A stretch of DNA of 64,000 nt from the NCBI GenBank assembly GCA_000002445.1, contig AL929603.2, positions 32,001 to 96,000 on the forward strand, read 5' to 3'. The DNA comes from Trypanosoma brucei. Its lineage: Eukaryota. The notes under the pieces were generated by a model, which was not told where the DNA came from, made no database searches, and worked only from the letters and a program-made list of their open reading frames with translations. Below, in pieces: positions 1 to 64,000 of this stretch. The position numbers were made by a program, and so were the translations under genes. Numbering within the stretch: position 1 is the stretch's first letter; the number at the start of each line of letters is the position of its first letter.

Positions 1-3000
1 ACGCAGTATACTGCTACTTGTGTGAGAATACTTTTAGTACAAGCGAGTACACGCAGTATAGTGCCACTTGTGTGAGAATACTTTTAGTACAAGCGAGTAC
101 ACGCAGTATACTGCCACTTGTGTGAGAATACTTTTAGTACAAGCGAGTACACGCAGTATACTGCTACTTGTGTGAGAATACTTTTAGTACAAGCGAGTAC
201 ACGCAGTATACTGCCACGTGTGTGAGAATACTTTTAGTACAAGCGAGTACACGCAGTATAGTGCCACTTGTGTGAGAATACTTTTAGTACAAGCGAGTAC
301 ACGCTCTATACTGCCACTTGTGTGAGAATACTTTTAGTACAAGCGAGTACACGCAGTATACTGCTACTTGTGTGAGAATACTTTTAGTACAAGCGAGTAC
401 ACGCAGTATACTGCTACTTGTGTGAGAATACTTTTAGTACAAGCGAGTACACGCAGTATAGTGCCACTTGTGTGAGAATACTTTTAGTACAAGCGAGTAC
501 ACGCAGTATACTGCCACTTGTGTGAGAATACTTTTAGTACAAGCGAGTACACGCTCTATACTGCCACTTGTGTGAGAATACTTTTAGTACAAGCGAGTAC
601 ACGCAGTATACTGCTACTTGTGTGAGAATACTTTTAGTACAAGCGAGTACACGCAGTATACTGCTACTTGTGTGAGAATACTTTTAGTACAAGCGAGTAC
701 ACGCAGTATACTGCTACTTGTGTGAGAATACTTTTAGTACAAGCGAGTACACGCAGTATACTGCTACTTGTGTGAGAATACTTTTAGTACAAGCGAGTAC
801 ACGCAGTATAGTGCCACTTGTGTGAGAATACTTTTAGTACAAGCGAGTACACGCAGTATACTGCCACTTGTGTGAGAATACTTTTAGTACAAGCGAGTAC
901 ACGCAGTATACTGCTACTTGTGTGAGAATACTTTTAGTACAAGCGAGTACACGCAGTATACTGCCACGTGTGTGAGAATACTTTTAGTACAAGCGAGTAC
1001 ACGCAGTATAGTGCCACTTGTGTGAGAATACTTTTAGTACAAGCGAGTACACGCTCTATACTGCCACTTGTGTGAGAATACTTTTAGTACAAGCGAGTAC
1101 ACGCAGTATACTGCTACTTGTGTGAGAATACATTTAGTACAAGCGAGTACACGCAGTATACTGCTACTTGTGTGAGAATACTTTTAGTACAAGCGAGTAC
1201 ACGCAGTATACTGCCACTTGTGTGAGAATACTTTTAGTACAAGCGAGTACACGCAGTATAGTGCCACTTGTGTGAGAATACTTTTAGTACAAGCGAGTAC
1301 ACGCTCTATACTGCCACTTGTGTGAGAATACTTTTAGTACAAGCGAGTACACGCAGTATACTGCTACTTGTGTGAGAATACTTTTAGTACAAGCGAGTAC
1401 ACGCAGTATACTGCTACTTGTGTGAGAATACTTTTAGTACAAGCGAGTACACGCAGTATACTGCTACTTGTGTGAGAATACTTTTAGTACAAGCGAGTAC
1501 ACACAGTATACTGCCACTTGTGTGAGAATACTTTTAGTACAGGCGAGTACACGCAGTATAGTGCCACTTGTGTGAGAATACTTTTAGTACAAGCGAGTAC
1601 ACGCAGTATACTGCCACTTGTGTGAGAATACTTTTAGTACAAGCGAGTACACGCAGTATACTGCTACTTGTGTGAGAATACTTTTAGTACAAGCGAGTAC
1701 ACACAGTATACTGCCACTACTGTGAGAATACTTTTAGTACAGGCGAGTACACACAGTATACTGCCACTACTGTGAGAATACTTATAGTACAAGCGAGTAC
1801 ACGCAGTATAGTGCCACTTGTGTGAGAATACTTTTAGTACAAGCGAGTACACGCAGTATACTGCCACTTGTGTGAGAATACTTTTAGTACAAGCGAGTAC
1901 ACGCAGTATACTGCCACTTGTGTGAGAATACTTTTAGTACAGGCGAGTACACGCAGTATACTGCCACTTGTGTGAGAATACTTTTAGTACAAGCGAGTAC
2001 ACGCAGTATAGTGCCACTTGTGTGAGAATACTTTTAGTACAAGCGAGTACACGCTCTATACTGCCACTTGTGTGAGAATACTTTTAGTACAAGCGAGTAC
2101 ACGCAGTATACTGCTACTTGTGTGAGAATACTTTTAGTACAAGCGAGTACACGCAGTATACTGCCACTTGTGTGAGAATACTTTTAGTACAAGCGAGTAC
2201 ACGCAGTATACTGCTACTTGTGTGAGAATACTTTTAGTACAAGCGAGTACACGCAGTATAGTGCCACTTGTGTGAGAATACTTTTAGTACAAGCGAGTAC
2301 ACGCAGTATACTGCCACTTGTGTGAGAATACTTTTAGTACAAGCGAGTACACGCAGTATACTGCTACTTGTGTGAGAATACTTTTAGTACAAGCGAGTAC
2401 ACGCAGTATACTGCCACGTGTGTGAGAATACTTTTAGTACAAGCGAGTACACGCAGTATAGTGCCACTTGTGTGAGAATACTTTTAGTACAAGCGAGTAC
2501 ACGCAGTATACTGCCACTTGTGTGAGAATACTTTTAGTACAAGCGAGTACACGCAGTATACTGCCACTTGTGTGAGAATACTTTTAGTACAAGCGAGTAC
2601 ACGCAGTATACTGCCACTTGTGTGAGAATACTTTTAGTACAAGCGAGTACACGCAGTATACTGCCACTTGTGTGAGAATACTTTTAGTACAAGCGAGTAC
2701 ACGCAGTATACTGCCACTTGTGTGAGAATACTTTTAGTACAAGCGAGTACACGCAGTATACTGCCACTTGTGTGAGAATACTTTTAGTACAAGCGAGTAC
2801 ACGCAGTATACTGCTACTTGTGTGAGAATACTTTTAGTACAGGCGAGTACACGCAGTATACTGCCACCCCTGTAAGAATACTTTTAGTACAGGTTAGTAC
2901 ACACAGTATACTGCCACCCCTGTAAGAATACTTTTAGTACAGGCGAGTACACACAGTATACTGCCACCCCTGTAAGAATACTTTTAGTACAGGCGAGTAC

Positions 3001-6000
3001 ACACAGTATACTGCCACCCCTGTAAGAATACTTTTAGTACAGGCGAGTACACGCTGTATACTGCCACCCCTGTAAGAATACTTTTAGTACAGGCGAGTAC
3101 ACACAGTATACTGCCACCTCTGTAAGAATACTTTTAGTACAGGCGAGTACACACAGTATACTGCCACCCCTGTAAGAATACTTTTAGTACAGGCGAGTAC
3201 ACACAGTATACTGCCACCCCTGTAAGAATACTTTTAGTACAGGCGAGTACACACAGTATACTGCCACCCCTGTAAGAATACTTTTAGTACAAGCGAGTAC
3301 ACGCAGTATACTGCTACCCCTGTAAGAATACTTTTAGTACAGGCGAGTACACACAATATACTGCTACCCCTGTAAGAATACTTTTAGTACAGGCGAGTAC
3401 ACGCTCTATACTGCTACTCCTGTAAGAATACTTTTAGTACAGGCGAGTACACACAATATACTGCTACCCCTGTAAGAATACTTTTAGTACAAGCGAGTAC
3501 ACACAGTATACTGCCACCCCTGTAAGAATACTTTTAGTACAGGCGAGTACACACAGTATACTGCCACCCCTGTAAGAATACTTTTAGTACAGGCGAGTAC
3601 ACGCAGTATAGTGCCACTTGTGTGAGAATACTTTTAGTACAAGCGAGTACACGCAGTATACTGCCACCCCTGTAAGAATACTTTTAGTACAGGCGAGTAC
3701 ACACAGTATACTGCCACCCATGTACGAATACTTTTAGTACAGGCGAGTACACACAGTATACTGCCACCCCTGTGAGAATACTTTTCGTACAGGCGAGTAC
3801 ACACAGTATACTGCCACCCCTGTAAGAATACTTTTAGTATAAGCGAGTACACGCAGTATACTGCCACCCCTGTAAGAATACTTTTAGTATAAGCGAGTAC
3901 ACGCAGTATACTGCCACCCCTGTGAGAATACTTTTAGTACAGGCGAGTACACGCAGTATACTGCCACCCCTGTAAGAATACTTTTAGTACAGGCGAGTAC
4001 ACGCAGTATACTGCCACCCCTGTAAGAATACTTTTAGTACAGGCGAGTACACGCAGTATACTGCCACCTCTGTGAGAATACTTTTAGTACAGGCGAGTAC
4101 ACGCAGTATACTGCCACCCCTGTAAGAATACTTTTAGTACAGGCGAGTACACGCAGTATACTGCCACCCCTGTAAGAATACTTTTAGTACAAGCGAGTAC
4201 ACGCAGTATACTGCCACCCCTGTAAGAATACTTTTAGTACAGGCGAGTACACGCAGTATACTGCCACCCCTGTAAGAATACTTTTAGTACAGGCGAGTAC
4301 ACGCAGTATACTGCCCCCCCTGTGAGAATACTTTTAGTATAAGCGAGTACACGCAGTATACTGCTACCCCTGTGAGAATACGTTTAGTACAGGCGAGTAC
4401 ACGCAGTATACTGCTACCCCTGTGAGAATACTTTTAGTACAAGCGAGTACACGCAGTATACTGCTACCCCTGTGAGAATACTTTTAGTACAAGCGAGTAC
4501 ACGCAGTATACTGCCACCCCTGTAAGAATACTTTTAGTACAAGCGAGTACACACAGTATACTGCCACCCCTGTGAGAATACTTTTAGTACAAGCGAGTAC
4601 ACACAGTATACTGCTACTTGTGTGAGAATACTTTTAGTACAAGCGAGTACACACAGTATACTGCCACCCCTGTGAGAATACTTTTAGTACAGGCGAGTAC
4701 ACACAGTATACTGCCACCCCTGTGAGAATACTTTTAGTACAGGCGAGTACACGCAGTATACTGCCACCCCTGTAAGAATACTTTTAGTACAAGCGAGTAC
4801 ACGCAGTATACTGCCACTTGTGTGAGAATACTTTTAGTACAGGGGAGTACACGCTCTATACTGCCACCCCTGTGAGAATACTTTTAGTACAGGCTAGTAC
4901 ACACAGTATACTGCCACCCCTGTGAGAATACTTTTAGTACAGGGGAGTACACACAGTATACTGCCACCCCTGTGAGAATACTTTTAGCACAGGGGAGTAC
5001 ACACAGTATACTGCCACCCCTGTAAGAATACTTTTAGTACAGGCGAGTACACACAGTATACTGCCACCCCTGTGAGAATACTTTTAGTACAGGCGAGTAC
5101 ACGCTCTATACTACCACCCCTGTAAGAATACTTTTAGTACAGGCGTGTACACACAGTATACTGCCACCCCTGTAAGAATACTTTTAGTACAGGCGAGTAC
5201 ACACAGTATACTGCTACTTGTGTGAGAATACTTTTAGTACAAGCGAGTACACGCAGTATACTGCTACTTGTGTGAGAATACTTTTAGTACAAGCGAGTAC
5301 ACGCAGTATACTGCTACTTGTGTGAGAATACTTTTAGTACAAGCGAGTACACGCAGTATAGTGCCACTTGTGTGAGAATACTTTTAGTACAAGCGAGTAC
5401 ACGCAGTATACTACCACCCCTGTGAGAATACTTTTCGTACAGGCGAGTACACGCAGTATACTACCACCCCTGTAAGAATACTTTTAGTATAGGCGAGTAC
5501 ACGCAGTATACTACCACCCCTGTAAGAATACTTTTAGTATAGGCGAGTACACGCAGTATACTACCACCCCTATGCAATTACTTTTCGTACAGGCGAGTAC
5601 ACGCAGTATACTGCCACCCCTATGCAATTACTTTTCGTACAGGCGAGTACACGCAGTATACTGCCACCCCTGTAAGAATACGTTTCGTACAGGCGAGTAC
5701 ACACAGTATACTGCCACCCCTGTAAGAATACGTTTCGTACAGGCGAGTGCACACAGTATACTGCCACCCCTATGCAATTAGTTTTCGTACAGGCGAGTAC
5801 ACGCAGTATACTGCCACCCCTGTAAGAATACGTTTCGTACAGGCGAGTACACACAGTATACTGCCACCCCTATGCAATTAGTTTTCGTACAGGCGAGTAC
5901 ACGCAGTATACTGCCACCCCTGTAAGAATACTTTTAGTACAGGCGAGTACACGCAGTATACTGCCACCCCTGTGAGAATACTTTTAGTACAGGCGAGTAC

Positions 6001-8150
6001 ACACAGTATACTGCCACCCCTGTAAGAATACTTTTAGTACAGGGGAGTACACACAGTATACTGCCACCCCTGTAAGAATACTTTTAGTACAGGGGAGTAC
6101 ACGCAGTATACTGCCACCCCTGTGAGAATACTTTTAGTACAGGGGAGTACACACAGTATACTGCCACCCCTGTAAGAATACTTTTAGTACAGGGGAGTAC
6201 ACACAGTATACTGCCACCCCTGTAAGAATACTTTTAGTACAGGGGAGTACACACAGTATACTGCCACCCCTGTGAGAATACTTTTAGTACAGGCTAGTAC
6301 ACGCTCTATACTGCCACCCCTGTAAGAATACTTTTAGTACAGGGGAGTACACACAGTATACTGCCACCCCTGTGAGAATACTTTTAGTACAGGCGTGTAC
6401 ACACAGTATACTGCCACCCCTGTGAGAATACTTTTAGTACAGGCGTGTACACACAGTATACTGCCACCCCTGTAAGAATACTTTTAGTACAGGCGTGTAC
6501 ACACAGTATACTGCCACCCCTGTGAGAATACTTTTAGTACAGGCGTGTACACACAGTATACTGCCACCCCTGTAAGAATACTTTTAGTACAGGCGAGTAC
6601 ACACAGTATACTGCCACCCCTGTAAGAATACTTTTAGTACAGGCGAGTACACACAGTATACTGCCACCCCTGTGAGAATACTTTTAGTACAGGCGAGTAC
6701 ACACAGTATACTGCCACCCCTGTAAGAATACTTTTAGTACAGGCGAGTACACACAGTATACTGCCACCCCTGTAAGAATACTTTTAGTACAAGCGAGTAC
6801 ACACAGTATACTGCCACCCCTGTGAGAATACTTTTAGTACAAGCGAGTACACACAGTATACTGCCACCCCTGTGAGAATACTTTTAGTACAAGCGAGTAC
6901 ACACAGTATACTGCCACCCCTGTAAGAATACTTTTAGTACAGGCGAGTACACACAGTATACTGCCACCCCTGTGAGAATACTTTTAGTACAGGCGAGTAC
7001 ACACAGTATACTGTCACCCCTGTAAGAATACTTTTAGTACAGGCGAGTACACGCTCTAGACTGCTACCCCTGTAAGAATACTTTTAGTACAAGCGAGTAC
7101 ACACAATATACTGCCACCCCTGTGAGAATACTTTTAGTACAGGCGAGTACACACAATATACTGCTACCCCTGTAAGAATACTTTTAGTACAGGCGAGTAC
7201 ACACAATATACTGCTACCCCTGTAAGAATACTTTTAGTACAGGCGAGTACACACAATATACTGCCACCCCTGTAAGAATACTTTTAGTACAGGCGAGTAC
7301 ACACAGTATACTGCCACCCCTGTGAGAACACGTTTAGTACAGGCGAGTACACACAGTATACTGCCACCCCTGTAAGAATACTTTTAGTACAGGCGAGTAC
7401 ACACAGTATACTGCCACCCCTGTGAGAATACTTTTAGTACAGGCGAGTACACACAATATACTGCTACCCCTGTAAGAATACTTTTAGTACAGGCGAGTAC
7501 ACACAGTATACTGCCACCCCTGTGAGAATACTTTTAGTACAGGCTAGTACACACAGTATACTGCCACCCCTGTAAGAATACTTTTAGTACAGGCGAGTAC
7601 ACACAATATACTGCCACCCCTGTAAGAATACTTTTAGTACAGGCGAGTACACACAATATACTGCCACCCCTGTAAGAATACTTTTAGTACAAGCGAGTAC
7701 ACGCAGTATACTGTCCCCCCTGTGAGAATACTTTTAGTACAGGCGAGTACACACAGTATACTGCCACCCCAGTAAGAACACGTTTAGTACAAGCGAGTAC
7801 ACACAGTATACTGCCACCCCTGTAAGAATACTTTTAGTACAGGCGAGTACACACAGTATACTGCCACCCCTGTAAGAATACTTTTAGTACAGGCGAGTAC
7901 ACACAATATACTGCTACCCCTGTAAGAATACTTTTAGTACAGGCGAGTACACACAGTATACTGCCACCCCTGTAAGAATACGTTTCGTACAGGCGAGTGC
8001 ACGCAGTATACTACCACCCCTATGCAATTACTTTTTGTACAGGCGAGTGCACGCAGTATACTACCACCCCTATGCAATTACTTTTAGTACAGGCGAGTAC
8101 ACGCAGTATACTACCACCCCTATGCAATTACGTTTCGTACAGGCGAGTAC
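1..8150. repeat. Tandem array of an exact 50-bp unit, about 163 copies. It matches the '50-bp repeat' arrays known upstream of T. brucei VSG expression sites. Three sequence variants occur in blocks.
   Basis: Period is exactly 50 bp (acgcagtatactgctacttgtgtgagaatacttttagtacaagcgagtac), read from position 1 to 8150. The array ends abruptly at acggggggaacc (8151). Variant A (ctgctacttgtgtgagaata) dominates 1-2830. Variant B (ctgccacccctgtaagaata) dominates 2831-7980. Variant C (ctaccacccctatgcaatta, followed by tttcgtac) occurs at 5400-5900 and at 7980-8150 next to unique DNA. There are no unique spacers. Confidence 0.9.
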
Positions 8151-8794
8151 ACGGGGGGAACCAAGCGAAATTATTTGTTAAGGTGATGTCAGCGGTGGGG
8201 TAGTGAGTGAAATGTTGTGGAGGAATGTGGAGTTATGGTATGGGAGTTTATGATGGTATTTGCTTAAATTAGAAGTAGTGTCAAGGAATTAAAAGATGAC
8301 AAATAAAATGTGAAACCGGTATACGTGAGTGGGTGATTAATATATTTTATAATTTGTTCTTTTCTTAAGAATGAAATGGGTATATAAAAAAACCAAATAA
8401 CGTATGTTTAGGAGCCTTTATATGGATTTATTTCACAACGTCTTTCTAACTTATTCTTGCTGAACTTATGAGTATATTGGCCCTGTTCCACCTATAAAGC
8501 CGTTGATTTATAAATGGGGTGGATTTAACTTCTTCACATTAGCCACTGTTTCCACAAAACAATACGATGAGCCATTGTTATAAATTTTAAGACGTTGTCA
8601 CACATGCTTAAAGTGTTTGACATTAGAAAAGAATGTAGTTCCCTGCGCATTATGCTGCCACAGTGCAACATTTCCTACAGTCCTATGTTGGTAAATCAGC
8701 AACCTACTGAAAGGCGTAACGGAAAGCACCGTTTCTTTTTTAAAAGTTTATCTTCATTCGGTTTTTTTTTTGTCAAGCGATATGAATGAGCTTC

Positions 8795-8836
8795 TGTGTG
8801 TGTATCTGTGTATGTCTGTGTTTGTTTGTGTGTACC
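8795..8836. repeat. Imperfect GT/TG-rich microsatellite
   Basis: tgtgtgtgtatctgtgtatgtctgtgtttgtttgtgtgt, read directly from the sequence. Confidence 0.8.
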
Positions 8837-10039
8837 AACACATATTTGGCATCAACTTCCATGGTTGCTACAATACTGTCTGCTGGAAGTACTTTTAGAA
8901 ACGCGGTGGAAACAGGGACCTCCACATCGCTTTTATTTTTAGACGCGTCTGGTGGACATAACTGATGTCGCTTCTGCCAACGTGACCATGAGGAAGAGAG
9001 ATATAATAATAATAATAACTTTTATTTATAAAAAATGTTTAGAAACAGATGGTGATGAACAATCCTTCTGACAGGACTGCAGTGGTGGGATGAGCACCTC
9101 AACATCAGCACCATTATGGGTGGCGTCCACCGTCCAAACAGTTGTGTACGGGACAGCGGTCACAAGGCGATTTTGTGTTATTTCAGCGAGAGGAGTAAAG
9201 AAATCCACACGGCACTGGTCGTCTTGATCTGCATTTTTTTCCAAAGATGACAGCAACACCACAAGCAGAGCTAAAGCATGCATAGGCGGAACAGCACCCT
9301 CGTCGATATGGAACAACACAGCAACTGTCACGCTCTCATTTCCTTTAGCGCGTGCATCAACTACTCATGTTACATACACTACCTGTAGAGCCACCTTCAG
9401 ACACATTAATATATCAATGTATTTAAAATAAAGTAAAAAAAAAAAGAAAATAGAAAAGAAAAGAAGTGAAGAGGACTTCACTGCATTTTCACGGCATACA
9501 ACGGCGAAATCGTTATTTTCGTTGTTGTTTTCTCTCCCTCCATCTCTTTTGTTATCGCCAAATAACAAAAGGAACCATGAATATTATCACAATTACTGCG
9601 CGTTACAGTTTGGTGTCACATTTTATTTTTAAATCCCCATGTGAGGATGCGCAATTTAGTGTACAGATAAATTTCACCCGATTCATCATTCTTCATGCAG
9701 GAAAGATGTATCAAAAAAAAAGTAAAAAATAAAAAAAAGAGAAATCACACTTTATACTATTTCTATCATTGGAATCCCATGAAATCAAGCGAAAGACACG
9801 TACTTATTCCCATTCCTTGAAGTTCTTGAAGTAAAATCTTGAACACATTGGGGGAATCCACATGTGAGACGGGTATTTTTGGCATTACATTATGAACAAT
9901 ACATGTCCTCTTCTCACCATTTATAACCCACACGAGCAGCATCAAATATAAATTGTGAAGAGGTATGAGATCACAAGGAGCTCGCTCTCATTGAGAAGGT
10001 TGGATGCGTCATATATATATATAATCATGTAATCCCTTT

Positions 10040-11830
10040 TCATTTCAACAATACGCAAACCTCCACTGCGGAATCGACTTTGAATGAGTTGACCTCGTCA
10101 GCACGAAACGGGGCCCGCCCAGTGGCATGAACATTAATCTTATCAGTAAACATGTGTTTGAGGTGTTGGTAATAAATGGGGTCAAAGAAAACATAAGTGC
10201 GTATCATCTTCCCCGTTATGCCCGAGTGGAAAATATACATCATCTCCGTGAAGATAATTGTATCCATGTTGTATCAATTCCTCATCCAGCTCTTCATCCT
10301 TATCGGTACCCAAAGATAGTGCCATCGCCTAACTTTTCCGTGAATGCACTCACACCTTTGAGCTAACAAGTTCCAGCAACTTTCCAACTGTCATACGGCT
10401 CGGGAATCCATGAGAATTTATGATCATATCTGTGCAAATGCCTTTACTCATTGAAGGGCATGTTAATACACCATCAGTCATGAGATCCACTACTCCCTCC
10501 AGCCCGTGCCGTGAGGAAAACTTATTTCAGACCTCGGGACCGCGAACTTCTCTCGTAGCAACTTTAACTTTATTGTTCTACATCCATTGATATATCCGAG
10601 TCACTGGAAGGTGAGAGATGACCACATTTGGTTCACAACAGCAGGCTGAGGGTATTTATTATATTCAAGAAAATTAGGTCTTGTTTTCATGGAAGGCACG
10701 GGAGGGTATTTGTTTACTAAAATATCAAACTGACAAACAGCCGCACCTTTACTACTGGCAATACCATCAATATTAAAGGCATTGTGTCTCGCAACATTCC
10801 AATCTGTTGGAAGAATTATATCATACATACTCACCGTTGGGAAGTCTTTCCAGTTCCATCTCATGCTTGCAGAAAACAACATAGCACCCATAGCCACAAT
10901 TGAGCGAACTGCGGTTGTGTACACCTTTGCGTCTTCAATATCGTAACCTCTATAGCTCATAATGCATACCATTGTATTAATTCCCGCATCTAATATTTTG
11001 TAGTTGCTTAGGTTCATAGCCTTCGTCCAGCAAAGGGATCGTTGAGAGTAAGCACTCAACATAAGTACTGTGTCCATTTATAATGTACTGAATATACGCA
11101 ATGGTTCCAACAGCTTGCTTGCCAATGGCTGACTGTAATGTGTTTCGTGCAAATTGATTGTGATGTGGAAAGGAAAATAATGCTAGCGACAACTCCAAGT
11201 GAGTCTCGTGTACTGCTCAATGTCTTTGTGGTGAACTGCTATAAGACAGACATTCGCTTCGTCATATAAGTCAATGAATTCCACAACAAACCTTCAGCTA
11301 AAATATCGTTAATCGATCACTTACTTGAACTCAAGTTATCCAGGTGTTAAGAAATTACAGCGTGTTTACCGTCGCTAACGAAAACATACAACCTCACGAT
11401 CCTTCTGCCAACACAAACAATTTGAACACTCTTCTGACGGTCATTTATCGCAATTGAAACGTGTGGATGCAAGCGGCCTGTGTTCCTCAGGGTTCGTAAT
11501 ACATCCCGACACAAACGGCTCATGTATCGATAAACGCACATCAGCACTTCATTGAGGAAAACTGTGTAGTATTTAAGAAATTCGTTAAGGCTGATATAAT
11601 CTATTTCCTCCACTCCAATATTGTACGCATCCGCATGTAAACAAACAAATTATCCATGTTGAGTGTTACCTGACTAAGAATAGCAAAATTATTAACCAAA
11701 CAGCAACAACTTTCACCCTCTGGGGTATTGCAAGGAGGGATATACACCATTCCCCATTGACTTGAATAGAGAAATAATGATCCGCACATGTGGGTCAATA
11801 CACGAAGTCATGGTCACTCCACTGCTGCCG
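10040..11830 (-). pseudogene. Unidentified degenerate, fragmented ORF cluster (pseudogene X, copy 1) in the 3' flank of RHS-a
   Basis: Minus-strand ORF fragments of 65, 88, 73, 158 and 75 aa lie collinearly in shifting frames. The same string recurs at 25401-27200 with extra frameshifts. No motif I can assign. Tested mentally against P-loop, RT and VSG-like composition; none fit. Confidence 0.35.
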
Positions 11831-12936
11831 TTACATATGATCACTGCATGGTTTTCGTATCAATGTTGATGATGATATGGGATTTGCTGCTGGAGGCAAC
11901 CAGAAACATAAGTTTAAGGTTCCCACGTGTGGAGAGAGGCCCAACTGCCAACCCTCAAGCAGGATAACAGAAGTGATTATAAGTAAAGAGAAGACAACAT
12001 ATCATAGCATGTTTACCCACCGACACATAATTGAAGAAAGAAAGAGATAGAAAGAGAGGAAAATAGAAACAATCACGTCACCAGCTGCGTGTCTGCGAAG
12101 AGCATCATCAAGAGCTGCTCCATAACTGCAACCATAACTAACATGTATAATATAATTATAACAGCTCGTATATAAAACAGCACATCCAGTAATTGCTTCT
12201 AATGTTTGCATATTTCGCTCCGTCACAATCTCTCTCCCATGACACCTACTAGAAATACAACTCAGAGGAGTTATAGTTTAGGCATGTTTCCAATACGCTC
12301 TCTCCACCAAGGATGGCGAAGAAGCAAAAAGTACTATTACATTTTTGTTCTTTTTATCATTGGCCTATAGATCCCTATCTCTACACGGATGTAAAATTTA
12401 GATTGTATAAATGAAAAGAAGATGTGAAGAGTTAGTGTAGTATAATCCAATCCTATAGTTTGTAATAGCACAAATGAAAACAAAACGTCACAATGTTTTC
12501 TTACGTCTTTCGATAACATTATTTCTGTCTTTCTTTGTGACCCTTAAGATTACGATGTGGCTTAACTCCAGTTATGCGTTAGCCTATAAAATACTGCACT
12601 CCTTCTACTTCCTCCACTACGTTGTCGTCTCGCCACGTTTCCTTGGAAACTTCATTACATTCATACCATGGCCTCCTTGCTGCACCCAAAAGAAAAAGCA
12701 GCTACACCTCCTTGCCCGCTGTGAGGTTACTGAATATACTTCGGACGTCACTGATTATGTGCACCTCTGTGTTACTCTTGTTTTGACTGCAGTCCGCTGA
12801 ACTTGGTTTCCTTTCAAACTGCCACACCCCAAGCGCTGCCCACTGCCGAGGAGATTGAACCGCATATATTCACCTCCTTCCACAGCGTCCGTTGCGTGTC
12901 AAACAACAGCGACTGGCCTTACTCCAGCTATTGGGT

Positions 12937-14994
12937 TCACCTTCGCTTTGCTTTCATCGCTCGCCTTCCCTGTGCCTTTTTTGCTTCCTGAAGATCTACC
13001 ATCAGATGAGCATTCATTTCGTCCCCAAACGTTACCTGGAATTGTTCAATCGTTTCCCAAAATGTTTGAAGTTGTTTCGCCTTCCTGGCAGGGATAACTT
13101 TGTCGACGTTAGCCTCACATTTTTGCCAATTGGTAATCACACCGCCATTAACTCCATTCATGTATATCATCTCCCAAGCCATGTTACCCGAAAACGTGTT
13201 CCAGTCCGAAAAATATCCTTTAATTCTCTCCGTGAACGCATTCAACTTTGTCGCAGTGGTGGAGTGACAGCCCGACTTGGTCACGTGTAAAAGGACAAGT
13301 GTCTTTGGTTTTGGCGCTTTTTTCGCTTGCCTTCCAGGCGACATCGTGAAGCGCCCCTCAACGAAAAAAAAGCCATCCACCAAGGGTTCATAGGCTGTGG
13401 CGGGAGTGTAGAGCACCATGTATTCGCAGCGTTCAATTGGGTTCTGCCTGGCTGCTGGTAAGACTTCCCATCCAGTGAGGCACAACTGCTGAGGAGTCAT
13501 GCTACTCAGTATACTTTGTTTTCCCCTCAGCTTCTCAGGCGGATGGAGGTGTCTCAAGTTCTTTGCCATCATCTCGAGAACTCGAGGATTGAGCACCGCA
13601 AACAACGCATGGCTTTCAAATGAAATGAAAGCGGCACTTCTGTTTCTCATCATGAGCTGGGACTCTGCTACTTTTCGCGCAGTAATGCCAAGCACCGCCC
13701 AAAGTAGCAAGGTCCTTATGTGCCCGGAAAGCTCTTTGCTGCGATATGAATCTCCGGAAACTCCATTTCCACGCGAACGGACTATCTGTACCATCTGGTA
13801 CGACACCTCTTCAGTTTGCCAGTTCATTGATGACCTAAAAAGATCCTCGCAGCCATTTTTATCATTAGCATCGAGGCCTCTTATTTTTTTTGCCACCGCC
13901 TCCATTCGCCCGCCGTGCCCCACAGCGTCGTAAACGGCACGAGGCACCGGGCCTGCCACGGCAATACGCTGCTTTACAGTTTCCCATTCGTCCTTTAGTC
14001 CTCCTCTTAACTCTTGTTTCGCCGTGTTGGATACCTTTTTATCTAATGCTACTGATAAATTCTTCCATGCCACAAACGCCTTTATGTCACGCACATCATC
14101 GCAGTTTATAATAATATGGCGGCTTCCCATGTCCTTTTCCCACTCCTCGTAATGTACCGTATCGGGGGAAGTGAGGACAGTTACACCCCAACCCAAATGG
14201 CACAGCTCATCAGGCGGTATAAGTAAGCTCTTACCGATGTCGACAATGATGTGACCTCTTTTTTTTCTTATTGTTTTTATGAAGGTAACGGCGGAATCGG
14301 TGCTTCTGTCTTCCTCAACCCTCCCCTCTTCTCCGGGTTTCTTGTTATATATTAGGTAAGCGATTTTACCCACGAAATATGCAACAACATCAAGCATTCC
14401 TTCATGGAAGTGAAGCAGTGAATGAAGCAAAAATGATCCAAGGCCACATGATTTACCAATACCAGGTGTACCAATAACAATATGTATCGGTGAATCCTCA
14501 GCTTTTTCTACCCAACATGCTCTCAGCCCTTTTTCGACTTTATACCACACGCGCATAATTTCACGACGGATGTATACATGTTTAAATTTTTCGTTGCACC
14601 TCTCAGTGTGGCCCAATGCAAACCTGTTGTATGGCCAACCCTTCTCCGAAGTGAGAACGAAAATCTCCAAACCATCGGGTCTCTCCTCAATCTCTGCATC
14701 AACATTCGCAGGGTCAGGAGTTATATCAACCTCCGCTTCGGTCCATATGCGCTGTGGTTTTCCATCGAACACTTTCATTCCAAGTGGATCTTCATCATAA
14801 CCCGACATCACATAACTCCATTTCGCATTATAAATGGAATCGTATAATTTCTCTTCGAGAGATTTGCCCTCTCCGGTTTCTGATGGGTTCTCGTTTTTTC
14901 GGCCGGCTTGTCTCTTCATCGGGCGGTACGCACCATTCAACCATCCATTTAAAATATTCCGAGTATCTCCCACACAACCACCATTCTGATTCAT
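12937..14994 (-). CDS. Retrotransposon hot spot (RHS) protein, a/c subtype. Short N-terminal variant (685 aa) with an intact ORF.
   Basis: Real ATG (ttcat on plus strand at 14992-14994). Carries the P-loop IVIGTPGIGKSCGLGSFLL and the conserved core YDSIYNAKWSYVMSGY ... IINCDDVRD ... DGFFFVEG. Its 5' flank (14995-15440) is near-identical to that of RHS-c (30837-31285). It lacks about 170 N-terminal residues that RHS-c has. Confidence 0.85.
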   Translation of the reverse strand: MNQNGGCVGDTRNILNGWLNGAYRPMKRQAGRKNENPSETGEGKSLEEKLYDSIYNAKWSYVMSGYDEDPLGMKVFDGKPQRIWTEAEVDITPDPANVDAEIEERPDGLEIFVLTSEKGWPYNRFALGHTERCNEKFKHVYIRREIMRVWYKVEKGLRACWVEKAEDSPIHIVIGTPGIGKSCGLGSFLLHSLLHFHEGMLDVVAYFVGKIAYLIYNKKPGEEGRVEEDRSTDSAVTFIKTIRKKRGHIIVDIGKSLLIPPDELCHLGWGVTVLTSPDTVHYEEWEKDMGSRHIIINCDDVRDIKAFVAWKNLSVALDKKVSNTAKQELRGGLKDEWETVKQRIAVAGPVPRAVYDAVGHGGRMEAVAKKIRGLDANDKNGCEDLFRSSMNWQTEEVSYQMVQIVRSRGNGVSGDSYRSKELSGHIRTLLLWAVLGITARKVAESQLMMRNRSAAFISFESHALFAVLNPRVLEMMAKNLRHLHPPEKLRGKQSILSSMTPQQLCLTGWEVLPAARQNPIERCEYMVLYTPATAYEPLVDGFFFVEGRFTMSPGRQAKKAPKPKTLVLLHVTKSGCHSTTATKLNAFTERIKGYFSDWNTFSGNMAWEMIYMNGVNGGVITNWQKCEANVDKVIPARKAKQLQTFWETIEQFQVTFGDEMNAHLMVDLQEAKKAQGRRAMKAKRR

Positions 14995-15439
14995 TTCACT
15001 CTCCGAATAATAATCTTAATTGAGTGTGTTGTGTTATTCCTTTCTTTGTAATATAAATTAAGAAAAGAATTAAGATGAGGGAATTTAAAATGGATACGCT
15101 TCTAAACCAAATCAAATATACAATCAATGAATATTAGGTATTAATATGGAAGATGGAAACTATTTATTGAAATTAAGATTCGGTTCAAATCTTATCATGT
15201 GTTAAGAACTCACAGCAACTTAAGCACAAATAAGGTATGACAGTATGAATAAACATTTCTGTTGAGAGGAAAACTCAAACAACAATTCCCAGTTACTTCA
15301 CACAATCATTTCAGAAAAATTAATATACTTACATATATATTTATAGAAAAGCAAAAACAAATAAATAAATGTGGCATTGCCATGAAAAACAGCATATAAT
15401 AGGTTTATTGATAAATCATGCAAAACGTAGAATACTCGG

Positions 15440-18430
15440 TTAAAGGTGCTCACGTGCATAATGATGGCGCTTCACATTGAAAAATAATACAAGCAACGAT
15501 CAGAACTTGCGTATAATCTCATATGACCCGTCACTCGAAATGACACGTTGCTGTGACCAATTAATTTTGCAACAACAATTTTTATGAATACTCTCACACT
15601 CCGAATCAGTACACAGTGTGCAAATGAGAGTACGAGATATCAAAAAAACGATAATAATCGCCGTAAAAAGTAAAACCAACAAAAATAAAATCTTATACAT
15701 CAAAGAGTAACCTCTCTCACCTGACGAACAAGTGCTGCTCACTTTCTTTATTCTTTATTTAAGTGATCCTGTGTTTATTTTTCCTGCAGCCATGGAACCA
15801 TGAATCAAAGAAATATATATATTAAGGCATGAAAGGTATTAGTTTTTGTTTTTGGTATTGGAGCACCTCGCCATGCGTCTGCTTTTGCTCCTTGGTGAAA
15901 CTCAAAAGGAACGAAAGGCTCACGGAATGGAACAAATATATTTGTGGGAATAATAATTCAATATTAGGCCTCTTTTGAGGAGTGTGCTAAGTGGAATAAT
16001 GGTGAAAAAGAAGTATTGAAAATTTATGCCACATGGACAAATGCTTTACAATATTTTCTCGCTGTCTGAAAAATATGGAATATATGGAATATATAAGGAA
16101 CCAGAAACATAGGGAATATATGAAGTATAAGAAAATATATCAAATATAAGAAAATATATGATATATTCTGAAGTGCCGGATGTGTTTGTGCGTGTCTTTG
16201 TATGTGTTCTCTGCTTTATATATCACTAAATGTTTTACACAATTCATTTTACTTTGCGTATGCTAATCGCTTGTTTCTCCCTGTATAAATTAGTGGAAAT
16301 ATCCATTAGAGAAATAATAATTTACTTTTTTTCTTTTCCCTTCTCTTCCATTCCCGCTAATGTTTCACCCGCCTATTTTCATTCCTTATAAATACTGTAA
16401 ATTTCTTTTTGTTACTGTAACTATTTCCAAAAAAAAAAAATGTAAGACACTTTAAGCATTACATATCATAATATTTCTAAACTCCTCTTTTGTTATGTTA
16501 AGCTACTAATATTTTTATTTCCCATTCATTTTATTCAGTGGAACATACAAAACCCCTTCAAAAGTCCTTCCTTGGTTTTTTCTTCAACATTATAATATAG
16601 CTTGTGGAATATACAAATATATAATAACCATAAATGTGTTATACATCTTCACAACATCAGAAGCTATACAACAGAATTATGTTCTTCAAGAAGCAGTGGT
16701 TGTGTTTCCTTTTATTTTATCTCATAGTCAAACTAATTAATTAATTACTAATAACTTCCTCCAAAGATATTGCTTCCACTTTCTTGGATTACTCAGCAGC
16801 GTAACACCGGAGTCTTGAAATGAAGAGTCGCAGTTCAAAGAATACAAAACAGGAAACAGAGACTCGCACCTTCACAATTGGTTGCATTTGAATACATCAA
16901 ACGCATTTATACACTTGCATTCCTAGTTTCTTTTTGGGGGGGTGGAGGGTAAATGCAAAATGTATCAAGTTGACGAGTAGCAGAAATACAACACTTGATA
17001 TAATTTCACTTACATATAAGCTTTCTTTTCCCACTTTATTTCAATTCATAATATTTTGATAGCAATGTAATGCAGCATTCAGCTATAAACATTTTAACCA
17101 TAAATATAGTAACTAATGTGTGAATGGTAACCCATTGCGATACATTCCATATGGAACAATACCACATTGTTAAATATACGCATTTAATTAAAACTATAGC
17201 ACTAAATTGAAAATTAAAAAATTAAAAGAGAAAAAGATATGAATTATCAAAAGAGGCATATTCTTCACTAACATGCACTTGTTTCAATATAATCATAATT
17301 TGAAATTAATTTAAATGATAAGTGGCCCAATATCCTGAAATGACACAATAACAATGATTTCATTATAGCAACTGTAAAATAATGATATGCAATAAAATAA
17401 ATAATATAAATAAATTAAAATACAGCAAGCAGTGCAGAATATATTCTATTGCTATATATAAACATTTGCCAACAGATGAATACCTTTACTCATTGGGAGA
17501 AAATAATTAAATTCAAACTTCCTATGATTCTGCCAGTGTTTGTCGGCTACATGTGGGACTCAAAAAAACAAAAGTTTATTTTAAATAAACATGAAAAAAA
17601 GAAAAACTTCGCATGAAACCATAAGGGCACCCCTGTGAGTTATGTGCTACTGTCAAACATAGTTAACTTCACAGCCCTCAAGAAAGAGAGAAATAAATAA
17701 AAGTAAAATTCCAGGTAAAAAATAAAATAAAAATTAAGGAAATATAACATAATTATGCTTAACTAACTGTAACGTGAGGAATGTAAAAATAACAAAATGT
17801 TACTCAAAATTTAATGTTATCAATGTTTTCCTTCACAAACAAAAACTGTCACATCTCAATGTGTTCTTTCAAATTAATGTAACGGAACCAGATATGTTTG
17901 TATAATATTCTACAATGTCATTTGGCATTGTCCGATGCTCACTCAAAAAAAAACTTATTCGTTTTGTTGCGATGTAGCTATTGACAGTGTTGTGCTCTTT
18001 TTCTTTTTTTTTATTTTTTTTTAACATACCGCTCCGCACTTCCGTAATCCCCTCAATATTCCTGCAGTTCCCATCATAAAAGATACAAAAGAAATCCATC
18101 AAAATAAAGTAACTGGAGTCCAAGATGCTGTAGATCGCAATGTATTTATTTTGAATAATGGAATCCTGTGATATCAGAGACAATCATCTGCAATGAATAA
18201 ACTGAAACATTCATTGACTCATGCCACTAAAATAATAATTAAATTGTTAAACACATATTCCCATCGTGTGTTAAGTAATTCAAACAATTCTGTGACCACA
18301 TGAAATACTCGACGAAAAAGGAAACGTATACAATGCATAAGCCATTAGTAAAGTATAAATACAGTTTTTGGTATCGAATCCATCATATGTTACAAAGTTG
18401 CATTTCATTAACAAACAAGAGCACAATTTA
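15440..18430. other. AT-rich unique spacer, about 3 kb, with no credible ORF, between duplication D copy 1 and the RHS-b 3' end
   Basis: Low-complexity AT-rich sequence with short internal repeats (16080-16170 is a gaatatatg-like motif). No paralogue elsewhere in the window. Confidence 0.5.
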
Positions 18431-20205
18431 ACTCAACATCATATTTCGAATCATCAGTGATAGAGCTTGGCAACTGTATGATTCGATTCCACCAACATCT
18501 GCCTTCACTCTTACAACCTTTACCAACTTGTCCGTAACTTCATTGTTCTTCCAGGCAGCCGTATGCTCAATAATATCATTATAGGAATATTCACCCGACT
18601 TCTTCATAGTTTCCAACGCATCATGAACTCTTTTCAGACGCCATTCATAACAGCTTAAACCAAATATATATAACGAGGCAAAAGCCCAATTGAATTAATA
18701 CGTCCCTCCACTATTCTCCACTCATCTTCCATTTCCTTCCTCAATTCGTATCTTCTTCTGTTGGATACCTTTTCCCTTGTATGTATTGACAGTTTTTTCC
18801 ATGCCACAAATGCCTTCATGTCACGCACATCATCACAGTTTATAATAATTTGGCGGCCTCCCGTATTTGTAGTCCAGTTACCAAAGTGGGAACTATTCGG
18901 GGAAGTGAAAATAGTTACACTCCAAACATCAGAGGGAAGTTGAGTGTAAAGCTGCTGCATTGCATACCTTATGTCCATAATAATGTGTCCTCTGTTTTCA
19001 AATTTCATTTTATTTATGGCGTTGACCGCAGCTCTCAAATCTTCGTACCGCACAACCCTCCCTCTTTCATCACCCTTTCTGTTATATATTAAGTAGGCGA
19101 TCGTGTCTGTGAAATATGCAACAACATCAAGCATTCCTTCATGGAAGTGAAGCAACGAATGAAGCAAAAATGATCCAAGGCCACATGATTTACCAATACC
19201 AGGTGTACCAATAACAATATGTATCGGTGGTCTGTGAGCTGTCTTTTCCACCCACCATGTTTTCAGATCTTTTTCGACTTTATACCACACGCGCACAATT
19301 TCACGACGGATGTATACGTGCTGAAATACTACTTTGCGCCCCGTAGTGTAATCCAATGCAAACCTGTTGTATGGCCAACCCTTCTCCGAAGTGAGAACGA
19401 AAATCTCCAAACCATCGGGTCTCTCCTCAATCTCTGCATCAACATTGGTAGGATCAGGAGTTATATCCACCTCCGCTTCGGTCCAAATGCTCTGTGGTCT
19501 TCCATCGAACACTTTCATTCCAAGTGGCTCTCTACGATAACCCGACATCACATAACTCCATTTCGCATTATAAATGGAATCATATAATCCTTTCAGTTCG
19601 ACAGCACCACCAGCTGTTTGGGCAGCTCGCTTTTCCGCTCTCTTGGCGGCCGTCACCGCTCCATCCAACCTTCCCCTCGCCATGGGACCAACAAATTCCC
19701 TTATTTCCCCTCTCCCCTTCTCCTCCCACTGACTGAGGTAGTAAATTTCTTTTTCGTCAAGGTAGTCTACCTTCTCAGACAGATCAATAGCTGTCTTCAC
19801 TGTTTTAAACTCATCAGTGCCTTGTATATCCTCAAGAATCTCAGCATCAACAATATATCTTCTGGGATTCTTAACAAACAAAAACATGGCCACATTCTCT
19901 GTGTTATACGTGTTTGAGAAGTATTGATTCAAAAGGTCATGCAATTTCATATTACGCAGAACCTCATACCGTTGCAGCAGCGCATCTTCCAGCAGCACAT
20001 CCCTCACCTTACTATCCATAGTCCAGTTGGGCCCCCCTTCAGTTCTCTGCCGTATTTGTGGAGGCTGAGCGGCAGCAGCAGCAGCAGGAGGAGGAGGCGG
20101 TACATTTTCATCCCGCGGTCTCCTCACGGCTGCTCCAAAATTACCTGCCACTTGTTGGTTTGCATTATTTCCTTGTGGAGCTGCGGGACTATTTGCTCTT
20201 GACAT
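18428..20205 (-). pseudogene. RHS pseudogene (RHS-b). It is 3'-truncated, frameshifted and mosaic.
   Basis: A 516-aa ORF (18655-20205) starts MSRANSPAAPQ, identical to the RHS-d/e/f N-terminus, then switches to the a/c-type core (LKGLYDSIYNAKWSYVMSGY ... IVIGTPGIGKSCGLGSFLLHSLLHFHEG). It ends prematurely. A 62-aa fragment in another frame (18428-18616) continues RHS homology. Homology is lost at about 18430, where AT-rich unique DNA begins. Confidence 0.8.
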
Positions 20206-22395
20206 AACTCTTTTAATATTATTAACTTAACTTCCTTTCCTTTCCTTTTTTCTCTGAAATTATAAAAAACTGAAGTAAAATAATAGATAAGGAAACAATA
20301 GCGGGTGAACAAAGTAACACAATATCAAATGTAATAGAGCGCGTTAATGTTTACTCACTATTGTTTGTATAATATGATATCATAATGTATTTGGTATTGA
20401 GAAGAACAATTTCAAAATATAGCAGCTGTAAATAAATATTTCCCTTGCTTCATTATTATGTGCTAAATGTAATATATTCCTGTATCATTCTTTTTAAACC
20501 ATGAATAATATGGAAACAAAAAATATTACTGCCTCATATACCTGCATCAACACTTCGTATATATAATCAATATTAAAAGAGAATCAAATTCTATCAATTA
20601 AAATCAAGTAAAACAATAAACAAAAATATATATGGATATTAATGAAACGAAGAAAAAGAGTATCGGAACAACACATAGATATATACACACAGAACTGCAC
20701 AACTGTAAAAATGCTCCTTTATATATCCTCCCCATTTTTACAATACGTAACGTTCACTCGCATTGAATAAATTTATTGAAAATATAAATCACTTATCCCC
20801 TCCCCCGTGTATTCACTTACTTCCAAAGGAGAATATTAAATAATGTCTGTAGGACAGGTAAAAAAAAACTGATAGTCTTTTTGCATCAGATAACCAGAGA
20901 GTATTTCTGTTTACTTTCATAATAAATAAAAACATCATTTTGCCTTCAGTTAAAATAAAATTTAATTACTTGCCTCCTCATTGTTCACAACTATCAACAA
21001 CTAATTCAGCGACACACATTCATATGTATCTGATGTGCCATCGTTGTTTGATGAATTCACACATCTTCCATGATGGTGATGATACAACATATTGTAAATC
21101 ATTGGAATAAAATTAATACAATTAATTGAGGAAACCGTAAAAGATTATCATAACATATCTTTTATTTTCCCTTCCTTTCATTTACACAAATTAAATATGT
21201 AATGATACAATTCACTTTCAGTACGTGTCCACACTTATTGTATCATTATTGTAAGTTATTTTTTGCTCATATACACGAAGCTATTGGAACAACAAAAAAA
21301 TAAAACAACTCATTGAAACAACTTGAAAAAATATATAACAAATAAAGGTAATAGAGAGAATGAGCGTGAACAGACAGATAATAAAATGAAACACGTCTCG
21401 TACTTTCCTTCTAAATATTCAATAGTTGGCGGATTACAAATAAAAACAATTACACATTATAGAAAGGAAGGGATATAATTACATTATACACCTGCATGTG
21501 GATATGTAACAGTAAGTCATAGTAGAAATAAATTGGCTAAACACAATAGTTATGGAAGATAAAATAATTCAAAATATCAATAATATTATTCTATCAACAT
21601 TCCCTTCCTTCCCCATTAAGTTTCCAAATGGTTTCAAATAATAATTCACATAATTCCATACATATGTTACGATGGGCATTGCATGCAGTACAATTTAAAG
21701 GAAGTGAAACTCATATAACATTTTCAAAAAAAGGCTTTGAATGGTTGTTTGCTACCATCAATTACATTTCCAATGCCTAATTACACTTTTATATGCGTGA
21801 ATGAAGTTACTGATGATAACTTTGACATGCTCGAGAATTCATAACACAAAGCAGCAGCTGCATGCAATAAAAAATAAAAATATAAATAACATCCGAATTC
21901 ATTTACTGACAGATGAGTGCAATTCATTCACCCAAACTTCATAGCTGTAAACATAAACTCGCTGCTGCCAATAGGAAATGATCCCGCATAAATATTGAGC
22001 ATCTGAAAATGATAGCAACGGGTTTCCATTTTTGAGATATATGCATAAACTACATGAGGTATATGAAGCCATATTGGTAAAGTGTCACTACGCATGTTGC
22101 AATTTACTATCAGAAGTGTCTGCCTTATTTTATTTCTTTTGTTACTGTAACTCATGAGTATCATTCATTATTCTTTACAATACAACTGTAAGTCATTTTG
22201 CATTTTTACATATTTCCTTATTCCCTCATACTGGAAGTATTCCACATATAAGATTCCTCAATATCGTTCACAAAATAAAAATAATTTCATTTCCTTCTGT
22301 ATTCAGTTTCTCGTGTAGCAGTGTGTACACTAATCATCCATAAAGTTTTTAATTTGCCAAATACATCATTACGAAACTATTTTCCACAAATAAAC
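20206..22395. repeat. Conserved RHS 5'-flank element (U), copy 1. The shared sequence extends to about 24580.
   Basis: The same about 2.2 kb lies immediately upstream of the ATG of RHS-b, RHS-d (40406-42585), RHS-e (45916-48075) and RHS-f (56356-58555). A partial copy sits at 31400-32165. Landmark strings: aataataattcacataat..catacatatgtta.gatggg..ttgcatgcagtacaatttaaagg, and ccacaaataaacaaacaaac. Confidence 0.85.
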
Positions 22396-25300
22396 AAACA
22401 AACAAATCATTGGGACAATATCTTTGAGATATTTCCTTCACTATATTTGCAGTTCAGTAGTAATTAAAATACACTTTTCTGTATAATTCAACACATGGTG
22501 GAATTGCAAAGAAATGTGATGGTACTTATAATCCATAAGTTCTCAATTTTCCTCATACGGTCTCCTTTCATGCCTTTACATCCTTATATAATTCACAGAG
22601 AATTACTGCAATTTCTTTCATATGCTTTCAGGATTCCATATGTCACAACACAAATAATATATACATTTACACATATATATAATTTGGACATAATATTGCT
22701 TAACATATAAATTATCACAAACCTATGACTTTACACTCCTCCTAAGAATAATAGAATCAAATTATTTCTATTTTGCATCATTACATGAAGCTTCGGAAAA
22801 GGAAAGAAAAAGAATCAAACAAAAGGTAATGTAAACAACACAGTTTCATAATACAGATTATAACTTGTTTGTGAATTTCAGATGCAAACACAAAATGTTC
22901 AAACAGGGAAACAGTAAAGGACGGTACTGGTGATGTAAGCACAAATTAACCAAAAATAGAAACATAAATAAAACTTAAAACTTGTAAAAACACAAATATA
23001 TATGATACAAATATTTACCACATATTATAATTCGCCACCCTCACACTTGAATTATAAAGAGGACATAACACACATATGTGGTAAAACTAATACAACTCGA
23101 ATATACATATGTGACATCTTCTTAACATAATCATTCCAATATTTACTCAGTATGTATGTCTGTGTATCTGTGTGTGTGTAGAAATGATGAAATGTAATTG
23201 TAACAAATCAGGCACAACACAAACAAAAAATATGCATTATATTATTCTCTAAAAAGGAGAAGAATAAAAATCAAGAAATATTACGCAGCTTTTCTCACAA
23301 GTAATTTTGTTTCTGTATATATACATATATACATATATAACACGACAGCTGGCAACATTAAACTCTCAATTCCATAATATCTGACACCTGAAGTGATAAT
23401 TAGCAGCGGATGCCTTTAACAAAAAACAACAGAAATAACAACATCAAAGCATGTTTTGAAAGCTTAAATAAACTTCCTCATGGATAAACCATTTGTACAA
23501 AGTTTGAGTGCCAAGTAGGAGGAACAAAGAAAAATAAAAAAAGAAGAATTAAATGGTAAAACAATTGCGTGTGATATAACTAAAGGATTTGTTAGGCACT
23601 ACACTCATTAAACTCCAGTTTCATAAAAATACTGCAAGGCATAATATTTACTGCTTTACCGGTTATGTGCCTCCAGCAAGCAATAATAAATACTTCGAGT
23701 ATTATTCGATTTCTGATGCTATGAAGTGTGTAATAAATTAGTGCATGAGTAAAATATTCAAATGTTGGTGTTCACTTCAAATTATAACCTCTGCACTATG
23801 AATGTCTCTCGATGTTTATAATTTGAGAGAGCAAAAGTGACGGCGCTACTATTTATTTCTTCCAGTTCATGAATATATAAATATATTTATACATATATAA
23901 TCAGATGTGACATGCAAAAGCGTTTAAACATCAGGCATGAACATCTTTCCATCCATTTAAAGCAAGACGATACAATAAGGTAAGTTTAGGATGAAGTGAA
24001 GGTATCATAATGTTAATATCTTCCTTCAAGCGGAGGATTCAATTTAAATAGGCGTACTTCACAAACAATAGTAAAATAACTGAGAAAACTTATATCACTT
24101 AATCGTTGTTTCCTTCAATTCTTATTTTGAATCGCTCTGTACCGTCACACCTTCAATAAAGTATATAGTGACGCATTTCACACATCCTCCCTAAGCCATC
24201 TCTCATAGTCATTAGCTCTCAACAGCAATAATAACAAATAATGAATAGTTTAGTTCTTACCTTCCCTTTTTTACTATCGACAAGAAAGATATACGAAATA
24301 ATTATCATACTGAATAAACAGTAGGCGTTCCTCATCATCCTACGCAAAATATGAATTGAAACGATAATTTACTAACGAAGCGGAAGTGTCTGAAAGCGTC
24401 TTTAACTCGTCTCCTGTGCGGGGCGAAGAGGGTTGTGTTGTGTGGGCTTTCTAAAAATTTCACTCTCTTGCAGACAGCTGCGTAAATAAACGGGGAGTAC
24501 AGGTGTGTTTAGAGAAAGATAACCGTACAAAATAATACTCTGCACTCCTAAGTCCAAAACCATTCATAATGCAGGCTTTCAAAATACACGACATCATCTC
24601 AACAAATTGTAATTATTTTTTTTGTATAATGTCCTCCAGAAGACAGAACAACAGATGACACAGTGAAATAACACATGACAAACAAGGAATATAACCGCAC
24701 ATCCTCAGCAGTAAATGTTTCAGTTTCTCCTTTTAAAAAAAAAAAGAAAAATAAAACAGTTTCACACGTGTGGCCCAAAAGCTGCATCAGCCAATACGAT
24801 ATCTTGACAGCTTGTCACGCAGTCTTGCCTCAAGAAGAAAATAAATCATTCATCTCTGCTTTCCCTTAATTGATAAATGAGATCCCATGCTGTGTTAACT
24901 CACGTCTCCATTCAAAAAGTTGACTCAACGTTGTGACGAGGCAGTGACCAAAAACAATCCAAATGCAATTCCAAATTTCTTCATATTACGTTTTCAGTTT
25001 TATTACACATTTCCCCAACCATTCCAAGTACTAACAGGAATAATTTGGTTCTATAATAATGCATGTGTTTTCTACAGCTCTTTCATTTTGTTATGATCCG
25101 CACAAAAATTATATATGTGGTTGTTGATTCGTCCTGTCAATCAAAGTAACAATCATAATAATTAATTTTATCGTTTCTTCATTTTTCTATTAGCACATGT
25201 GCACCTTGGTGAGATCACTTTCACTCATTTGCACTTATTGGTCAACACCATTTAGTTCGTCATTCAACACACTCCCTTACATGTCCTCTTCTCACCATTT

Positions 25301-25400
25301 ATAACCCACACGAGCAGCATCAAATATAAATTGTGAAGAGGTATGAGATCACAAGGAGCTCGCTCTCATTGAGAAGGTTGGATGCGTCATATATATATAA

Positions 25401-27200
25401 TCATGTAATCCCTTTCCATTTCAACAATACGCAAACCTCAACTGCGGAATCGACTTTGAATGAGTTGACCTCGTCAGCATGAAACGGAGTCCGCCCAGTG
25501 GCATGAACATTAATCTTATCAGTAAACATGTGTTTGAGGTGTTGGTAATAAATGGGGTCAAAGAAAACATAAGTGCGTATCATCTTCCCCGTTATGCCCG
25601 AGTGGAAAATATACATCATCTCCGTGAAGATAATTGTATCCATGTTGTATCAATTCCTCATCCAGCTCTTCATCCTTATCGGTACCCAAAGGCATTGCCA
25701 TCGCCTAACTTTTTCCGTGAATGCACTCACACCTTTAAGCTAACGAGTTCCAGCAACTTTCCATCTGTCATACGGCTCGGGAATCCATGAGAATTTATGA
25801 TCATATCTGGGCAAATGCCTTTACTCATTGAAGGGCATGTTAACACACCATCAGTCATGAGATCCACTACTCCCTCCAGCCGGTGCCGTGAGGAAAACTT
25901 ATTTCAGACCTCGGGACCGCGAACTTCTCTCGTAGCAACTTTAACTTTATTGTTCTACATCCATTGATATATCCGAGTCACTGGAAGGTGAGAGATGACC
26001 ACATTTGGTCCACAACAGCTGGCTGAGGGTATTTATTATATTCAAGAAAATTAGGTATTGTTTCCTTGAAAGGCACGGGAGTTTATTTGTTTACAAAAAT
26101 ATCAAACTGACGAATAACCGCACCTTTACTACTGGCAATACCATCAATATTAAAGGCATTGTGTCTCGCAACATTTCAATCTGTTGGAAGAATTATATCA
26201 TACATACTCACCGTTGGGAAGTCTTTCCAGTTTCATTTCATGCTTACAAAAAACAACACAACAACCGTAGCCACAATTGAGCGAACTGCGGTTGTACACA
26301 TTTGCGTCTTCAATATTGTAACCTCTATAGCTCATAATGCATACCATCGTATTAATTCCTGCGCCTAATATTTCGTAGTTGCTTAGGTTCATAGCCTTCG
26401 TCCGGCAAAGGGATAGTTGAGAGTAAGCACTCAACATAAGTACTGTGTCCATTTCTAATGTACTGAATATACGCAATGGTTCCAACAGCTTGCTTGCCCG
26501 TGGCTGACTGTAATGTGTTTCGTGCAAATTGATTGTGATGTGGAAAGGAGAATAATGCTAGCGACAACTCCAAGTGAGTCTCGTGTACTGCTCAATGTCT
26601 TTGTGGTGAACTGCTAAAAGACAGTCATTCGCTTCATCATATAAGTCAATGAATTCCACAACAAACCTTCAGCTAAAATATCGTTAATCGAGCACTTGCC
26701 TGAACTCAAGTTATCCAGGCGTTGAGAAATTACAGCGTGTTTCCCGTCGCTAACGAAAACGTACAACCTCACGATCCTTCCGCCAACAAAACAATTTGAA
26801 CACTCTTCTGACGGTCATTTATCGCAATTGAAACGTGTGGATGCAAGCGGCCTGACCTCCTCAGGGTTCGTAATACATCCCGACACAAACGGCTCATGTA
26901 TCGATAAACGCACATCAGCACTTCATTGAGGAAAACTGTGTAGTATTTAAGAAATTCGTTAGGGCTGATATAATCTATTTCCTCCACTCCAATATTGTAC
27001 GCATCCGCATGTAAACAAACAAATTATCCATGTCTAGTGTTACCTGACTAAGAATAGCAAAATTATTAACCAAACAGCAACAACTTTTACCCTCTGGGGT
27101 ATCGCAAGGAGGGATATACACCATTCCCCATTGACTTGAATAGAGAAATAATGATCCGCACATGTGGGTCAATACACGAAGTCATGACCACTCCACTGCT
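25401..27200 (-). pseudogene. Unidentified degenerate ORF cluster (pseudogene X, copy 2)
   Basis: Collinear with 10040-11830. The 109-aa and 73-aa ORFs match the 158-aa and 73-aa ORFs of copy 1, with an additional frameshift. Confidence 0.35.
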
Positions 27201-27420
27201 GCCGTTACATATGATCACTGCATGGTTTTTATATCAATGTTGATGATGATATGGGATTTGCTGCTGGAGGCAACCAGAAACATAAGTTTAAGGTTCCCAC
27301 GTGTGGAGAGAGGCCCAACTGCCAACCCTCAACCAGGATAACAGAAGTGATTATAAGGACAGAGAAGACAACATATCATAGCATGTTTACCCACCGACAC
27401 ATAATTGAAGAAAGAAAGAG

Positions 27421-27443
27421 AGGGAGAGAGAGAGAGAGAGAGG
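27421..27443. repeat. (GA)n microsatellite
   Basis: agggagagagagagagagagagg. Absent from the paralogous position in copy 1 (about 12050), which reads agaaagagatagaaagagagg. Confidence 0.8.
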
Positions 27444-28265
27444 AAAATGGACACAATCACGTCACCAGCTGCGTGTCTGCGAAGAACACCATCAAGAGCT
27501 GCTCCATAACTGCAACCATAACTAACATGTATAATATAATTATAACAGCTCGTATATGAAACAGCACATCCAGTAACTGCTTCTAATGTTTGCATATTTC
27601 ACTCCGTCACAATCTCTCTCCCATGACACCTACTGGAAACACAACTCAGAGGAGTTATAGTTGAGGCATGTTTCCAATACGCCCTCTCCACCACGGATGG
27701 CAAAGAAGCAAAAAGTACTATTACATTTTTGTTCCTTTTATCATTGGCCTATAGATCCCTATCTCTACACGGATGTAAAATTTAGATTGTATAAATGAAA
27801 AGAAGATGTGAAAAGTTAGTGTAGTATAATCCAATTCTTTAGTTAGTAACAGCACAAATGAAAACAAAACGTTACAATGTTTTCCTACGTCCGTCGATAA
27901 CATTATTTCTGTCTTTCTCTGTGCCCCTTAAGATTACGATGTGGCTTAACTCCAGTTACGCGTTAGCCGATAAAATACTACTTTTACTATTCCTTAGTCG
28001 TCTTCATTTCCACTTCCCTTCCCTCACCTCCGGCACTCAAGTGAATTATCACGTCCCTTTCCTTGCAGCAGCTGCGGAAGCTCATTACTGGTGGACAAAC
28101 AACACACTTGAAAAGGCGCAACGGGGCACTTCAAGCTGTGATCATAAACCAAACCAGGTACAAAAACGAACCCGCTCCCCCTAATGGTTGGTTCCCTCCT
28201 CTTTAAGCATTTGTCACTCTTAACAGCAACGCCGTGCACTGCTACAAAAAAACAATTACGCGTCT

Positions 28266-30836
28266 TCATCTCCTTCCACGTCGTCTCATTGCTACGTCAC
28301 CTCGCCCCTCCACAACCTCTTCACGAGCGCGACGCCTTCCCGCCAGTCCCATCAATCCCGGTGCATTTCGCATGCCAGATTCTCGGCGATATGCCCGAAT
28401 TAATTCCGCTTGCATCGTTTCCTTGAGTGTCACTTGGAATTGGTCGATGGATTCCCAAAATGTTTGCGGTCCCAGAGGACCTCCGTCCCCACCTCTAGCT
28501 CTATCGGGAGGTCCTTCGCAAAGTTGCCTGATGGTTATCGTGCCACCGTTAACCGAATTAATGTATATCATCTCCCAAACCATGTCGCGGGAAAACGCAC
28601 CCCAATCAGAAAAATATCTTGCCATGTTTTTTCGGAACTTCTGCACCTTATCCGTAGCGGTGGGGTGCCTGTCCGACTTGGTTACTTGTAAAAGCACAGC
28701 TATATTTGACGGGATCGGTGCCGCTGTTCCGTCACGGTTTCTCCTGAACCGCCCCTCAACGAAAAAAAAGCCATCCACCACGGGTTCATTACCTGTGGCA
28801 GGGAGGTAGAGAACCATGTATTCACAGCGTTCAATTGGTCGCTGTCTGGCCGCAGGTAAGGCCTTCTGCCCAATGAGTCTCAACTGCTGAGAAGCCATGT
28901 CGTTCAGTATGCTTCGACGGTCAGCTATTTCTCCGCCTCGTCGCAGGTATTTCAAGTTGTTTGCGATAACTTTAAAAACTCGAGGGAAAAGAAGCGAAAG
29001 CAACGCAAGCCTTTCAAAAGCGTTGGCCCCAACACACTCGTCTGATAATGTAATCTCCTTTGACGTCATCTCTACAATAAGAATGCCAAATAATGTGCAA
29101 ATCAACATATTCCCAATAGTGACAGAAAGCGATCTGCAACGATATGAATCGACATTGACAGTCCCAGAGCTTACCCGCACTATCTTCACCAATTTGTGCG
29201 TTACCACATCATTTTGCCAGCCCGCAGATTTTCCAATAATCTTACCATATTTCTTTCCGTTATCGCTATCGAGCTGCCTAGCTTCTTTACGCACACTTTC
29301 CAGTCGTTCGTGATACTCAGGGGCTGAGAAAACAAAACGAGGCAATGGACCAACCATGTCAATGCGCTCTTCCACAATTTTCCACTCCTTTTCAAGGTCT
29401 TCCTTCAACTGCTGCTTCGTTTTGTCGCGCGGCGCCTCCTCCGAAAGCACACACAGCTTTTTCCATGCCACAAATGCCTTCATGTCACGTACATCATCGC
29501 AGTTTATAATAACTCTGCGGCTTCTCTTGTCTTTTGCCCAGTGATGAAAATGGGCCTCATCCGGAGAAGTGAGGAGAGTTACACCCCAAGCGTAAACCGG
29601 CAGACCATCGGGTGGCGTCTGCGCATTTCTGCATATGTCAACAATGATGTGCCCTTTTTTTTTCTTGGATACTAACGCAGCTATTGCGTCAACGGCATCT
29701 TCCGGGAATTTATACCTCTCAACCCTCCCCTCTTCTCCGGGTTTCTTGTTATATATTAAATAGGCGATCCCGTCTGTGAAATATGCAACAACATCAAGCA
29801 TTCCATCATTGAAGTGAAGCAATGAATGAAGCAAAAATGATCCAACACCGTATGATTTACCAATACCAGGTGTACCAATAACAATATGTCTCGGTGTTAT
29901 CTCAGCTTTTTCCACCCACCTTCCTTGCAGCCCTCGTTGGATTATATACCACACGCGCATAATTTCACGACGGATATATACATGTTTAAAATTTTCCCCG
30001 CACATCTCAGTGTGGCCCAATGCAAACCTGTCGTATGGCCAACCTTCCTCCGAAGTGAGAACAAAAATCTCCAAACCATAAGGTCTCTCCGGCACTCGTG
30101 CATCAAGATTCGCAGGATCAGGATTTATATCCACCTCCGCTTCGGTCCATATGCGCTGTGGTTTTCCATCGAATACTCTCATTCCAAGTGGCTCTCTACG
30201 ATAACCCGACATCACATAACTCCATTTCGCATTATAAATGGAATCATACACTCCTTTAATTTCGACAGCACTAGCAGCTGTTTGGGCAGCTCGTTCCAAT
30301 GCTACATTGAGTGCATTATTCAGTAGCGCATTGACAACAATCCAAAGGCGCTCTCCATCTCTCAGTCCACGAATATCCGCCTGTAACCTGACCTTTGCTT
30401 CCTCATCTGCTTGTTGCCACTGCTGAAGATCCAATATTCCCTCATCCTCAAAGAAACCATAGACGCTGACAAAACGTTTGTACACTTTATACTCTGGTGT
30501 CGCGAATATTCGATTGAGCGCATTAACGTCATTAATATACTCTTCGCATCGTTGTACAAAGGCAAACATTGATGCTCTCAGGAGACGTTGATCCAAGTCC
30601 ATATCATCGAGTAAATTACGCCTCAAAAAATCATTTACACTCACATTTTCAGGATGAACCCGACCTTCCAGCAAAACTGCGTCAATGCGGCTAAAAAGTC
30701 TCCATTGTGGTTGGTTATTATTCTCCACTCGTTGCTGCACTGCTGGAGGTTCCGCATCGTTACGCGCAGCCTCCTCATTTTCTCGTCTCCTTCCCTCAAT
30801 GTCACCCCTTCCTTCAATAGGAAATTGTTGATTCAT
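28266..30836 (-). CDS. Retrotransposon hot spot (RHS) protein, a/c subtype, full length (856 aa), intact
   Basis: Real ATG (MNQQFPIEG). P-loop IVIGTPGIGKSYGVGSFLL. Carries the conserved RHS core and C-terminal DGFFFVEGRF block. Confidence 0.88.
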   Translation of the reverse strand: MNQQFPIEGRGDIEGRRRENEEAARNDAEPPAVQQRVENNNQPQWRLFSRIDAVLLEGRVHPENVSVNDFLRRNLLDDMDLDQRLLRASMFAFVQRCEEYINDVNALNRIFATPEYKVYKRFVSVYGFFEDEGILDLQQWQQADEEAKVRLQADIRGLRDGERLWIVVNALLNNALNVALERAAQTAASAVEIKGVYDSIYNAKWSYVMSGYRREPLGMRVFDGKPQRIWTEAEVDINPDPANLDARVPERPYGLEIFVLTSEEGWPYDRFALGHTEMCGENFKHVYIRREIMRVWYIIQRGLQGRWVEKAEITPRHIVIGTPGIGKSYGVGSFLLHSLLHFNDGMLDVVAYFTDGIAYLIYNKKPGEEGRVERYKFPEDAVDAIAALVSKKKKGHIIVDICRNAQTPPDGLPVYAWGVTLLTSPDEAHFHHWAKDKRSRRVIINCDDVRDMKAFVAWKKLCVLSEEAPRDKTKQQLKEDLEKEWKIVEERIDMVGPLPRFVFSAPEYHERLESVRKEARQLDSDNGKKYGKIIGKSAGWQNDVVTHKLVKIVRVSSGTVNVDSYRCRSLSVTIGNMLICTLFGILIVEMTSKEITLSDECVGANAFERLALLSLLFPRVFKVIANNLKYLRRGGEIADRRSILNDMASQQLRLIGQKALPAARQRPIERCEYMVLYLPATGNEPVVDGFFFVEGRFRRNRDGTAAPIPSNIAVLLQVTKSDRHPTATDKVQKFRKNMARYFSDWGAFSRDMVWEMIYINSVNGGTITIRQLCEGPPDRARGGDGGPLGPQTFWESIDQFQVTLKETMQAELIRAYRRESGMRNAPGLMGLAGRRRAREEVVEGRGDVAMRRRGRR

Positions 30837-31399
30837 TTCACTCTCTGAATAATAATCTTAATTGAGTGCGTTGTGTTATTTCCTTTCTTTGTAACATAAA
30901 TTTTAAAAAAGGGATAAAAGATGAGAGAATTTAAAATAGATACATTACTAAACCAAAGCAAATATAAAATCAATGAATATCAGGAATTAATATGGCAGGT
31001 GGAAACTATTTATTGAAATTAGGATTCAATACAAATCTTATCATGTGTTTAGAACTCACAGCAACTTAAGCACAAATAAGGTATGACAGTATGAATAAAC
31101 ATTTCTCTTGGGAGGAAAAACTCAAACAACAATTCCCATTCAGCTACTGCACACAATCATTCCAGAAAAAAAAAATATACTTATATATATATATTTATGA
31201 AAAAGCAAAAAAAAATGTGGCATTGCCATAAAAAACAGCATATAATAGGTTTAGTGATAAATCATGCAAAACGTAGAATACTCGGGTGCATACAGAAAAG
31301 TGCCTTACTTACCTTACAAAATTAAAAATATACCAAAAGTAAAAATAAATATAAAACATTATCTTCACAATTCAAACCAGACACGTATTAAGCAAGAGA

Positions 31400-34300
31400 A
31401 AATAATTCACATAATCTCATACATATGTTACGATGGGCATTGCATGCAGTACAATTTAAAGGAAGTGAAACTCATATAACATTTTCAAAAAAAAGGTATT
31501 GAATGGTTGTTTGCTACCATCAATTACATTTCCAATGCCTAATTACACTTTTATATGCATGAAGGAAGTTACTGATCATAACTTTGACATGCTCGAGAAT
31601 CCATAACACAAAGCGACTGCTGCATGCAATAAAAAATATAAATATAAATAACATCCGAATTCATTTACTGACAGATGAGTGCAATTCATTCATCCAAACT
31701 TCATAGCTGCAGAAATAAACTCGTTGCTTCCAATAGGAAATGATCGCGCATAAATATTGAGTATCTGAAAATGATAGCAACGGGTTTCCATTTTTGAAAT
31801 ATATACATAAACTACATGAGGTATATGAAGCCATATTTGTAAAGTGTCACTACGCATGTTGCAATTTACTATCAGAAGTGTCTTCCTTATTTTATTTCTT
31901 GTGTTACTGTAACTCATGAGTATTATTCATTATTCTTTACAACTGTAAGTCATTTTGCATTTTTACATATTTTCTTATTCCCTCATACTGGAAGTATTCC
32001 ACATATGAGATTCCTCAATATCGTTCACAAAATAAAAATAATTTCATTTCCTTCTGCATTCAGTTTCTCGTGTAGCAGTGTGTACACTAATCATCCATAA
32101 AGTTTTTAATTTGCCAAATACATCATTACGAAACTATTTTCCACAAATAAACAAACAAACATTCCATTGGGACAATATCTTTGAGGAATTTCCTTCACTA
32201 TATTTGCAGTTCAGTAGTGATTAAAAGAAACTTTCTGTATAATTCAACACATGGTGGAATTGCACAGAAATGTGATGGTACTTATAATCAACAAGTTCCC
32301 AATTTTCCTCACATGGTCTCCTTTTTATGCCTTTACATCCTTATATAATTCACAGAGAATTACTGCAATTTCTTTCATATGCTTTCAGGATTCCATATGT
32401 CACAACACAAATAATATATACATTTACACATATATATAATTTGGACATAATATTGCTTAACATATAAATTATCACAAACCTATGACTTTACACTCCTCCT
32501 AAGAATAATAGAATCAAATTATTTCTATTTTGCATCATTACATGAAGCTTTGGAAAAGGAAAAAAAAGAATAAAACAAAAGGTAATGTAAAGAAAATAGT
32601 TTTTTAATACAGAATATAACTTGTTTGTGAGTTTCAGATGCAAACACGAAATGTTCAAACAGGGAAACAGTAAAGGACGTTACTGGTGATGTAAGCACAA
32701 ATTAACCAAAAATAGAAACATAAATAAAATTTAAAACTTATAAAAACACAAATATATATGACACAAATATTTACCACATATTATAATTCGCCACCCTCAC
32801 ACTTGAATTACAAAAAGTACATAACACACATATGTGCCATCTTCTTAACATAATCATTCCAATATTTACTCAGTATGTGTGTGTGTGTAGAAATGATGAA
32901 ATGTAATTGTAACAAATCAGGCACAACACAAACAAAATATATGCATTATATTATTCTCTAAAAAGTAGAAGAATAAAAATCAAGAAATATTACGCAGCTT
33001 TTCTCACAAGTAATTTTGTTTCTGTATACATATAACACGACAGCTAACAACATTAAACTCTCAATTCCATAATATCTGACACCTGAAGTGATAATTAGCA
33101 GCGGATGCCTTTAACAAAAAACAACAGAAATAACAACATCAAAGCATGTTTTGAAAGCTTAAATAAACTTCCTCATGGATAAACCATTTGTACAAAGTTT
33201 GAGTGCCAAGTAGGAGGAACAAAGAAAAATAAAAAAAGAATTAAATGGTAAAAGAATTGCGTGTGATATAACTAAAGGATTTGTTAGGCACTACACTCAT
33301 TAAACTCCAGTTTCATAAAAATACTGTAAGGCATAATATTTACTGCTTTACCGGTTATGTGCCTCCAGCAAGCAATAATAAATACTTCGAGTATTATTCG
33401 ATTTCTGATGCTATGAAGTGTGTAATAAATTAGTCCATGAGTAAAATATTCAAATGTTGGTGTTCACTTCAGATTATAAACTCTGCACTATGAATGTCTC
33501 TCGATGTTTATAATTTGAGAGAGCAAAAGTGACGGCGCTACTATTTATTTCTTCCAGTTCATGAATATATAAATATATTTATACATATATAATCAGATGT
33601 GACATGCAAAAGCGTTTAAACATCAGGCATGAACATCTTTCCATCCATTTAAAGTAAGACGATACAATAAGGTAAGTTTAGGATGAAGTGAAGGTATCAT
33701 AATGTTAATATCTTCCTTCAAGCGGAGGATTCAATTTAAATAGGCGTACTTCACAAACAATAGTAAAATAACTGAGAAAACTTATATCACTTAATCGTTA
33801 TTTCCTTCAATTCTTATTTTGAATCGCTCTGTACCGTCACACCTTCAATAAAGTATATAGTGACGCATTTCATACATCCTCCCTAAGCCATATCTCATAG
33901 TCATAGCTCTCAACAGAAATAATAACAAATAATGAATAGTTTAGTTCTTACCTTCCCTTTTTTACTACCCACAAGAAAGATATACGAAACAATTATCATA
34001 CTGAATAAACAGTAAGGTTTCCTCATCATCCTACGCAAAATATGAATTGAAACGATAATTTACTAACGAAGCGAAAGTGTCTGAAAGCGTCTTTAACTCG
34101 TCTCCTGTGCGGGGCGAAGAGGGTTGTGTTGTGTGGGCTTTCTAAAAATTTCACTCTCTTGCAGACAGCTGTGTAAATAAACGGGGAGTACAGGTGTGTT
34201 TAGAGAAATGTAACCGTACAAAATAATACTCTGCACTCCTAAGTCCAAAGCCATTCATAATGCAGGCTTTCATTAAAAAAATAAGTAGCAGTAGTAGTAG

Positions 34301-37300
34301 TAAGGAGAAAGCTATTGTTTTTCCCTCACTCCTGCTGCCACGTACATCATGCATGATACAACAGTTTCCATTTATTTTATGGTAGTTTTTTTCACATAGC
34401 AAGGGATACTCGGAATTGTTGTATCACTTTCGTTGTCCCAGCCATACTGTCTGCTTTTCATGGTTAAACTAAAACTCCAATGAAATCACATTGTTGTGTC
34501 ATCTTTTGTGAGTCACCAATAATGGTTGTGCCCCACATTTCTTCATGCTGGTAACTATTTTGTTTCCACGACATTTAACCACGTCATGCGCCTCACACTG
34601 ATACATATGTTGCATATCCATGTTTGAGTCCTCAATATTTCAGGGTTCGCCTGCTCCAGCCTCACGACATCGGCGTCTTCTAAAAAGAGCTTTGTAATGG
34701 TGTGTGAAACTCCAGGATTCTCCTTTATTAACTGATGGGGAGTTGATTCAAATTCAATAGTTCCTCATTTTCGCTAACGTATCGGAACCCCAGCCGAATA
34801 TCTTCAGGCAACTTCACTTGAGAGAGAAATGACTTTAGATCAAACAATGCTGCAGACTCGCCATGGAGAGTATTTAAATACTGGGAAAAGTGACCCAATG
34901 GGAGATATGCCTCATAATCATCCCTGCTCTTTTTAGCCTTTGGTCATGCAATAAACCAACGCCTTCTTCCAATTCTGTTTTTCCTCCATCACAAATAATG
35001 GCACACAACCCATCCTGTCGTATGTCTCTTTGAAACTGGGCTAATGATACGCGGCTGCTTCATTATTTGGGCATACTTTTCTACAATGCGCAATTCTGAC
35101 TCCTTCTTTGATACTTTCTCTCTTTGTTTCTTTCTGCATCATCTGTGCTATTCTTAATGCTCCAACCCTCATCAAATCGCTTACTCGCTGCTTGCATCAT
35201 CCTCTGTCAAATCCACGGAAGGGAAATCATTCCCACATTCATTTCCTATTGGAGAGGTGAAGTCTTTTTTTTTCCTCATCCCGTGAGGTCACCTTTGTTT
35301 TCCCTTGTGAGTGTCAAGGAATGCTGTGCAATCGATAATTTGGGAAAGTTATTCACCGTTATAAGTCCCGGCTTCCCTCACACTGGGGCCGCACATTCCT
35401 TCCAATTGTATCTTACATCAAAAACACCCAAAGAATCGACTTGCTGACGGCAGTTGTCACACATCTGAGATACCACACTGTGCTTCGTGGGAGTTCCATT
35501 GTGTAGATGTGCTTTCCCAATTGTATTAATAATATGTTGTCAATGTCGTGCTTCCATTGCAACTACTGCCGCTCCGCGTGTCAGCAGTGCTCTTCTCTTT
35601 ATGGAATGTTCTATCATTACGTATGGTCTTTTCAGTATGGTGTCACATTTTCCCTTTGTGGTAATCGTTATGAACTTCTTCCCCTTTCCTCCAGAGGTTC
35701 CTCCCTATGACTTTTCTCACACTGGCAATGTCCTTTTCCCAGTTGATAATTACGCATCGTATGACTCTGTGGGTATCGCTTTTGAATTTCTTTGGAAGGT
35801 TCCCCCCAAAATCCACTATTGAGGCTTGCCTGCCGTGTGAGTGTGGTATAACATTTTTCTCTTTTTTTTCGGAGCTGTGTAATTTCTTTTTGCCATCGCA
35901 TGGCTGGGTGTAATTCAGGTCACTACTCATATTGCAACTGGATACCACTCTGGACGGAACTTCCTGCAAGATATTATCGAATCACCATTACAACATGTGT
36001 TGTGTTTGTTTGATGGGTTCACCTGTTACCGTATTGTAAAGACGGACCCCAAAAACAACATCCGCGTCGGTGTGTCCAATAGAAATGATGAAAGAGTTCT
36101 CCTGTACTGAAATGGCGTTGCTCTCTGAGAGTCGTAAACTTACAAAAACAAATAAAAGTGCAGTTGCATCCCATGCTGGCATGCGGTAATGATTTTCAGC
36201 CAATGCATAAAAACACCGCATGATGAATTCCCTGTTCCTCACATGTTTTAGTCCTCAGCCACATTCACTTTCCTATTCTATTGGCTCCTGAAACCATTGC
36301 CATGATGTACGGATGGCTTTGTGTGTGGGAACTGCAATAAAATAAAAATAATAATAATAACTCCTTTCACCAATGAGTTTACTATTGGTTGTAAAAGTGC
36401 TCTTGGTGCCACTCCATTATTCTTTTTGAGTCCCCAGCTTTTGAGGGGCTACTGTATTTTTTAAAAAGAGTGATGCACCGTTTTATTCTCCACCCCTTTC
36501 AGGTGAATTTCTCCTGCACAGTTTTTACTCTCCCATTGTAGAATGTTTCTCAAGGTGTTTCCTTTGTGAAGCTTTGGTTATGCTATAATTAAAGACCACT
36601 CAACTCCCTGCTTCAGGGACCTGCTGTTGCATTTATTCCCCTTTAGTTGCTGCAAATTTGTTCACTTGACAAGTTGTAGTGCAATACTTCACTTGACCAT
36701 ATGTGTAACATCGTGTCTCGTTGCTTTATAAAAATTCAAAAAAAAAACACATCAGGTGATATTCTTCTGTTCTTACTTCGTACATTCACATCTCTTCCCG
36801 TCAGTTCGGAAACTCCCACACAAACTCACCACTCCGTGAAGATTTGTAGTTTCCGTTAGTGATGGACGTACTGAAGTGGACATGTTTGGCACTTTAAAAC
36901 TAATTTTTTAAACTTACACCTTCCTTCTTTCATAGAGCTTCAGTGCGAGAGTAAAAGAATAGTTGAGTATCATGAGAAAACATAAGCCTAAAACATTCTC
37001 AACGCAAGCTTTCAATAAAAGCAAACGCATTAAGATGGTTTAGTGAACACATGCAGTATCGTCCATAGCAAAGGTATTATTTACACCCAATAAACAACTC
37101 AAACAAATAACACCAGCATACATATCGCAGACATATAAATTGCACCTACACAAACAAATAAAAACTGCTGTAACTCATCATGTGTAAAATATTATGAGCA
37201 CAAAAACATAAATGTCCTTGATCTTCCATGAATGTATAGCACAATATTATTTTGCATTATCATCGGAAAAAAAATGTATATTGATATATATATTCAGCCA

Positions 37301-37903
37301 AAAGTCAAGAGTGTGCTCTGGCCTTGTAGAACTGTAAATGCGTGCATGTTCTGTTATTATTGTTTCCCATTTTAAAATAAAGATACTTGCAGATGTGGAG
37401 AAACGTCTCCCTTAATGCTTATGATGCACCAAATAATTCTCTCGCAAAGAAAGGAGAGAACAAATGCTCAGTACACGCGTCCCTATTTGTATCTTTCAAT
37501 GAAGGTTCTCTTGAGTGGAGTAAAGAAAAAACAAATAAAAAGCAAGAAGTATATGATGTGAGTGATAATACATAATGAAATGACCCAACAAGAGGGAAAG
37601 GAAGTTACATGCCTTCACTACAGTCATACAAATAAAGCCAGACCCTTCACACTCGTTTTACAATGTTCTGTCGTATCGCTCTGCATAAACAAAAAATTAC
37701 TAATAGGAAATGGAAATGTAAGAATAGAGTAAAAAAGTATCAAGTAGCTTGAGGATTATCGACACTCAGCTACGTGGAATGATACGTATCGCAAATTTGT
37801 GTTTGAAATGCTCACCATCCTAATGAACTTACTCGTATGTTACTTAATCCTAGGAAATACTTCTCTGTGCGCTCAAGTTACCCGACAACTTTCCTTCCAC
37901 ACC
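31400..37903. repeat. Segmental duplication (partial U+E+F segments), copy 1, paralogous to 47330-53853
   Basis: Shared strings gtagcagtagtagtagtaaggagaaagctattg (34285 and 50233). The ORF 35124-35447 is identical to 51071-51394. Confidence 0.8.
34285..34303. repeat. (GTA)n short microsatellite
   Basis: gtagcagtagtagtagtaa. Also present at 50233-50251. Confidence 0.7.
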
Positions 37904-40405
37904 CTATGCATTGTTACCACCTCTATTGTTAACTCCGTTGTTATTTTCACCTCTTGTTTTCAATTCAACGTATAGTGCAATAATGTGTTTATAAAGTGAG
38001 ACCGCGAACTGACGCACTTCCCTTTTCCAAAATCTTTCCTCAACCTCATTATTTTGCCCTTCATCTCTGTCAGTCCTTTCACAGCACTGCGGCTTCGTAA
38101 TTTTTTCGCTGTCAACCCTTTGGACATAAATTATTTCCCATACCATATCATTGGAAAAATTGTCCCAACCTTGGAAGTAACTTCGCAAATACCTCTTCAT
38201 CTTAAATAACCCACCGGTGCTGCAGGGATGTCTACCGGAAACTGTGTACTGCAGTCCCACAAAAGTCTTCGGGCTCTCAACGAAAAAGAACGCATCAACA
38301 ACTGGGAAACTCCTTGATTGCGGCTTGTACAATTTCATATATTGAATTTCAGCTCCAGCTACAATTGGAACATCCTCAGGAACCACAATCGAAGGACCAA
38401 TGAGTCTTGGTTCTTGCAGCACCTGCAGCACACTTTGTGGAATTTGATTCCTAGCAAATGAAAGGCCCTGTAACTCCCTTGCCAACTCAGTTAGTGTATT
38501 CTCATGCGACAATGCTTCAATGCCACTCTTCTCAAACATGTAGGCGGCGATAGCGCGGTTAGACAGCAGAGCAGACATTGCAGCATATTTATCCGTTAGC
38601 CAAGGTATCAGAAAGTCTAAAATAGCTTGTCCCGTGTAAGATGAAAGCGGTCTGCAGCGATACATTTCACACAGGAGCTTCTCCTCCTTCACTCGAACAA
38701 CCCCTACTAACTTGTGTGATACTTCATCTGTTTGCCACATAGCTGCGTTTTGGAAATATTTAGCGTAATCATTCATATCATCATCTTTCATTTTGCCAAT
38801 GGCTTCCTGAACCTTTCCCTCCTGCCTGTTATACGAACTAAGACGACCAATATGACGAAGCAGTGGACCAACGATACGAATGCGACCTTGAATTTCTTGC
38901 CATTCACTTTCAATTTTCTCCTTTGCAACTGGAGGACTCCACTTGTAAGCAGGAGCAATTTTCCCCCATCTCGATATGTGTATGGCTTCCAAATCCTTCA
39001 ATGTATCACAGTTCATGTAAATATCTGAGGCGGTGTTTTGCTTGGACCATTCATGGAATTGCTTGACGTTTGGAGAGCTCAAAGCAATACCGGCACAACC
39101 AGCAGGTGGTTTCGTCGGAGCAGGATGGTCCTTGTCCACATCGAATATAACGTATCCCTTGATATCCTCACCGCTACGTGATCCTCCGATTATTTGCTCA
39201 ACAACTGTAAATGCATTCCCATAATCATTGTAAAACGTAACATATCCTGCTCGACCACCTATGGGTTTGTGAAACACATACGCCTTACCCCTCACAACGT
39301 ATATGATAATCTGAAGCTGACTCGCTTCATAATGCAGTAGTTTGTATAACAGTAGGGATCCCACGGAAAACGATTTACCAATACCAGGTGTACCAATAAG
39401 AACATTAGACGCATCGTCAACAATCACTTCATCCATAAGCCACCGGTTAAGCACATTCTCCACCTTGTACCACACCCTCAGTGCTTCCCTGCGGATATAA
39501 ACATCACTTTTAAAAACATACTCCACTCCCTTCTCATGATTAATATCATAATCATTTGGGTTCTTTTCGAAAGACGTGTATGGCCAACCCATTTGAGATG
39601 TAAGCACAGCAATCTCCAAGTTACCGTGACGGGGAAGTGGTTCGTTCATAGTTTCCGGAGTGTGACTGACATCAACCTCCTCCTTCGTCCACATGTGTGG
39701 CGGTCTTCCATTGAACACTTTCATGCCAAGTGGCTCTTCATCATAACCCGACTCCACATAACCCCACGTCGCATTGTATATAGAATCATATACTCCTTTA
39801 AGTTCGCTACCATCAGCTGTTTGGGCAGCTCGCTTTTCCGCTCTCTTGGCGGCCGTCACCGCTCCATCCAACCTTCCCCTCGCCACGGGACCAACAAATT
39901 CTCTTATTTCCACTGTCCCCTTCTCCTCCCACTGACTGAGGTAGTAAATTTCTTTTTCGTCAAGGTAGTCTACCTTCTCAGACAGATCAATAGCTGTCTT
40001 CACTGTTTTAAACTCATTAGTGCCTTGTATATCCTCAAGAATCTCAGCATCAACAATATATTTTCTGGGATTCTTAACAAAAATGGGCATCCTAACATTT
40101 TCTGCCTCAGCCACCGCAAAAGTCCCGCCAACGAACTTCTGAATAAAGTCGTTCACTGTCATATCCCTCAAACCCGCATAATCATCCAGCAGCACATCCC
40201 TCACCTTACTATCCATTGTCCAGTTGGGCCCCCCTTCAGTTCTCTGCCGTATTTGTGGAGGCTGAGCAGCAGCAGCAGCAGCAGGAGGAGGAGGCGGCGG
40301 TACATTTTCATCCCGTGGCCTCCTCATGGGCCCTTCAAAATTATCTGCCACTTGTTGATTTTCATTATTTCCTTGTGGAGCTGCGGGACTATTTGCTCTT
40401 GACAT
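37904..40405 (-). CDS. Retrotransposon hot spot (RHS) protein, d/f subtype (833 aa), intact
   Basis: Real ATG (gacat on plus strand at 40401-40405 gives MSR). N-terminus MSRANSPAAPQGNNENQQ with PPPPPPAAAAAAQPPQ encoded by a (gca/gga/ggc) triplet run. P-loop VLIGTPGIGKSFSVGSLLLYKLLHY. The 2502-nt ORF has no interruption. Confidence 0.88.
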   Translation of the reverse strand: MSRANSPAAPQGNNENQQVADNFEGPMRRPRDENVPPPPPPAAAAAAQPPQIRQRTEGGPNWTMDSKVRDVLLDDYAGLRDMTVNDFIQKFVGGTFAVAEAENVRMPIFVKNPRKYIVDAEILEDIQGTNEFKTVKTAIDLSEKVDYLDEKEIYYLSQWEEKGTVEIREFVGPVARGRLDGAVTAAKRAEKRAAQTADGSELKGVYDSIYNATWGYVESGYDEEPLGMKVFNGRPPHMWTKEEVDVSHTPETMNEPLPRHGNLEIAVLTSQMGWPYTSFEKNPNDYDINHEKGVEYVFKSDVYIRREALRVWYKVENVLNRWLMDEVIVDDASNVLIGTPGIGKSFSVGSLLLYKLLHYEASQLQIIIYVVRGKAYVFHKPIGGRAGYVTFYNDYGNAFTVVEQIIGGSRSGEDIKGYVIFDVDKDHPAPTKPPAGCAGIALSSPNVKQFHEWSKQNTASDIYMNCDTLKDLEAIHISRWGKIAPAYKWSPPVAKEKIESEWQEIQGRIRIVGPLLRHIGRLSSYNRQEGKVQEAIGKMKDDDMNDYAKYFQNAAMWQTDEVSHKLVGVVRVKEEKLLCEMYRCRPLSSYTGQAILDFLIPWLTDKYAAMSALLSNRAIAAYMFEKSGIEALSHENTLTELARELQGLSFARNQIPQSVLQVLQEPRLIGPSIVVPEDVPIVAGAEIQYMKLYKPQSRSFPVVDAFFFVESPKTFVGLQYTVSGRHPCSTGGLFKMKRYLRSYFQGWDNFSNDMVWEIIYVQRVDSEKITKPQCCERTDRDEGQNNEVEERFWKREVRQFAVSLYKHIIALYVELKTRGENNNGVNNRGGNNA

Positions 40406-43400
40406 AACTCTCTTAATATTATTAACTTAACTTCCTTTCCTTTTCTTTTTTCTCTGAAATTATAAATAACTGAAGTAAAATAATAGATAAGAAAACAATA
40501 GCGGGTGAACAGTGTAACATAATATCAAATGTAATAGAGCGCGTTAATGTTTATTCACTATAGTTTGCAGAATATGATATCATAATGTATTTGGTATTGA
40601 GAGGAACAATTTCAAAATATAGCAGCTGTAAATAAATATTTCCCTTGCTTCATTATCATGTGCTAAATATAATGAACTTCATACATCATTTCTTTAACTA
40701 TGAATAACATGCAGACAAAAAATATTACTGCCTCATATACCTGCATAAACACTTCGTATATATAATCAATATTTAAAGAGAGTCAAATTCTATTGATTAA
40801 AATCAAGTAAAACAATAAACAAAAAATTTATGGATATTAATGAAGCGAAGAAAAAGAGTATCGGCACAACACATAGATATACACACACATGAATACACAC
40901 CACACAACTACACAACTGTTCCACTGGAGTTTCCTCACTTCTGTCAATACGTAACATTCACTTGCATTGAATAAACTCATTGAAATATAAATCACTTATC
41001 CCCTCCCCCGTGTATTCACTTACTTCCAAAGGAGAATATTAAATAATGTCTGTAGGACAGGTAAAAAAAAACTGATAGTCTTTTTGCATCAGATAACCAG
41101 AGAGTATTTCTGTTTACTTTCATAATAAATAAAAACATTCTTTCACCTTCAGTTAAAATAAAATTTAATTACTTGCCTCCTCATTGTTCACAACTATCAA
41201 CAACTAATTCAGCGACACAAATTCATATGTATTTTATGTGCCATCGTTGTTTGATTCATTCACACACCTTTTATGATAGCGATAATACAACATATGGAAA
41301 ATAATTGGAATAAAATTAATACAATTAATTGAGGAAACCGTAAAAGATTATCATAACATATCTTTTATTTTCCCTCCTTTCATTTACACTGATTAATTAT
41401 GTAATGAGACAATTCCTTTTCAGTACGTGTCCACACTTATTGTATCATCATTGTAAGTTTCCTATTGCTCATATACACAAAGTTATTGGAATAACAAAAA
41501 AATAAAACAACACATCTAAATAACTTGAAAAAATATATAACAAATAAAGGTAATAAAGAAAATAAGCGTGAACAGACAGATAATAAAATGAAACACGTCT
41601 CGCACTTTCCTTCTAAATATTCAATAGTTGTATGTTACAAATAAAAACAATTACACATTATAGAAAAGAAGAGATATAATTACATTATACACCTGTATGT
41701 GGATATGTAACAGTGAGTCATAGTAGAAATAAATTGTCTAAACACAATAGTTATGGAAGATAAAATAATTCAAAATATCAATAATATTATTCTATCAACA
41801 TTCCCTTCCTTCTCCATTAAGTTTTCAAATGGTTTCAAATAATAATTCACATAATCTCATACATATGTTATGATGGGTTTTGCATGCAGTACAATTTAAA
41901 GGAAGTGTAGCTCATATAACATTTTCAAAAATAGGTATTGAATGACTGTTTGCTACCATCAATTACATTTCCAATGCCTGATTACACTTTTATATGCATG
42001 AAGGAAGTTACTGATGATAACTTTGACATGCTCGAGAATTCATAACACAAAGCGACTGCTGCATGCAATAAAAAATAAAAATAAAAATAACATCCGAATT
42101 CATTTACTGACAGATGAGTGCAATTCATTCACCCAAACTTCATAGCTGCAAATATAAACTCGCTGCTGCCAATAGGAAATAATCCCGCATAAATATTGAG
42201 TATCTGAAAATGATAGCAACGGGTTTCCATTTTTGAAATATATACATAAACTACATGAGGTATATGAAGCCATATTGGTAAAGTGTCACTACGCATGTTG
42301 CAATTTACTATCAGAAGTGTCTGCCTTATTTTATTTCTTGTGTTAATGTAACTCATGAGTATTATTCATTATTCTTTACAATACAACTGTAAGTCATTTT
42401 GCATTTTTACATATTTTCTTATTCCCTCATACTGGAAGTGTTCCACATATAATATTCCTCAATATCGTTCACAAAATAAAAATAATTTTATTTACTTCTG
42501 CATTCAGTTTCTTGTGCAGCAGTGTGTACACTAATCATCCATAAAGTTTTTAATTTGCCAAATACATCATTACGAAACTATTTTCATACACAAACACAAA
42601 CACATACAAATAAACAACCAAACATTTTTAAATGTTGTTGTGAAACGGAAATTGAATCACGGAAAATTGTGGGGCGCACACGTAATGGGCACCATGAATG
42701 CCTCTTTGGATATTCCTCTATGGATTTTCACCAGCATCATCAACTTACTTTTTGTGTAAAAAAAAACAAAAAAGAAATAAAGGTACAAATGCATTAATAA
42801 ACCCAACTCCTCAGCAGGAAATCAAGAACAGGAAGCCACGAAAAGCGTATGGCACATATGATTTTCACCTCTCAGTTACTTGAGGTGGATCGCATGATTT
42901 ACCCACCTTCTAAGAGCACACCCTCCGAGAGGCCCGATTAAAAGAAAAAAAAACGCTATGACGGTTGAAAAGACGTTTTTCATAAACCTTCACTTTATAC
43001 GTGAGGATGCATGAATAAACAATGATAACGATGAGAATGCTAACGGAAACAATGACGAACCGTGAGGATCCTAGAAAAAAAAATAAAATAAAATCATCAC
43101 GTACCTTCGCAGTAGGGAAACTTAATAAATAACAAAATATAAATATTCCCTACACAGAGGTATAGGGAGTGTTCGTCAACTTCGTAATTCTAATCAAAAA
43201 GTCTTCAAATGTATCGATCATTCGTGTAGTCAATCAAATAAGAAGTAACATGTACTACACGCACAAAAGCACACTTACAAAGCCTACAAACCCACTTGCC
43301 CCCTTTTAGAGAATACCACTCTCTAGTCAGTGATAGGAGAGGTGATATTAAAAGCATTCCCTTTATAATTATTTCTGACTCCTCAATTCGTTGCAACATA

Positions 43401-43423
43401 ACATAACATGCAAAGATGTTGCA
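37904..43423. repeat. Segmental duplication, copy 1 (RHS-d + U + G-segment), near-identical to 53854-59364
   Basis: Direct comparison of long strings. For example, 40406-40560 equals 56356-56510 base for base. 42880-43420 is almost the same as 58820-59360. Confidence 0.85.
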
Positions 43424-45915
43424 TCAGGCAGCGGGGCCACCAGCAATAGCGTTTGGTTCATCCTGGGTGATCTCCTTAACAATATTCCCTTCCATCTTCA
43501 CTTGAAACTGGTTGATTCTATTCCACAACTCTGTAGTATAATCGCCTCTGCCCCCAACTGGTTCGCACTTCTGCCTCTCCTCGATTGGCTTGCTGTCACT
43601 GTACTGTATGTAAATCAGCTCCCATTTCAAGTTTCTTGCGAGCTTATCCCATTCACCAAACAATTGTTTCATTGCCTTGATAAACTTATCTACCTTCTCT
43701 CGTGTCGTGTGATGCGTTGGTGCCACTGTCGGCTGGAGCAGAACAATTGTTCTTGTAATGATCGCTCTTCCTTCTCTATCAACAGCTGGCTCAGTTACAA
43801 AGAAAAAGGCGTCCACAACGGGGAAATTTCCCTGTACAGGTCGGTAAAGGCACCCAACCTCAATGTCTTGGCCTGTCGTTTCGGGTAAATATGACGAAGT
43901 GAAGTTGGAACACGTCCCACGGCATTACCACTTGCCAGAGCGGATACATTTGAATCCATTTCTTCTCCAACGCGAGGGAGATACCGCAGGTGCGTCACAA
44001 TCGTCTGCACAACATTTCCCATCGTGAAGGCATATATGCCCACATTTTCAAATTCATCAGCGGCCTGCTCTTTTTTCCCACGAAAAACCTTTCGAAGGTA
44101 ATTGTCTCGCATACATGCTGTGTCCGCCCACTCTCTCAATTTCTGCTCAATATCAATGGAAACAGCTCTGTTTCTGCATTCTTCTCCATTCTCAGTTACA
44201 ACCCGGACCAACTTAGCCAACCTGTATGTAGTCCCGTCCTCGCGCCATTCAACTCGACTATTCAGCACCTTCATGTAGTGTTCAGCATCGCCTCTACTGA
44301 TTTCTGCCAGTGCCTCATTTATTTCTCTAACATGGTCACAATAGGGTTTGTCACCTTCCAGTACGTGGCGGGGCAGTGGGCCCACCTTCTTAATCCATCC
44401 TTCTATTTTCTGCCATTCATTCTCAAGGTTTATGATGTGAGCTTCGGTGATTTTACTTTCGTCCAACTTCGACAGCCGCCTCCACGCAACCGCAGCCTTC
44501 AGTTCCACCTCTTCATAGCAATTGATGCAAAAGCGCTCGCAAGCCCGTGGCCGCTTCCAGCGTCTGTAGTTATTTGGATCTGGAGATGTCAACACAATTA
44601 CGGGCCACGTTTCCGGCAATTTTGTCGGTATGGGTTCATCTCTCTCTTTCGCAAAGTCGTATATAATGTAACCAAGACCTTCTTCATCAGCCAAGTCATT
44701 GACAGCATCCACTCCATCTTTTTCTTCTTCATAAAATACAACCTTTCTCGGATGATCATTTGTCGCCCTGAAGAAAATATATGCCCTACCCTTCACAAAA
44801 TAAGCGATAATCCGCAACAGCTCCGAATCGTAATGCAGCAACCTTTGGAGCAGAAACGAGCCAACACCAAATGATTTCCCAATACCTGGAGTGCCAACGA
44901 GGACGCAAGGTATCTTTTTTTTATTCACGCCTGGCCCTAACCACAAATCCAGCCTCTGCTTCACAAGATACCACACTCTCATTACCTCTCGACGAATGTA
45001 CACATCCCGGTCAAACACGTAGTCTCCTGGTTCCTCCGCACCCTCTTGAATTACACTTCGCGGAATGCGGAAACGGTTATACGGCCAACCCTTCTGCGAG
45101 GTGAGCACAGCAATCTCCAAATTACCGTGACGAGGCAGTGGGTCGCACAAGTCATAAGGCGTGTGACTGACATTCACCTCCTCTTCTGTCCACAACTCGG
45201 GCTCGCCGTCACAATTACCCACAACCTTCATGCCAAGAGGTAAATCATTGTGACCCGACTCCACATAACCCCACGTCGCATTGTATATGGATTCATATAC
45301 TCCTTTCAGTTCGACACCATCAGCTTTTTGGGCAGCTCTTTTCCTTGCTTCTTTGGCGGCCGCCAACGCTCCATCCAACCTTCCCCTCGCCATGGGACCA
45401 ACAAATTCTCTTATTTCCACTGTCCCCTTCTCCTCCCACTGACTGAGGTAGTAAATTTCTTTTTCGTCAAGGTACCTTGCTTTCCGCTTCATTTCAGAGA
45501 ATTGGTTATATAATTCTTTATATTCCTCAAACTCATCAAGCCGCCGTATCCTTCCTAGAATCCCGGCATCCAAAATATAATCCTCCGGGCTCTGGACAAA
45601 CACATCCATTGCCACATTCTCTGTGTCATACGTATTAGAGAATTTTTTCAGCAAAAAGTCATGCACTGTCATATCCCTCAAACCCGCATAATCATCCAGC
45701 AGCACATCCCTCACCTTACTATCCATTGTCCAGTTGGGCCCCCCTTCAGTTCTCTGCCGTATTTGTGGAGGCTGAGCAGCAGCAGCAGCAGCAGGAGGAG
45801 GAGGCGGCGGTACATTTTCATCCCGTGGCCTCCTCATGGGCCCTTCAAAATTATCTGCCACTTGTTGATTTTCATTATTTCCTTGTGGAGCTGCGGGACT
45901 ATTTGCTCTTGACAT
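43424..45915 (-). pseudogene. RHS, e/g subtype. Full length but frameshifted (706-aa + 130-aa ORFs).
   Basis: A 1-bp difference in a G-run (plus-strand ggg at 43883-43885, versus gggg at the paralogous 59825-59828 in RHS-g) shifts the frame after RHIYP. The downstream 130-aa ORF resumes the RHS C-terminus (DAFFFVTEPAVDREGRAII...). Confidence 0.8.
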
Positions 45916-48900
45916 AACTCTCTTAATATTATTAACTTAACTTCCTTTCCTTTCCTTTTTTCTCTGAAATTATAAATAACTGAAGTAAAATAATATATAA
46001 GGAAACAATAGCGGGTGAACAGTGTAACATAATATCAAATGTGATAGAGCAATATAATGTTTACTCACTATAGTTTGTATAATATGATATCATAATGCAT
46101 TTGGTATTGAGGGGAACAATTTCAAAATATAGCAGCTGTAAATAAATATTTCCCTTGCTTCATTATCATGTGCTAAATATAATGAACTTCATACATCATT
46201 TCTTTTTAAACCATGAATAATATGGAAACAAAAAATATTACTGCCTCATATACCTGCATAAACACTTCGTATATATAATCAATATTTAAAGAGAGTCAAA
46301 TTCTATCAATTAAAATCAAGTTAAACAAAAAACAAAAAATTTATGGATACTAATGAAACGAAGAAAAAGAGTATCGGCACAACACATAGATATACACACA
46401 TGGATACGCACTACACAACTGTTCCACTGGAGTTTCCTCACTTCTGTCAATACGTAATATTCACTTGCATTGAATAAACTCATTGAAATATAAATCACTT
46501 ATCCCCTCCCCCGTGTATTCACTTACTTCCAAAGGAGAATATTAAATAATGTCTGTAGGACAGGTAAAAAAAACTGATAGTCTTTTTGCATCAGATAACC
46601 AGAGAGTATTTCTGTTTACTTTCATAATAAATAAAAACATTCTTTCACCTTCAGTTAAAATAAAATTTAATTACTTGCCTCCTCATTGTTCACAACTATC
46701 AACAACTAATTCAGCGACACAAATTCACATGTATTTTATGTGCCTTCGTTGTTTGATTCATTCACACATCTTTTATGATGGTGATTATACAACTTATTGT
46801 AAAAAATTGGAATAAAATTAATACAATTAATTGAGGAAACCGTAAAAGATTATCATAACATATCTTTTATTTTCCCTCCCTTCATTTACACAGATTAAAT
46901 ATGTAATGATAAAATTCCTTTTCAGTACGTGTCCACACTTATTGTATCATCATTGTAAGTTTCCTATTGCTCATATACACAAAGCTATTGGAATAACAAA
47001 AACATAAAACAACACATCTAAAGAACTTGAAAAAATATATAATAAATGTAAAAGAGGATGTATGAACTGACAGATAATAAAATGAAACACGTCTCGCATT
47101 TTCCTTCTAAATATTCAATAGTTGGCGGATTACAAAACAATTACACATTATAGAAAGGAAGGAATATAATTACATTATACATCTGCATGTGGATATGTAA
47201 CAGTGAGTCATAGTAGAGATGAATTGCCTAAACACGATAGTTATGGAAGATAACATAATTCAAAATATCAAAAATATTATTCTATCAAAATTCCCTTCCT
47301 TCTCCATTAAGTTTTCAAATGGTTTCAAATAATAATTCACATAATTCCATACATATGTTATGATGGGTATTGCATGCAGTACAATTTAAAGGAAGTGCAA
47401 CTCATATAACATTTTCAAAAAAAGGTATTGAATGGTTGTTTGCTACCATCAATTACATTTCCAATGCCTAATTACACTTTTATATGCATGAAGGAAGTTA
47501 CTGATCATAACTTTGACATGCTCGAGAATCCATAACACAAAGCGACTGCTGCATGCAATAAAAAATATAAATATAAATAACATCCGAATTCATTTACTGA
47601 CAGATGAGTGCAATTCATTCATCCAAACTTCATAGCTGCAGAAATAAACTCGTTGCTTCCAATAGGAAATGATCGCGCATAAATATTGAGTATCTGAAAA
47701 TGATAGCAACGGGTTTCCATTTTTGAAATATATACATAAACTACATGATGTATATGAAGCCATATTTGTAAAGTGTCACTACGCATGTTGCAATTTACTA
47801 TCAGAAGTGTCTGCCTTATTTTATTTCTTGTGTTAATGTAACTCATGAGTATTATTCATTATTCTTTACAATACAACTGTAAGTCATTTTGCATTTTTAC
47901 ATATTTCCTTATTCTCTCATACTGGAAGTATTCCACATATAAGATTCCTCAATATCGTTCACAAAATAAAAATAATTTTATTTACTTCTGCATTCAGTTT
48001 CTCGTGTAGCAGTGTGCACTAATCATCCATAAAGTTTTTAATTTGCCAAATACATCATTACGAAACTATTTTCCACAAATAAACAAACAAACAAATCATT
48101 GGGACAATATCTTTGAGATATTTCCTTTACTACATTTGCAGTTCAGTAGTAATTAAAATACACTTTTTGTATAATTCAACACATGGTGGAATTGCAAAGA
48201 AATGTGATGGTACTTATAATCAACAAGTTCCCAATTTTCCTCATACGGTCTCCTTTCATGCCTTTACATCCATATATAATTCACAGAGAATTACTGCAAT
48301 TTCTTTCATATGCTTTCAGGATTCCATATGTCACAATACAAATAATATATATATATATATCCTCCTACATAATTTGGACAGAATATTGCTTAACATATAA
48401 ATTATCACAAACCTACGATATTACACTCTTCCTAAGAATAATAGAATCAAATTATTTCTATTTTGCATCATTACATGAAGCTTTGGAAAATGAAAAAAAA
48501 GAATCAAACAAAAGGTAATGTAAACAACACAGTTTTTTAATACAGAATATAACTTGTTTGTGAATTTCAGATGCAAACACAAAATGTTCAAACAGGGAAA
48601 CAGTAAAGGACGGTACTGGTGATGTAAGCACAAATTAATCAAAAATAGAAACATAAATAAATTTGAAACTTATAAAAACACAAATATATATGATACAAAT
48701 ATTTACCACATATTATAATTCGCCACCCTCACACTTGAATTACAAAAAGTACATAACACACATATGTGCCATCTTCTTAACATAATCATTCCAATATTTA
48801 CTCAGTATGTGTGTGTGTGTAGAAATGATGAAATGTAATTGTAACAAATCAGGCACAACACAAACAAAATATATGCATTATATTATTCTCTAAAAAGTAG

Positions 48901-51900
48901 AAGAATAAAAATCAAGAAATATTACGCAGCTTTCCTCACAAGTAATTTTGTTTCTGTGCATATATATATACATAACACGACAGCTGACAACATTAAACTC
49001 TCAATTCCATAATATCTGACGCCTGAAGTGATAATTAGCCGCGGATGCCTCTATCAAAAAACAACAGAAATAACAACATCAAAGCATGTTTTGAAAGCTT
49101 AAATAAACTTCCTCATGGATAAACCATTTGTACAAAGTTTGAGTGACAAGTAGGAGGAACAAAGAAAAAATAAAAAAAGAAGAATTAAATGGTAAAAGAA
49201 TTGCGTGTGATATAACTAAAGGATTTGTTAGGCACTACACTCATTAAACTCCAGTTTCATAAAAATACTGCAAGGCATAATATTTACTGCTTTACCGGTT
49301 ATGTGCCTCCAGCAAGCAATAATAAATACTTCGAGTATTATTCGATTTCTGATGCTATGAAGTGTGTAATAAATTAGTGCATGAGTAAAATATTCAAATG
49401 TTGGTGTTCACTTCAGATTATAAACTCTGCACTATGAATGTCTAGCGATGTTTATAATTTGAGAGAGCAAAAGTGACGGCGCTACTATTTATTTCTTCCG
49501 GTTCATGAATATATATAAATATATTTATACATATATAATCAGATGTGACATGCAAAAGCGTTTAAACATCAGGCATGAACATCTTTCCATCCATTTAAAG
49601 TAAGACGATACAATAAGGTAAGTTTAGGATGAAGTGAAGGTATCATAATGTTAATATCTTCCTTCAAGCGGAGGATTCAATTCAAATAGGCGTACTTCAC
49701 AAACAATAGTAAAATAACTGAGAAAACTTATATCACTTAATCGTTATTTCCTTCAATTCTTATTTTGAATCGCTCTGTACCGTCACACCTTCAATAAAGT
49801 ATATAGTGACGCATTTCACACATCTTCCCTAAGCCATCTCTCATAGTCATAGTTCTCAACAGCAATAATAACAAATAATGAATGGTTTAGTTCTTACCTT
49901 CCCTTTTTTACTACCCACAAGAAAGATATACGAAATAATTATCATGCTGAATAAACAGTAAGGTTTCCTCATCATCCTACGCAAAATATGAATTGAAACG
50001 ATAATTTACTAACGAAGCGGAAGTGTCTGAAAGCGTCTTTAACTCATCTCCTGTGCGGGGCGAAGAGGGTTGTGTTGTGTGGGCTTTCTAAAAATTTCAC
50101 TCTCTTGCAGACAGCTGTGTAAATAAACGGGGAGTACAGGTGTGTTTAGAGAAATATAACCGTACAAAATAATACTCTGCACTCCTAAGTCCAAAACAAC
50201 CATTCATAATGCAGGCTTTCATTAAAAAAATAAGTAGCAGTAGTAGTAGTAAGGAGAAAGCTATTGTTTTTTCTCACTCCTGCTGCCACGTACATCATGC
50301 ATGATACAACAGTTTCCATTTATTCTATAGTAGATTTTTTCACATAGCAAGGGATACTCGGAATTGTTGTGTCACTTTCGTTGTCCCAGCCATACTGTCT
50401 GCTTTTCATGGTTAAACTAAAACTCCAATGAAATCACATTGTTGTGTCATCTTTTGCAAATCACCAATGATAGTATGCCCTACATTCCTCCATGCTCGTA
50501 ACTATTTTGTTTCCACGACATTTAACCACGTCATGTGCCTCACACTAATAAATATGTTGCATATCCATGTTTGAGTCCTCAATATTTCAGGGGTCGCCTG
50601 CTGCAGCCTCACGAGAAGTGCATGTCCTGAAAAGACCCTTGTGATGGTGTGTAAAACTCCAGGGTTCTCTTTATTAACTGATGGGGAGTCGATTCGAATT
50701 CAATAGTTCCTCATTTTAGTTAAGGCATCGGAACTCCAGCCGAACATCCTCAGGCAACTTCACTTTGGAGAGGAATGACTTTAGATCAAACAATGCTACA
50801 GACTGGTCATGGAGAGTATTTAAATACTGGGAAAAGTGACCCAATGGGAGATATGCCTCATAATCATCCCTGCTCTTTTTAGCCTTTGGTCATGCAATAA
50901 ATCAACGCCTTCTTCCAAATCTGTGTTTCCCCCAATCACAAAGAATAGCACATAACTCATCCTGTCATATGTCTCTCTGAAACTGTGCCAATGATACGCG
51001 GCTGCTTCATTATTTGGGCATACTTTTCTACAATGCGCAATTCTGACTCCTTCTTTGATACTTTCTCTCTTTGTTTCTTTCTGCATCATCTGTGCTATTC
51101 TTAATGCTCCAACCCTCATCAAATCGCTTACTCGCTGCTTGCATCATCCTCTGTCAAATCCACGGAAGGGAAATCATTCCCACATTCATTTCCTATTGGA
51201 GAGGTGAAGTCTTTTTTTTTCCTCATCCCGTGAGGTCACCTTTGTTTTCCCTTGTGAGTGTCAAGGAATGCTGTGCAATCGATAATTTGGGAAAGTTATT
51301 CACCGTTATAAGTCCCGGCTTCCCTCACACTGGGGCCGCACATTCCTTCCAATTGTATCTTACATCAAAAACATTAAAAGAATCGACTTGCTGACGGCAG
51401 CTGTCACATATCTGAGATACCGCACTGTGCTTCGTTGGAGTTCCATTGTGTAGATGTGCTTTCCCATTTGTATTAATAATATGTTGTCAATGTCGTGCTC
51501 CATTGCAACTACTGCCGCTGCGCGTGTCAGCAGTGCTCTTCTCTTTATGGGATGTTCTATCATTACGTATGGTCTTTTCAGTATGGTATCACATTTTTCC
51601 TTTTGTGGTAATGGCTATGATTTTTCCTCTTTCCTCCAGAGGTTCCTCCCTATGACTTTTCTCACACTGGCAATATCCTTTTCCCAGTTGATATTTACGC
51701 ATCGTGTGACTCTGTGGGTATCGCTTTTGAATTTCTTTGGAAGGTTCCCCCCAAAATCCACTATTGAGGCTTGCCTGCCGTGTGAGTGTGGTATAACATT
51801 TTTCTCTTTTTTTTCGGAGCTGTGTAATTTCTTTTTGCCATCGCATGGCTGGGTGTAATTCAGGTCACTACTCATATTGCAACTGGATACCACTCTGGAC

Positions 51901-53853
51901 GGAACTTCCTGCAAGATATTATCGAATCACCATTACAACATGTGTTGTGTTTGTTTGATGGGTTCACCTGTTACCGTATTGTAAAGACGGACCCCAAAAA
52001 CAACATCCGCGTCGGTGTGTCCAATAGAGATGATGGAAGAGTTCTCCTGTACTGAAATGGCGTTGCTCTCTGAGAGTCGTAAACTTACAACAACAAATAG
52101 AAGTGCAGTTACATCCTATGCTGGAATGCGGTAATGATTTTCCGCCAATGCATAAAAACACCGCATGATGAATTCCCTGTTCCTCACATGTTTTAGTCCT
52201 CAGCCACATTCACTTTCCTATTCTATTGGCTCCTGAAACCATTGCCATGATGTACGGATGGCTTTGTGTGTGGGAACTGCAATAAAAATAATAATTATTA
52301 TTATAACTCCTTTCACCAATGAGTTTACTATTGGTTGTAAAAGTGCTCTTGGTGCCACTCCATTATTCTTTTTGAGTCCCCAGCTTTTGAGGGGCTACTG
52401 TATTTTTTAAAAAGAGTGATGCACCGTTTTATTCTCCACCCCTTTCAGGTGACTTCCTCCTGCATCGTTTTTACTTTCCCATTGTAGAATGTTTCTCAAG
52501 GTGTTTCCTTTGTGAAGCTTTGGTTATGCTATAAGTAAAGACCACTCAACTCCATGCTTCCGGGACCTGTTGTTGCATTTATTCCCCTTTAGTTGCTGCA
52601 AATTTGTTTATTTGACAAGTTGTAGTGCAATACTTCACTTGACCATATGTGTAACATCGTGTCTCGTTGCTTTATAAAAATTCAAAAAGAACACATCAGG
52701 TGATATTCTTCCGTTTTTACTTCGTACATTCACATCTCTTCCCGTCAGTTCGGAAACTCCCACACAAACTCACCACTCTGTGAAGATTTGTAGTTTCCGT
52801 TAGTGATGGGTGTACTGAAGTGGACATGTTTGGCACTTCAAAACTAAGTTTTTTTAAACTTACACCTTCCTTCTTGCATAGAGCTTCAGTGCGAGAGTAA
52901 AAGAATAGTTGAGTGTTATGAGAAAACATAAGCCCAAATATTCTCGATGCAAGTTTTCAATAAAAGCAAACACATTAAGATGGTTCAGTGAACACATGCA
53001 GTATCGTCCATAGCAAAGGTATTATTTACACCCAATAAACAACTCAAACAAATAACACCAGCATACATATCGCAAACATATAAATTGCACCTGCACAAAC
53101 AAATAAAAACTGCTGTGACTCATCATGTGTAAAATATTATGAGCACAAAAACATAAATGTCCTTGACCTTCCATAAATGTATAACACAATATTATTTTGC
53201 ATTATCATCGGGAAAATATTTATATATATATATATATGTATATTCAGCCAAAAGTCAAGAGTGTGCTCTGGCCTTGTAGAACTGTAAATGCGTGAATGTT
53301 CTGTTATTATTGTTTCCCATTGTAAAATGAAGATACCTGCAGATGTGGAGAAACGTCTCCTTTAATGCTTATGATGCATCAAATAATTCTCTCGTAAAGA
53401 AAGGAGCGAGCAAATGCTCAGTACACGTGTCCCTATTTGTATCTTTCAATGAAGGTTCTCTTGAGTGGAGTAAAGAAAAAACAAATAAAAAGCAAGAAGT
53501 ATATGATGTGAGTGATAATACATAATGAAATGACCCAACAAGAGGGAAAGGAAGTTACATGCCTTCACTACAGTCATACAAATAAAGCCAGATCCTTTAC
53601 ACTCGTTTCACAATGTTCTGTCGTATCGCTCTGCATAAAAAAAAAAATACTAATAGGAAATGGAAATGTAAGAAGAAAGTAAAAAAGTATCAAATAGCTC
53701 GAGGGTTATCGACACTCAGCTACGTGGAATGATACGTATCGCAAATTTGTCTTTGAAATGATCACCATCCTAATGAACTTACTCGTATGTTACTTAATCC
53801 TAGGAAATACTTCTCTGTGCGCTCAAGTTACCCGACAACTTTCCTTCCACACC

Positions 53854-56355
53854 CTATGCATTGTTACCACCTCTATTGTTAACTCCGTTGTTATTTTCAC
53901 CTCTTGTTTTCAATTCAACGTATAGTGCAATAATGTGTTTATAAAGTGAGACCGCGAACTGACGCACTTCCCTTTTCCAAAATCTTTCCTCAACCTCATT
54001 ATTTTGCCCTTCATCTCTGTCAGTCCTTTCACAGCACTGCGGCTTCGTAATTTTTTCGCTGTCAACCCTTTGGACATAAATTATTTCCCATACCATATCA
54101 TTGGAAAAATTGTCCCAACCTTGGAAGTAACTTCGCAAATACCTCTTCATCTTAAATAACCCACCGGTGCTGCAGGGATGTCTACCGGAAACTGTGTACT
54201 GCAGTCCCACAAAAGTCTTCGGGCTCTCAACGAAAAAGAACGCATCAACAACTGGGAAACTCCTTGATTGCGGCTTGTACAATTTCATATATTGAATTTC
54301 AGCTCCAGCTACAATTGGAACATCCTCGGGAACCACAATCGAAGGACCAATGAGTCTTGGTTCTTGCAGCACCTGCAGCACACTTTGTGGAATTTGATTC
54401 CTAGCAAATGAAAGGCCCTGTAACTCCCTTGCCAACTCAGTTAGTGTATTCTCATGCGACAATGCTTCAATGCCACTCTTCTCAAACATGTAGGCGGCGA
54501 TAGCGCGGTTAGACAGCAGAGCAGACATTGCAGCATATTTATCCGTTAGCCAAGGTATCAGAAAGTCTAAAATAGCTTGTCCCGTGTAAGATGAAAGCGG
54601 TCTGCAGCGATACATTTCACACAGGAGCTTCTCCTCCTTCACTCGAACAACCCCTACTAACTTGTGTGATACTTCATCTGTTTGCCACATAGCTGCGTTT
54701 TGGAAATATTTAGCGTAATCATTCATATCATCATCTTTCATTTTGCCAATGGCTTCCTGAACCTTTCCCTCCTGCCTATTATACGAACTAAGACGACCAA
54801 TATGACGAAGCAGTGGACCAACGATACGAATGCGAGCTTGAATTTCTTGCCATTCACTTTCAATTTTCTCCTTTGCAACTGGAGGACTCCACTTGTAAGC
54901 AGGAGCAATTTTCCCCCATCTCGATATGTGTATGGCTTCCAAATCCTTCAATGTATCACAGTTCATGTAAATATCTGAGGCGGTGTTTTGCTTGGACCAT
55001 TCATGGAATTGCTTGACGTTTGGAGAGCTCAAAGCAATACCGGCACAACCAGCAGGTGGTTTCGTCGGAGCAGGATGGTCCTTGTCCACATCGAATATAA
55101 CGTATCCCTTGATATCCTCACCGCTACGTGATCCTCCGATTATTTGCTCAACAACTGTAAATGCATTCCCATAATCATTGTAAAACGTAACATATCCTGC
55201 TCGACCACCTATGGGTTTGTGAAACACATACGCCTTACCCCTCACAACGTATATGATAATCTGAAGCTGACTCGCTTCATAATGCAGTAGTTTGTATAAC
55301 AGTAGGGATCCCACGGAAAACGATTTACCAATACCAGGTGTACCAATAAGAACATTAGACGCATCGTCAACAATCACTTCATCCATAAGCCACCGGTTAA
55401 GCACATTCTCCACCTTGTACCACACCCTCAGTGCTTCCCTGCGGATATAAACATCACTTTTAAAAACATACTCCACTCCCTTCTCATGATTAATATCATA
55501 ATCATTTGGGTTCTTTTCGAAAGACGTGTATGGCCAACCCATTTGAGATGTAAGCACAGCAATCTCCAAGTTACCGTGACGGGGAAGTGGTTCGTTCATA
55601 GTTTCCGGAGTGTGACTGACATCAACCTCCTCCTTCGTCCACATGTGTGGCGGTCTTCCATTGAACACTTTCATGCCAAGTGGCTCTTCATCATAACCCG
55701 ACTCCACATAACCCCACGTCGCATTGTATATAGAATCATATACTCCTTTAAGTTCGCTACCATCAGCTGTTTGGTGAGCTCGCTTTTCCGCTCTCTTGGC
55801 GGCCGTCACCGCTCCATCCAACCTTCCCCTCGCCACGGGACCAACAAATTCTCTTATTTCCACTGTCCCCTTCTCCTCCCACTGACTGAGGTAGTAAATT
55901 TCTTTTTCGTCAAGGTAGTCTACCTTCTCAGACAGATCAATAGCTGTCTTCACTGTTTTAAACTCATTAGTGCCTTGTATATCCTCAAGAATCTCAGCAT
56001 CAACAATATATTTTCTGGGATTCTTAACAAAAATGGGCATCCTAACATTTTCTGCCTCAGCCACCGCAAAAGTCCCGCCAACGAACTTCTGAATAAAGTC
56101 GTTCACTGTCATATCCCTCAAACCCGCATAATCATCCAGCAGCACATCCCTCACCTTACTATCCATTGTCCAGTTGGGCCCCCCTTCAGTTCTCTGCCGT
56201 ATTTGTGGAGGCTGAGCAGCAGCAGCAGCAGCAGGAGGAGGAGGCGGCGGTACATTTTCATCCCGTGGCCTCCTCATGGGCCCTTCAAAATTATCTGCCA
56301 CTTGTTGATTTTCATTATTTCCTTGTGGAGCTGCGGGACTATTTGCTCTTGACAT
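53854..56355 (-). CDS. Retrotransposon hot spot (RHS) protein, d/f subtype (833 aa), intact. Near-identical paralogue of 37904-40405.
   Basis: Differs from RHS-d at 2 residues (AAQTADG vs AHQTADG; QGRIRIV vs QARIRIV). Flanks are also duplicated. Confidence 0.88.
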   Translation of the reverse strand: MSRANSPAAPQGNNENQQVADNFEGPMRRPRDENVPPPPPPAAAAAAQPPQIRQRTEGGPNWTMDSKVRDVLLDDYAGLRDMTVNDFIQKFVGGTFAVAEAENVRMPIFVKNPRKYIVDAEILEDIQGTNEFKTVKTAIDLSEKVDYLDEKEIYYLSQWEEKGTVEIREFVGPVARGRLDGAVTAAKRAEKRAHQTADGSELKGVYDSIYNATWGYVESGYDEEPLGMKVFNGRPPHMWTKEEVDVSHTPETMNEPLPRHGNLEIAVLTSQMGWPYTSFEKNPNDYDINHEKGVEYVFKSDVYIRREALRVWYKVENVLNRWLMDEVIVDDASNVLIGTPGIGKSFSVGSLLLYKLLHYEASQLQIIIYVVRGKAYVFHKPIGGRAGYVTFYNDYGNAFTVVEQIIGGSRSGEDIKGYVIFDVDKDHPAPTKPPAGCAGIALSSPNVKQFHEWSKQNTASDIYMNCDTLKDLEAIHISRWGKIAPAYKWSPPVAKEKIESEWQEIQARIRIVGPLLRHIGRLSSYNRQEGKVQEAIGKMKDDDMNDYAKYFQNAAMWQTDEVSHKLVGVVRVKEEKLLCEMYRCRPLSSYTGQAILDFLIPWLTDKYAAMSALLSNRAIAAYMFEKSGIEALSHENTLTELARELQGLSFARNQIPQSVLQVLQEPRLIGPSIVVPEDVPIVAGAEIQYMKLYKPQSRSFPVVDAFFFVESPKTFVGLQYTVSGRHPCSTGGLFKMKRYLRSYFQGWDNFSNDMVWEIIYVQRVDSEKITKPQCCERTDRDEGQNNEVEERFWKREVRQFAVSLYKHIIALYVELKTRGENNNGVNNRGGNNA

Positions 56356-59300
56356 AACTCTCTTAATATTATTAACTTAACTTCCTTTCCTTTTCTTTTT
56401 TCTCTGAAATTATAAATAACTGAAGTAAAATAATAGATAAGAAAACAATAGCGGGTGAACAGTGTAACATAATATCAAATGTAATAGAGCGCGTTAATGT
56501 TTATTCACTATAGTTTGCAGAATATGATATCATAATGTATTTGGTATTGAGAGGAACAATTTCAAAATATAGCAGCTGTAAATAAATATTTCCCTTGCTT
56601 CATTATCATGTGCTAAATATAATGAACTTCATACATCATTTCTTTAACTATGAATAACATGCAGACAAAAAATATTACTGCCTCATATACCTGCATAAAC
56701 ACTTCGTATATATAATCAATATTTAAAGAGAGTCAAATTCTATTGATTAAAATCAAGTAAAACAATAAACAAAAAATTTATGGATATTAATGAAGCGAAG
56801 AAAAAGAGTATCGGCACAACACATAGATATACACACACATGAATACACACCACACAACTACACAACTGTTCCACTGGAGTTTCCTCACTTCTGTCAATAC
56901 GTAACATTCACTTGCATTGAATAAACTCATTGAAATATAAATCACTTATCCCCTCCCCCGTGTATTCACTTACTTCCAAAGGAGAATATTAAATAATGTC
57001 TGTAGGACAGGTAAAAAAAAACTGATAGTCTTTTTGCATCAGATAACCAGAGAGTATTTCTGTTTACTTTCATAATAAATAAAAACATTCTTTCACCTTC
57101 AGTTAAAATAAAATTTAATTACTTGCCTCCTCATTGTTCACAACTATCAACAACTAATTCAGCGACACAAATTCATATGTATTTTATGTGCCATCGTTGT
57201 TTGATTCATTCACACACCTTTTATGATAGCGATAATACAACATATGGAAAATAATTGGAATAAAATTAATACAATTAATTGAGGAAACCGTAAAAGATTA
57301 TCATAACATATCTTTTATTTTCCCTCCTTTCATTTACACTGATTAATTATGTAATGAGACAATTCCTTTTCAGTACGTGTCCACACTTATTGTATCATCA
57401 TTGTAAGTTTCCTATTGCTCACATACATAAAGTTATTGGAATAACAAAAAAATAAAACAACACATCTAAATAACTTGAAAAAATATATAACAAATAAAGG
57501 TAATAAAGAAAATAAGCGTGAACAGACAGATAATAAAATGAAACACGTCTCGCACTTTCCTTCTAAATATTCAATAGTTGTATGTTACAAATAAAAACAA
57601 TTACACATTATAGAAAAGAAGAGATATAATTACATTATACACCTGTATGTGGATATGTAACAGTGAGTCATAGTAGAAATAAATTGTCTAAACACAATAG
57701 TTATGGAAGATAACATAATTCAAAATATTAAAAATATTATTCTATCAACATTCCCTTCCTTCTCCATTAAGTTTTCAAATGGTTTCAAATAATAATTCAC
57801 ATAATCTCATACATATGTTATGATGGGTTTTGCATGCAGTACAATTTAAAGGAAGTGTAGCTCATATAACATTTTCAAAAATAGGTATTGAATGACTGTT
57901 TGCTACCATCAATTACATTTCCAATGCCTGATTACACTTTTATATGCATGAAGGAAGTTACTGATGATAACTTTGACATGCTCGAGAATTCATAACACAA
58001 AGCGACTGCTGCATGCAATAAAAAATAAAAATAAAAATAACATCCGAATTCATTTACTGACAGATGAGTGCAATTCATTCACCCAAACTTCATAGCTGCA
58101 AATATAAACTCGCTGCTGCCAATAGGAAATAATCCCGCATAAATATTGAGTATCTGAAAATGATAGCAACGGGTTTCCATTATTTAAATATATGCATAAA
58201 CTACATGAGGTATATGAAGCCATATTGGTAAAGTGTCACTACGCATGTTGCAATTTACTATCAGAAGTGTCTGCCTTATTTTATTTCTTGTGTTAATGTA
58301 ACTCATGAGTATTATTCATTATTCTTTACAATACAACTGTAAGTCATTTTGCATTTTTACATATTTTCTTATTCCCTCATACTGGAAGTGTTCCACATAT
58401 AATATTCCTCAATATCGTTCACAAAATAAAAATAATTTCATTTCCTTCTGTATTCAGTTTCTTGTGCAGCAGTGTGTACTAATCATCCATAAAGTTTTTA
58501 ATTTGCCAAATACATCATTACGAAACTATTTTCCACAAATAAACAAACAAATAAACAACCAAACATTTTTAAATGTTGTTGTGAAACGGAAATTGAATCA
58601 CGGAAAATTGTGGGGCGCACACGTAATGGGCACCATGAATGCCTCTTTGGATATTCCTCTATGGATTTTCACCAGCATCATCAACTTACTTTTTGTGTAA
58701 AAAAAAACAAAAAAGAAATAAAGGTACAAATGCATTAATAAACCCAACTCCTCAGCAGGAAATCAAGAACAGGAAGCCACGAAAAGCGTATGGCATATAT
58801 GATTTTCACCTCTCAGTTACTTGAGGTGGATCGCATGATTTACCCACCTTCTAAGAACACACCCTCCGAGAGGCCCGATTAAAAGAAAAAAAAACGCTAT
58901 GACGGTTGAAAAGACGTTTTTCATAAACCTTCACTTTATACGTGAGGATGCATGAATAAACAATGATAACGATGAGAATGCTAACGGAAACAATGACGAA
59001 CCGTGAGGATCCTAGAAAAAAAAATAAAATAAAATCATCACGTACCTTCACAGTAGGGAAACTTAATAAATAACAAAATATAAATATTCCCTACACAGAG
59101 GTATAGGGAGTGTTCGTCAACTTCGTAATGCTAATCAAAAAGTCTTCAAATGTATCGATCATTCGTGTAGTCAATCAAATAAGAAGTAACATGTACTACA
59201 CGCACAAAAGCACACTTACAAAGCCTACAAACCCACTTGCCCCCTTTTAGAGAATACCACTCTCTAGTCAGTGATAGGAGAGGTGATATTAAAAGTATTC

Positions 59301-59364
59301 CCTTTATAATTATTTCTGACTCCTCAATTCGTTGCAACATAACATAACATGCAAAGATGTTGCA

Positions 59365-60797
59365 TCAGGCAGCGGGGCCACCAGCAATAGCGTTTGGTTC
59401 ATCCTGGGTGATCTCCTTAACAATATTCCCTTCCATCTTCACTTGAAACTGGTTGATTCTATTCCACAACTCTGTAGTATAATCGCCTCTGCCCCCAACT
59501 GGTTCGCACTTCTGCCTCTCCTCGATTGGCTTGCTGTCACTGTACTGTATGTAAATCAGCTCCCATTTCAAGTTTCTTGCGAGCTTATCCCATTCACCAA
59601 ACAATTGTTTCATTGCCTTGATAAACTTATCTACCTTCTCTCGTGTCGTGTGATGCGTTGGTGCCACTGTCGCCTGGAGCAGAACAATTGTTGTTGTAAT
59701 GATCGCTCTTCCTTCTCTATCAACAGCTGGCTCAGTTACAAAGAAAAAGGCGTCCACAACGGGGAAATTTCCCTGTACAGGTCGGTAAAGGCACCCAACC
59801 TTGATGTCTTGGCCTGTCGTTTCGGGGTAAATATGACGAAGTGAAGTTGGAACACGTCCCACGGCATTACCACTTGCCAGAGCGGATACATTTGAATCCA
59901 TTTCTTCTCCAACGCGAGGGAGATACCGCAGGTGCGTCACAATCGTCTGCACAACATTTCTCATCGTGAAGGCAAATATGCCCACATTTTCAAATTCATC
60001 AGCGGCCCGCTCTTCTTTCCCACGAAAAACCTTTCGAAGGTAATTGTCTCGCATACATGCTGTGTTCGCCCACACTCTCAATTTCTGCTCAATATCAATG
60101 GAAACAGCTCTGTTTCTGCATTCTTCTCCATTCTCAGTTACAACCCGGACCAACTTAGCTAACATGTAAGTAGTCCCGTCCTGGCGCCATTGAACTCGAC
60201 TATTCAGCACCTTCATGTAGTGACTATCATCGCCTCTACTGATTTCTGCCAGTGCCTCATTTATTTCTCTAACGCGGCCCTTGTAGCGTTTTTCACCTTC
60301 CAGTACTTGGCGGGCCAGTGGGCCCACCTTCTTAATCCATCCTTCTATTTTCTGCCATTCATTCTCAAGGTTTATGATGTGAGCTTCGGTGATTTTACTT
60401 TCGTCCAACTTCGACAGCCGCCTCCACGCAACCGCAGCCTTCAGTTCCACCTCTTCATAGCAATTGATGCAAAAGCGCTCGCAAGCCCGTGGCCGCTTCC
60501 AGCGTCTGTAGTTATTTGGATCTGGAGATGTCAACACAATTACGGGCCACGTTTCCGGCAATTTTGTCGGTATGGGTTCATCTCTCTCTTTCGCAAAGTC
60601 GTATATAATGTAACCAAGACCTTCTTCATCAGCCAAGTCATTGACAGCATCCACTCCATCTTTTTCTTCTTCATAAAATACAACCTTTCTCGGATGAACA
60701 TTTGTCGCCCTGAAGAAAATATATGCCCTACCCTTCACAAAATAAGCGATAATCCGCAACAGCTCCGAATCGTAATGCAGCAACCTTTGGAGCAGAA
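59365..60797 (-). pseudogene. RHS, e/g subtype. 3' portion only; the gene is split by an ingi insertion at 60797|60798.
   Basis: Collinear with RHS-e from LLQRLLHYDSELL to the C-terminus AIAGGPAA. The in-frame 492-aa ORF runs into ingi sequence. The 5' part (including the P-loop) must lie beyond the ingi, outside the window. Confidence 0.85.
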
Positions 60798-63700
60798 TTT
60801 TTTTTTTGAATTTTCTTCGTGCCTTCGTGAGAGTTTCTCCCAACTGGCGCGGCCATCAGCCATCACCGTAGAGCCCTGAGATGCTATCGGTCTGGCGACT
60901 GTGGCAGAGTCTCCCTTTTTTATTCATCCTAACACACCCTCTATAATTTTTGTTGTAGCTCCGCATATGAACGGAATACAGTAGATGGGGCGAGAAGCCC
61001 CCCTCACCCCGGACTCTCCCAAAGATGTCAATTAGCAATCCTTTTGTTTTGATTTTTGTTATTCGTTTATTATTCTCTCCCCCTCTTTCTGTTTCTGTTG
61101 CTTGTTGACTGCATACCTCCTCTGTCTCTGAGGGTGTCTGGACTATTCCTGCGTCCGGTGCTTTTCCTGCTAGCTCCACATTCGGCAATAAGGGGGGAAG
61201 TTGCAGAAGGGAGAGTGGGTTGTATGACTGTTACCTTAGGTGAGGACTTCACCTGCGGCCGGCTCCGTTCAACCGCAATGAGAAACTGCGCCAGCCTTTT
61301 GGAGAAACATACATCCTGCACACACTCACCTTCTACCGCAAATCTGACACGTAACTCCTTCAAACCGGGACAGCTCATCAAGTGCAGCGACGTTTCTTCG
61401 CAGTCGCCGCGTTGGCTGGTAACAGCGCGCTCTACCTTCATACCGTGCATCTTCTTTTGATGTAGGGTGAGGCCAGTTTTGCTAGCACACTGCCTTCCGC
61501 ATGTCGGGCACACCAACATGGATGTGTTTGTATGCGGGGAATCAGTGGCACACAATTTTGTGCTTTTGCTGCATTTAAGCTCGACTCCCTCACCTTTGTG
61601 GAAAGCCTTACAGTGTCGGATGAGGGAGTCCCTGCAACTGAGCACTTTTTGGCACACACCACACTGCACCTCGCCCTTCCCCGGGACGTCAACGTTTCCC
61701 TCACGGGCACGCTTACGAGGGAATTGCACCAACACCACGGTACCGTCCTCCGTCACTATGCTTTTATGTTTGAATTTCTTGTGTAGTGTCAGGGAAGAAC
61801 GTGTACCGAAGCTCGCCTCGCACAGGTCACATTGAAACGGCAGCTTCCGTGTATCCTGAGAGGCTGGCGCTGCTGGGGCTTTACCATCTCCTTGCACTGA
61901 GTCCTCGTTCTCTCGCCCCCTTTTCACGCGGCAACTGCCGCTGCCTATGCCATGTATTGTTCTAAGGTGGTGTAGTAGTCTGCCTGGCACTGCGAATTTG
62001 GAGGCACAGATGGTACAATGAAGCACCTGCGGTCTCATCGGGACTCGTGTGCTCGATGGTAGGGGAACGATCGCCACCACTGGAGGGGGCTCCGGGGGGA
62101 TATCCACTGCAGGTGTTGCATCGCCGTATTTGATCCTCCGGAGGGCATCAGCTCGCACAAAGCCATGTTTGTTTACCATATGCGTTACAGCACTCGAGCG
62201 GCATTGGTATGTGGCATCACATTCCGTACATTTGGTCGGTTCGGAGGTTCTTTGAAGAGTGCGTGTCGCAACAGTTGGGGCTGTTTGTATTGTTGGCCCT
62301 ATCTCTGCATGTTGCGGGTTGCACCATCGGCACTGTGGAGGCACACTCGGGTTAATCTTTCGCAACATCCATCCATAGTGTCTTGAAGACCCAACCCGAA
62401 AGCGTGCCAGTGCCGTTTCTTCTTCCCTCGTCAGTTCTTCCTTATGTTTTGTTGGAAAGTGGTTGCCCGTGATACCAAACCTATGAGTGTTCTCATGGAC
62501 TTCTTCCGACCTAAGCACTCGCTTCGCATAAGCAATGATGTCGGGGATCCATGTGTCTCGCAACTGTGGTAAATCTGCGGCCTTTTTGGCCATGTCATCG
62601 CAAACCTCATTCCGTTTCACGCCACAATGGCCAAACACAAATTGCAGTCGGATACGTATCTTCCTTCTCTGAACTTGAAGCAGAAGCCTCCATAGTCGTC
62701 TTAGAATTGGGTCCGTTACGGCTAGGGGGCCTGTCTGCAGTGCTGTTAACATTGACAGCGAGTCAGAGAAGATGGACAACCTGCTCGGTGTGGTTCTGTA
62801 TGCCGGAAGCCATTTCAGCAGCCGTTGCAGTCCTATCTCTAATGCTACGCATTCCGCTCTGTAACTGCATGAAAGTTCCCCTGCTCCTGTCTTAGGTGCA
62901 CAAATCAGCGTGTTGTTTCTATAGAGCAGGGCAGCTGCTCCGGACTTCTCACCGAGGGACACGGATCCATCAGTCCACAATTCGTAGTGCTCTCGCCGCG
63001 GTGGCTCCTTCCCCCTCCGTGCAAAATGTCGTTCAATCCACTTTTCGGAAGCCTCCCTTTTGACATCGTCAGGGTCATCAGCGCACACAGGCTTTATCTG
63101 CGTGTGAAATATCGGTCGGCAGCTGTGGCGGAGCGTCGATGTCTCTAGTGGGTGCTCGCGTGGCTCAATGCGGAGGTGGGGGTAGGACCGCATGATACGG
63201 GAATGTAGGGCTCTGACTGGGTGTTTGCTGTGGTATACTTCTTCAGCACTGCGCCGCAAACATCCGCCTCGTGACTCACACATCAGCATGAATTTCATGC
63301 TGCGCACAAGAGTGGCCGTCTTGAGTGGCAGGAGGTTTGCTTCCAGCAGAGAGTCCTCTTTGCGCGTCCCATGCGGTATGCCGGCTATGATGCGACTGGC
63401 TTTGTGTTGTGCTGATGCAAGGAGGTCGCGACTTCGTTCCGAAGCGTCCCAGTACCATACCTCAATGCCATACATGGTGTGTGCCTGTACGAGTGCTAGA
63501 TAAAAAGTTCTCAGTACTTGTCGTCTTGGCCCCCATGTAGAAGCTGAGATGGCTGCTATCTGCAGTAGTCGGAAGTCCATCTTGCGTCTCGTTTCGGCCG
63601 CATGTGTTGCCATCCCCTGCAGACACTGGAATGTTACTCCTAGAAGCTTCGGTGTCCTGTCAGCTCCTATTCTTTCACCGTCCAGTTGTAATGTAAGGGG

Positions 63701-64000
63701 GTGGCGCTCTATACACCCGAAGAGTGTGCACTTTGTTTTCGCTACGTTGACAGACATGAAGTACTCTTTTGACCACTGTAACACCACGTTTAGACCGCAT
63801 TGTAGTGTGTGGTTGATGACATCCCTCTCTGTGTGCCTCGCAAGTAGCGTTAGGTCGTCTGCAAAGAATCCGTGCTGCAGTAACGGCACCTCTGCAAGGC
63901 GTTGGCTCAACGAGTTCATGACAATAATGAACATGATTGGGCCAAGGACAGTTCCTTGTGGCACTCCTCGCTCAAATGTTCTGCTTCTGGAAAGCTTCTC
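60798..64000 (-). mobile_element. ingi-type non-LTR (LINE-like) retrotransposon, 3' 3.2 kb. Its poly(A) tail abuts RHS-g. The element continues past the window end.
   Basis: The plus-strand T10 run at 60798-60807 is the poly(A) tail on the minus strand. A roughly 260-bp 3' UTR follows, then a long ORF. The junction sits exactly where RHS-g homology to RHS-e ends (gcagaa|tttttttttt). Confidence 0.85.
61070..64000 (-). CDS. ingi ORF (partial; N-terminal part outside the window). Encodes reverse transcriptase, an RNase H-like region and C-terminal C2H2 zinc fingers.
   Basis: RT motifs: PQGTVLGP ... FADDLTLLARH (YxDD-type). RNase H-like TDGS. At least 5 C-x2-C ... H-x3-5-H fingers (CTECDATYQCRSSAVTHMVNKHG, CDLCEASFGTRSSLTLHKKFKHK, CGVCQKVLSCRDSLIRHCKAFHKG, CPTCGRQCASKTGLTLHQKKMHG). 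The frame is open to position 64000. The track's apparent M at 63964 is a GTG codon. Confidence 0.85.
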   Translation of the reverse strand, partial: EKLSRSRTFERGVPQGTVLGPIMFIIVMNSLSQRLAEVPLLQHGFFADDLTLLARHTERDVINHTLQCGLNVVLQWSKEYFMSVNVAKTKCTLFGCIERHPLTLQLDGERIGADRTPKLLGVTFQCLQGMATHAAETRRKMDFRLLQIAAISASTWGPRRQVLRTFYLALVQAHTMYGIEVWYWDASERSRDLLASAQHKASRIIAGIPHGTRKEDSLLEANLLPLKTATLVRSMKFMLMCESRGGCLRRSAEEVYHSKHPVRALHSRIMRSYPHLRIEPREHPLETSTLRHSCRPIFHTQIKPVCADDPDDVKREASEKWIERHFARRGKEPPRREHYELWTDGSVSLGEKSGAAALLYRNNTLICAPKTGAGELSCSYRAECVALEIGLQRLLKWLPAYRTTPSRLSIFSDSLSMLTALQTGPLAVTDPILRRLWRLLLQVQRRKIRIRLQFVFGHCGVKRNEVCDDMAKKAADLPQLRDTWIPDIIAYAKRVLRSEEVHENTHRFGITGNHFPTKHKEELTREEETALARFRVGSSRHYGWMLRKINPSVPPQCRWCNPQHAEIGPTIQTAPTVATRTLQRTSEPTKCTECDATYQCRSSAVTHMVNKHGFVRADALRRIKYGDATPAVDIPPEPPPVVAIVPLPSSTRVPMRPQVLHCTICASKFAVPGRLLHHLRTIHGIGSGSCRVKRGRENEDSVQGDGKAPAAPASQDTRKLPFQCDLCEASFGTRSSLTLHKKFKHKSIVTEDGTVVLVQFPRKRAREGNVDVPGKGEVQCGVCQKVLSCRDSLIRHCKAFHKGEGVELKCSKSTKLCATDSPHTNTSMLVCPTCGRQCASKTGLTLHQKKMHGMKVERAVTSQRGDCEETSLHLMSCPGLKELRVRFAVEGECVQDVCFSKRLAQFLIAVERSRPQVKSSPKVTVIQPTLPSATSPLIAECGASRKSTGRRNSPDTLRDRGGMQSTSNRNRKRGRE

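Follow-up and report, generated by a model that had tools for sequence, protein, structure and literature searches.

The 50-bp repeats of Trypanosoma brucei raise a question that can be put to any tandem array whose units are not all alike: is the order of the unit variants arbitrary, or does it keep a trace of how the array was rebuilt? To our knowledge, every known VSG expression site is flanked by 50-bp repeats. The array considered here opens a 64-kb window (the whole stretch of DNA that was analysed), and the sample consists of one array from one Sanger-era assembly (TREU927 chromosome 1), with one array edge visible in the window.

The array, its locus and its flank

The first 8153 bp of the window form one tandem array, for which Tandem Repeats Finder gives a period of 50 and 163.1 copies, with 95% matches and 0% indels. 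Cut at 50-bp intervals, it falls into 163 in-phase units, which have 64 different sequences and vary at 30 columns. The 50-bp phase is unbroken across all domain and island boundaries, and the sequence contains neither Ns nor phase slips. The array and its surroundings comprise the following features (unstranded here and below, unless a strand is given).

1-8153: 50-bp tandem repeat array, 163 in-phase units, no indels; the window begins inside the array
8154-9765: non-repetitive flank, no degenerate 50-bp units
9766-11798, minus strand: degenerate RNA polymerase second-largest subunit (Rpb2-type) pseudogene, with Pfam Rpb2 domains 3, 4, 6 and 7
12937-14994, minus strand: RHS4 gene, first of a minus-strand RHS cluster, with Pfam RHS_N and RHSP

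The right edge of the array is sharp. Decayed repeat units were sought past 8153 and none was found: the flank 8154-9765 shows in-frame identities to the consensus of 8-16 out of 50 bases, its best local alignment is at shuffle level, and the terminal units are intact. In the pseudogene, the four Rpb2 domains are ordered and spread over several frames. Further on, seven RHS ORFs and one RT/RNase H ORF lie between 12.9 and 64 kb, and every large ORF right of the array is an RHS or retroelement gene encoded on the minus strand. The flank and the identity of the locus are read directly: because the RHS4 product is 100% identical to CAD53013.1 / XP_846380.1, a chromosome-1 protein of T. b. brucei TREU927, the locus is T. 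brucei TREU927 chromosome 1.

Since the Rpb2-like pseudogene and the RHS genes lie at the right edge, this edge is the chromosome-internal side and not the promoter side. No ESAG, VSG gene or expression-site promoter was found in the 64-kb window, and any BES would lie to the left of position 1. What the original prediction called the array edge is to be qualified as an RHS-side, chromosome-internal one, with no expression site in the window. By its period, organism and RHS flank, the array probably belongs to the BES-flanking 50-bp repeats of T. brucei, an element that is already known; it is a kilobase-scale array of units of about 50 bp, in a T. brucei genome, with an RHS/ingi-rich internal side.

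A scan of the window against Rfam gave no match, the exact two-unit pattern had 0 matches in metagenome and prokaryote genome collections, as expected, and no trypanosome paper was matched by 12-16-mers of the unit sought in literature text. The T. equiperdum RHS locus examined as a comparison contained no 50-bp units, and a paper on TALE proteins does not have the 50-bp repeats among its targets. An ESAG7 query (compared with PDB 6SOY_B) had as its sole contig-linked match a chromosome-internal TREU927 ESAG-like gene.

A homogeneous domain containing a 15-unit module

The left part of the array, domain A, is also its most homogeneous one (1.64 differences per unit pair).

1-2850: domain A, units 0-56; G3, TTG at columns 18-20, G24 and A42 are diagnostic
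1-750: 15-unit module, copy 1; 3 mismatches to 751-1500
751-1500: 15-unit module, copy 2; near-perfect tandem duplication with copy 1
2201-2850: third, partial module copy, units 44-56; 98.6-98.8% identity to copies 1 and 2

A higher-order pattern of about 750 bp (15 units), which had been predicted from a resemblance of 151-350 to 901-1100, is real. These two segments lie within a longer identity, as units 0-6 (1-350) are the same as units 15-21 (751-1100), and the partial recurrence extends over 2201-2850, where units 44-49 (2201-2500) copy the first six units. When the A-domain units are shuffled, 0.7% of the shuffled orders contain an identical run of at least seven units. At the base level, 1-381 equals 751-1131 exactly, and these 381 bp are the longest exact internal repeat. 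Over their whole length, 1-750 and 751-1500 are separated by 3 mismatches in 750 bases (99.6% identity), whereas the remaining offsets, up to 29 units (1450 bp), give 96.0-97.2%; offsets of 35-40 units, where the overlap is far shorter, recover to 97.1-97.6%. An independent repeat search found 1-300 and 751-1050 identical at 100%, with other registers at 96-98%, and a collinear unit alignment of the two module copies reaches a score of 30.4, where the null gives 14.2 +/- 2.3.

The unit distance has a minimum at lag 15 (z=-4.0, family-wise P=0.004). When copy 1 is removed, lag 15 vanishes (z=-0.4) and lag 29 stays (z=-3.5, family-wise P=0.023); the lag-15 signal is therefore mainly that of one near-perfect tandem duplication. 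Copy 2 and the following 750 bp share 97.2% identity, near background, and the tail of the third copy is replaced by six identical units in a row (2501-2800).

Within the module, a sub-period of about 5 units is nested. Units carrying G11 are 4-7 units apart (P about 1e-4), and TC units follow each other only at distances divisible by 5 (P=5.5e-4). Of the three mismatches between copies 1 and 2, two move the G11 marker by one unit (unit types '3 2' against '2 3'). The periodic markers sit inside a 10-bp palindrome, CAGTATACTG. Compensatory variants in this palindrome were considered and rejected, since pairing is broken by the TC variant as well as by the G11 variant.

A junction inside one unit, a mosaic domain and A-type islands

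To the right of domain A, the array changes type within a single unit, and units of A type reappear as islands further on.

2825-2842: A-to-B junction, in unit 56, with A-type columns 15-24 and a B-type column 42
2851-7950: domain B, CCC at columns 18-20; columns 3, 24 and 42 freely assorted
3601-3650: A island, unit 72, with the sequence of A-domain unit type 3
4601-4650: A-like mosaic island, unit 92, A3 with T15, TTG and A42
4801-4850: A-like mosaic island, unit 96, TTG with G42 and G44
5201-5400: four-unit A island, units 104-107, of types 16, 0, 0 and 3; abuts the C island

Unit 56 (2801-2850) is a mosaic that combines the A-type TTG and G24 with the B-type G42, which confines the switch to an 18-bp interval; the position proposed for it, 2830, falls inside. 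The four islands coincide exactly with the predicted segments, and units 104-107 match the A-domain motif '0 0 0 3'. The description of what follows the junction as a single 'variant B' did not hold, as domain B is a mosaic in which, on the CCC background, columns 3, 24 and 42 appear in all eight combinations. A whole-unit higher-order repeat was sought in domain B and none was detected; only neighbouring units resemble each other, at lags 1-6.

A divergent subfamily inside the array and at its end

The most divergent units form two separate patches.

5401-5900: C island, units 108-117; C core in 4 of 10 units
7951-8153: terminal C block, unit 159 and units 160-162 (C core with A13); ends after 'ACG' at 8153

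The C core consists of four linked substitutions (A22, C25, A26 and T28, at columns 22, 25, 26 and 28), packed in 7 bp with almost no intermediates. It is present in units 111, 112, 115 and 117 (5551-5650, 5751-5800 and 5851-5900) and in units 160-162 (8001-8150), a clustering along the array that has P about 2e-4. A concentration of this variant at the edge and in one internal island was thus located correctly, although the core does not extend throughout 5401-5900: the island units devoid of it carry A13, G32, C36, T40 or G49. Likewise, the motif 'tttcgtac' comes after the core in the island and in unit 162, whereas units 160 and 161 lack it at this place. Both patches belong to one subfamily, with A13, C36 and the four linked substitutions in common; units 114 and 159 have the same sequence, and a single base separates unit 111 from unit 162. 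Units 160-162 show 7-9 differences from the B consensus, against 0-3 for a typical unit. A donor of the C core was sought elsewhere in the window and was not found. A long segmental duplication joining the C island to the C edge was also considered, and was rejected as unit-level Smith-Waterman alignments with block-shuffle nulls were not significant.

Globally, diversity climbs toward the edge: above the level of domain A, domain B has 2.7-3.3 differences per unit pair, and the C island and edge reach 5.4-5.7. Spatial clustering holds for most variants (P from 2e-4 down to below 1e-4), and the common sites are almost unlinked (r2 <= 0.08 at 9-40 bp). Variant positions are non-random and include a recurring multi-unit pattern, as anticipated (clustering P <= 2e-4 for most variants, with the family-wise P=0.004 of lag 15).

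Origin of the pattern

The pattern and its statistics are direct observations, from which we infer recombination mechanisms and their order. The reading that we favour, with a probability of about 0.7, is that this array is the chromosome-internal 8.15 kb of the 50-bp satellite that, in T. brucei, sits between a telomeric VSG expression site and the RHS-rich subtelomere, and that its variants are the passive footprint of in-register homologous recombination and were not designed. That all 163 units are 50 bp long and in phase is expected only if every rearrangement was homology-guided. The earlier view, in which the array records unequal crossing-over and conversion, agrees with this phase and also with the 99.6% duplicate, the identical runs, the clustering, the A-type islands and the mosaic units. 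In the literature, recombination within the 50-bp array has been put forward as a route to duplication of a whole BES (PMC2567434).

Three processes would account for the structure. Unequal exchange or replication slippage in a multi-unit register would duplicate blocks, whose products would be the 750-bp module (2.9 copies), the stretch 2501-2800 with its six identical units, and local runs of G44 units and of T46 units. Short-patch gene conversion, moving single units or sub-unit tracts, would have generated the A islands in domain B as well as the mosaic units, and would have let columns 3, 24 and 42 assort freely; recurrent mutation at hot positions could be an alternative source of the near-zero linkage among common sites. 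The A-to-B switch would be the end-point of a single crossover or conversion inside the 18-bp interval. As a third process, weaker homogenisation at the array end would let the C subfamily survive in the last four units, an edge effect that rests on these four units at the single visible edge, and the internal C island would be a second patch of this subfamily, surviving or transferred. The data fit exchange within the array and exchange between arrays (ectopic) alike.

A more specific, and unlikely, reading makes the A/B junction (2825-2842) and the A/C patches at 5201-5900 the scars of ectopic inter-chromosomal recombination between 50-bp arrays. For example, break-induced replication starting in the array might lead to duplication or replacement of a whole expression site. 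The module-bearing domain A would then be incoming, BES-linked and common to other expression sites, and domains B and C would be resident on chromosome 1. If this were true, unit variants would act as 'barcodes' recording which expression sites exchanged, and where.

It is quite improbable that the assembly itself created the 750-bp duplicate, the A/B switch or both, through mis-joined Sanger reads or clones or through a chimera of the chromosome-1 homologues. The array is only 8.15 kb long and lies at the window start, and complete arrays of Lister 427 sequenced by nanopore measure about 14-78 kb (PMC11739655), so that the present sequence is truncated or possibly collapsed. Such an error would also fit two module copies that differ at just 3 of 750 bases, but two of these three differences form a coherent one-unit marker shift, unlike random errors. 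A typical Sanger read is longer than 381 bp. As the longest exact repeat is below this read length, the order of units is in principle resolvable. Furthermore, the A-type islands and mosaic units within domain B indicate that both types truly coexist in one stretch, and the lack of Ns and phase slips also speaks against an artefact.

The proposal that the internal C island goes back to an ancient edge, which a later fusion brought inside the array, fared poorly and is now very improbable. According to it, the island at 5401-5900 once ended a shorter array and the right-hand 2.2 kb were added later, by unequal exchange of terminal C units with internal B units or by fusion with a second array. 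The complex subfamily common to island and edge, with its identical or nearly identical units, fits this proposal, and if terminal units crossed over unequally with internal ones, edge-type units would come to lie inside the array with the phase kept. However, neither a phase break nor a remnant of flank is present at 5401 or 5901, and the units before the island (57-103) are not collinear with those before the edge (118-158), their score of 5.2 being close to the 4.9-5.1 of the null (P=0.45-0.82). In addition, the C units of island and edge align reversed (42.2) as well as forward (37.9), and the left neighbours of the two C blocks are unlike, of A type at 104-107 and of B type at 155-158.

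Finally, selection could have kept A, B and C as functional subfamilies for different factors, such as a C unit specific to the boundary with RHS chromatin, and the multi-unit period would then reflect chromatin phasing; strict unit length (0 indels in 163 units), the tight C core with few intermediates, the periodic markers within the palindrome, the NLP enrichment reported on 50-bp repeats (PMC3064810) and the presence of base J on them even upstream of the active expression site (PMC5814960) would agree with this, but it is the least credible explanation, as the literature examined reports no sequence-specific binder of particular unit variants, variants assort freely in domain B and module copies fall to background identity within one further copy.

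Significance

A boundary role has been proposed for the 50-bp repeats, which display neither origin activity nor R-loops (PMC11739655). The unit-level map suggests in addition that the array is renewed by recombination in register and that each of its two sides has had its own history. The pattern of this single array is what is expected of any tandem repeat under unequal exchange and belongs to known satellite dynamics. Applied to all long-read arrays, the same analysis could reveal variant blocks that mark past expression-site exchanges.

Comparison with known systems

[quoted passage not shown] No expression-site promoter or ESAG lies in the present window, so that the adjacency of this array to a BES is putative. 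Like the 50-bp repeats, the 177-bp and 70-bp repeats are tandem repeats of T. brucei subtelomeres or telomeres, studied alongside them (PMC11739655; PMC3064810), but they have another unit length and sequence. The 177-bp repeats are replication origins and the 50-bp repeats are not, and the latter are the sole examined repeat class without R-loop accumulation (PMC11739655). An internal variant map with a 15-unit module, an A/B junction and a C end-block was not found in the literature, in a search that was thin on subscription papers.

The theory of tandem repeats evolving by unequal exchange is said to go back to Smith (1976) and Stephan (1989), and McAllister and Werren (1999) reportedly dealt with the ends of such arrays. 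As in array-end divergence, the last four units are here the most divergent and diversity grows from the interior to the edge. The terminal units are, however, intact 50-bp members of a discrete subfamily instead of being progressively eroded, with no decayed units past the edge.

Higher-order repeat satellites, such as the primate alpha satellite, provide another class for comparison. As in these satellites, blocks (99.6%) are more alike than neighbouring monomers (about 96.5%), and a homogeneous, block-structured domain lies beside a more heterogeneous one. Unlike them, this array has no centromere context and only about 2.9 module copies, one pair being near-perfect and the rest near background; many block iterations at uniform high identity are lacking and domain B is devoid of whole-unit periodicity. 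The module resembles a recent segmental duplication more than a higher-order repeat established over the whole array.

Extent and setting of the array

The window opens within an array of 50-bp repeats, which Tandem Repeats Finder reports as one array at 1–8153 (period 50, 163.1 copies, 95% matches, 0% indels). Slicing at 50 bp gives 163 units, numbered here 0–162, all of them in phase, with 64 different unit sequences and 30 variable columns (base positions within the unit). A 16-mer derived from the unit is found 160 times inside the array and once outside in the whole window, the latter at chance level with 3 mismatches. Together with the Tandem Repeats Finder result, these counts indicate that the array is real and restricted to the window's left end. 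Its end at 8153 is abrupt: in each of the twelve 50-bp frames that follow, 8–16 positions agree with the consensus, and no repeat likeness was found in the flank, where the best local alignment to the consensus is at shuffle level. As whole 50-bp arrays measure about 14–78 kb in the nanopore assembly of Lister 427 (source data of PMC11739655), the visible 8.15 kb is probably just part of the full array.

To the right of the array, all family-matched ORFs of at least 150 aa are on the minus strand. They and a pseudogene located between the array edge and RHS4 are as follows:

9766–11798, minus strand: degenerate, frame-shifted RNA polymerase second-largest-subunit (Rpb2-type) pseudogene, with Pfam Rpb2 domains 3, 4, 6 and 7 in order
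12937–14994, minus strand: RHS4, the RHS ORF nearest to the array, matching CAD53013.1 / XP_846380.1 along 685 aa at 100% identity
right of the array, minus strand: RHS (retrotransposon-hot-spot) proteins, seven family-matched ORFs, RHS4 included
61070–63964, minus strand: RT/RNase H/zinc-finger retroelement ORF, one such family match

CAD53013.1 / XP_846380.1 is RHS4 of T. brucei brucei TREU927, whose locus we take to be on chromosome 1. In the published layout, RHS genes precede the 50-bp repeats and these precede the expression site (PMC11739655). The 8153 edge, which faces the RHS genes, is therefore the chromosome-internal one, and any expression site would lie left of the window.

Large stretches of the RHS cluster itself are tandemly duplicated: a pair of 833-aa RHS ORFs (37904–40405 and 53854–56355) is spaced by about 15.95 kb, and identical microsatellite pairs are spaced by 15.95 kb (40869/56819) and 9.76 kb (22657/32414). 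Within 59365–63964 (minus strand), a 492-aa RHS ORF that has the RHSP domain only, without the N-terminal domains, lies directly downstream of the RT/RNase H/zinc-finger ORF, an arrangement that would fit the insertion of a retroelement within an RHS gene.

A recent multi-unit duplication in domain A

The 15-unit pattern of the original prediction is present in domain A (units 0–56, 1–2850) and extends beyond the four units first cited. Indeed, copy 1 (1–750) and copy 2 (751–1500) differ by 3 mismatches (99.6% identity), and 751–1131 matches 1–381 exactly. Other offsets up to 29 units give 96.0–97.2%, and identity rises again at 35–40 units (97.1–97.6%) over a much shorter overlap. An independent repeat search found 100% identity between 1–300 and 751–1050 and 96–98% elsewhere. 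In terms of unit types, units 0–6 are repeated as 15–21 and the first six again at 44–49. Mean unit distance is minimal at lag 15 (z=-4.0, family-wise P=0.004 over 35 lags), and the unit-level alignment of units 0–14 to 15–29 scores 30.4 (shuffle null 14.2 +/- 2.3). The module comprises 13–15 units in about 2.9 copies, two of which are a very recent tandem duplicate. Without copy 1, lag 15 is lost (z=-0.4) and lag 29 stays (z=-3.5, family-wise P=0.023) because of a third, partial copy at 2201–2850.

An array-wide higher-order repeat was rejected, since copy 2 is 97.2% identical to the following 750 bp and the lag-15 signal is lost once copy 1 is removed. The module also contains a shorter period, of about 5 units: units with G11 lie 4–7 units apart and never side by side (P about 1e-4), and every gap between units with TC at columns 5–6 is a multiple of five (P=5.5e-4).

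Columns 4–13 of each unit (1–8153) correspond to a perfect 10-bp palindrome, CAGTATACTG. These two quasi-periodic markers lie inside it, as do the variants A6 and A13; none of the four is compensatory. The doublet variant ACGCTCTATA (G3, T5, C6) is carried by ten units of both domains (6, 11, 21, 26, 41, 68, 97, 102, 126 and 141; 301–7100), never next to itself and always with G3, even in A3-dominated stretches. It has the look of a relic marker, left from an older periodic structure that would precede the A/B differences.

Domain junction, islands and domain B

The consensus units of A and B differ at six positions (3, 18–20, 24 and 42). Unit 56 combines TTG and G24 of A-type with G42 of B-type, which locates the expected sharp switch between 2824 and 2842. 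Within 1–9000, GC skew is positive in 1–3000 (+0.04 to +0.09) and negative in 3001–8000 (-0.10 to -0.18), because A and B units differ by TTG-to-CCC and G-to-A. Unit typing recovers all the predicted A islands: units 72 and 105–107 are exact A-domain types, and units 92, 96 and 104 are A/B mosaics. It is rather unlikely that exchange with the array of another expression site left the junction and the A+C patch behind as scars.

The idea of a single variant B does not hold: on the CCC background, columns 3, 24 and 42 occur in all eight combinations and are nearly unlinked (r2 <= 0.08 at 9–40 bp). In domain B (2851–7950), likeness is limited to near neighbours (lags 1–6), and the unit-distance lag analysis found no whole-unit periodicity. 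The A/G state of column 24 in units 57–158 (2851–8000) recurs weakly every 3 units (r=0.26 at lag 3 and r=0.24 at lag 6; P<0.01 before correction, marginal after multiple testing), and a local five-unit pattern, GGGGA, occurs three times in units 86–100 (4301–5050).

Variant C at the edge and in the island

The C core consists of four linked substitutions (columns 22, 25, 26 and 28) in seven units (111, 112, 115, 117 and 160–162), with no intermediates among the 163 units except unit 74 (C25 alone). As predicted, C is confined to the array edge (7951–8153) and one internal island (units 108–117, 5401–5900). Its units are clustered (P about 2e-4), and the last three would all be C by chance with a hypergeometric probability of 7x6x5/(163x162x161), about 5e-5. 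Furthermore, unit 159 is identical to unit 114, including three rare markers, and unit 162 differs from unit 111 by one base; island and edge belong to one subfamily.

This shared subfamily is the one point in favour of the proposal that the island is a former array end, to which the right-hand block was added later. Such a fusion predicts that the phase is broken or that flank sequence is left at the island, but neither is seen. If it occurred by unequal crossover between end and interior, the preceding units should be collinear, but units 57–103 and 118–158 are not (P=0.45–0.82), the C units can be aligned just as well with their order reversed, and the unit types immediately left of the two C blocks differ. 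We therefore consider this origin very unlikely. Mis-assembly is also improbable: the sequence is Sanger-era and starts inside the array, but no exact internal repeat is longer than 381 bp, a length that typical Sanger reads can bridge, and two of the three differences between copies 1 and 2 are a coherent one-unit marker shift rather than scattered errors.

Turnover of the array

Indels and phase slips are absent across the whole array, A/B junction and island borders included, so every rearrangement must have followed in-register homology. From the variant pattern we infer, with a probability of roughly 70%, a combination of multi-unit unequal exchange, short-patch conversion and weaker end homogenisation. 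The predicted history of unequal crossing-over and conversion thus fits the phase, the duplicate and the mosaics, with the exception of its ancient-edge part. Unequal exchange or slippage in a multi-unit register would generate the 99.6% 750-bp duplicate, and unequal exchange or slippage could also give the runs of identical units (six at 2501–2800) and the local runs of rare variants (G44 in five units, T46 in four). Short-patch conversion may account for single-unit islands of A-domain type, mosaic units and the free assortment of common sites. Differences per unit pair increase from A (1.64) to B (2.7–3.3) and to the C island and edge (5.4–5.7), and this rise would fit weakest homogenisation at array ends. 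Homogenisation of tandem arrays is classically expected to be weakest at their ends, an expectation that reportedly goes back to Smith 1976, Stephan 1989 and McAllister & Werren 1999.

Comparison with known repeats

The 50-bp repeats have been termed 'highly conserved', without origin activity or R-loops and with their function left open (PMC11739655). They carry base J (PMC5814960) and are enriched in NLP (PMC3064810), and recombination inside them has been suggested to underlie whole-expression-site duplication (PMC2567434). Their internal variant structure is not described in the searched literature, which takes in few subscription journals; the variant map presented here covers one array in one assembly. 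In T. brucei, the repeats have long been known as a landmark of expression sites, and duplicates of several units, variant domains and diverged ends are the standard behaviour of satellite DNA. Both the element and the kind of dynamics were already known.

Follow-up and report, generated by a model that had tools for sequence, protein, structure and literature searches.

In T. brucei infections, mosaic VSGs are favored by selection for their antigenic novelty. Such mosaic genes reportedly arise via segmental gene conversion (Marcello & Barry 2007 and Hall et al. 2013, as cited in PMC7563717). RHS-b, the copy of an RHS (retrotransposon hot spot) gene described here, recalls what is said of the T. 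brucei VSG arrays, with subtelomeric paralogs, many pseudogenes and short homologous stretches that serve as conversion boundaries. Unlike VSGs, RHS proteins are nuclear and are not surface antigens (PMC6393297; PMC7563717). For T. cruzi, mosaic and chimeric RHS genes that recombination has produced are on record (Genes 2020, PMC7563717), where RDP4 was used for the recombination analysis; likewise to what is found for RHS-b, those paralogs consist of one to three segments from different RHS groups, recombination affects the N-terminal, central and C-terminal coding regions, and the genes lie in subtelomeric clusters. In the passages that cite Bringaud 2002, the C-terminal region is what defines an RHS subfamily (PMC7563717, PMC3683921), and T. 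brucei RHS pseudogenes are traced to recombination between RHS variants (Bringaud 2002, as cited in PMC7563717). PMC3683921 lists Tb927.2.1180 under RHS3 and also describes a pool of RHS siRNAs.

The window, by which the whole 64,000-nucleotide stretch analyzed is meant, is the RHS gene cluster on chromosome 1 of Trypanosoma brucei TREU927. Seven RHS copies are present together with an ingi-type RT/RNase H/zinc-finger ORF (61070-63964), the cluster contains a tandem duplication of ~16 kb, and the 5' half of copy f lies beyond the ingi element, outside the window. ORF a is 100% identical to TREU927 RHS4 (P0017) and ORF d2 is 100% identical to TREU927 RHS1 (P0010); in the window, copy a is labeled RHS4, copy c RHS5 and copy d RHS1. 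The Pfam domains of RHS-b are DUF7578 (E = 2.6e-16), RHS_N (PF20445, E = 5.7e-35) and RHSP (PF07999, E = 3.4e-43, or 2.4e-58 once the frameshift described below is repaired), and the co-occurrence of the P-loop domain PF07999 with RHS_N identifies a member of the RHS family, as does its position among clustered RHS (pseudo)genes and ingi/RIME elements. Bacterial Rhs/YD-repeat proteins have only the acronym in common with this family, and both the Pfam and the homology searches lead to the trypanosome retrotransposon hot spot proteins.

Judged from its sequence, RHS-b belongs to the RHS3 subfamily, is full-length and carries a frameshift; the window holds no other RHS3 copy. The most probable account by a wide measure is that this full-length RHS3 copy was inactivated by TA slippage and that its front third is a cassette circulating among subfamilies via ectopic recombination. 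The best full-length database match is the T. brucei RHS3 protein Q8WPQ6, with which RHS-b has in common the domain order (DUF7578, RHS_N, partial RHSP), the length (~580-590 aa) and a short C-terminus ending in ...SLMIRNMM(L/M)S; unlike Q8WPQ6, RHS-b has a 2-nt frameshift, is of RHS1 type over residues ~110-200, and over residues 1-253 matches the paralog P0002, whose body is of RHS4 type. Residues 278-514 are 97-100% identical at the protein level to the chromosome-2 RHS3 protein P0006 and the last 77 aa are 87% identical, and from residue 278 on the identity to the RHS3 protein P0001 is 75-100%, segment by segment, whereas copies a, c, d and e reach only 21-66% protein identity to this body outside two conserved patches. 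An RHS3 protein is the nearest neighbor of residues 278-591 in 100% of bootstrap replicates. The C-terminus (residues 515-591, about 77-80 aa) is of RHS3 type, being 91% identical to Q8WPQ6 and only 21-35% identical to the RHS1, 2, 4 and 5 copies.

The RHS3 C-terminus is encoded in a second frame, and RHS-b thus lacks the intact ORF of an RHS3 gene: tblastn recovers the region in two frames (20205-18664 and 18670-18431). A 2-nt (TA) expansion leads to a premature stop at 18655-18657, so that the ORF ends in ..LLPRYIYLV*, and the other frame reads YIFGLSCYEWRLKRVHDALETMKK... (Table 1). This frameshift could be a sequencing error instead of a true pseudogenising mutation. The first-pass annotation regarded the copy as truncated; however, nothing is lost relative to RHS3 members, since past the frameshift the alignment of RHS-b with the RHS3 proteins extends to their final residue, and the stop codons coincide in position. 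The reconstructed protein has 591 aa, compared with 557-590 aa for RHS3 proteins, and covers positions 1-251 of the 312 in the RHSP profile (1-238 of 312 for P0001 and P0006); it is therefore short and ends inside the RHSP domain, as RHS3 proteins do (~560-590 aa). The RHS3 identity and the frameshift are directly shown, as are the segment map and breakpoints presented below.

Table 1. Features of RHS-b and its 5' flank (window coordinates; nt, nucleotide)
Feature	Position	Strand	Observation
Whole RHS-b	18428..20205	-	RHS3-subfamily (pseudo)gene, 591 codons with the 2-nt frameshift removed
Shared upstream flank, type U1	20206..24581	-	Recurs upstream of the cluster's other RHS genes
Residues 1-60, common type-I N-terminus (MSRANSPAAPQGNN...)	20026..20205	-	169/183 = 92.3% nt identity to d and e alike
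Residues 61-109, RHS3/P0002/P0009-type segment	19879..20025	-	Protein identity, bootstrap
Residues 110-200, RHS1-type tract	19606..19878	-	266/273 = 97.4% nt identity to d
19-nt island CGAGCTGCCCAAACAGCTG (coding strand), RHS1-like/RHS5-like junction	19611..19629	-	Exact in b, c and d
RHS_N domain start, RHS5 (c)-like	19511..19601	-	86/91 = 94.5% to c; 88% to a; 83.5% to d
RHS4 (a)-identical sequence	19366..19446	-	81/81 nt = a 14706-14626
RHS3-specific P-loop domain and short RHS3 C-terminus	18431..19365	-	Protein identity, bootstrap
Conserved patch, P-loop (GTPGIGKS) and ingi/RIME insertion hot spot	19120..19211	-	90/92 = 97.8% to a; 92.4% to c
(TA)4 run with frameshift	18665..18672	-	+2 nt relative to the RHS3-protein frame (..LLPRYIFGLSCYEW..)
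TAA stop, RHS3 reading frame	18428..18430	-	C-terminus alignments of P0001 and P0006 end here

The 5' flank and the beginning of the gene are common property of the cluster. In alignments that also take in some RHS-b coding sequence, the flank is 91.6% identical to copy e with its upstream flank (19540-24581 versus 45253-50221), 90.5% identical to copy d with its upstream flank (19465-22407) and 94.5% identical to the upstream flank of c (21640-24581). Up to 20800, the identity to d/e is 90-98% in most 60-nt windows, and the homology continues to 24581. The type-I N-terminus is common to RHS1, RHS2, most RHS3 proteins, P0002 and P0007. The flank and the N-terminal 75 aa had been described as d/e/f-type, which is correct for d and e (92% nt identity, 20205-20026) and too long by some residues, as the common portion extends over ~60-65 aa.

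Residues 61-109 contain a 15-nt insertion (ALLQR) that d and e lack, and their protein identity is 98% to P0002, 80% to P0009, 72% to the RHS3 protein P0001, 58% to e and 42% to d, with P0002 as the nearest neighbor in 100% of bootstrap replicates. An e-type patch had been noted here, and the match itself is present: FSNTYNTENVAM of RHS-b corresponds to FSNTYDTENVAM of e, and a 9-nt indel state is common to b and e. However, the nucleotide identity to e over 20025-19876 is only 74%, and the patch is the N-terminal sequence that is usual for the RHS3 type. The d-type patch of the same annotation is borne out by the RHS1-type tract that follows, in which the synonymous-codon identity is 0.85-1.00; in the triplet of b, d and P0001, RHS-b is RHS1-like over residues ~110-200 and RHS3-like to either side. 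DNA shared with d is likewise evident in a 52-nt string (19611-19662) that recurs without a mismatch in d (39814-39865) and with 2 mismatches in d2, the chance expectation being 0.

In the comparison among the copies of the window, a sharp switch lies at ~19610, adjacent to the 19-nt island, which has exact matches at 19611-19629, 30275-30293 and 39814-39832 (chance expectation 0). In nucleotide MaxChi of the informative sites, the change from d to c/a is located at 19608/19602 (d versus c) and 19589/19587 (d versus a) with chi-square values of 107-125 that none of 2000 permutations equals, although these values are inflated, and in part reflect a domain boundary and not a dated crossover, because a and c are non-homologous to b left of ~19630; for d versus a/c, more weight was given to protein triplets with true homologs. 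This switch at 19602-19608, from sequence 97.4% identical to d to sequence 94.5-100% identical to c/a, is what would be expected if RHS-b were a recent, private product of the cluster, formed by a crossover at ~19600 between d/e-type (RHS1/2) and a/c-type (RHS4/5) copies and then truncated. We consider this improbable, since the junction is not private to RHS-b: the paralog P0002 on chromosome 2 has the same N-terminal arrangement and is 96-100% identical to RHS-b over residues 61-160 and 201-277 (82% over 161-200), and a type-I N-terminus is joined to a 3/4/5-type RHS_N domain in other RHS3 proteins, too. Moreover, the a/c likeness is limited to ~240 nt (19601-19366) and to short conserved patches at 19211-19120 and 18857-18794, and the remainder of 19365-18431 is RHS3-type, with 59-80% nucleotide identity to a/c as opposed to 97-100% protein identity to P0006; the absence of truncation also speaks against such an origin. 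The description of the gene as a/c-type from ~19600 on is thus accurate near the junction (94.5% to c over 19601-19511, 81/81 to a over 19446-19366) and is ruled out for the 3' two-thirds, where high a/c identity is confined to short patches. The body is RHS3 and its parentage is not RHS4/RHS5, an assignment that went astray because the earlier comparison was confined to paralogs in the window.

In the protein comparison with the closest genome-wide relatives, the cleanest single breakpoint is placed at residues 254-274 (nt 19446-19384). Residues 201-252 are 100% identical to P0002, and the change from P0002-like to RHS3 (P0006)-like falls within 19384-19446, inside the RHS4-identical stretch. 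Of the informative sites in the protein MaxChi, 133 of 138 are P0002-like up to residue 253 and 156 of 159 are P0006-like from residue 275 (chi-square 265.7; 0/1000 permutations as high), and across the protein triplets, chi-square is 149-299 and no permutation attained the observed value. The aligned sequences are best described as a P0002-matching 5' module (residues 1-253) and an RHS3 body from residue 275 on, separated by a single clean breakpoint. The nearest relative along RHS-b therefore changes with statistical support, as MaxChi and the per-segment bootstrap agree, the nearest neighbor flipping at 100% bootstrap from P0002 (residues 61-109) to RHS3 (residues 278-591). The mosaic is real and far beyond chance; in this respect, the original observation of inter-subfamily recombination with identifiable junctions, significant in both nucleotide and protein MaxChi, is upheld, and the a/c-type 3' part and the truncation that accompanied it are not.

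Two further explanations would dispense with exchange between genes. RHS-b might be an assembly artefact in which reads of different RHS paralogs were joined, as the cluster is highly repetitive (multi-kb flanks 90-95% identical, ~16-kb tandem duplication) and no database protein has the full arrangement of RHS-b, the best reaching 78%; this is very unlikely, given that the independent paralogs P0002, P0009 and P0006 carry the same modules and the same junctions, that the frame is kept over every junction, the gene having a single TA slippage, and that neighboring ORFs match annotated reference proteins exactly. Least probable of all is a patchwork mimicked, with no recombination, by selective constraint that varies over the length of a gene of ancient divergence: some a/c-like patches do coincide with functional motifs (the P-loop and IINCDDVRDMKAFVAWK), but this reading is rejected because the likeness reaches synonymous codon positions (identity 0.85-1.0 in shared segments versus 0.2-0.4 in non-shared comparisons), and long segments of near-100% identity with a nearest neighbor that switches subfamily, as well as the nearly perfectly bipartite informative sites, also oppose it.

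For the preferred reading, a frameshifted RHS3 copy with a circulating front third, the mechanism of recombination is inferred, as would be any direction of transfer or timing, and the parents are named at the protein level. Ectopic homologous recombination between paralogs, by segmental gene conversion or unequal crossover, is the likely mechanism, for which the multi-kb flanks, 90-95% identical among cluster members, offer a substrate for pairing. The exchanges may resolve within short nucleotide islands conserved across subfamilies, and the junctions of RHS-b do fall in conserved islands. The resulting order is common N-terminus, RHS3/P0002-type, RHS1-type, RHS5-like, RHS4-identical RHS_N and RHS3 body, with the front third and the upstream flank together forming the putative cassette and a 2-nt TA-repeat slippage probably inactivating the gene. 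In P0002 the same N-terminal module sits on a body of RHS4 type, an RHS1 (P0009) has an identical stretch at residues 81-150, and the RHS3 protein P0006 has an RHS5-type N-terminus; exchange of N-terminal modules is general across the RHS family.

The patchwork of RHS-b is accordingly ordinary, as such shuffling is family-wide and already published, and it opens no new question. The subtelomeric RHS clusters of T. brucei are expected to evolve in this manner, as genes are duplicated, recombine ectopically, receive retroelement insertions and become pseudogenes. The case serves as a correction, in that subtype calls made from the paralogs of one window alone can give a gene the wrong label: it is the C-terminus that defines a subfamily, yet in the present data N-terminal modules are common to several subfamilies. 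The breakpoint map is a tidy worked example that could seed a genome-wide analysis of T. brucei RHS recombination like that of T. cruzi, the TREU927 complement being ~118 RHS genes and pseudogenes.

The short islands conserved across every RHS subfamily, among them the 19-nt (19611-19629) and GWPYNRF blocks and the P-loop/hot-spot patch, admit a bolder proposal, to which we give little credence: they may be kept as dedicated recombination or retroelement-targeting sites and not for the protein alone, RHS being a cassette-exchange system in which the 5' flank and N-terminal modules are deliberately reassorted onto C-terminal bodies. The P-loop/hot-spot patch is ~98% identical between RHS3 and RHS4, synonymous sites included. 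As is characteristic of the family, the ingi/RIME hot spot of RHS-b lies a few codons after the ATP/GTP-binding motif (GTPGIGKS); at ~19166-19170, this hot spot is unoccupied and aligns with the ingi poly(A) abutment in copy f.

The 516-aa ORF of RHS-b (b), the minus-strand RHS copy under study, has its best database match in the RHS3 protein Q8WPQ6 (handle P0001, 576 aa), with 78% identity over the full length, and no second RHS3 copy is present in the window. Searches with RHS3 protein queries (tblastn) reveal that the homology passes the ORF stop codon at 18655 and continues in another frame at 18670-18431, where the final 80 residues of Q8WPQ6 are matched at 91% identity. At the lesion, b reads CGT TAT ATA TAT TTG GTT TAA; to encode the ...R Y I F G L S... 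of RHS3 proteins it would have to lack one TA, and the defect is a gain of 2 nt in the TA run at 18665-18672. The RHS3 frame stops at the TAA 18430-18428, which is the left coordinate given in the first-pass annotation. The frame-repaired b has 591 aa (557-590 aa for RHS3 proteins) and covers positions 1-251/312 of the RHSP profile, compared with 1-238/312 for Q8WPQ6 and the RHS3 protein P0006. Since the homology reaches the RHS3 stop and both length and RHSP coverage are RHS3-like, b is an untruncated copy with the normal short RHS3 architecture, and the earlier description of it as truncated does not hold. The frameshift would make b a pseudogene, and its absence from the protein database, where its neighbours are present, may reflect annotation as such; the additional TA could instead be a sequencing error.

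The other copies define the setting. Pfam searches place DUF7578, RHS_N and RHSP P-loop domains on all long minus-strand ORFs of the window, and the 61070-63964 ORF encodes a reverse transcriptase/RNase H/zinc-finger protein of an ingi-type non-LTR retrotransposon. Bacterial Rhs elements bear no relation to these genes. ORFs a, d2 and d match TREU927 RHS4 and RHS1 proteins (see table), the references matched by a and d2 being encoded on one 1,064,672-bp contig; copy c is RHS5-like (96% to H25N7.12), and the closest protein for copies e and f is P0027, which we take to be RHS2-like. The window is therefore the TREU927 RHS cluster, presumably that of chromosome 1.

RHS copies, segments of b with their closest in-window copy, and bootstrap nearest neighbours of b
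Feature	Position	Strand	Closest relative
ORF a	12937-14994	-	T. brucei brucei TREU927 RHS4, 100%
ORF d2	53854-56355	-	TREU927 RHS1, 100%
ORF d	37904-40405	-	same TREU927 RHS1 as d2, 99.8%
b flank	20800-20206	-	d and e, 90-98% in most windows
b residues 1-60	20205-20026	-	d and e, 92%
b segment	20025-19879	-	e, 74%; d largely unalignable past first 42 nt
b segment	19878-19606	-	d, 266/273 = 97.4%
b segment	19601-19511	-	c, 94.5%
b segment	19446-19366	-	a, 81/81 nt identical
b segment	19365-18431	-	a/c, only 59-80%, two patches excepted
b patch	19211-19120	-	a, 97.8%
b patch	18857-18794	-	a/c, 91-92%
b residues 61-109, bootstrap			P0002 (100%)
b residues 110-200, bootstrap			RHS1 (67%) or P0002 (25%)
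b residues 201-252, bootstrap			P0002 (99.5%)
b residues 278-591, bootstrap			RHS3 (100%)

The map of b was obtained from a 60-nt sliding window and segment-wise alignments against the in-window copies. By BLAST, 20800-19465 aligns to d/d2 (86%), 20800-19540 to e (85%), and 19629-18789 and 19588-18759 to c and a, respectively (79-80%). Similarity to one subtype is not uniform: the closest copy changes from d/e to e, then d, then c, then a. The d/e-type N-terminus and flank, the d-type patch and the shared DNA on the d side that had been proposed are all recovered, the last as a 52-nt string at 19611-19662 of b that is exact in d. The first 19 nt of this string (19611-19629) occur unchanged in b, c and d; therefore, it is at this island that b turns from d-like to c-like. 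For this change, MaxChi analysis of informative nucleotide sites gives 19608/19602 when d is set against c, or 19589/19587 when it is set against a, with a chi-square of 107-125 (0/2000 permutations as high), a signal that is partly a module boundary because b has no homology to a and c upstream of ~19630. The a/c-type character claimed from about 19600 holds for the c-like and a-like segments, but the remainder to 18431 is mostly RHS3-type.

The parentage changes when database proteins are considered. In the triplet b/d/Q8WPQ6, RHS3-like sequence of b at residues 73-109 gives way to RHS1-like sequence at ~110-200, and the RHS3-like character returns from 209. The segment 20025-19879, which contains a 15-nt insertion relative to d and e, is closest to e within the window, as proposed, but Q8WPQ6 carries FSNTYDTQNVAM at this "e-type patch". 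The patch is thus ordinary RHS3-type sequence, and set within it, as the d-type patch, lies a tract of RHS1 type. Genome-wide, the closest relatives are P0006 (579 aa) and P0002, an 837-aa protein, both on the same 1,193,948-bp TREU927 contig. In the segment identity table, residues 278-514 of b are 97-100% identical to P0006, with 87% to P0006 and 91% to Q8WPQ6 over residues 515-591; P0002 matches residues 61-160 and 201-277 at 96-100% and residues 161-200 at 82%, and the rest of P0002 is RHS4-type (80% to a). Residues 81-150 are also 100% identical to the RHS1 variant P0009. In the triplet b/P0002/P0006, 133/138 informative sites side with P0002 up to residue 253 and 156/159 with P0006 from residue 275 (chi-square 265.7; 0/1000 permutations as high), with one clean breakpoint at nt 19446-19384, within a stretch nucleotide-identical to a. 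The bootstrap results agree with the triplet tests.

In the shared segments, for example b vs d at residues 101-200 and b vs a/c at residues 201-380, codons for identical amino acids are themselves identical in 85-100% of cases, compared with 20-40% in non-shared comparisons. Protein-level selection alone would not keep synonymous positions, and the patchwork, with its segment-wise shifts of nearest neighbour, points to recombination rather than constraint. The first-pass annotation is thus upheld in part, in both observation and interpretation: inter-subfamily recombination is real, but the parents were wrongly assigned and the copy is not truncated.

Cluster members have multi-kb flanks in common (90-95% identity): as far as 24581, the flank preceding b has counterparts at e, d and c. 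Such flanks provide sequence on which ectopic pairing can occur. Across the whole family, N-terminal modules are combined in different ways: the N-terminus of P0006 is of RHS5 type (MNQQVPIEGRGD...), the RHS3 proteins P0001, P0003, P0004 and P0005 have type-I (the common type) N-termini with differing internal patches, and P0002 and P0007 carry type-I N-termini on RHS4-like and RHS5-like bodies. The 5' flanks of RHS4 a (15000-15439) and RHS5 c (30842-31285) are 87.6% identical and unrelated to the flank common to b, d and e; thus, two flank types co-vary with two N-terminal module types.

RHS-b is a frameshifted RHS3 mosaic with junctions in conserved islands. Segmental gene conversion or unequal crossover, acting among the paralogs of subtelomeric RHS arrays, may have exchanged its segments, and the junction at ~19610 would predate b or be inherited in common with P0002-type genes. 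The latest distinguishable event may have placed a P0002-like 5' cassette (flank and residues 1-253) in front of an RHS3 body or, conversely, produced P0002; we favor neither direction of transfer. TA slippage would afterwards have inactivated b.

The mosaic phenomenon is already known. RHS subfamilies are set by divergent C-termini, the N-terminal part being more conserved, and over half of RHS genes are pseudogenes (PMC7563717; PMC3683921), with 78/118 regarded as such in TREU927 (PMC6393297). Recombination between RHS variants as a source of pseudogenes is credited to Bringaud et al. 2002 (as cited in PMC7563717; PMC3683921). In T. cruzi, RDP4 analysis of RHS found 53 recombination events, with up to three foreign fragments in mosaic genes (PMC7563717). 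RHS-b is one more such case, in a published reference chromosome.

Several further features of the cluster were observed. At 60798-61070, the ingi 3' end adjoins copy f: a ten-A run (~60801-60810) is followed directly by ...TTCTGCTCCAAAGG, RHS sequence a few codons past the P-loop, so the junction is the insertion hot spot of the family in its occupied form. In b, the corresponding site (~19166-19170) is empty. The patch around it (b 19120-19211, a 14383-14474, c 29787-29878) retains 92-98% nucleotide identity among RHS3, RHS4 and RHS5, synonymous sites included, with markedly lower similarity alongside (80.5%/74.7% upstream, ~63-65% downstream); this identity may stem either from recurrent gene conversion or from selection acting on the DNA itself, for instance in the role of a retroelement target. 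An RHS1 and RHS2-like pair is tandemly duplicated over ~16 kb (37904-46506 vs 53854-60900, offset about 15,950 nt); d and d2 differ at 2/833 aa, and f, the second RHS2-like copy, is split by the ingi element. Copy e (43424-45915, minus strand) is interrupted: its 706-aa ORF stops at 43795, and its C-terminus runs on in another frame (43885-43427, 96% to P0027 residues 637-789 by tblastn), which therefore makes e a second frameshifted pseudogene in the cluster. Additionally, a 2.7-kb block lies downstream of both a (9900-12595) and c (25278-27979); its two copies are 95.6% identical and carry degenerate pieces of an RNA polymerase second-largest-subunit gene at 10601-11077 and 26198-26527 (Pfam RNA_pol_Rpb2_6, E = 4.5e-13 and 2.4e-15).

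Follow-up and report, generated by a model that had tools for sequence, protein, structure and literature searches.

We analysed a window (the whole stretch of 64,000 nucleotides, which is the left end of the chromosome 1 sequence of T. brucei brucei TREU927) in which a unit of 15.9 kb with two RHS genes is repeated in tandem. The duplication is real but ordinary. With a probability of about 80%, it was produced by unequal recombination between RHS 5' repeats, and was later modified by long- and short-tract gene conversion and by an ingi insertion. The dominant heterogeneity between the two copies is the contrast of an older-looking left part of 6.4 kb with a young-looking right part of 7 kb, not the contrast of the gene pair d/f with the gene pair e/g.

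A 50-bp repeat array comes first in the window, and an array of seven RHS genes (a to g) follows. All seven genes are on the minus strand and read towards the repeat array.

1-8153, no strand: 50-bp repeat array (Tandem Repeats Finder: period 50, 163.1 copies, 95% matches)

The self-BLAST matches within the repeat array are located at offsets that are multiples of 50. According to the legend of Fig. 1 of PMC2533676, the 50-bp arrays of T. brucei sit upstream of the promoters of bloodstream VSG expression sites. The array continues beyond the left end of the window, and no promoter or ESAG is present within the window; the expression site itself would be positioned to the left. The first-pass annotation had placed the duplication next to an expression site. 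Of this, only the array at 1-8153 is present; the expression site itself is outside the window.

The Pfam domains RHSP, RHS_N and DUF7578 were detected across the seven RHS genes, two of which belong to each duplication unit. Both RHSP (PF07999) and RHS_N (PF20445) were found in each of the genes a to f with E-values of 1e-30 to 1e-140. The RHSP match of gene g starts only at profile position 18, because the 5' part of this gene is displaced. According to PMC6393297 and PMC7563717, RHS proteins share a conserved N-terminal region that contains a P-loop, their C termini are specific to the subfamily, and many of the genes are pseudogenes. The RHS 5' repeat, consisting of the N-terminal coding region and 2-5 kb upstream of it, precedes most RHS genes of the array, and the N-terminal modules are shuffled among the RHS subfamilies. 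The RHS1 and RHS4 entries of TREU927 chromosome 1 are exact protein matches to genes of the window. Gene c is RHS4. Gene b is a pseudogene, and a copy of the Ud segment listed below is present upstream of it.

The two units and the segments at their left ends are as follows.

31401-47330, minus strand: unit 1, complete, 15,930 bp (self-BLAST and MAFFT)
47331-60797, minus strand: unit 2, 13,467 bp visible (self-BLAST and MAFFT; ingi junction)
31401-34272, minus strand: Ud, the distal part of the conserved RHS upstream repeat (94.5% identity to 21640-24581)
34273-37811, no strand: X, a spacer of 3.5 kb (copy 2 at 50222-53760, 95.2% identical)

According to self-BLAST, 31401-44855 and 47331-60797 are direct repeats arranged head to tail; the period is 15,930 bp, and the identity is 97.4% over 13,490 alignment columns. 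The MAFFT alignment of the two copies contains 292 substitutions among 13,432 aligned bases, and 58 gap columns. In plus-strand order, unit 1 consists of Ud, X, RHS1 d, Us, G, RHS2-like e and Up. Unit 2 consists of Ud, X, RHS1 f, Us, G and the 3' part of RHS2-like g within the window, and its remainder is displaced past the ingi insertion and off the window. Read on the minus strand, each copy runs from the RHS2-like gene through G, the spacer downstream of that gene, and Us, the RHS1 upstream region, to RHS1, X and Ud. The portion visible twice in the window amounts to 13.45 of the 15.93 kb of the unit. The direct repeat, its period and the Pfam domains confirm the earlier description of a tandem segmental duplication with two RHS genes per unit. 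The first unit extends over 31401-47330 as described, but the second does not reach about 63300. Its homology stops at 60797 because the RHS hot spot is occupied by the ingi element, not because the sequences diverge.

Ud is located at the unit boundaries 31401 and 47331, and an independent copy is present at 21640; the third boundary, where a further Ud repeat is predicted, is off the window. The further copies are 47331-50221 in unit 2 and 21640-24581 upstream of the pseudogene b, and the first 760 bp of Ud recur at 41841-42602 and 57791-58551. In the three-way comparison of Ud, the copy upstream of b alone differs at 117 sites, copy 1 alone at 42 and copy 2 alone at 43. Thus, copies 1 and 2 are the closest relatives of each other. 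X is confined to the two units, the divergence between its copies is 4.3%, and no coding or RNA signal was detected in it. Ud is a candidate substrate for unequal crossover. In the proposed first step, the duplication would have arisen when two copies of the conserved RHS 5' repeat underwent unequal homologous recombination.

The inter-copy junction 47330/47331 is located inside a sequence that is contiguous elsewhere, since 19540-24581 matches 45253-50221 at 91.6%. This contiguity bears on the earlier worry that the duplication is an artefact of assembly. In such an artefact, two divergent haplotypes of a single-copy segment would have been joined in tandem, or a repeat would have been mis-assembled. 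T. brucei is diploid, and its subtelomeres are very polymorphic, as is reportedly said in the title of Bringaud et al. 2002. However, the two copies are separated by the substitutions and gap columns given above, by a frameshift and by a retrotransposon insertion, and both RHS1 copies are separate entries of the reference annotation. Moreover, a mis-join of haplotypes needs a chimeric join precisely in register with the RHS upstream repeat. The worry therefore finds little support, and we regard such an artefact as highly improbable. An exact duplicate made by the assembly software was also considered, and is excluded by the same differences between the copies.

The divergence between the copies changes abruptly along the unit. 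The left part (31401-37811, 6.4 kb) is 3.7% diverged, whereas the divergence of the right part (37812-44855, about 7 kb) is about 0.4% if one patch and one microsatellite are excluded.

37812-44855, minus strand: high-identity block of about 7 kb (copy 2: 53762-60797), containing RHS1, Us (2.2 kb), G and the 3' part of RHS2

The divergence within this block is about 0.2-0.6%, excluding the RHS2 patch and the microsatellite at 42489-42605. The left edge of the block is sharp: 12 substitutions are found in 37643-37811, followed by 0 for 566 bp, and the switch is confined to less than 170 bp. The flanks had been called near-identical in the first-pass annotation; this description is valid for the right block only, and not for 31401-37811. 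Uniform divergence along the unit had been named there as an observation against its reading. The identity is in fact non-uniform (chi-square 274, 25 df, p = 9e-44), and the identical run of 1645 bp was reached in none of 2000 shuffles.

The contrast was compared with a single duplication without later exchange, along which the mutation rate or purifying selection would differ. As this explanation expects, the coding sequence of the intact RHS1 is within the stretch of highest similarity. However, the AT-rich, non-coding Us and G are only 0.4-0.6% diverged (0.38% and 0.61%, respectively), whereas the non-coding Ud and X are 2.9-4.3% diverged. The similarity of Us and G matches that of the RHS1 coding sequence (0.20%), and the contrast can therefore not be due to selection on the protein. 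The synonymous divergence of RHS1 is also very low, because two of only four differing codons are synonymous. The narrow switch at the edge of the block, and the RHS2 patch described below with 12.8% divergence beside 382 identical bases and a pN/pS of about 1.4, also disagree with it. A history without exchange is already contradicted by the non-coding comparison, and we give it hardly any credence. In the preferred reading, a tract of at least 7 kb including RHS1, its upstream region and RHS2 would have been homogenised later between the copies as the second step; alternatively, both copies may have been overwritten from another RHS1-RHS2 locus.

Each unit contains one intact RHS1 gene and one defective RHS2-like gene. 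The RHS1 genes are as follows.

37904-40405, minus strand: RHS1 d, 833 aa, intact (exact match to CAD53024/XP_846389, RHS1 of TREU927 chromosome 1)
53854-56355, minus strand: RHS1 f, 833 aa, intact (exact match to CAD53027/XP_846392, RHS1)

The comparison of the 833 residues shows that d and f differ at two positions, A194H and G507A, in agreement with the difference of two amino acids reported earlier; the other two differing codons are synonymous. The subfamily-specific C-terminal region of RHS1 is present in both. RHS1 d differs from an RHS1 of chromosome 2 in one N-terminal block with 48 differences and in one other residue. From residue 200 to the end (about 640 residues), d and f are identical to the chromosome 2 protein save for one site. 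This near identity indicates that homogenisation acts across the whole RHS family. The accessions of the RHS1 and RHS2 proteins on chromosome 2 are consecutive (AAQ15519/AAQ15520 and AAL14352/AAL14353). The numbering suggests that RHS1 and RHS2 are adjacent on chromosome 2 too.

These relationships raise the explanation of a compound origin. An older duplication would have given the Ud-X flanks, and a cassette of RHS1-Us-G-RHS2 would have been imported later to one or both positions, for example from the RHS1-RHS2 pair of chromosome 2. The young block would then not have been homogenised between the tandem copies. Three observations are consistent with this explanation: d and f deviate from a chromosome 2 RHS1 at a single one of about 640 C-terminal residues, the accession numbers suggest the same gene adjacency, and the left edge of the block at 37811 is sharp. 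However, the products of e and g are only 78% identical overall to the RHS2 of chromosome 2, and many residues are common to e and g and absent there. An N-terminal block that is unlike the chromosome 2 RHS1 at 48 positions is likewise common to d and f. Thus, the two cassettes are mutual closest relatives and not separate imports from chromosome 2, and a compound origin is rather improbable. As it is itself a kind of ectopic gene conversion, it overlaps with duplication followed by conversion, which we prefer.

The RHS2-like genes are as follows.

43424-45915, minus strand: RHS2-like e, frameshifted; ORF 43795-45915 (706 aa); nearest relatives in the cluster with RHS2a (AAL14353)
59365-60797, minus strand: RHS2-like g, represented by its 3' part, which extends in an intact frame from the hot spot to the stop codon (RHSP profile; ingi junction)
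44019-44373, minus strand: RHS2 mosaic patch of about 350 bp (copy 2: 59961-60315; alignment and protein comparison)

In the copy-1 gene e, a C run at about 43883 is shorter by one base, and this deletion truncates the ORF. The downstream frame is open to the C terminus of the family at 43424, and the product has 830 aa if the frame is corrected. As the deletion is in a homopolymer, it could be a sequencing error. Gene g is split by the ingi element, and its 5' part is beyond the element and off the window. With e frameshifted and g split, both RHS2-like copies are defective. The best matches of e belong to a 90% cluster containing 'RHS2a' (AAL14353). The C-terminal region specific to the RHS2 subfamily is present in e and g: about 5% of the positions in the C-terminal 200 residues differ from RHS2a, and the ending ...NAIAGGPAA is the same.

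The difference between e and g is concentrated in the mosaic patch. Its core (44218-44373) contains 20 substitutions in 156 bp (12.8%), followed by the 382 identical bases mentioned above, and the flanks of the patch are identical between e and g. At 18 of 18 amino-acid differences within the patch, g has the residue that is present in the chromosome 2 RHS2 copies. The retrieved proteins contained no donor of the e-type patch, and the exchange may have been into e or into g. As the third step, a tract of about 350 bp of RHS2 would have been swapped with a different RHS2 paralogue. The first-pass annotation had quoted peptides to show that the e/g pair is more diverged. Both peptides are present (PRHVLEGDKPYCDHV at 44329-44373 and ARQVLEGEKRYKGRV at 60271-60315), but the difference is a tight patch, and the main contrast is elsewhere, between the left 6.4 kb and the right 7 kb. 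Its suggestion of patchy gene conversion after the duplication fits the patch with identical flanks and the 18/18 agreement of g with chromosome 2. In Ud, a run of 15 consecutive copy-2-only sites was also found (p = 0.0004). Gene conversion between paralogues is judged by two features, differences that are significantly clustered and a mosaic pattern of agreement with a third sequence; both are observed here.

The ingi element and its insertion site are as follows.

60798-64000, minus strand: ingi-type non-LTR retrotransposon, 3' 3.2 kb (Pfam RVT_1, RNase_H and zf-C2H2; A10 tail)
44854-44895, minus strand: P-loop and empty hot-spot site in gene e (GTPGIGKS at 44872-44895)

The element has the same orientation as gene g, and its A10 tail is located at 60798-60807. 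The stop codon of the ORF is 61070-61072, and upstream of it the frame remains open as far as the window edge; the FADD box of the RT, RNase H and the C2H2 zinc fingers are in one frame. It is 96% identical to a reverse-transcriptase cluster of T. b. equiperdum (60 members). The 5'-end sequence of ingi has no match in the window, and the 5' part of about 2 kb is beyond base 64000, as is the upstream junction of the element. In g, the tail meets the RHS sequence at the equivalent of 44855, five codons and one base past the P-loop. According to PMC7563717 and PMC6393297, the RHS hot spot is located at that position, five codons after the P-loop. An RHS pseudogene of T. b. gambiense turns to non-RHS sequence at the same codon. 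These results show that the ingi element was inserted into the copy-2 RHS2 at the hot spot of the RHS family. The net outcome is a pair of intact, near-identical RHS1 genes and a pair of RHS2 genes that are both defective.

The 292 substitutions, the frameshift and the ingi insertion allow the two copies to be distinguished. The pair of 7-kb blocks with 99.6% identity and the near identity to a chromosome 2 RHS1 will confound short-read mapping and copy-number calls, as well as the design of RNAi or knock-out experiments on RHS1. On a small scale, the locus cleanly illustrates how long-tract and short-tract gene conversion occur together in a T. brucei subtelomere. It is possible, though unlikely, that the block of about 7 kb is an instance of directed, genome-wide homogenisation of the RHS1 cassette (with the linked RHS2) between chromosomes. 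In that case, long-tract copying like that of VSG switching would keep the C-terminal regions of RHS1 on chromosomes 1 and 2 identical, while the N-terminal modules and short internal patches are shuffled. The RHS arrays beside expression sites would then be an actively exchanged cassette system, not passively decaying duplicates.

Features of this kind are already known, the window belongs to an annotated reference genome, and little new biology is involved. RHS arrays, their duplications, the recombining 5' regions and ingi at the hot spot are said to be the family-defining observations of Bringaud et al. 2002 (Eukaryot Cell 1:137). The subtelomeric RHS clusters of T. brucei are from the same organism and family, and their genes are clustered upstream of the 50-bp array of the expression site. 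They share with this locus the N-terminal region with the P-loop, the subfamily C termini (RHS1, RHS2 and RHS4 here), the many pseudogenes, ingi five codons after the P-loop and 5' regions that recombine between variants; no difference in kind is seen here. The details contributed by the present analysis are the two regimes of divergence within the 15.9-kb unit, the 350-bp RHS2 patch and the near identity of RHS1 to a chromosome 2 copy. The ingi element resembles the ingi/RIME elements of T. brucei in its ORF with RT, RNase H and C2H2 zinc finger, its 3' poly(A) tail, its orientation and RHS insertion codon (as in other RHS pseudogenes) and its 96% identity to a high-copy RT cluster, but only the 3' 3.2 kb of a full ingi is within the window. 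In tandem arrays of T. brucei, unequal crossing-over and partial gene conversion give chimaeric copies, non-coding sequence is often homogenised as much as coding sequence, and homogenisation and divergence coexist (Jackson 2007, PMC1855330; Jackson et al. 2010, PMC2854126). These surveys cover mostly arrays of core chromosomes, and RHS is mentioned only in passing. The present locus resembles such arrays in the proposed unequal crossing-over with gene conversion, in homogenised non-coding sequence and in the presence of both regimes in one array, whereas its unit is large (15.9 kb, two genes) and subtelomeric, with evidence of exchange with another chromosome.

The dominant self-BLAST match outside the 50-bp repeat array pairs positions 31401–44855 with 47331–60797, at 97.4% identity over 13,490 columns and with an offset of 15,930 bp. 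According to the global alignment, identity falls to background directly to the left of 31401/47331 and directly to the right of 44855/60797. These two results indicate that the tandem duplication of this retrotransposon hot spot (RHS) segment is real. The first-pass annotation had proposed such a duplication and had extended it to 63300; the duplication holds, but the homology stops at 60797. Within the window, the second copy accounts for only 13.45 kb of the 15.93-kb unit. The two copies differ from each other, which excludes an exact duplicate made by software. A mis-join of two haplotypes might also have set two copies side by side, but this is unlikely, as the junction between the copies is in register.

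Seven RHS genes are present, every one on the minus strand, starting at 12.9 kb. They are labelled a–g by rising coordinate.

RHS genes in the window
Gene a: 12937–14994, minus strand, RHS4
Gene b: 18655–20205, minus strand, truncated
Gene c: 28266–30836, minus strand, RHS4
Gene d: 37904–40405, minus strand, RHS1
Gene e: 43795–45915, minus strand, RHS2-like
Gene f: 53854–56355, minus strand, RHS1
Gene g: 59365–60843, minus strand, RHS2-like, without its 5' part

In minus-strand order, unit 1 consists of the RHS2-like gene e, the 0.8-kb spacer G, the 2.2-kb RHS1 upstream region Us, RHS1 d, the 3.5-kb spacer X and the 2.9-kb element Ud, which is the distal RHS upstream repeat. No ORF, Pfam (six-frame), Rfam or tRNA signal was found in spacer X (34000–37903), and, apart from its counterpart in unit 2, it shows no similarity to RHS, ingi or any other part of the window. 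Ud, the proximal upstream region Up, Us and the first ~800 bp of coding sequence form a repeat, ~90–94% identical, that lies ahead of genes b, d, e and f. In self-BLAST, 19465–22407 matches 39671–42611, 45080–48096 and 55621–58555, and 19540–24581 matches 45253–50221.

Among the long minus-strand ORFs, four (a, c, d and f) match annotated T. b. brucei TREU927 proteins exactly. The entries for a and c (CAD53013 and CAD53018) are named RHS4, and those for d and f (CAD53024 and CAD53027) are named RHS1. The accession numbers of the matched proteins start low and climb with the window coordinate, and a 50-bp unit in 163 copies fills bases 1–8153. From the accession numbers and the start of the window inside a repeat array, we infer that the window forms the left-hand end of chromosome 1 as sequenced. 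Arrays of 50-bp repeats in T. brucei sit upstream of bloodstream expression-site promoters (PMC2533676). The expression site would fall to the left of the window, beyond the array. Over 8–62 kb, GC skew is negative in nearly all 2-kb bins between 10 and 62 kb, which agrees with the minus-strand placement of the seven RHS genes and the ingi element. The RHS region looks like a single directional gene cluster aimed at the 50-bp repeats. Gene b (18401–20205, minus strand) is a pseudogene; its 516-aa ORF breaks off midway through the P-loop domain, weak similarity goes on in another frame, and it is without a retroelement. The 3 kb downstream of it (15440–18400) is unique and AT-rich.

Substitutions between the two copies are unevenly spread along the unit (chi-square 274, 26 bins, p = 9e-44). 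The longest identical run, 1645 bp, was matched in none of 2000 shuffles.

Divergence between copy 1 and copy 2
Ud: 2.9%
X: 4.3%
RHS1 coding sequence: 0.20%
Us, non-coding: 0.38%
G, non-coding: 0.61%
RHS2 3' part: 0.2–1.3%
RHS2 patch core (44218–44373): 12.8%, 20 substitutions in 156 bp

The change at 37811 is sharp, with 12 substitutions in 169 bp and then none in 566 bp. After the patch core, 382 bases are identical. The RHS1 proteins d and f differ at two residues (A194H and G507A), the number that had been claimed, and two further codons differ synonymously. Selection on RHS1 was considered as the source of the high-identity block (37812–44855 versus 53762–60797) and rejected. The similarity of Us and G, which are AT-rich and non-coding, is on a par with that of the coding sequence, so that neither selection nor local mutation rate can account for the divergence pattern. 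The sole indel-rich spot of the block is a CA/AT-rich microsatellite-like stretch at the Us/G boundary (42489–42605 versus 58439–58546), where ~117 bp hold 8 substitutions and 9 gap columns.

The RHS2-like label of e and g is based on their best hits, a cluster containing the entry 'RHS2a'; RHS2 genes named on chromosome 2 are Tb927.2.280/380/400 (PMC6393297). The two peptides by which the first-pass annotation had illustrated the divergence of e from g were located at 44329–44373 and 60271–60315. On either side of the patch (44019–44373, or 59961–60315 in copy 2), e and g are identical and have many common residues that are absent from chromosome 2 RHS2. Inside the patch, g agrees with chromosome 2 RHS2 at 18/18 differing residues. 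The g-type patch is present in every RHS2 copy retrieved, and the e-type patch carries PRHVLEGDKPYCDHV. Since the flanks of e and g are identical and chromosome 2 RHS2 has the g-type patch, either e or g probably swapped ~350 bp with another RHS2 paralogue. The clustered substitutions and this mosaic patch support in part the earlier interpretation of patchy gene conversion. Positive selection in the patch was set aside, as the pN/pS of ~1.4 rests on very few sites and is uninformative.

In gene e, a C4 run reads C3 at ~43883, and the frame stops at 706 aa; the next frame runs on to the normal C-terminus. As read from the assembly, gene e is a defective gene with a one-base frameshift in a C run. 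In copy 2, the minus strand reads '...GGCACGAAGAAAATTC' upstream of 60797, then A10 (60798–60807), then directly 'TTCTGCTCCAAAGG...', which in gene e comes after the P-loop GTPGIGKS and five more codons. The target repeat predicted for the ingi insertion is about TTCTGCTCCA.... The ORF upstream of the A10 tail contains reverse transcriptase, RNase H and C2H2 zinc-finger domains, is open up to the window edge, and is 96% identical to a T. b. equiperdum reverse-transcriptase cluster of 60 members. The hot spot lies five codons past the ATP/GTP-binding motif (PMC7563717; see also PMC6393297), and a T. b. gambiense RHS pseudogene changes to non-RHS sequence at the identical codon. The element in gene g is an ingi-type non-LTR retrotransposon at the position behind the RHS family name. 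In a weak test, no match to a RIME/ingi 5' end turned up in the rest of the window. Beyond the element, outside the window, one would expect the missing 5' half of g along with what is left of unit 2. With e frameshifted and g split by ingi, the tally in each unit is an intact RHS1 plus a defective RHS2-like gene.

The Ud copy upstream of gene b was used as the third copy for comparison. Among the three, 117 sites are unique to the copy of b, 42 to copy 1 and 43 to copy 2, and the Ud copies of units 1 and 2 are mutual closest relatives. The copy-specific sites are clustered, with 15 copy-2-only sites in succession (p = 0.0004). RHS1 d and a chromosome 2 RHS1 (AAQ15519) are identical at residues 1–60 and from ~200 to the end (~640 C-terminal residues), bar one difference, and 48 differences are crowded into residues 61–195. 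In this block, the chromosome 2 RHS1 resembles the N-terminus of e, and d resembles that of b. The 61–195 block is exchanged among RHS1, RHS2-like and pseudogene copies. The identity between chromosomes and the pattern of the N-terminal block thus indicate that RHS1 homogenization and N-terminal module shuffling act between chromosomes as well as between both units.

At the protein level, RHS4 a and c share only 53% identity. In their flanks (9900–15439 and 25278–31285), the 3' part is 95.6% identical and the proximal 5' part is 88% identical. The a/c pair is another strongly mosaic duplicated module of the same array. Just downstream of the RHS4 genes, a 2.7-kb repeat (9900–12595 and 25278–27979; 95.6% identical) contains both copies of a 158-aa ORF with RNA polymerase Rpb2 domain 6 (10601–11077 and 25981–26452, both minus strand, the second frameshifted). 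Among solved structures, the ORF comes closest to residues 705–835 of human Pol III subunit RPC2 (E = 5e-10). This looks like a duplicated module of RHS4 plus an RPC2-fragment pseudogene. Two RHS4 proteins that the original RHS study obtained from BACs were compared with the window genes: H25N7.12 shares 96% identity with c, and CAD21767 shares 90% with a, the differences being clustered toward the N-terminal part. The BAC H25N7 proteins were rejected as this locus; their source is a paralogous or allelic array, which is why they give no independent check of the assembly.

Beside the retrotransposon insertion and the frameshift, the duplication and the mosaic patterns are observed, and the following steps probably produced them. 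The duplication would have arisen by unequal homologous recombination between Ud-type repeats, because the inter-copy homology starts exactly at the Ud start and the inter-copy junction is an ordinary contiguous repeat. Later, a tract of at least 7 kb may have been homogenized, or both copies may have been overwritten by a related cassette. A short ectopic conversion would have made the RHS2 patch. A compound origin, with separate import of the cassette into two older flanks, is disfavoured, as many states common to d–e and f–g are absent from the chromosome 2 cassette.

What the window adds is detail: divergence in two regimes, a mosaic patch in RHS2 and the inter-chromosomal RHS1 identity are new as specifics only. 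The type organism and its annotated reference chromosome show here the textbook traits of the RHS family: subtelomeric clusters by 50-bp repeats, pseudogenes, hot-spot ingi and recombining 5' regions. In T. brucei tandem arrays, unequal crossing-over is joined with partial gene conversion, and non-coding sequence is often conserved like coding sequence (PMC1855330). Recombination of RHS 5' regions has also been reported (PMC7563717). The mechanism proposed for the window would match both.

Follow-up and report, generated by a model that had tools for sequence, protein, structure and literature searches.

An ingi retrotransposon at the RHS insertion hot spot, with an uninterrupted tandem sister gene, in Trypanosoma brucei

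The stretch of Trypanosoma brucei DNA analysed here (64,000 nucleotides, hereafter the window) contains an RHS gene, RHS-g, that breaks off at position 60797, and this break is an ingi insertion at the standard RHS hot spot, readable at base resolution. The RHS family is named for retroelement insertion at this hot spot. An ingi within an RHS gene at this place had been proposed in a first-pass annotation, and the Pfam RHSP domain, the ingi domains and the junctions shared with other interrupted copies bear the proposal out. The features on which the argument rests are as follows.

31401-47330 and 47331-60797, strand not applicable: copy 1 and copy 2 of a tandem segmental duplication, unit about 15.93 kb
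43795-45915, minus strand: RHS-e, hot spot uninterrupted, frameshifted near its 3' end, the 'before' state
44849-44877, minus strand: empty target site in RHS-e, AxxxxxxxTxxxGTxGGxTxxx^xTxTxxT, with the cleavage arrow between 44856 and 44855
59365-60797, minus strand: 3' half of RHS-g; it starts at base 2 of the hot-spot Phe codon, and its stop codon occupies 59365-59367
60786-60797, minus strand: predicted 3' copy of a 12-bp target-site duplication (TSD; minus-strand sequence TTCTGCTCCAAA), placed as in RHS copies interrupted by RIME
60798-60807, minus strand: ingi poly(A) tail, A10 (T10 on the plus strand), with A9-A10 tails at the same position in L002, L003 and L004
60808-61069, minus strand: ingi 3' untranslated end, which is the 3' RIME half common to ingi and RIME
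61070-64000, minus strand: C-terminal part of the ingi ORF, 976 codons covering the end of RT, RNase H and C2H2 zinc fingers, with the frame still open at 64000

The junction and the duplicated RHS genes

On the plus strand, positions 60780-60797 read gcaacctttggagcagaa and are followed by the ten T and then by ga, whereas in the empty counterpart, RHS-e, the same gcaacctttggagcagaa runs directly into acgagcc (44838-44862). Self-BLAST aligns 57000-60797 with 41050-44855 at 98.5% identity and the alignment ends exactly at 60797/44855, as expected from the earlier claim that RHS-g homology stops at 60797, after gcagaa; over the last 99 bases before the break RHS-g and RHS-e are without differences. 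Read on the minus strand, RHS-e crosses the hot spot as GTPGIGKSFGVGSFLLQRLLHY, which confirms that the break falls within a Phe codon, after its first base (T/TT). The first-pass annotation had placed this codon about 15 codons past the P-loop, which is wrong: the protein reads GTPGIGKS-FGVGS-F, with five full codons after GKS and the break in the sixth.

RHS-g matches the Pfam RHSP P-loop domain (PF07999) with E = 5e-128 over profile positions 18-312 of 312, and since the match starts only at position 18, the gene is cut just after Walker A. Starting at an ATG, the RHS-g fragment is 283 aa long; counted from the first G of GTPGIGKS, the residue at the break is the 14th. RHS-e carries DUF7578, RHS_N and a full RHSP domain; the DUF7578 and RHS_N of RHS-g would lie on the far side of the ingi. 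Compared with RHS-g, RHS-e lacks one base near 43886, and the resulting frameshift ends the protein at 706 aa, so that its earlier description as an intact paralogue holds across the hot spot and fails for the gene overall.

Both genes belong to the tandem duplication, in which 31401-44855 and 47331-60797 are 97.5% identical over 13,490 columns (self-BLAST; 2.5% difference between the duplicates), and the ingi is present in copy 2 only. RHS1 is encoded at 53854-56355. Four RHS proteins of the window are exact matches of TREU927 proteins (XP_846380.1, XP_846383.1, XP_846389.1 and XP_846392.1), which we take to be on TREU927 chromosome 1.

The ingi element and its target

From 60808 to 64000, the minus strand carries the final 3.2 kb of ingi, a non-LTR retrotransposon, in unbroken alignment with 2052-5252 of an ingi from T. 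equiperdum (L001; 5252 nt). The element has the orientation of the RHS gene. The T10 run had been read as the ingi poly(A) seen from the opposite strand, and the tail position in other copies agrees with this reading: the A run starts where the poly(A) of other ingi and RIME copies starts, after GAAGAAAATT(T)C, and the A10 tail is preceded by GAAGAAAATTC, likewise in L002, L003 and L004. The 3' RIME half is recognised by 94.3% identity between 60801-61045 and the 3' half of a TSD-flanked 499-nt RIME (L001, 14277-14519), and by 93.8% identity to the RIME of L003. Self-BLAST and element alignment found no second RIME or ingi in the 64-kb window.

The ORF at 61070-63964 on the minus strand (964 aa) contains RVT_1 (2.5e-15), RNase_H (2.2e-9) and zf-C2H2_4 (5.5e-7) in Pfam, and the ingi ORF protein of the window is 96% identical to a T. 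equiperdum reverse transcriptase. The reading frame runs in the window through 976 codons without a stop, and the three other ingi copies examined are broken in the region matching these codons. An ingi is 5.25 kb long, with RIME halves at each end (PMC3447711). The window ends at what is position 2052 of the 5252 in ingi, which would place the remaining ~2051 nt of the element beyond 64000; the collinear ingi of L001, 5252 nt in length, starts with CCCTGGCGATGCC and has Exo_endo_phos domains. A full-length Tbingi is marked by the 5' 79-bp signature (Pr77), an AP-endonuclease domain and a total length of about 5.25 kb, all of which the L001 copy has. It is conceivable, though we hold this only tentatively, that the window ingi is young, full-length and coding-competent, and that it inserted after the 15.9-kb duplication. 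If so, the locus would offer a datable filled/empty pair on one chromosome together with a candidate active source element; an intact ingi here would count as a candidate among those copies that may be active.

Tbingi and TbRIME (ingi4 subclade) show relative site-specificity, with the signature AxxxxxxxTxxxGTxGGxTxxx^xTxTxxTxxxxx and a 12-bp TSD (PMC3820030). On both strands of the 64-kb window the perfect signature occurs once, in RHS-e (0.18 expected), and there the first-strand cleavage arrow coincides with the break. The empty site matches 10 of the 10 specified positions, a match that is partly circular, as the published signature was derived from Tbingi/TbRIME flanks possibly including RHS sites; in each of the window's other five uninterrupted RHS copies the signature stands at the same place with one mismatch. 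Most of the specified positions appear to be codon positions 1 or 2 of conserved residues beside Walker A, and coding constraint on this stretch could plausibly explain the persistence of the site across RHS subfamilies.

Other interrupted copies and the origin of the insertion

The junction was compared with those of four outside RIME/ingi-interrupted RHS pseudogenes, from T. equiperdum and T. b. gambiense, a number set by protein searches that returned 7, 18 and 29 matches with few T. brucei RHS or ingi entries. The first-pass annotation had proposed this comparison, and it supports the reading: the junction base is the same in three of the four (the RIME and the ingi of L001, and the RIME of L003) and lies within 3 nt in L004. 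All elements compared are oriented as their RHS gene. Assemblies fail in highly repetitive regions such as these RHS arrays with their ingi, and 60797 could on that ground mark an artificial join made in assembly, or a similarity that ends there by chance, rather than a biological junction. We regard this as extremely improbable, given that assemblies of T. equiperdum and T. b. gambiense, made independently, agree on the junction base, that the poly(A) lies precisely where element meets target, and that the break coincides with the arrow of the window's single perfect signature.

Two of the outside copies also suggest how the target may have been duplicated. The L001 RIME, in an RHS4-type copy, is flanked by a TSD matching at 12 of 12 positions (TTTTGCTTCATT) that starts at the same codon base, and the window RHS4 (28266-30836) is the corresponding empty site; for the RIME of L003, from T. 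b. gambiense, the TSD matches at 11 of 12 positions and begins at that base too. By analogy, 60786-60797, the stretch predicted in the first-pass annotation, would be the TSD of the window ingi, with its partner copy outside the window.

Taken together, we consider it highly probable that target-primed reverse transcription placed a Tbingi in the RHS copy at 59365-60797, element and gene reading in the same direction. The ingi endonuclease would recognise the signature overlapping the codons just after Walker A (K-S-F-G-V-G-S-F-L-L), and the nicking chemistry would begin on the plus strand of the window, with a cut between the bases equivalent to 44855 and 44856. The freed 3'-OH (...gagcagaa-3') would then serve as primer for reverse transcription of the ingi RNA, starting at the poly(A), which would be why the plus strand reads gagcagaa-T10-gaattttcttcg. 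A point against this scheme is that the primer end, ...GCAGAA, has no pairing to the poly(A), and annealing to the tail is not explained by the sequence. With a second nick 12 nt away, the 12 bp TTCTGCTCCAAA would be repeated at the far end of the element, close to the window-equivalent of 66051. Beyond the ingi 5' end the RHS 5' half is expected, so that the flank should read ...GGCTCGT / ...GGTGTTGGCTCGT plus TTCTGCTCCAAA, followed by the ingi start CCCTGGCGATGCC. The RHS gene would be left as a pseudogene, divided five codons after the P-loop. Since RHS-e, the sister copy, still has an intact target, the insertion most likely postdates the 15.9-kb tandem duplication at this locus.

An alternative is that the junction was inherited: segmental duplication or gene conversion would have copied an older ingi-carrying RHS pseudogene, and RHS-e would have come from an uninterrupted donor or been repaired by conversion from one. 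L001 has the same RHS subtype with an ingi at the same base (95.6% over 6.2 kb), and RHS divergence is patchy, with 9 substitutions in 19 nt at 60274-60292, a pattern among RHS copies that is suggestive of gene conversion. Against this, RHS-g and RHS-e are closest to each other (98.5%) and each is only about 95% identical to L001, so inheritance would need a clean loss of the ingi from RHS-e. Nor is the window ingi, which has 96-98% nucleotide identity to four other ingi copies, nearer to L001 (96.8%) than to unrelated copies (96.3% and 96.0%, and 98.1% for a partial copy in L003), although a spread of 96.0-98.1% over all copies discriminates poorly between an inherited and an independent insertion. 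The tails differ, with A10 in the window and none in L001. Inheritance of the junction is thus unlikely, and an insertion into RHS-g itself is preferred. L001 was also considered as the orthologue of the window and rejected: its order of RHS types differs and identity is ~95%, which makes it a paralogous or rearranged cluster.

The expected RHS 5' half bears on a further alternative, in which two ingi copies recombined homologously and joined the 3' half of RHS-g to unrelated upstream DNA; neither a matching RHS 5' half nor a TSD would then lie beyond the element. The ingi of L001, at the same site and in the same RHS subtype, has RHS as its 3' flank and ACTTACCGTAGA, from a VSG-pseudogene region, as its 5' flank, with no TSD, which shows that an ingi at the hot spot need not keep the RHS 5' half; in L004 the two flanks of the element match imperfectly. 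The window itself speaks for a simpler history. It holds a regular tandem array with no sign of rearrangement, the unit runs past RHS-e into the 5' half and then into the next unit, and an RHS 5' half would most simply be expected at about 66.05-67.1 kb. We therefore judge such a recombination joint to be improbable and retain direct insertion into an RHS gene whose 5' half would follow the element.

Relation to known retroelement-interrupted RHS genes

The ingi in the RHS hot spot is correctly read in this window and is already well known, and its significance beyond confirmation is slight. The TREU927 chromosome I cluster was reportedly among the loci of the first RHS description, that of Bringaud et al. 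2002, and the window is presumably one of the RHS clusters analysed there. What the locus offers is a clean teaching example, with an empty perfect-signature site and a filled site lying 15.9 kb apart in sister duplicates. It also points to why the hot spot may persist, in that the signature overlaps conserved codons adjacent to Walker A; here the ingi4 signature falls in coding sequence under selective constraint.

RIME/ingi-interrupted RHS pseudogenes of Trypanosoma brucei are a known system (PMC7563717, PMC6393297), in which the hot spot lies five codons downstream of the ATP/GTP-binding motif (PMC7563717). The window copy shares with them species and strain, insertion site, orientation and junction base, and it is special only in its empty tandem sister and in the unbroken ingi ORF within the window. 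The signature and the arrow position agree with the description of Tbingi and TbRIME (PMC3820030), and the tail and the 3' end match those of other copies. In T. cruzi, the L1Tc and NARTc elements in RHS likewise occupy a retroelement hot spot in the 5' coding region (PMC7563717); they differ from Tbingi in element subclade and target signature (PMC3820030).

Position of the ingi junction within RHS-g

The RHS copy RHS-g is cut by ingi, a non-LTR retrotransposon of the ingi4 subclade, and its paralogue RHS-e, which is uninterrupted at the hot spot (the conserved retroelement insertion position in RHS genes), provides the empty-site reference:

59365-60797, minus strand: 3' half of RHS-g, with the RHS P-loop domain starting at profile position 18/312 (Pfam PF07999, 5e-128)
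60808-64000, minus strand: ingi
43795-45915, minus strand: RHS-e, with DUF7578, RHS_N and a complete RHSP domain (Pfam)

At the filled site, the plus strand reads gcaacctttggagcagaa (60780-60797), ten T (60798-60807) and then gaattttcttcg; at the empty site of RHS-e, from 44838 on, gcaacctttggagcagaa is followed directly by acgagccaacacc. Two self-BLAST alignments, one of 57000-60797 with 41050-44855 (98.5% identity) and one at larger scale of 47331-60797 with 31401-44855 (97.5% over 13.5 kb), end exactly at 60797/44855, and the two 3' halves show 0 differences across the 99 bases adjoining the break (MAFFT). Because these alignment ends agree with the plus-strand reading, the junction coordinates and T10 run of the first-pass annotation are correct. 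The ingi/RHS junction at 60797 is thus confirmed, and its interpretation as an ingi insertion at the RHS hot spot is supported, with small corrections. RHS-e reads GTPGIGKSFGVGSFLLQRLLHY around the insertion site, and the break falls after base 1 of a Phe codon, five complete codons past GKS; the earlier figure of about 15 codons past the P-loop was a miscount. RHS-e, which had been called intact, lacks one C near 43886 that RHS-g retains at 59827, so that its frame is shifted and ends at 706 aa: it is itself a frameshifted pseudogene, and its exact product was not found in the protein collection. In the 3' half of RHS-g, the frame is open as far as 59365.

Two side observations concern the same copies. 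Substitutions between RHS-g and RHS-e are clustered, with 9 in 19 nt at 60274-60292 versus 44332-44350 and another cluster at 60223-60227, in copies that are otherwise 98.5% identical around them; these dense patches resemble short tracts of gene conversion with another RHS as donor. In addition, an ORF at 59365-60843 (minus strand) has a TTG within the 3' end of the ingi as its start codon, reads the poly(A) as KKK and runs into the RHS frame (...RRKFKKKILLQRLLHY...) with no ATG before residue 210. This is the form in which the RHS-g 3' half would show in ORF lists, and it is probably meaningless.

Target signature and inserted element

The target of Tbingi/TbRIME (ingi4) has been described as 5'-AxxxxxxxTxxxGTxGGxTxxx^xTxTxxTxxxxx-3', where first-strand cleavage is at the arrow and the next 12 nt are duplicated (PMC3820030). 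Over the whole window and both strands, this signature has one perfect match (0.18 expected), AAATCATTTGGTGTTGGCTCGT^TTCTGCT at 44849-44877 (minus strand) in RHS-e, with the arrow at 44856|44855. One-mismatch versions occupy the same place in five other uninterrupted RHS copies of the window. As the signature may be partly derived from RHS sites, the perfect match is not fully independent. Target-primed reverse transcription from a nick at the arrow would leave, on the plus strand, ...gagcagaa, then T10 and then the 3' end of the ingi in complement, as read at the filled site. Most of the specified positions are codon position 1 or 2 of K, V, G, S and L beside the Walker A motif, and such coding constraint would explain why the target has been retained across RHS subfamilies.

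The ingi aligns without a break, at the nucleotide level, to another ingi of 5252 nt (positions 2052-5252), and its A10 starts at the same point as the tail in other ingi/RIME copies (RIME being a short relative sharing ingi ends). No second ingi or RIME was found in the 64-kb window. Its ORF (61070-64000, minus strand) encodes the end of the RT, then RNase H, then C2H2 zinc fingers, and at the protein level is 96% identical to a reverse transcriptase of T. equiperdum. All 976 in-window codons are stop-free, unlike the same region in the three other ingi copies examined, where reading stays open for at most 812, 779 and 941 codons; on this basis, the element may be a young, possibly active copy.

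Other RHS junctions and the timing of insertion

Four other RIME/ingi-RHS junction sets, from three outside loci (L001, L003 and L004), were compared.

RIME/ingi-RHS junctions compared with that of RHS-g
L001 RIME (T. equiperdum CM010673.1): in an RHS4-type gene; both flanks TTTTGCTTCATT; 12/12 duplication
L001 ingi, 4167-9418 (T. equiperdum CM010673.1): joined to an RHS-g-type 3' half; same site
L003 RIME (T. b. gambiense FN554974.1): in an RHS1-type gene; flanks TACTGTTATACA / TTCTGTTATACA; 11/12 duplication, same base
L004 ingi, 10771 and 16026 (T. equiperdum CM010676.1): in an RHS4-type gene; 5' TTTTACTTCATT; 3' A9 then TGCTTCATT

Every element has the orientation of its host gene, and the RHS-g junction shows no departure from those of the other RHS pseudogenes of the kind that would refute the first-pass placement. 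The duplication of the L001 RIME begins after base 1 of the same Phe codon; the empty counterpart of that site is the window RHS4 (28266-30836), where the BLAST pieces overlap at 29824-29836. The L004 junction is displaced from the canonical base by at most 3 nt. Its flanks carry no clean 12-bp duplication, for which slippage at the tail/T-run or a chimeric origin of the pseudogene may be the reason. The L001 ingi has neither poly(A) (GAAGAAAATTTCTGCTCC) nor target-site duplication, and its non-RHS 5' flank is part of a region that carries VSG pseudogenes; recombination between ingi copies, or a deletion, could account for this state.

RHS-g and RHS-e are sister copies within a tandem segmental duplication of ~15.93 kb:

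31401-47330: first unit
47331-60797 (and beyond): second unit, 97.5% identical

Both units include an RHS1 gene of 833 aa together with one gene of the RHS-e/g type, and 19540-23080 is an older stretch related to them. Since only RHS-g of the two sister copies is filled, the simplest reading is that the ingi insertion postdates the duplication. The window ingi is 96.8% identical to the same-site L001 ingi and 96.0-98.1% identical to unrelated copies, and the tails differ (A10 in the window, none in L001). Given this lack of special kinship and the differing tails, independent insertions at the same base are plausible. Given the structure of the array, the 5' end of the ingi is expected near 66051, with the RHS 5' half coming next, and we consider it likely that this half, with its target-site duplication, is present beyond the ingi. 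As the L001 case illustrates, the RHS 5' half may be missing beside an ingi at this site, there presumably through recombination between ingi copies.

Locus setting and comparison with known systems

Four window-encoded RHS proteins, annotated RHS4 and RHS1, exactly match T. b. brucei TREU927 entries (XP_846380.1, XP_846383.1, XP_846389.1 and XP_846392.1), the contig of which we take to be TREU927 chromosome 1. The RHS genes and their hot spot were reportedly first described by Bringaud et al. in 2002 in three clusters, of which the chromosome Ia cluster is one. A further RHS copy (18655-20205, minus strand, 516 aa), whose RHSP domain ends at profile position 180/312, is truncated in a manner unrelated to the hot spot. 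A 50-bp repeat (consensus ACGCAGTATACTGCCACCCCTGTGAGAATACTTTTAGTACAGGCGAGTAC) occurs 163 times in tandem at window positions 1-8153, with 95% matches. In T. brucei, the 50-bp repeats have been described as expression-site-proximal (PMC3447711), so the RHS array adjoins such a boundary.

The ingi-in-RHS feature is an already known, textbook case in the reference genome, and the sole mildly new point is the unbroken in-window reading frame of this ingi. The published ingi consists of a 4.75-kb core flanked by two RIME halves (PMC3447711), with which the window copy is consistent, its final ~245 nt matching the 3' half of RIME. Likewise, the ATP/GTP motif sits five codons upstream of the published RHS insertion site (PMC7563717), the same spacing as at the RHS-g junction.
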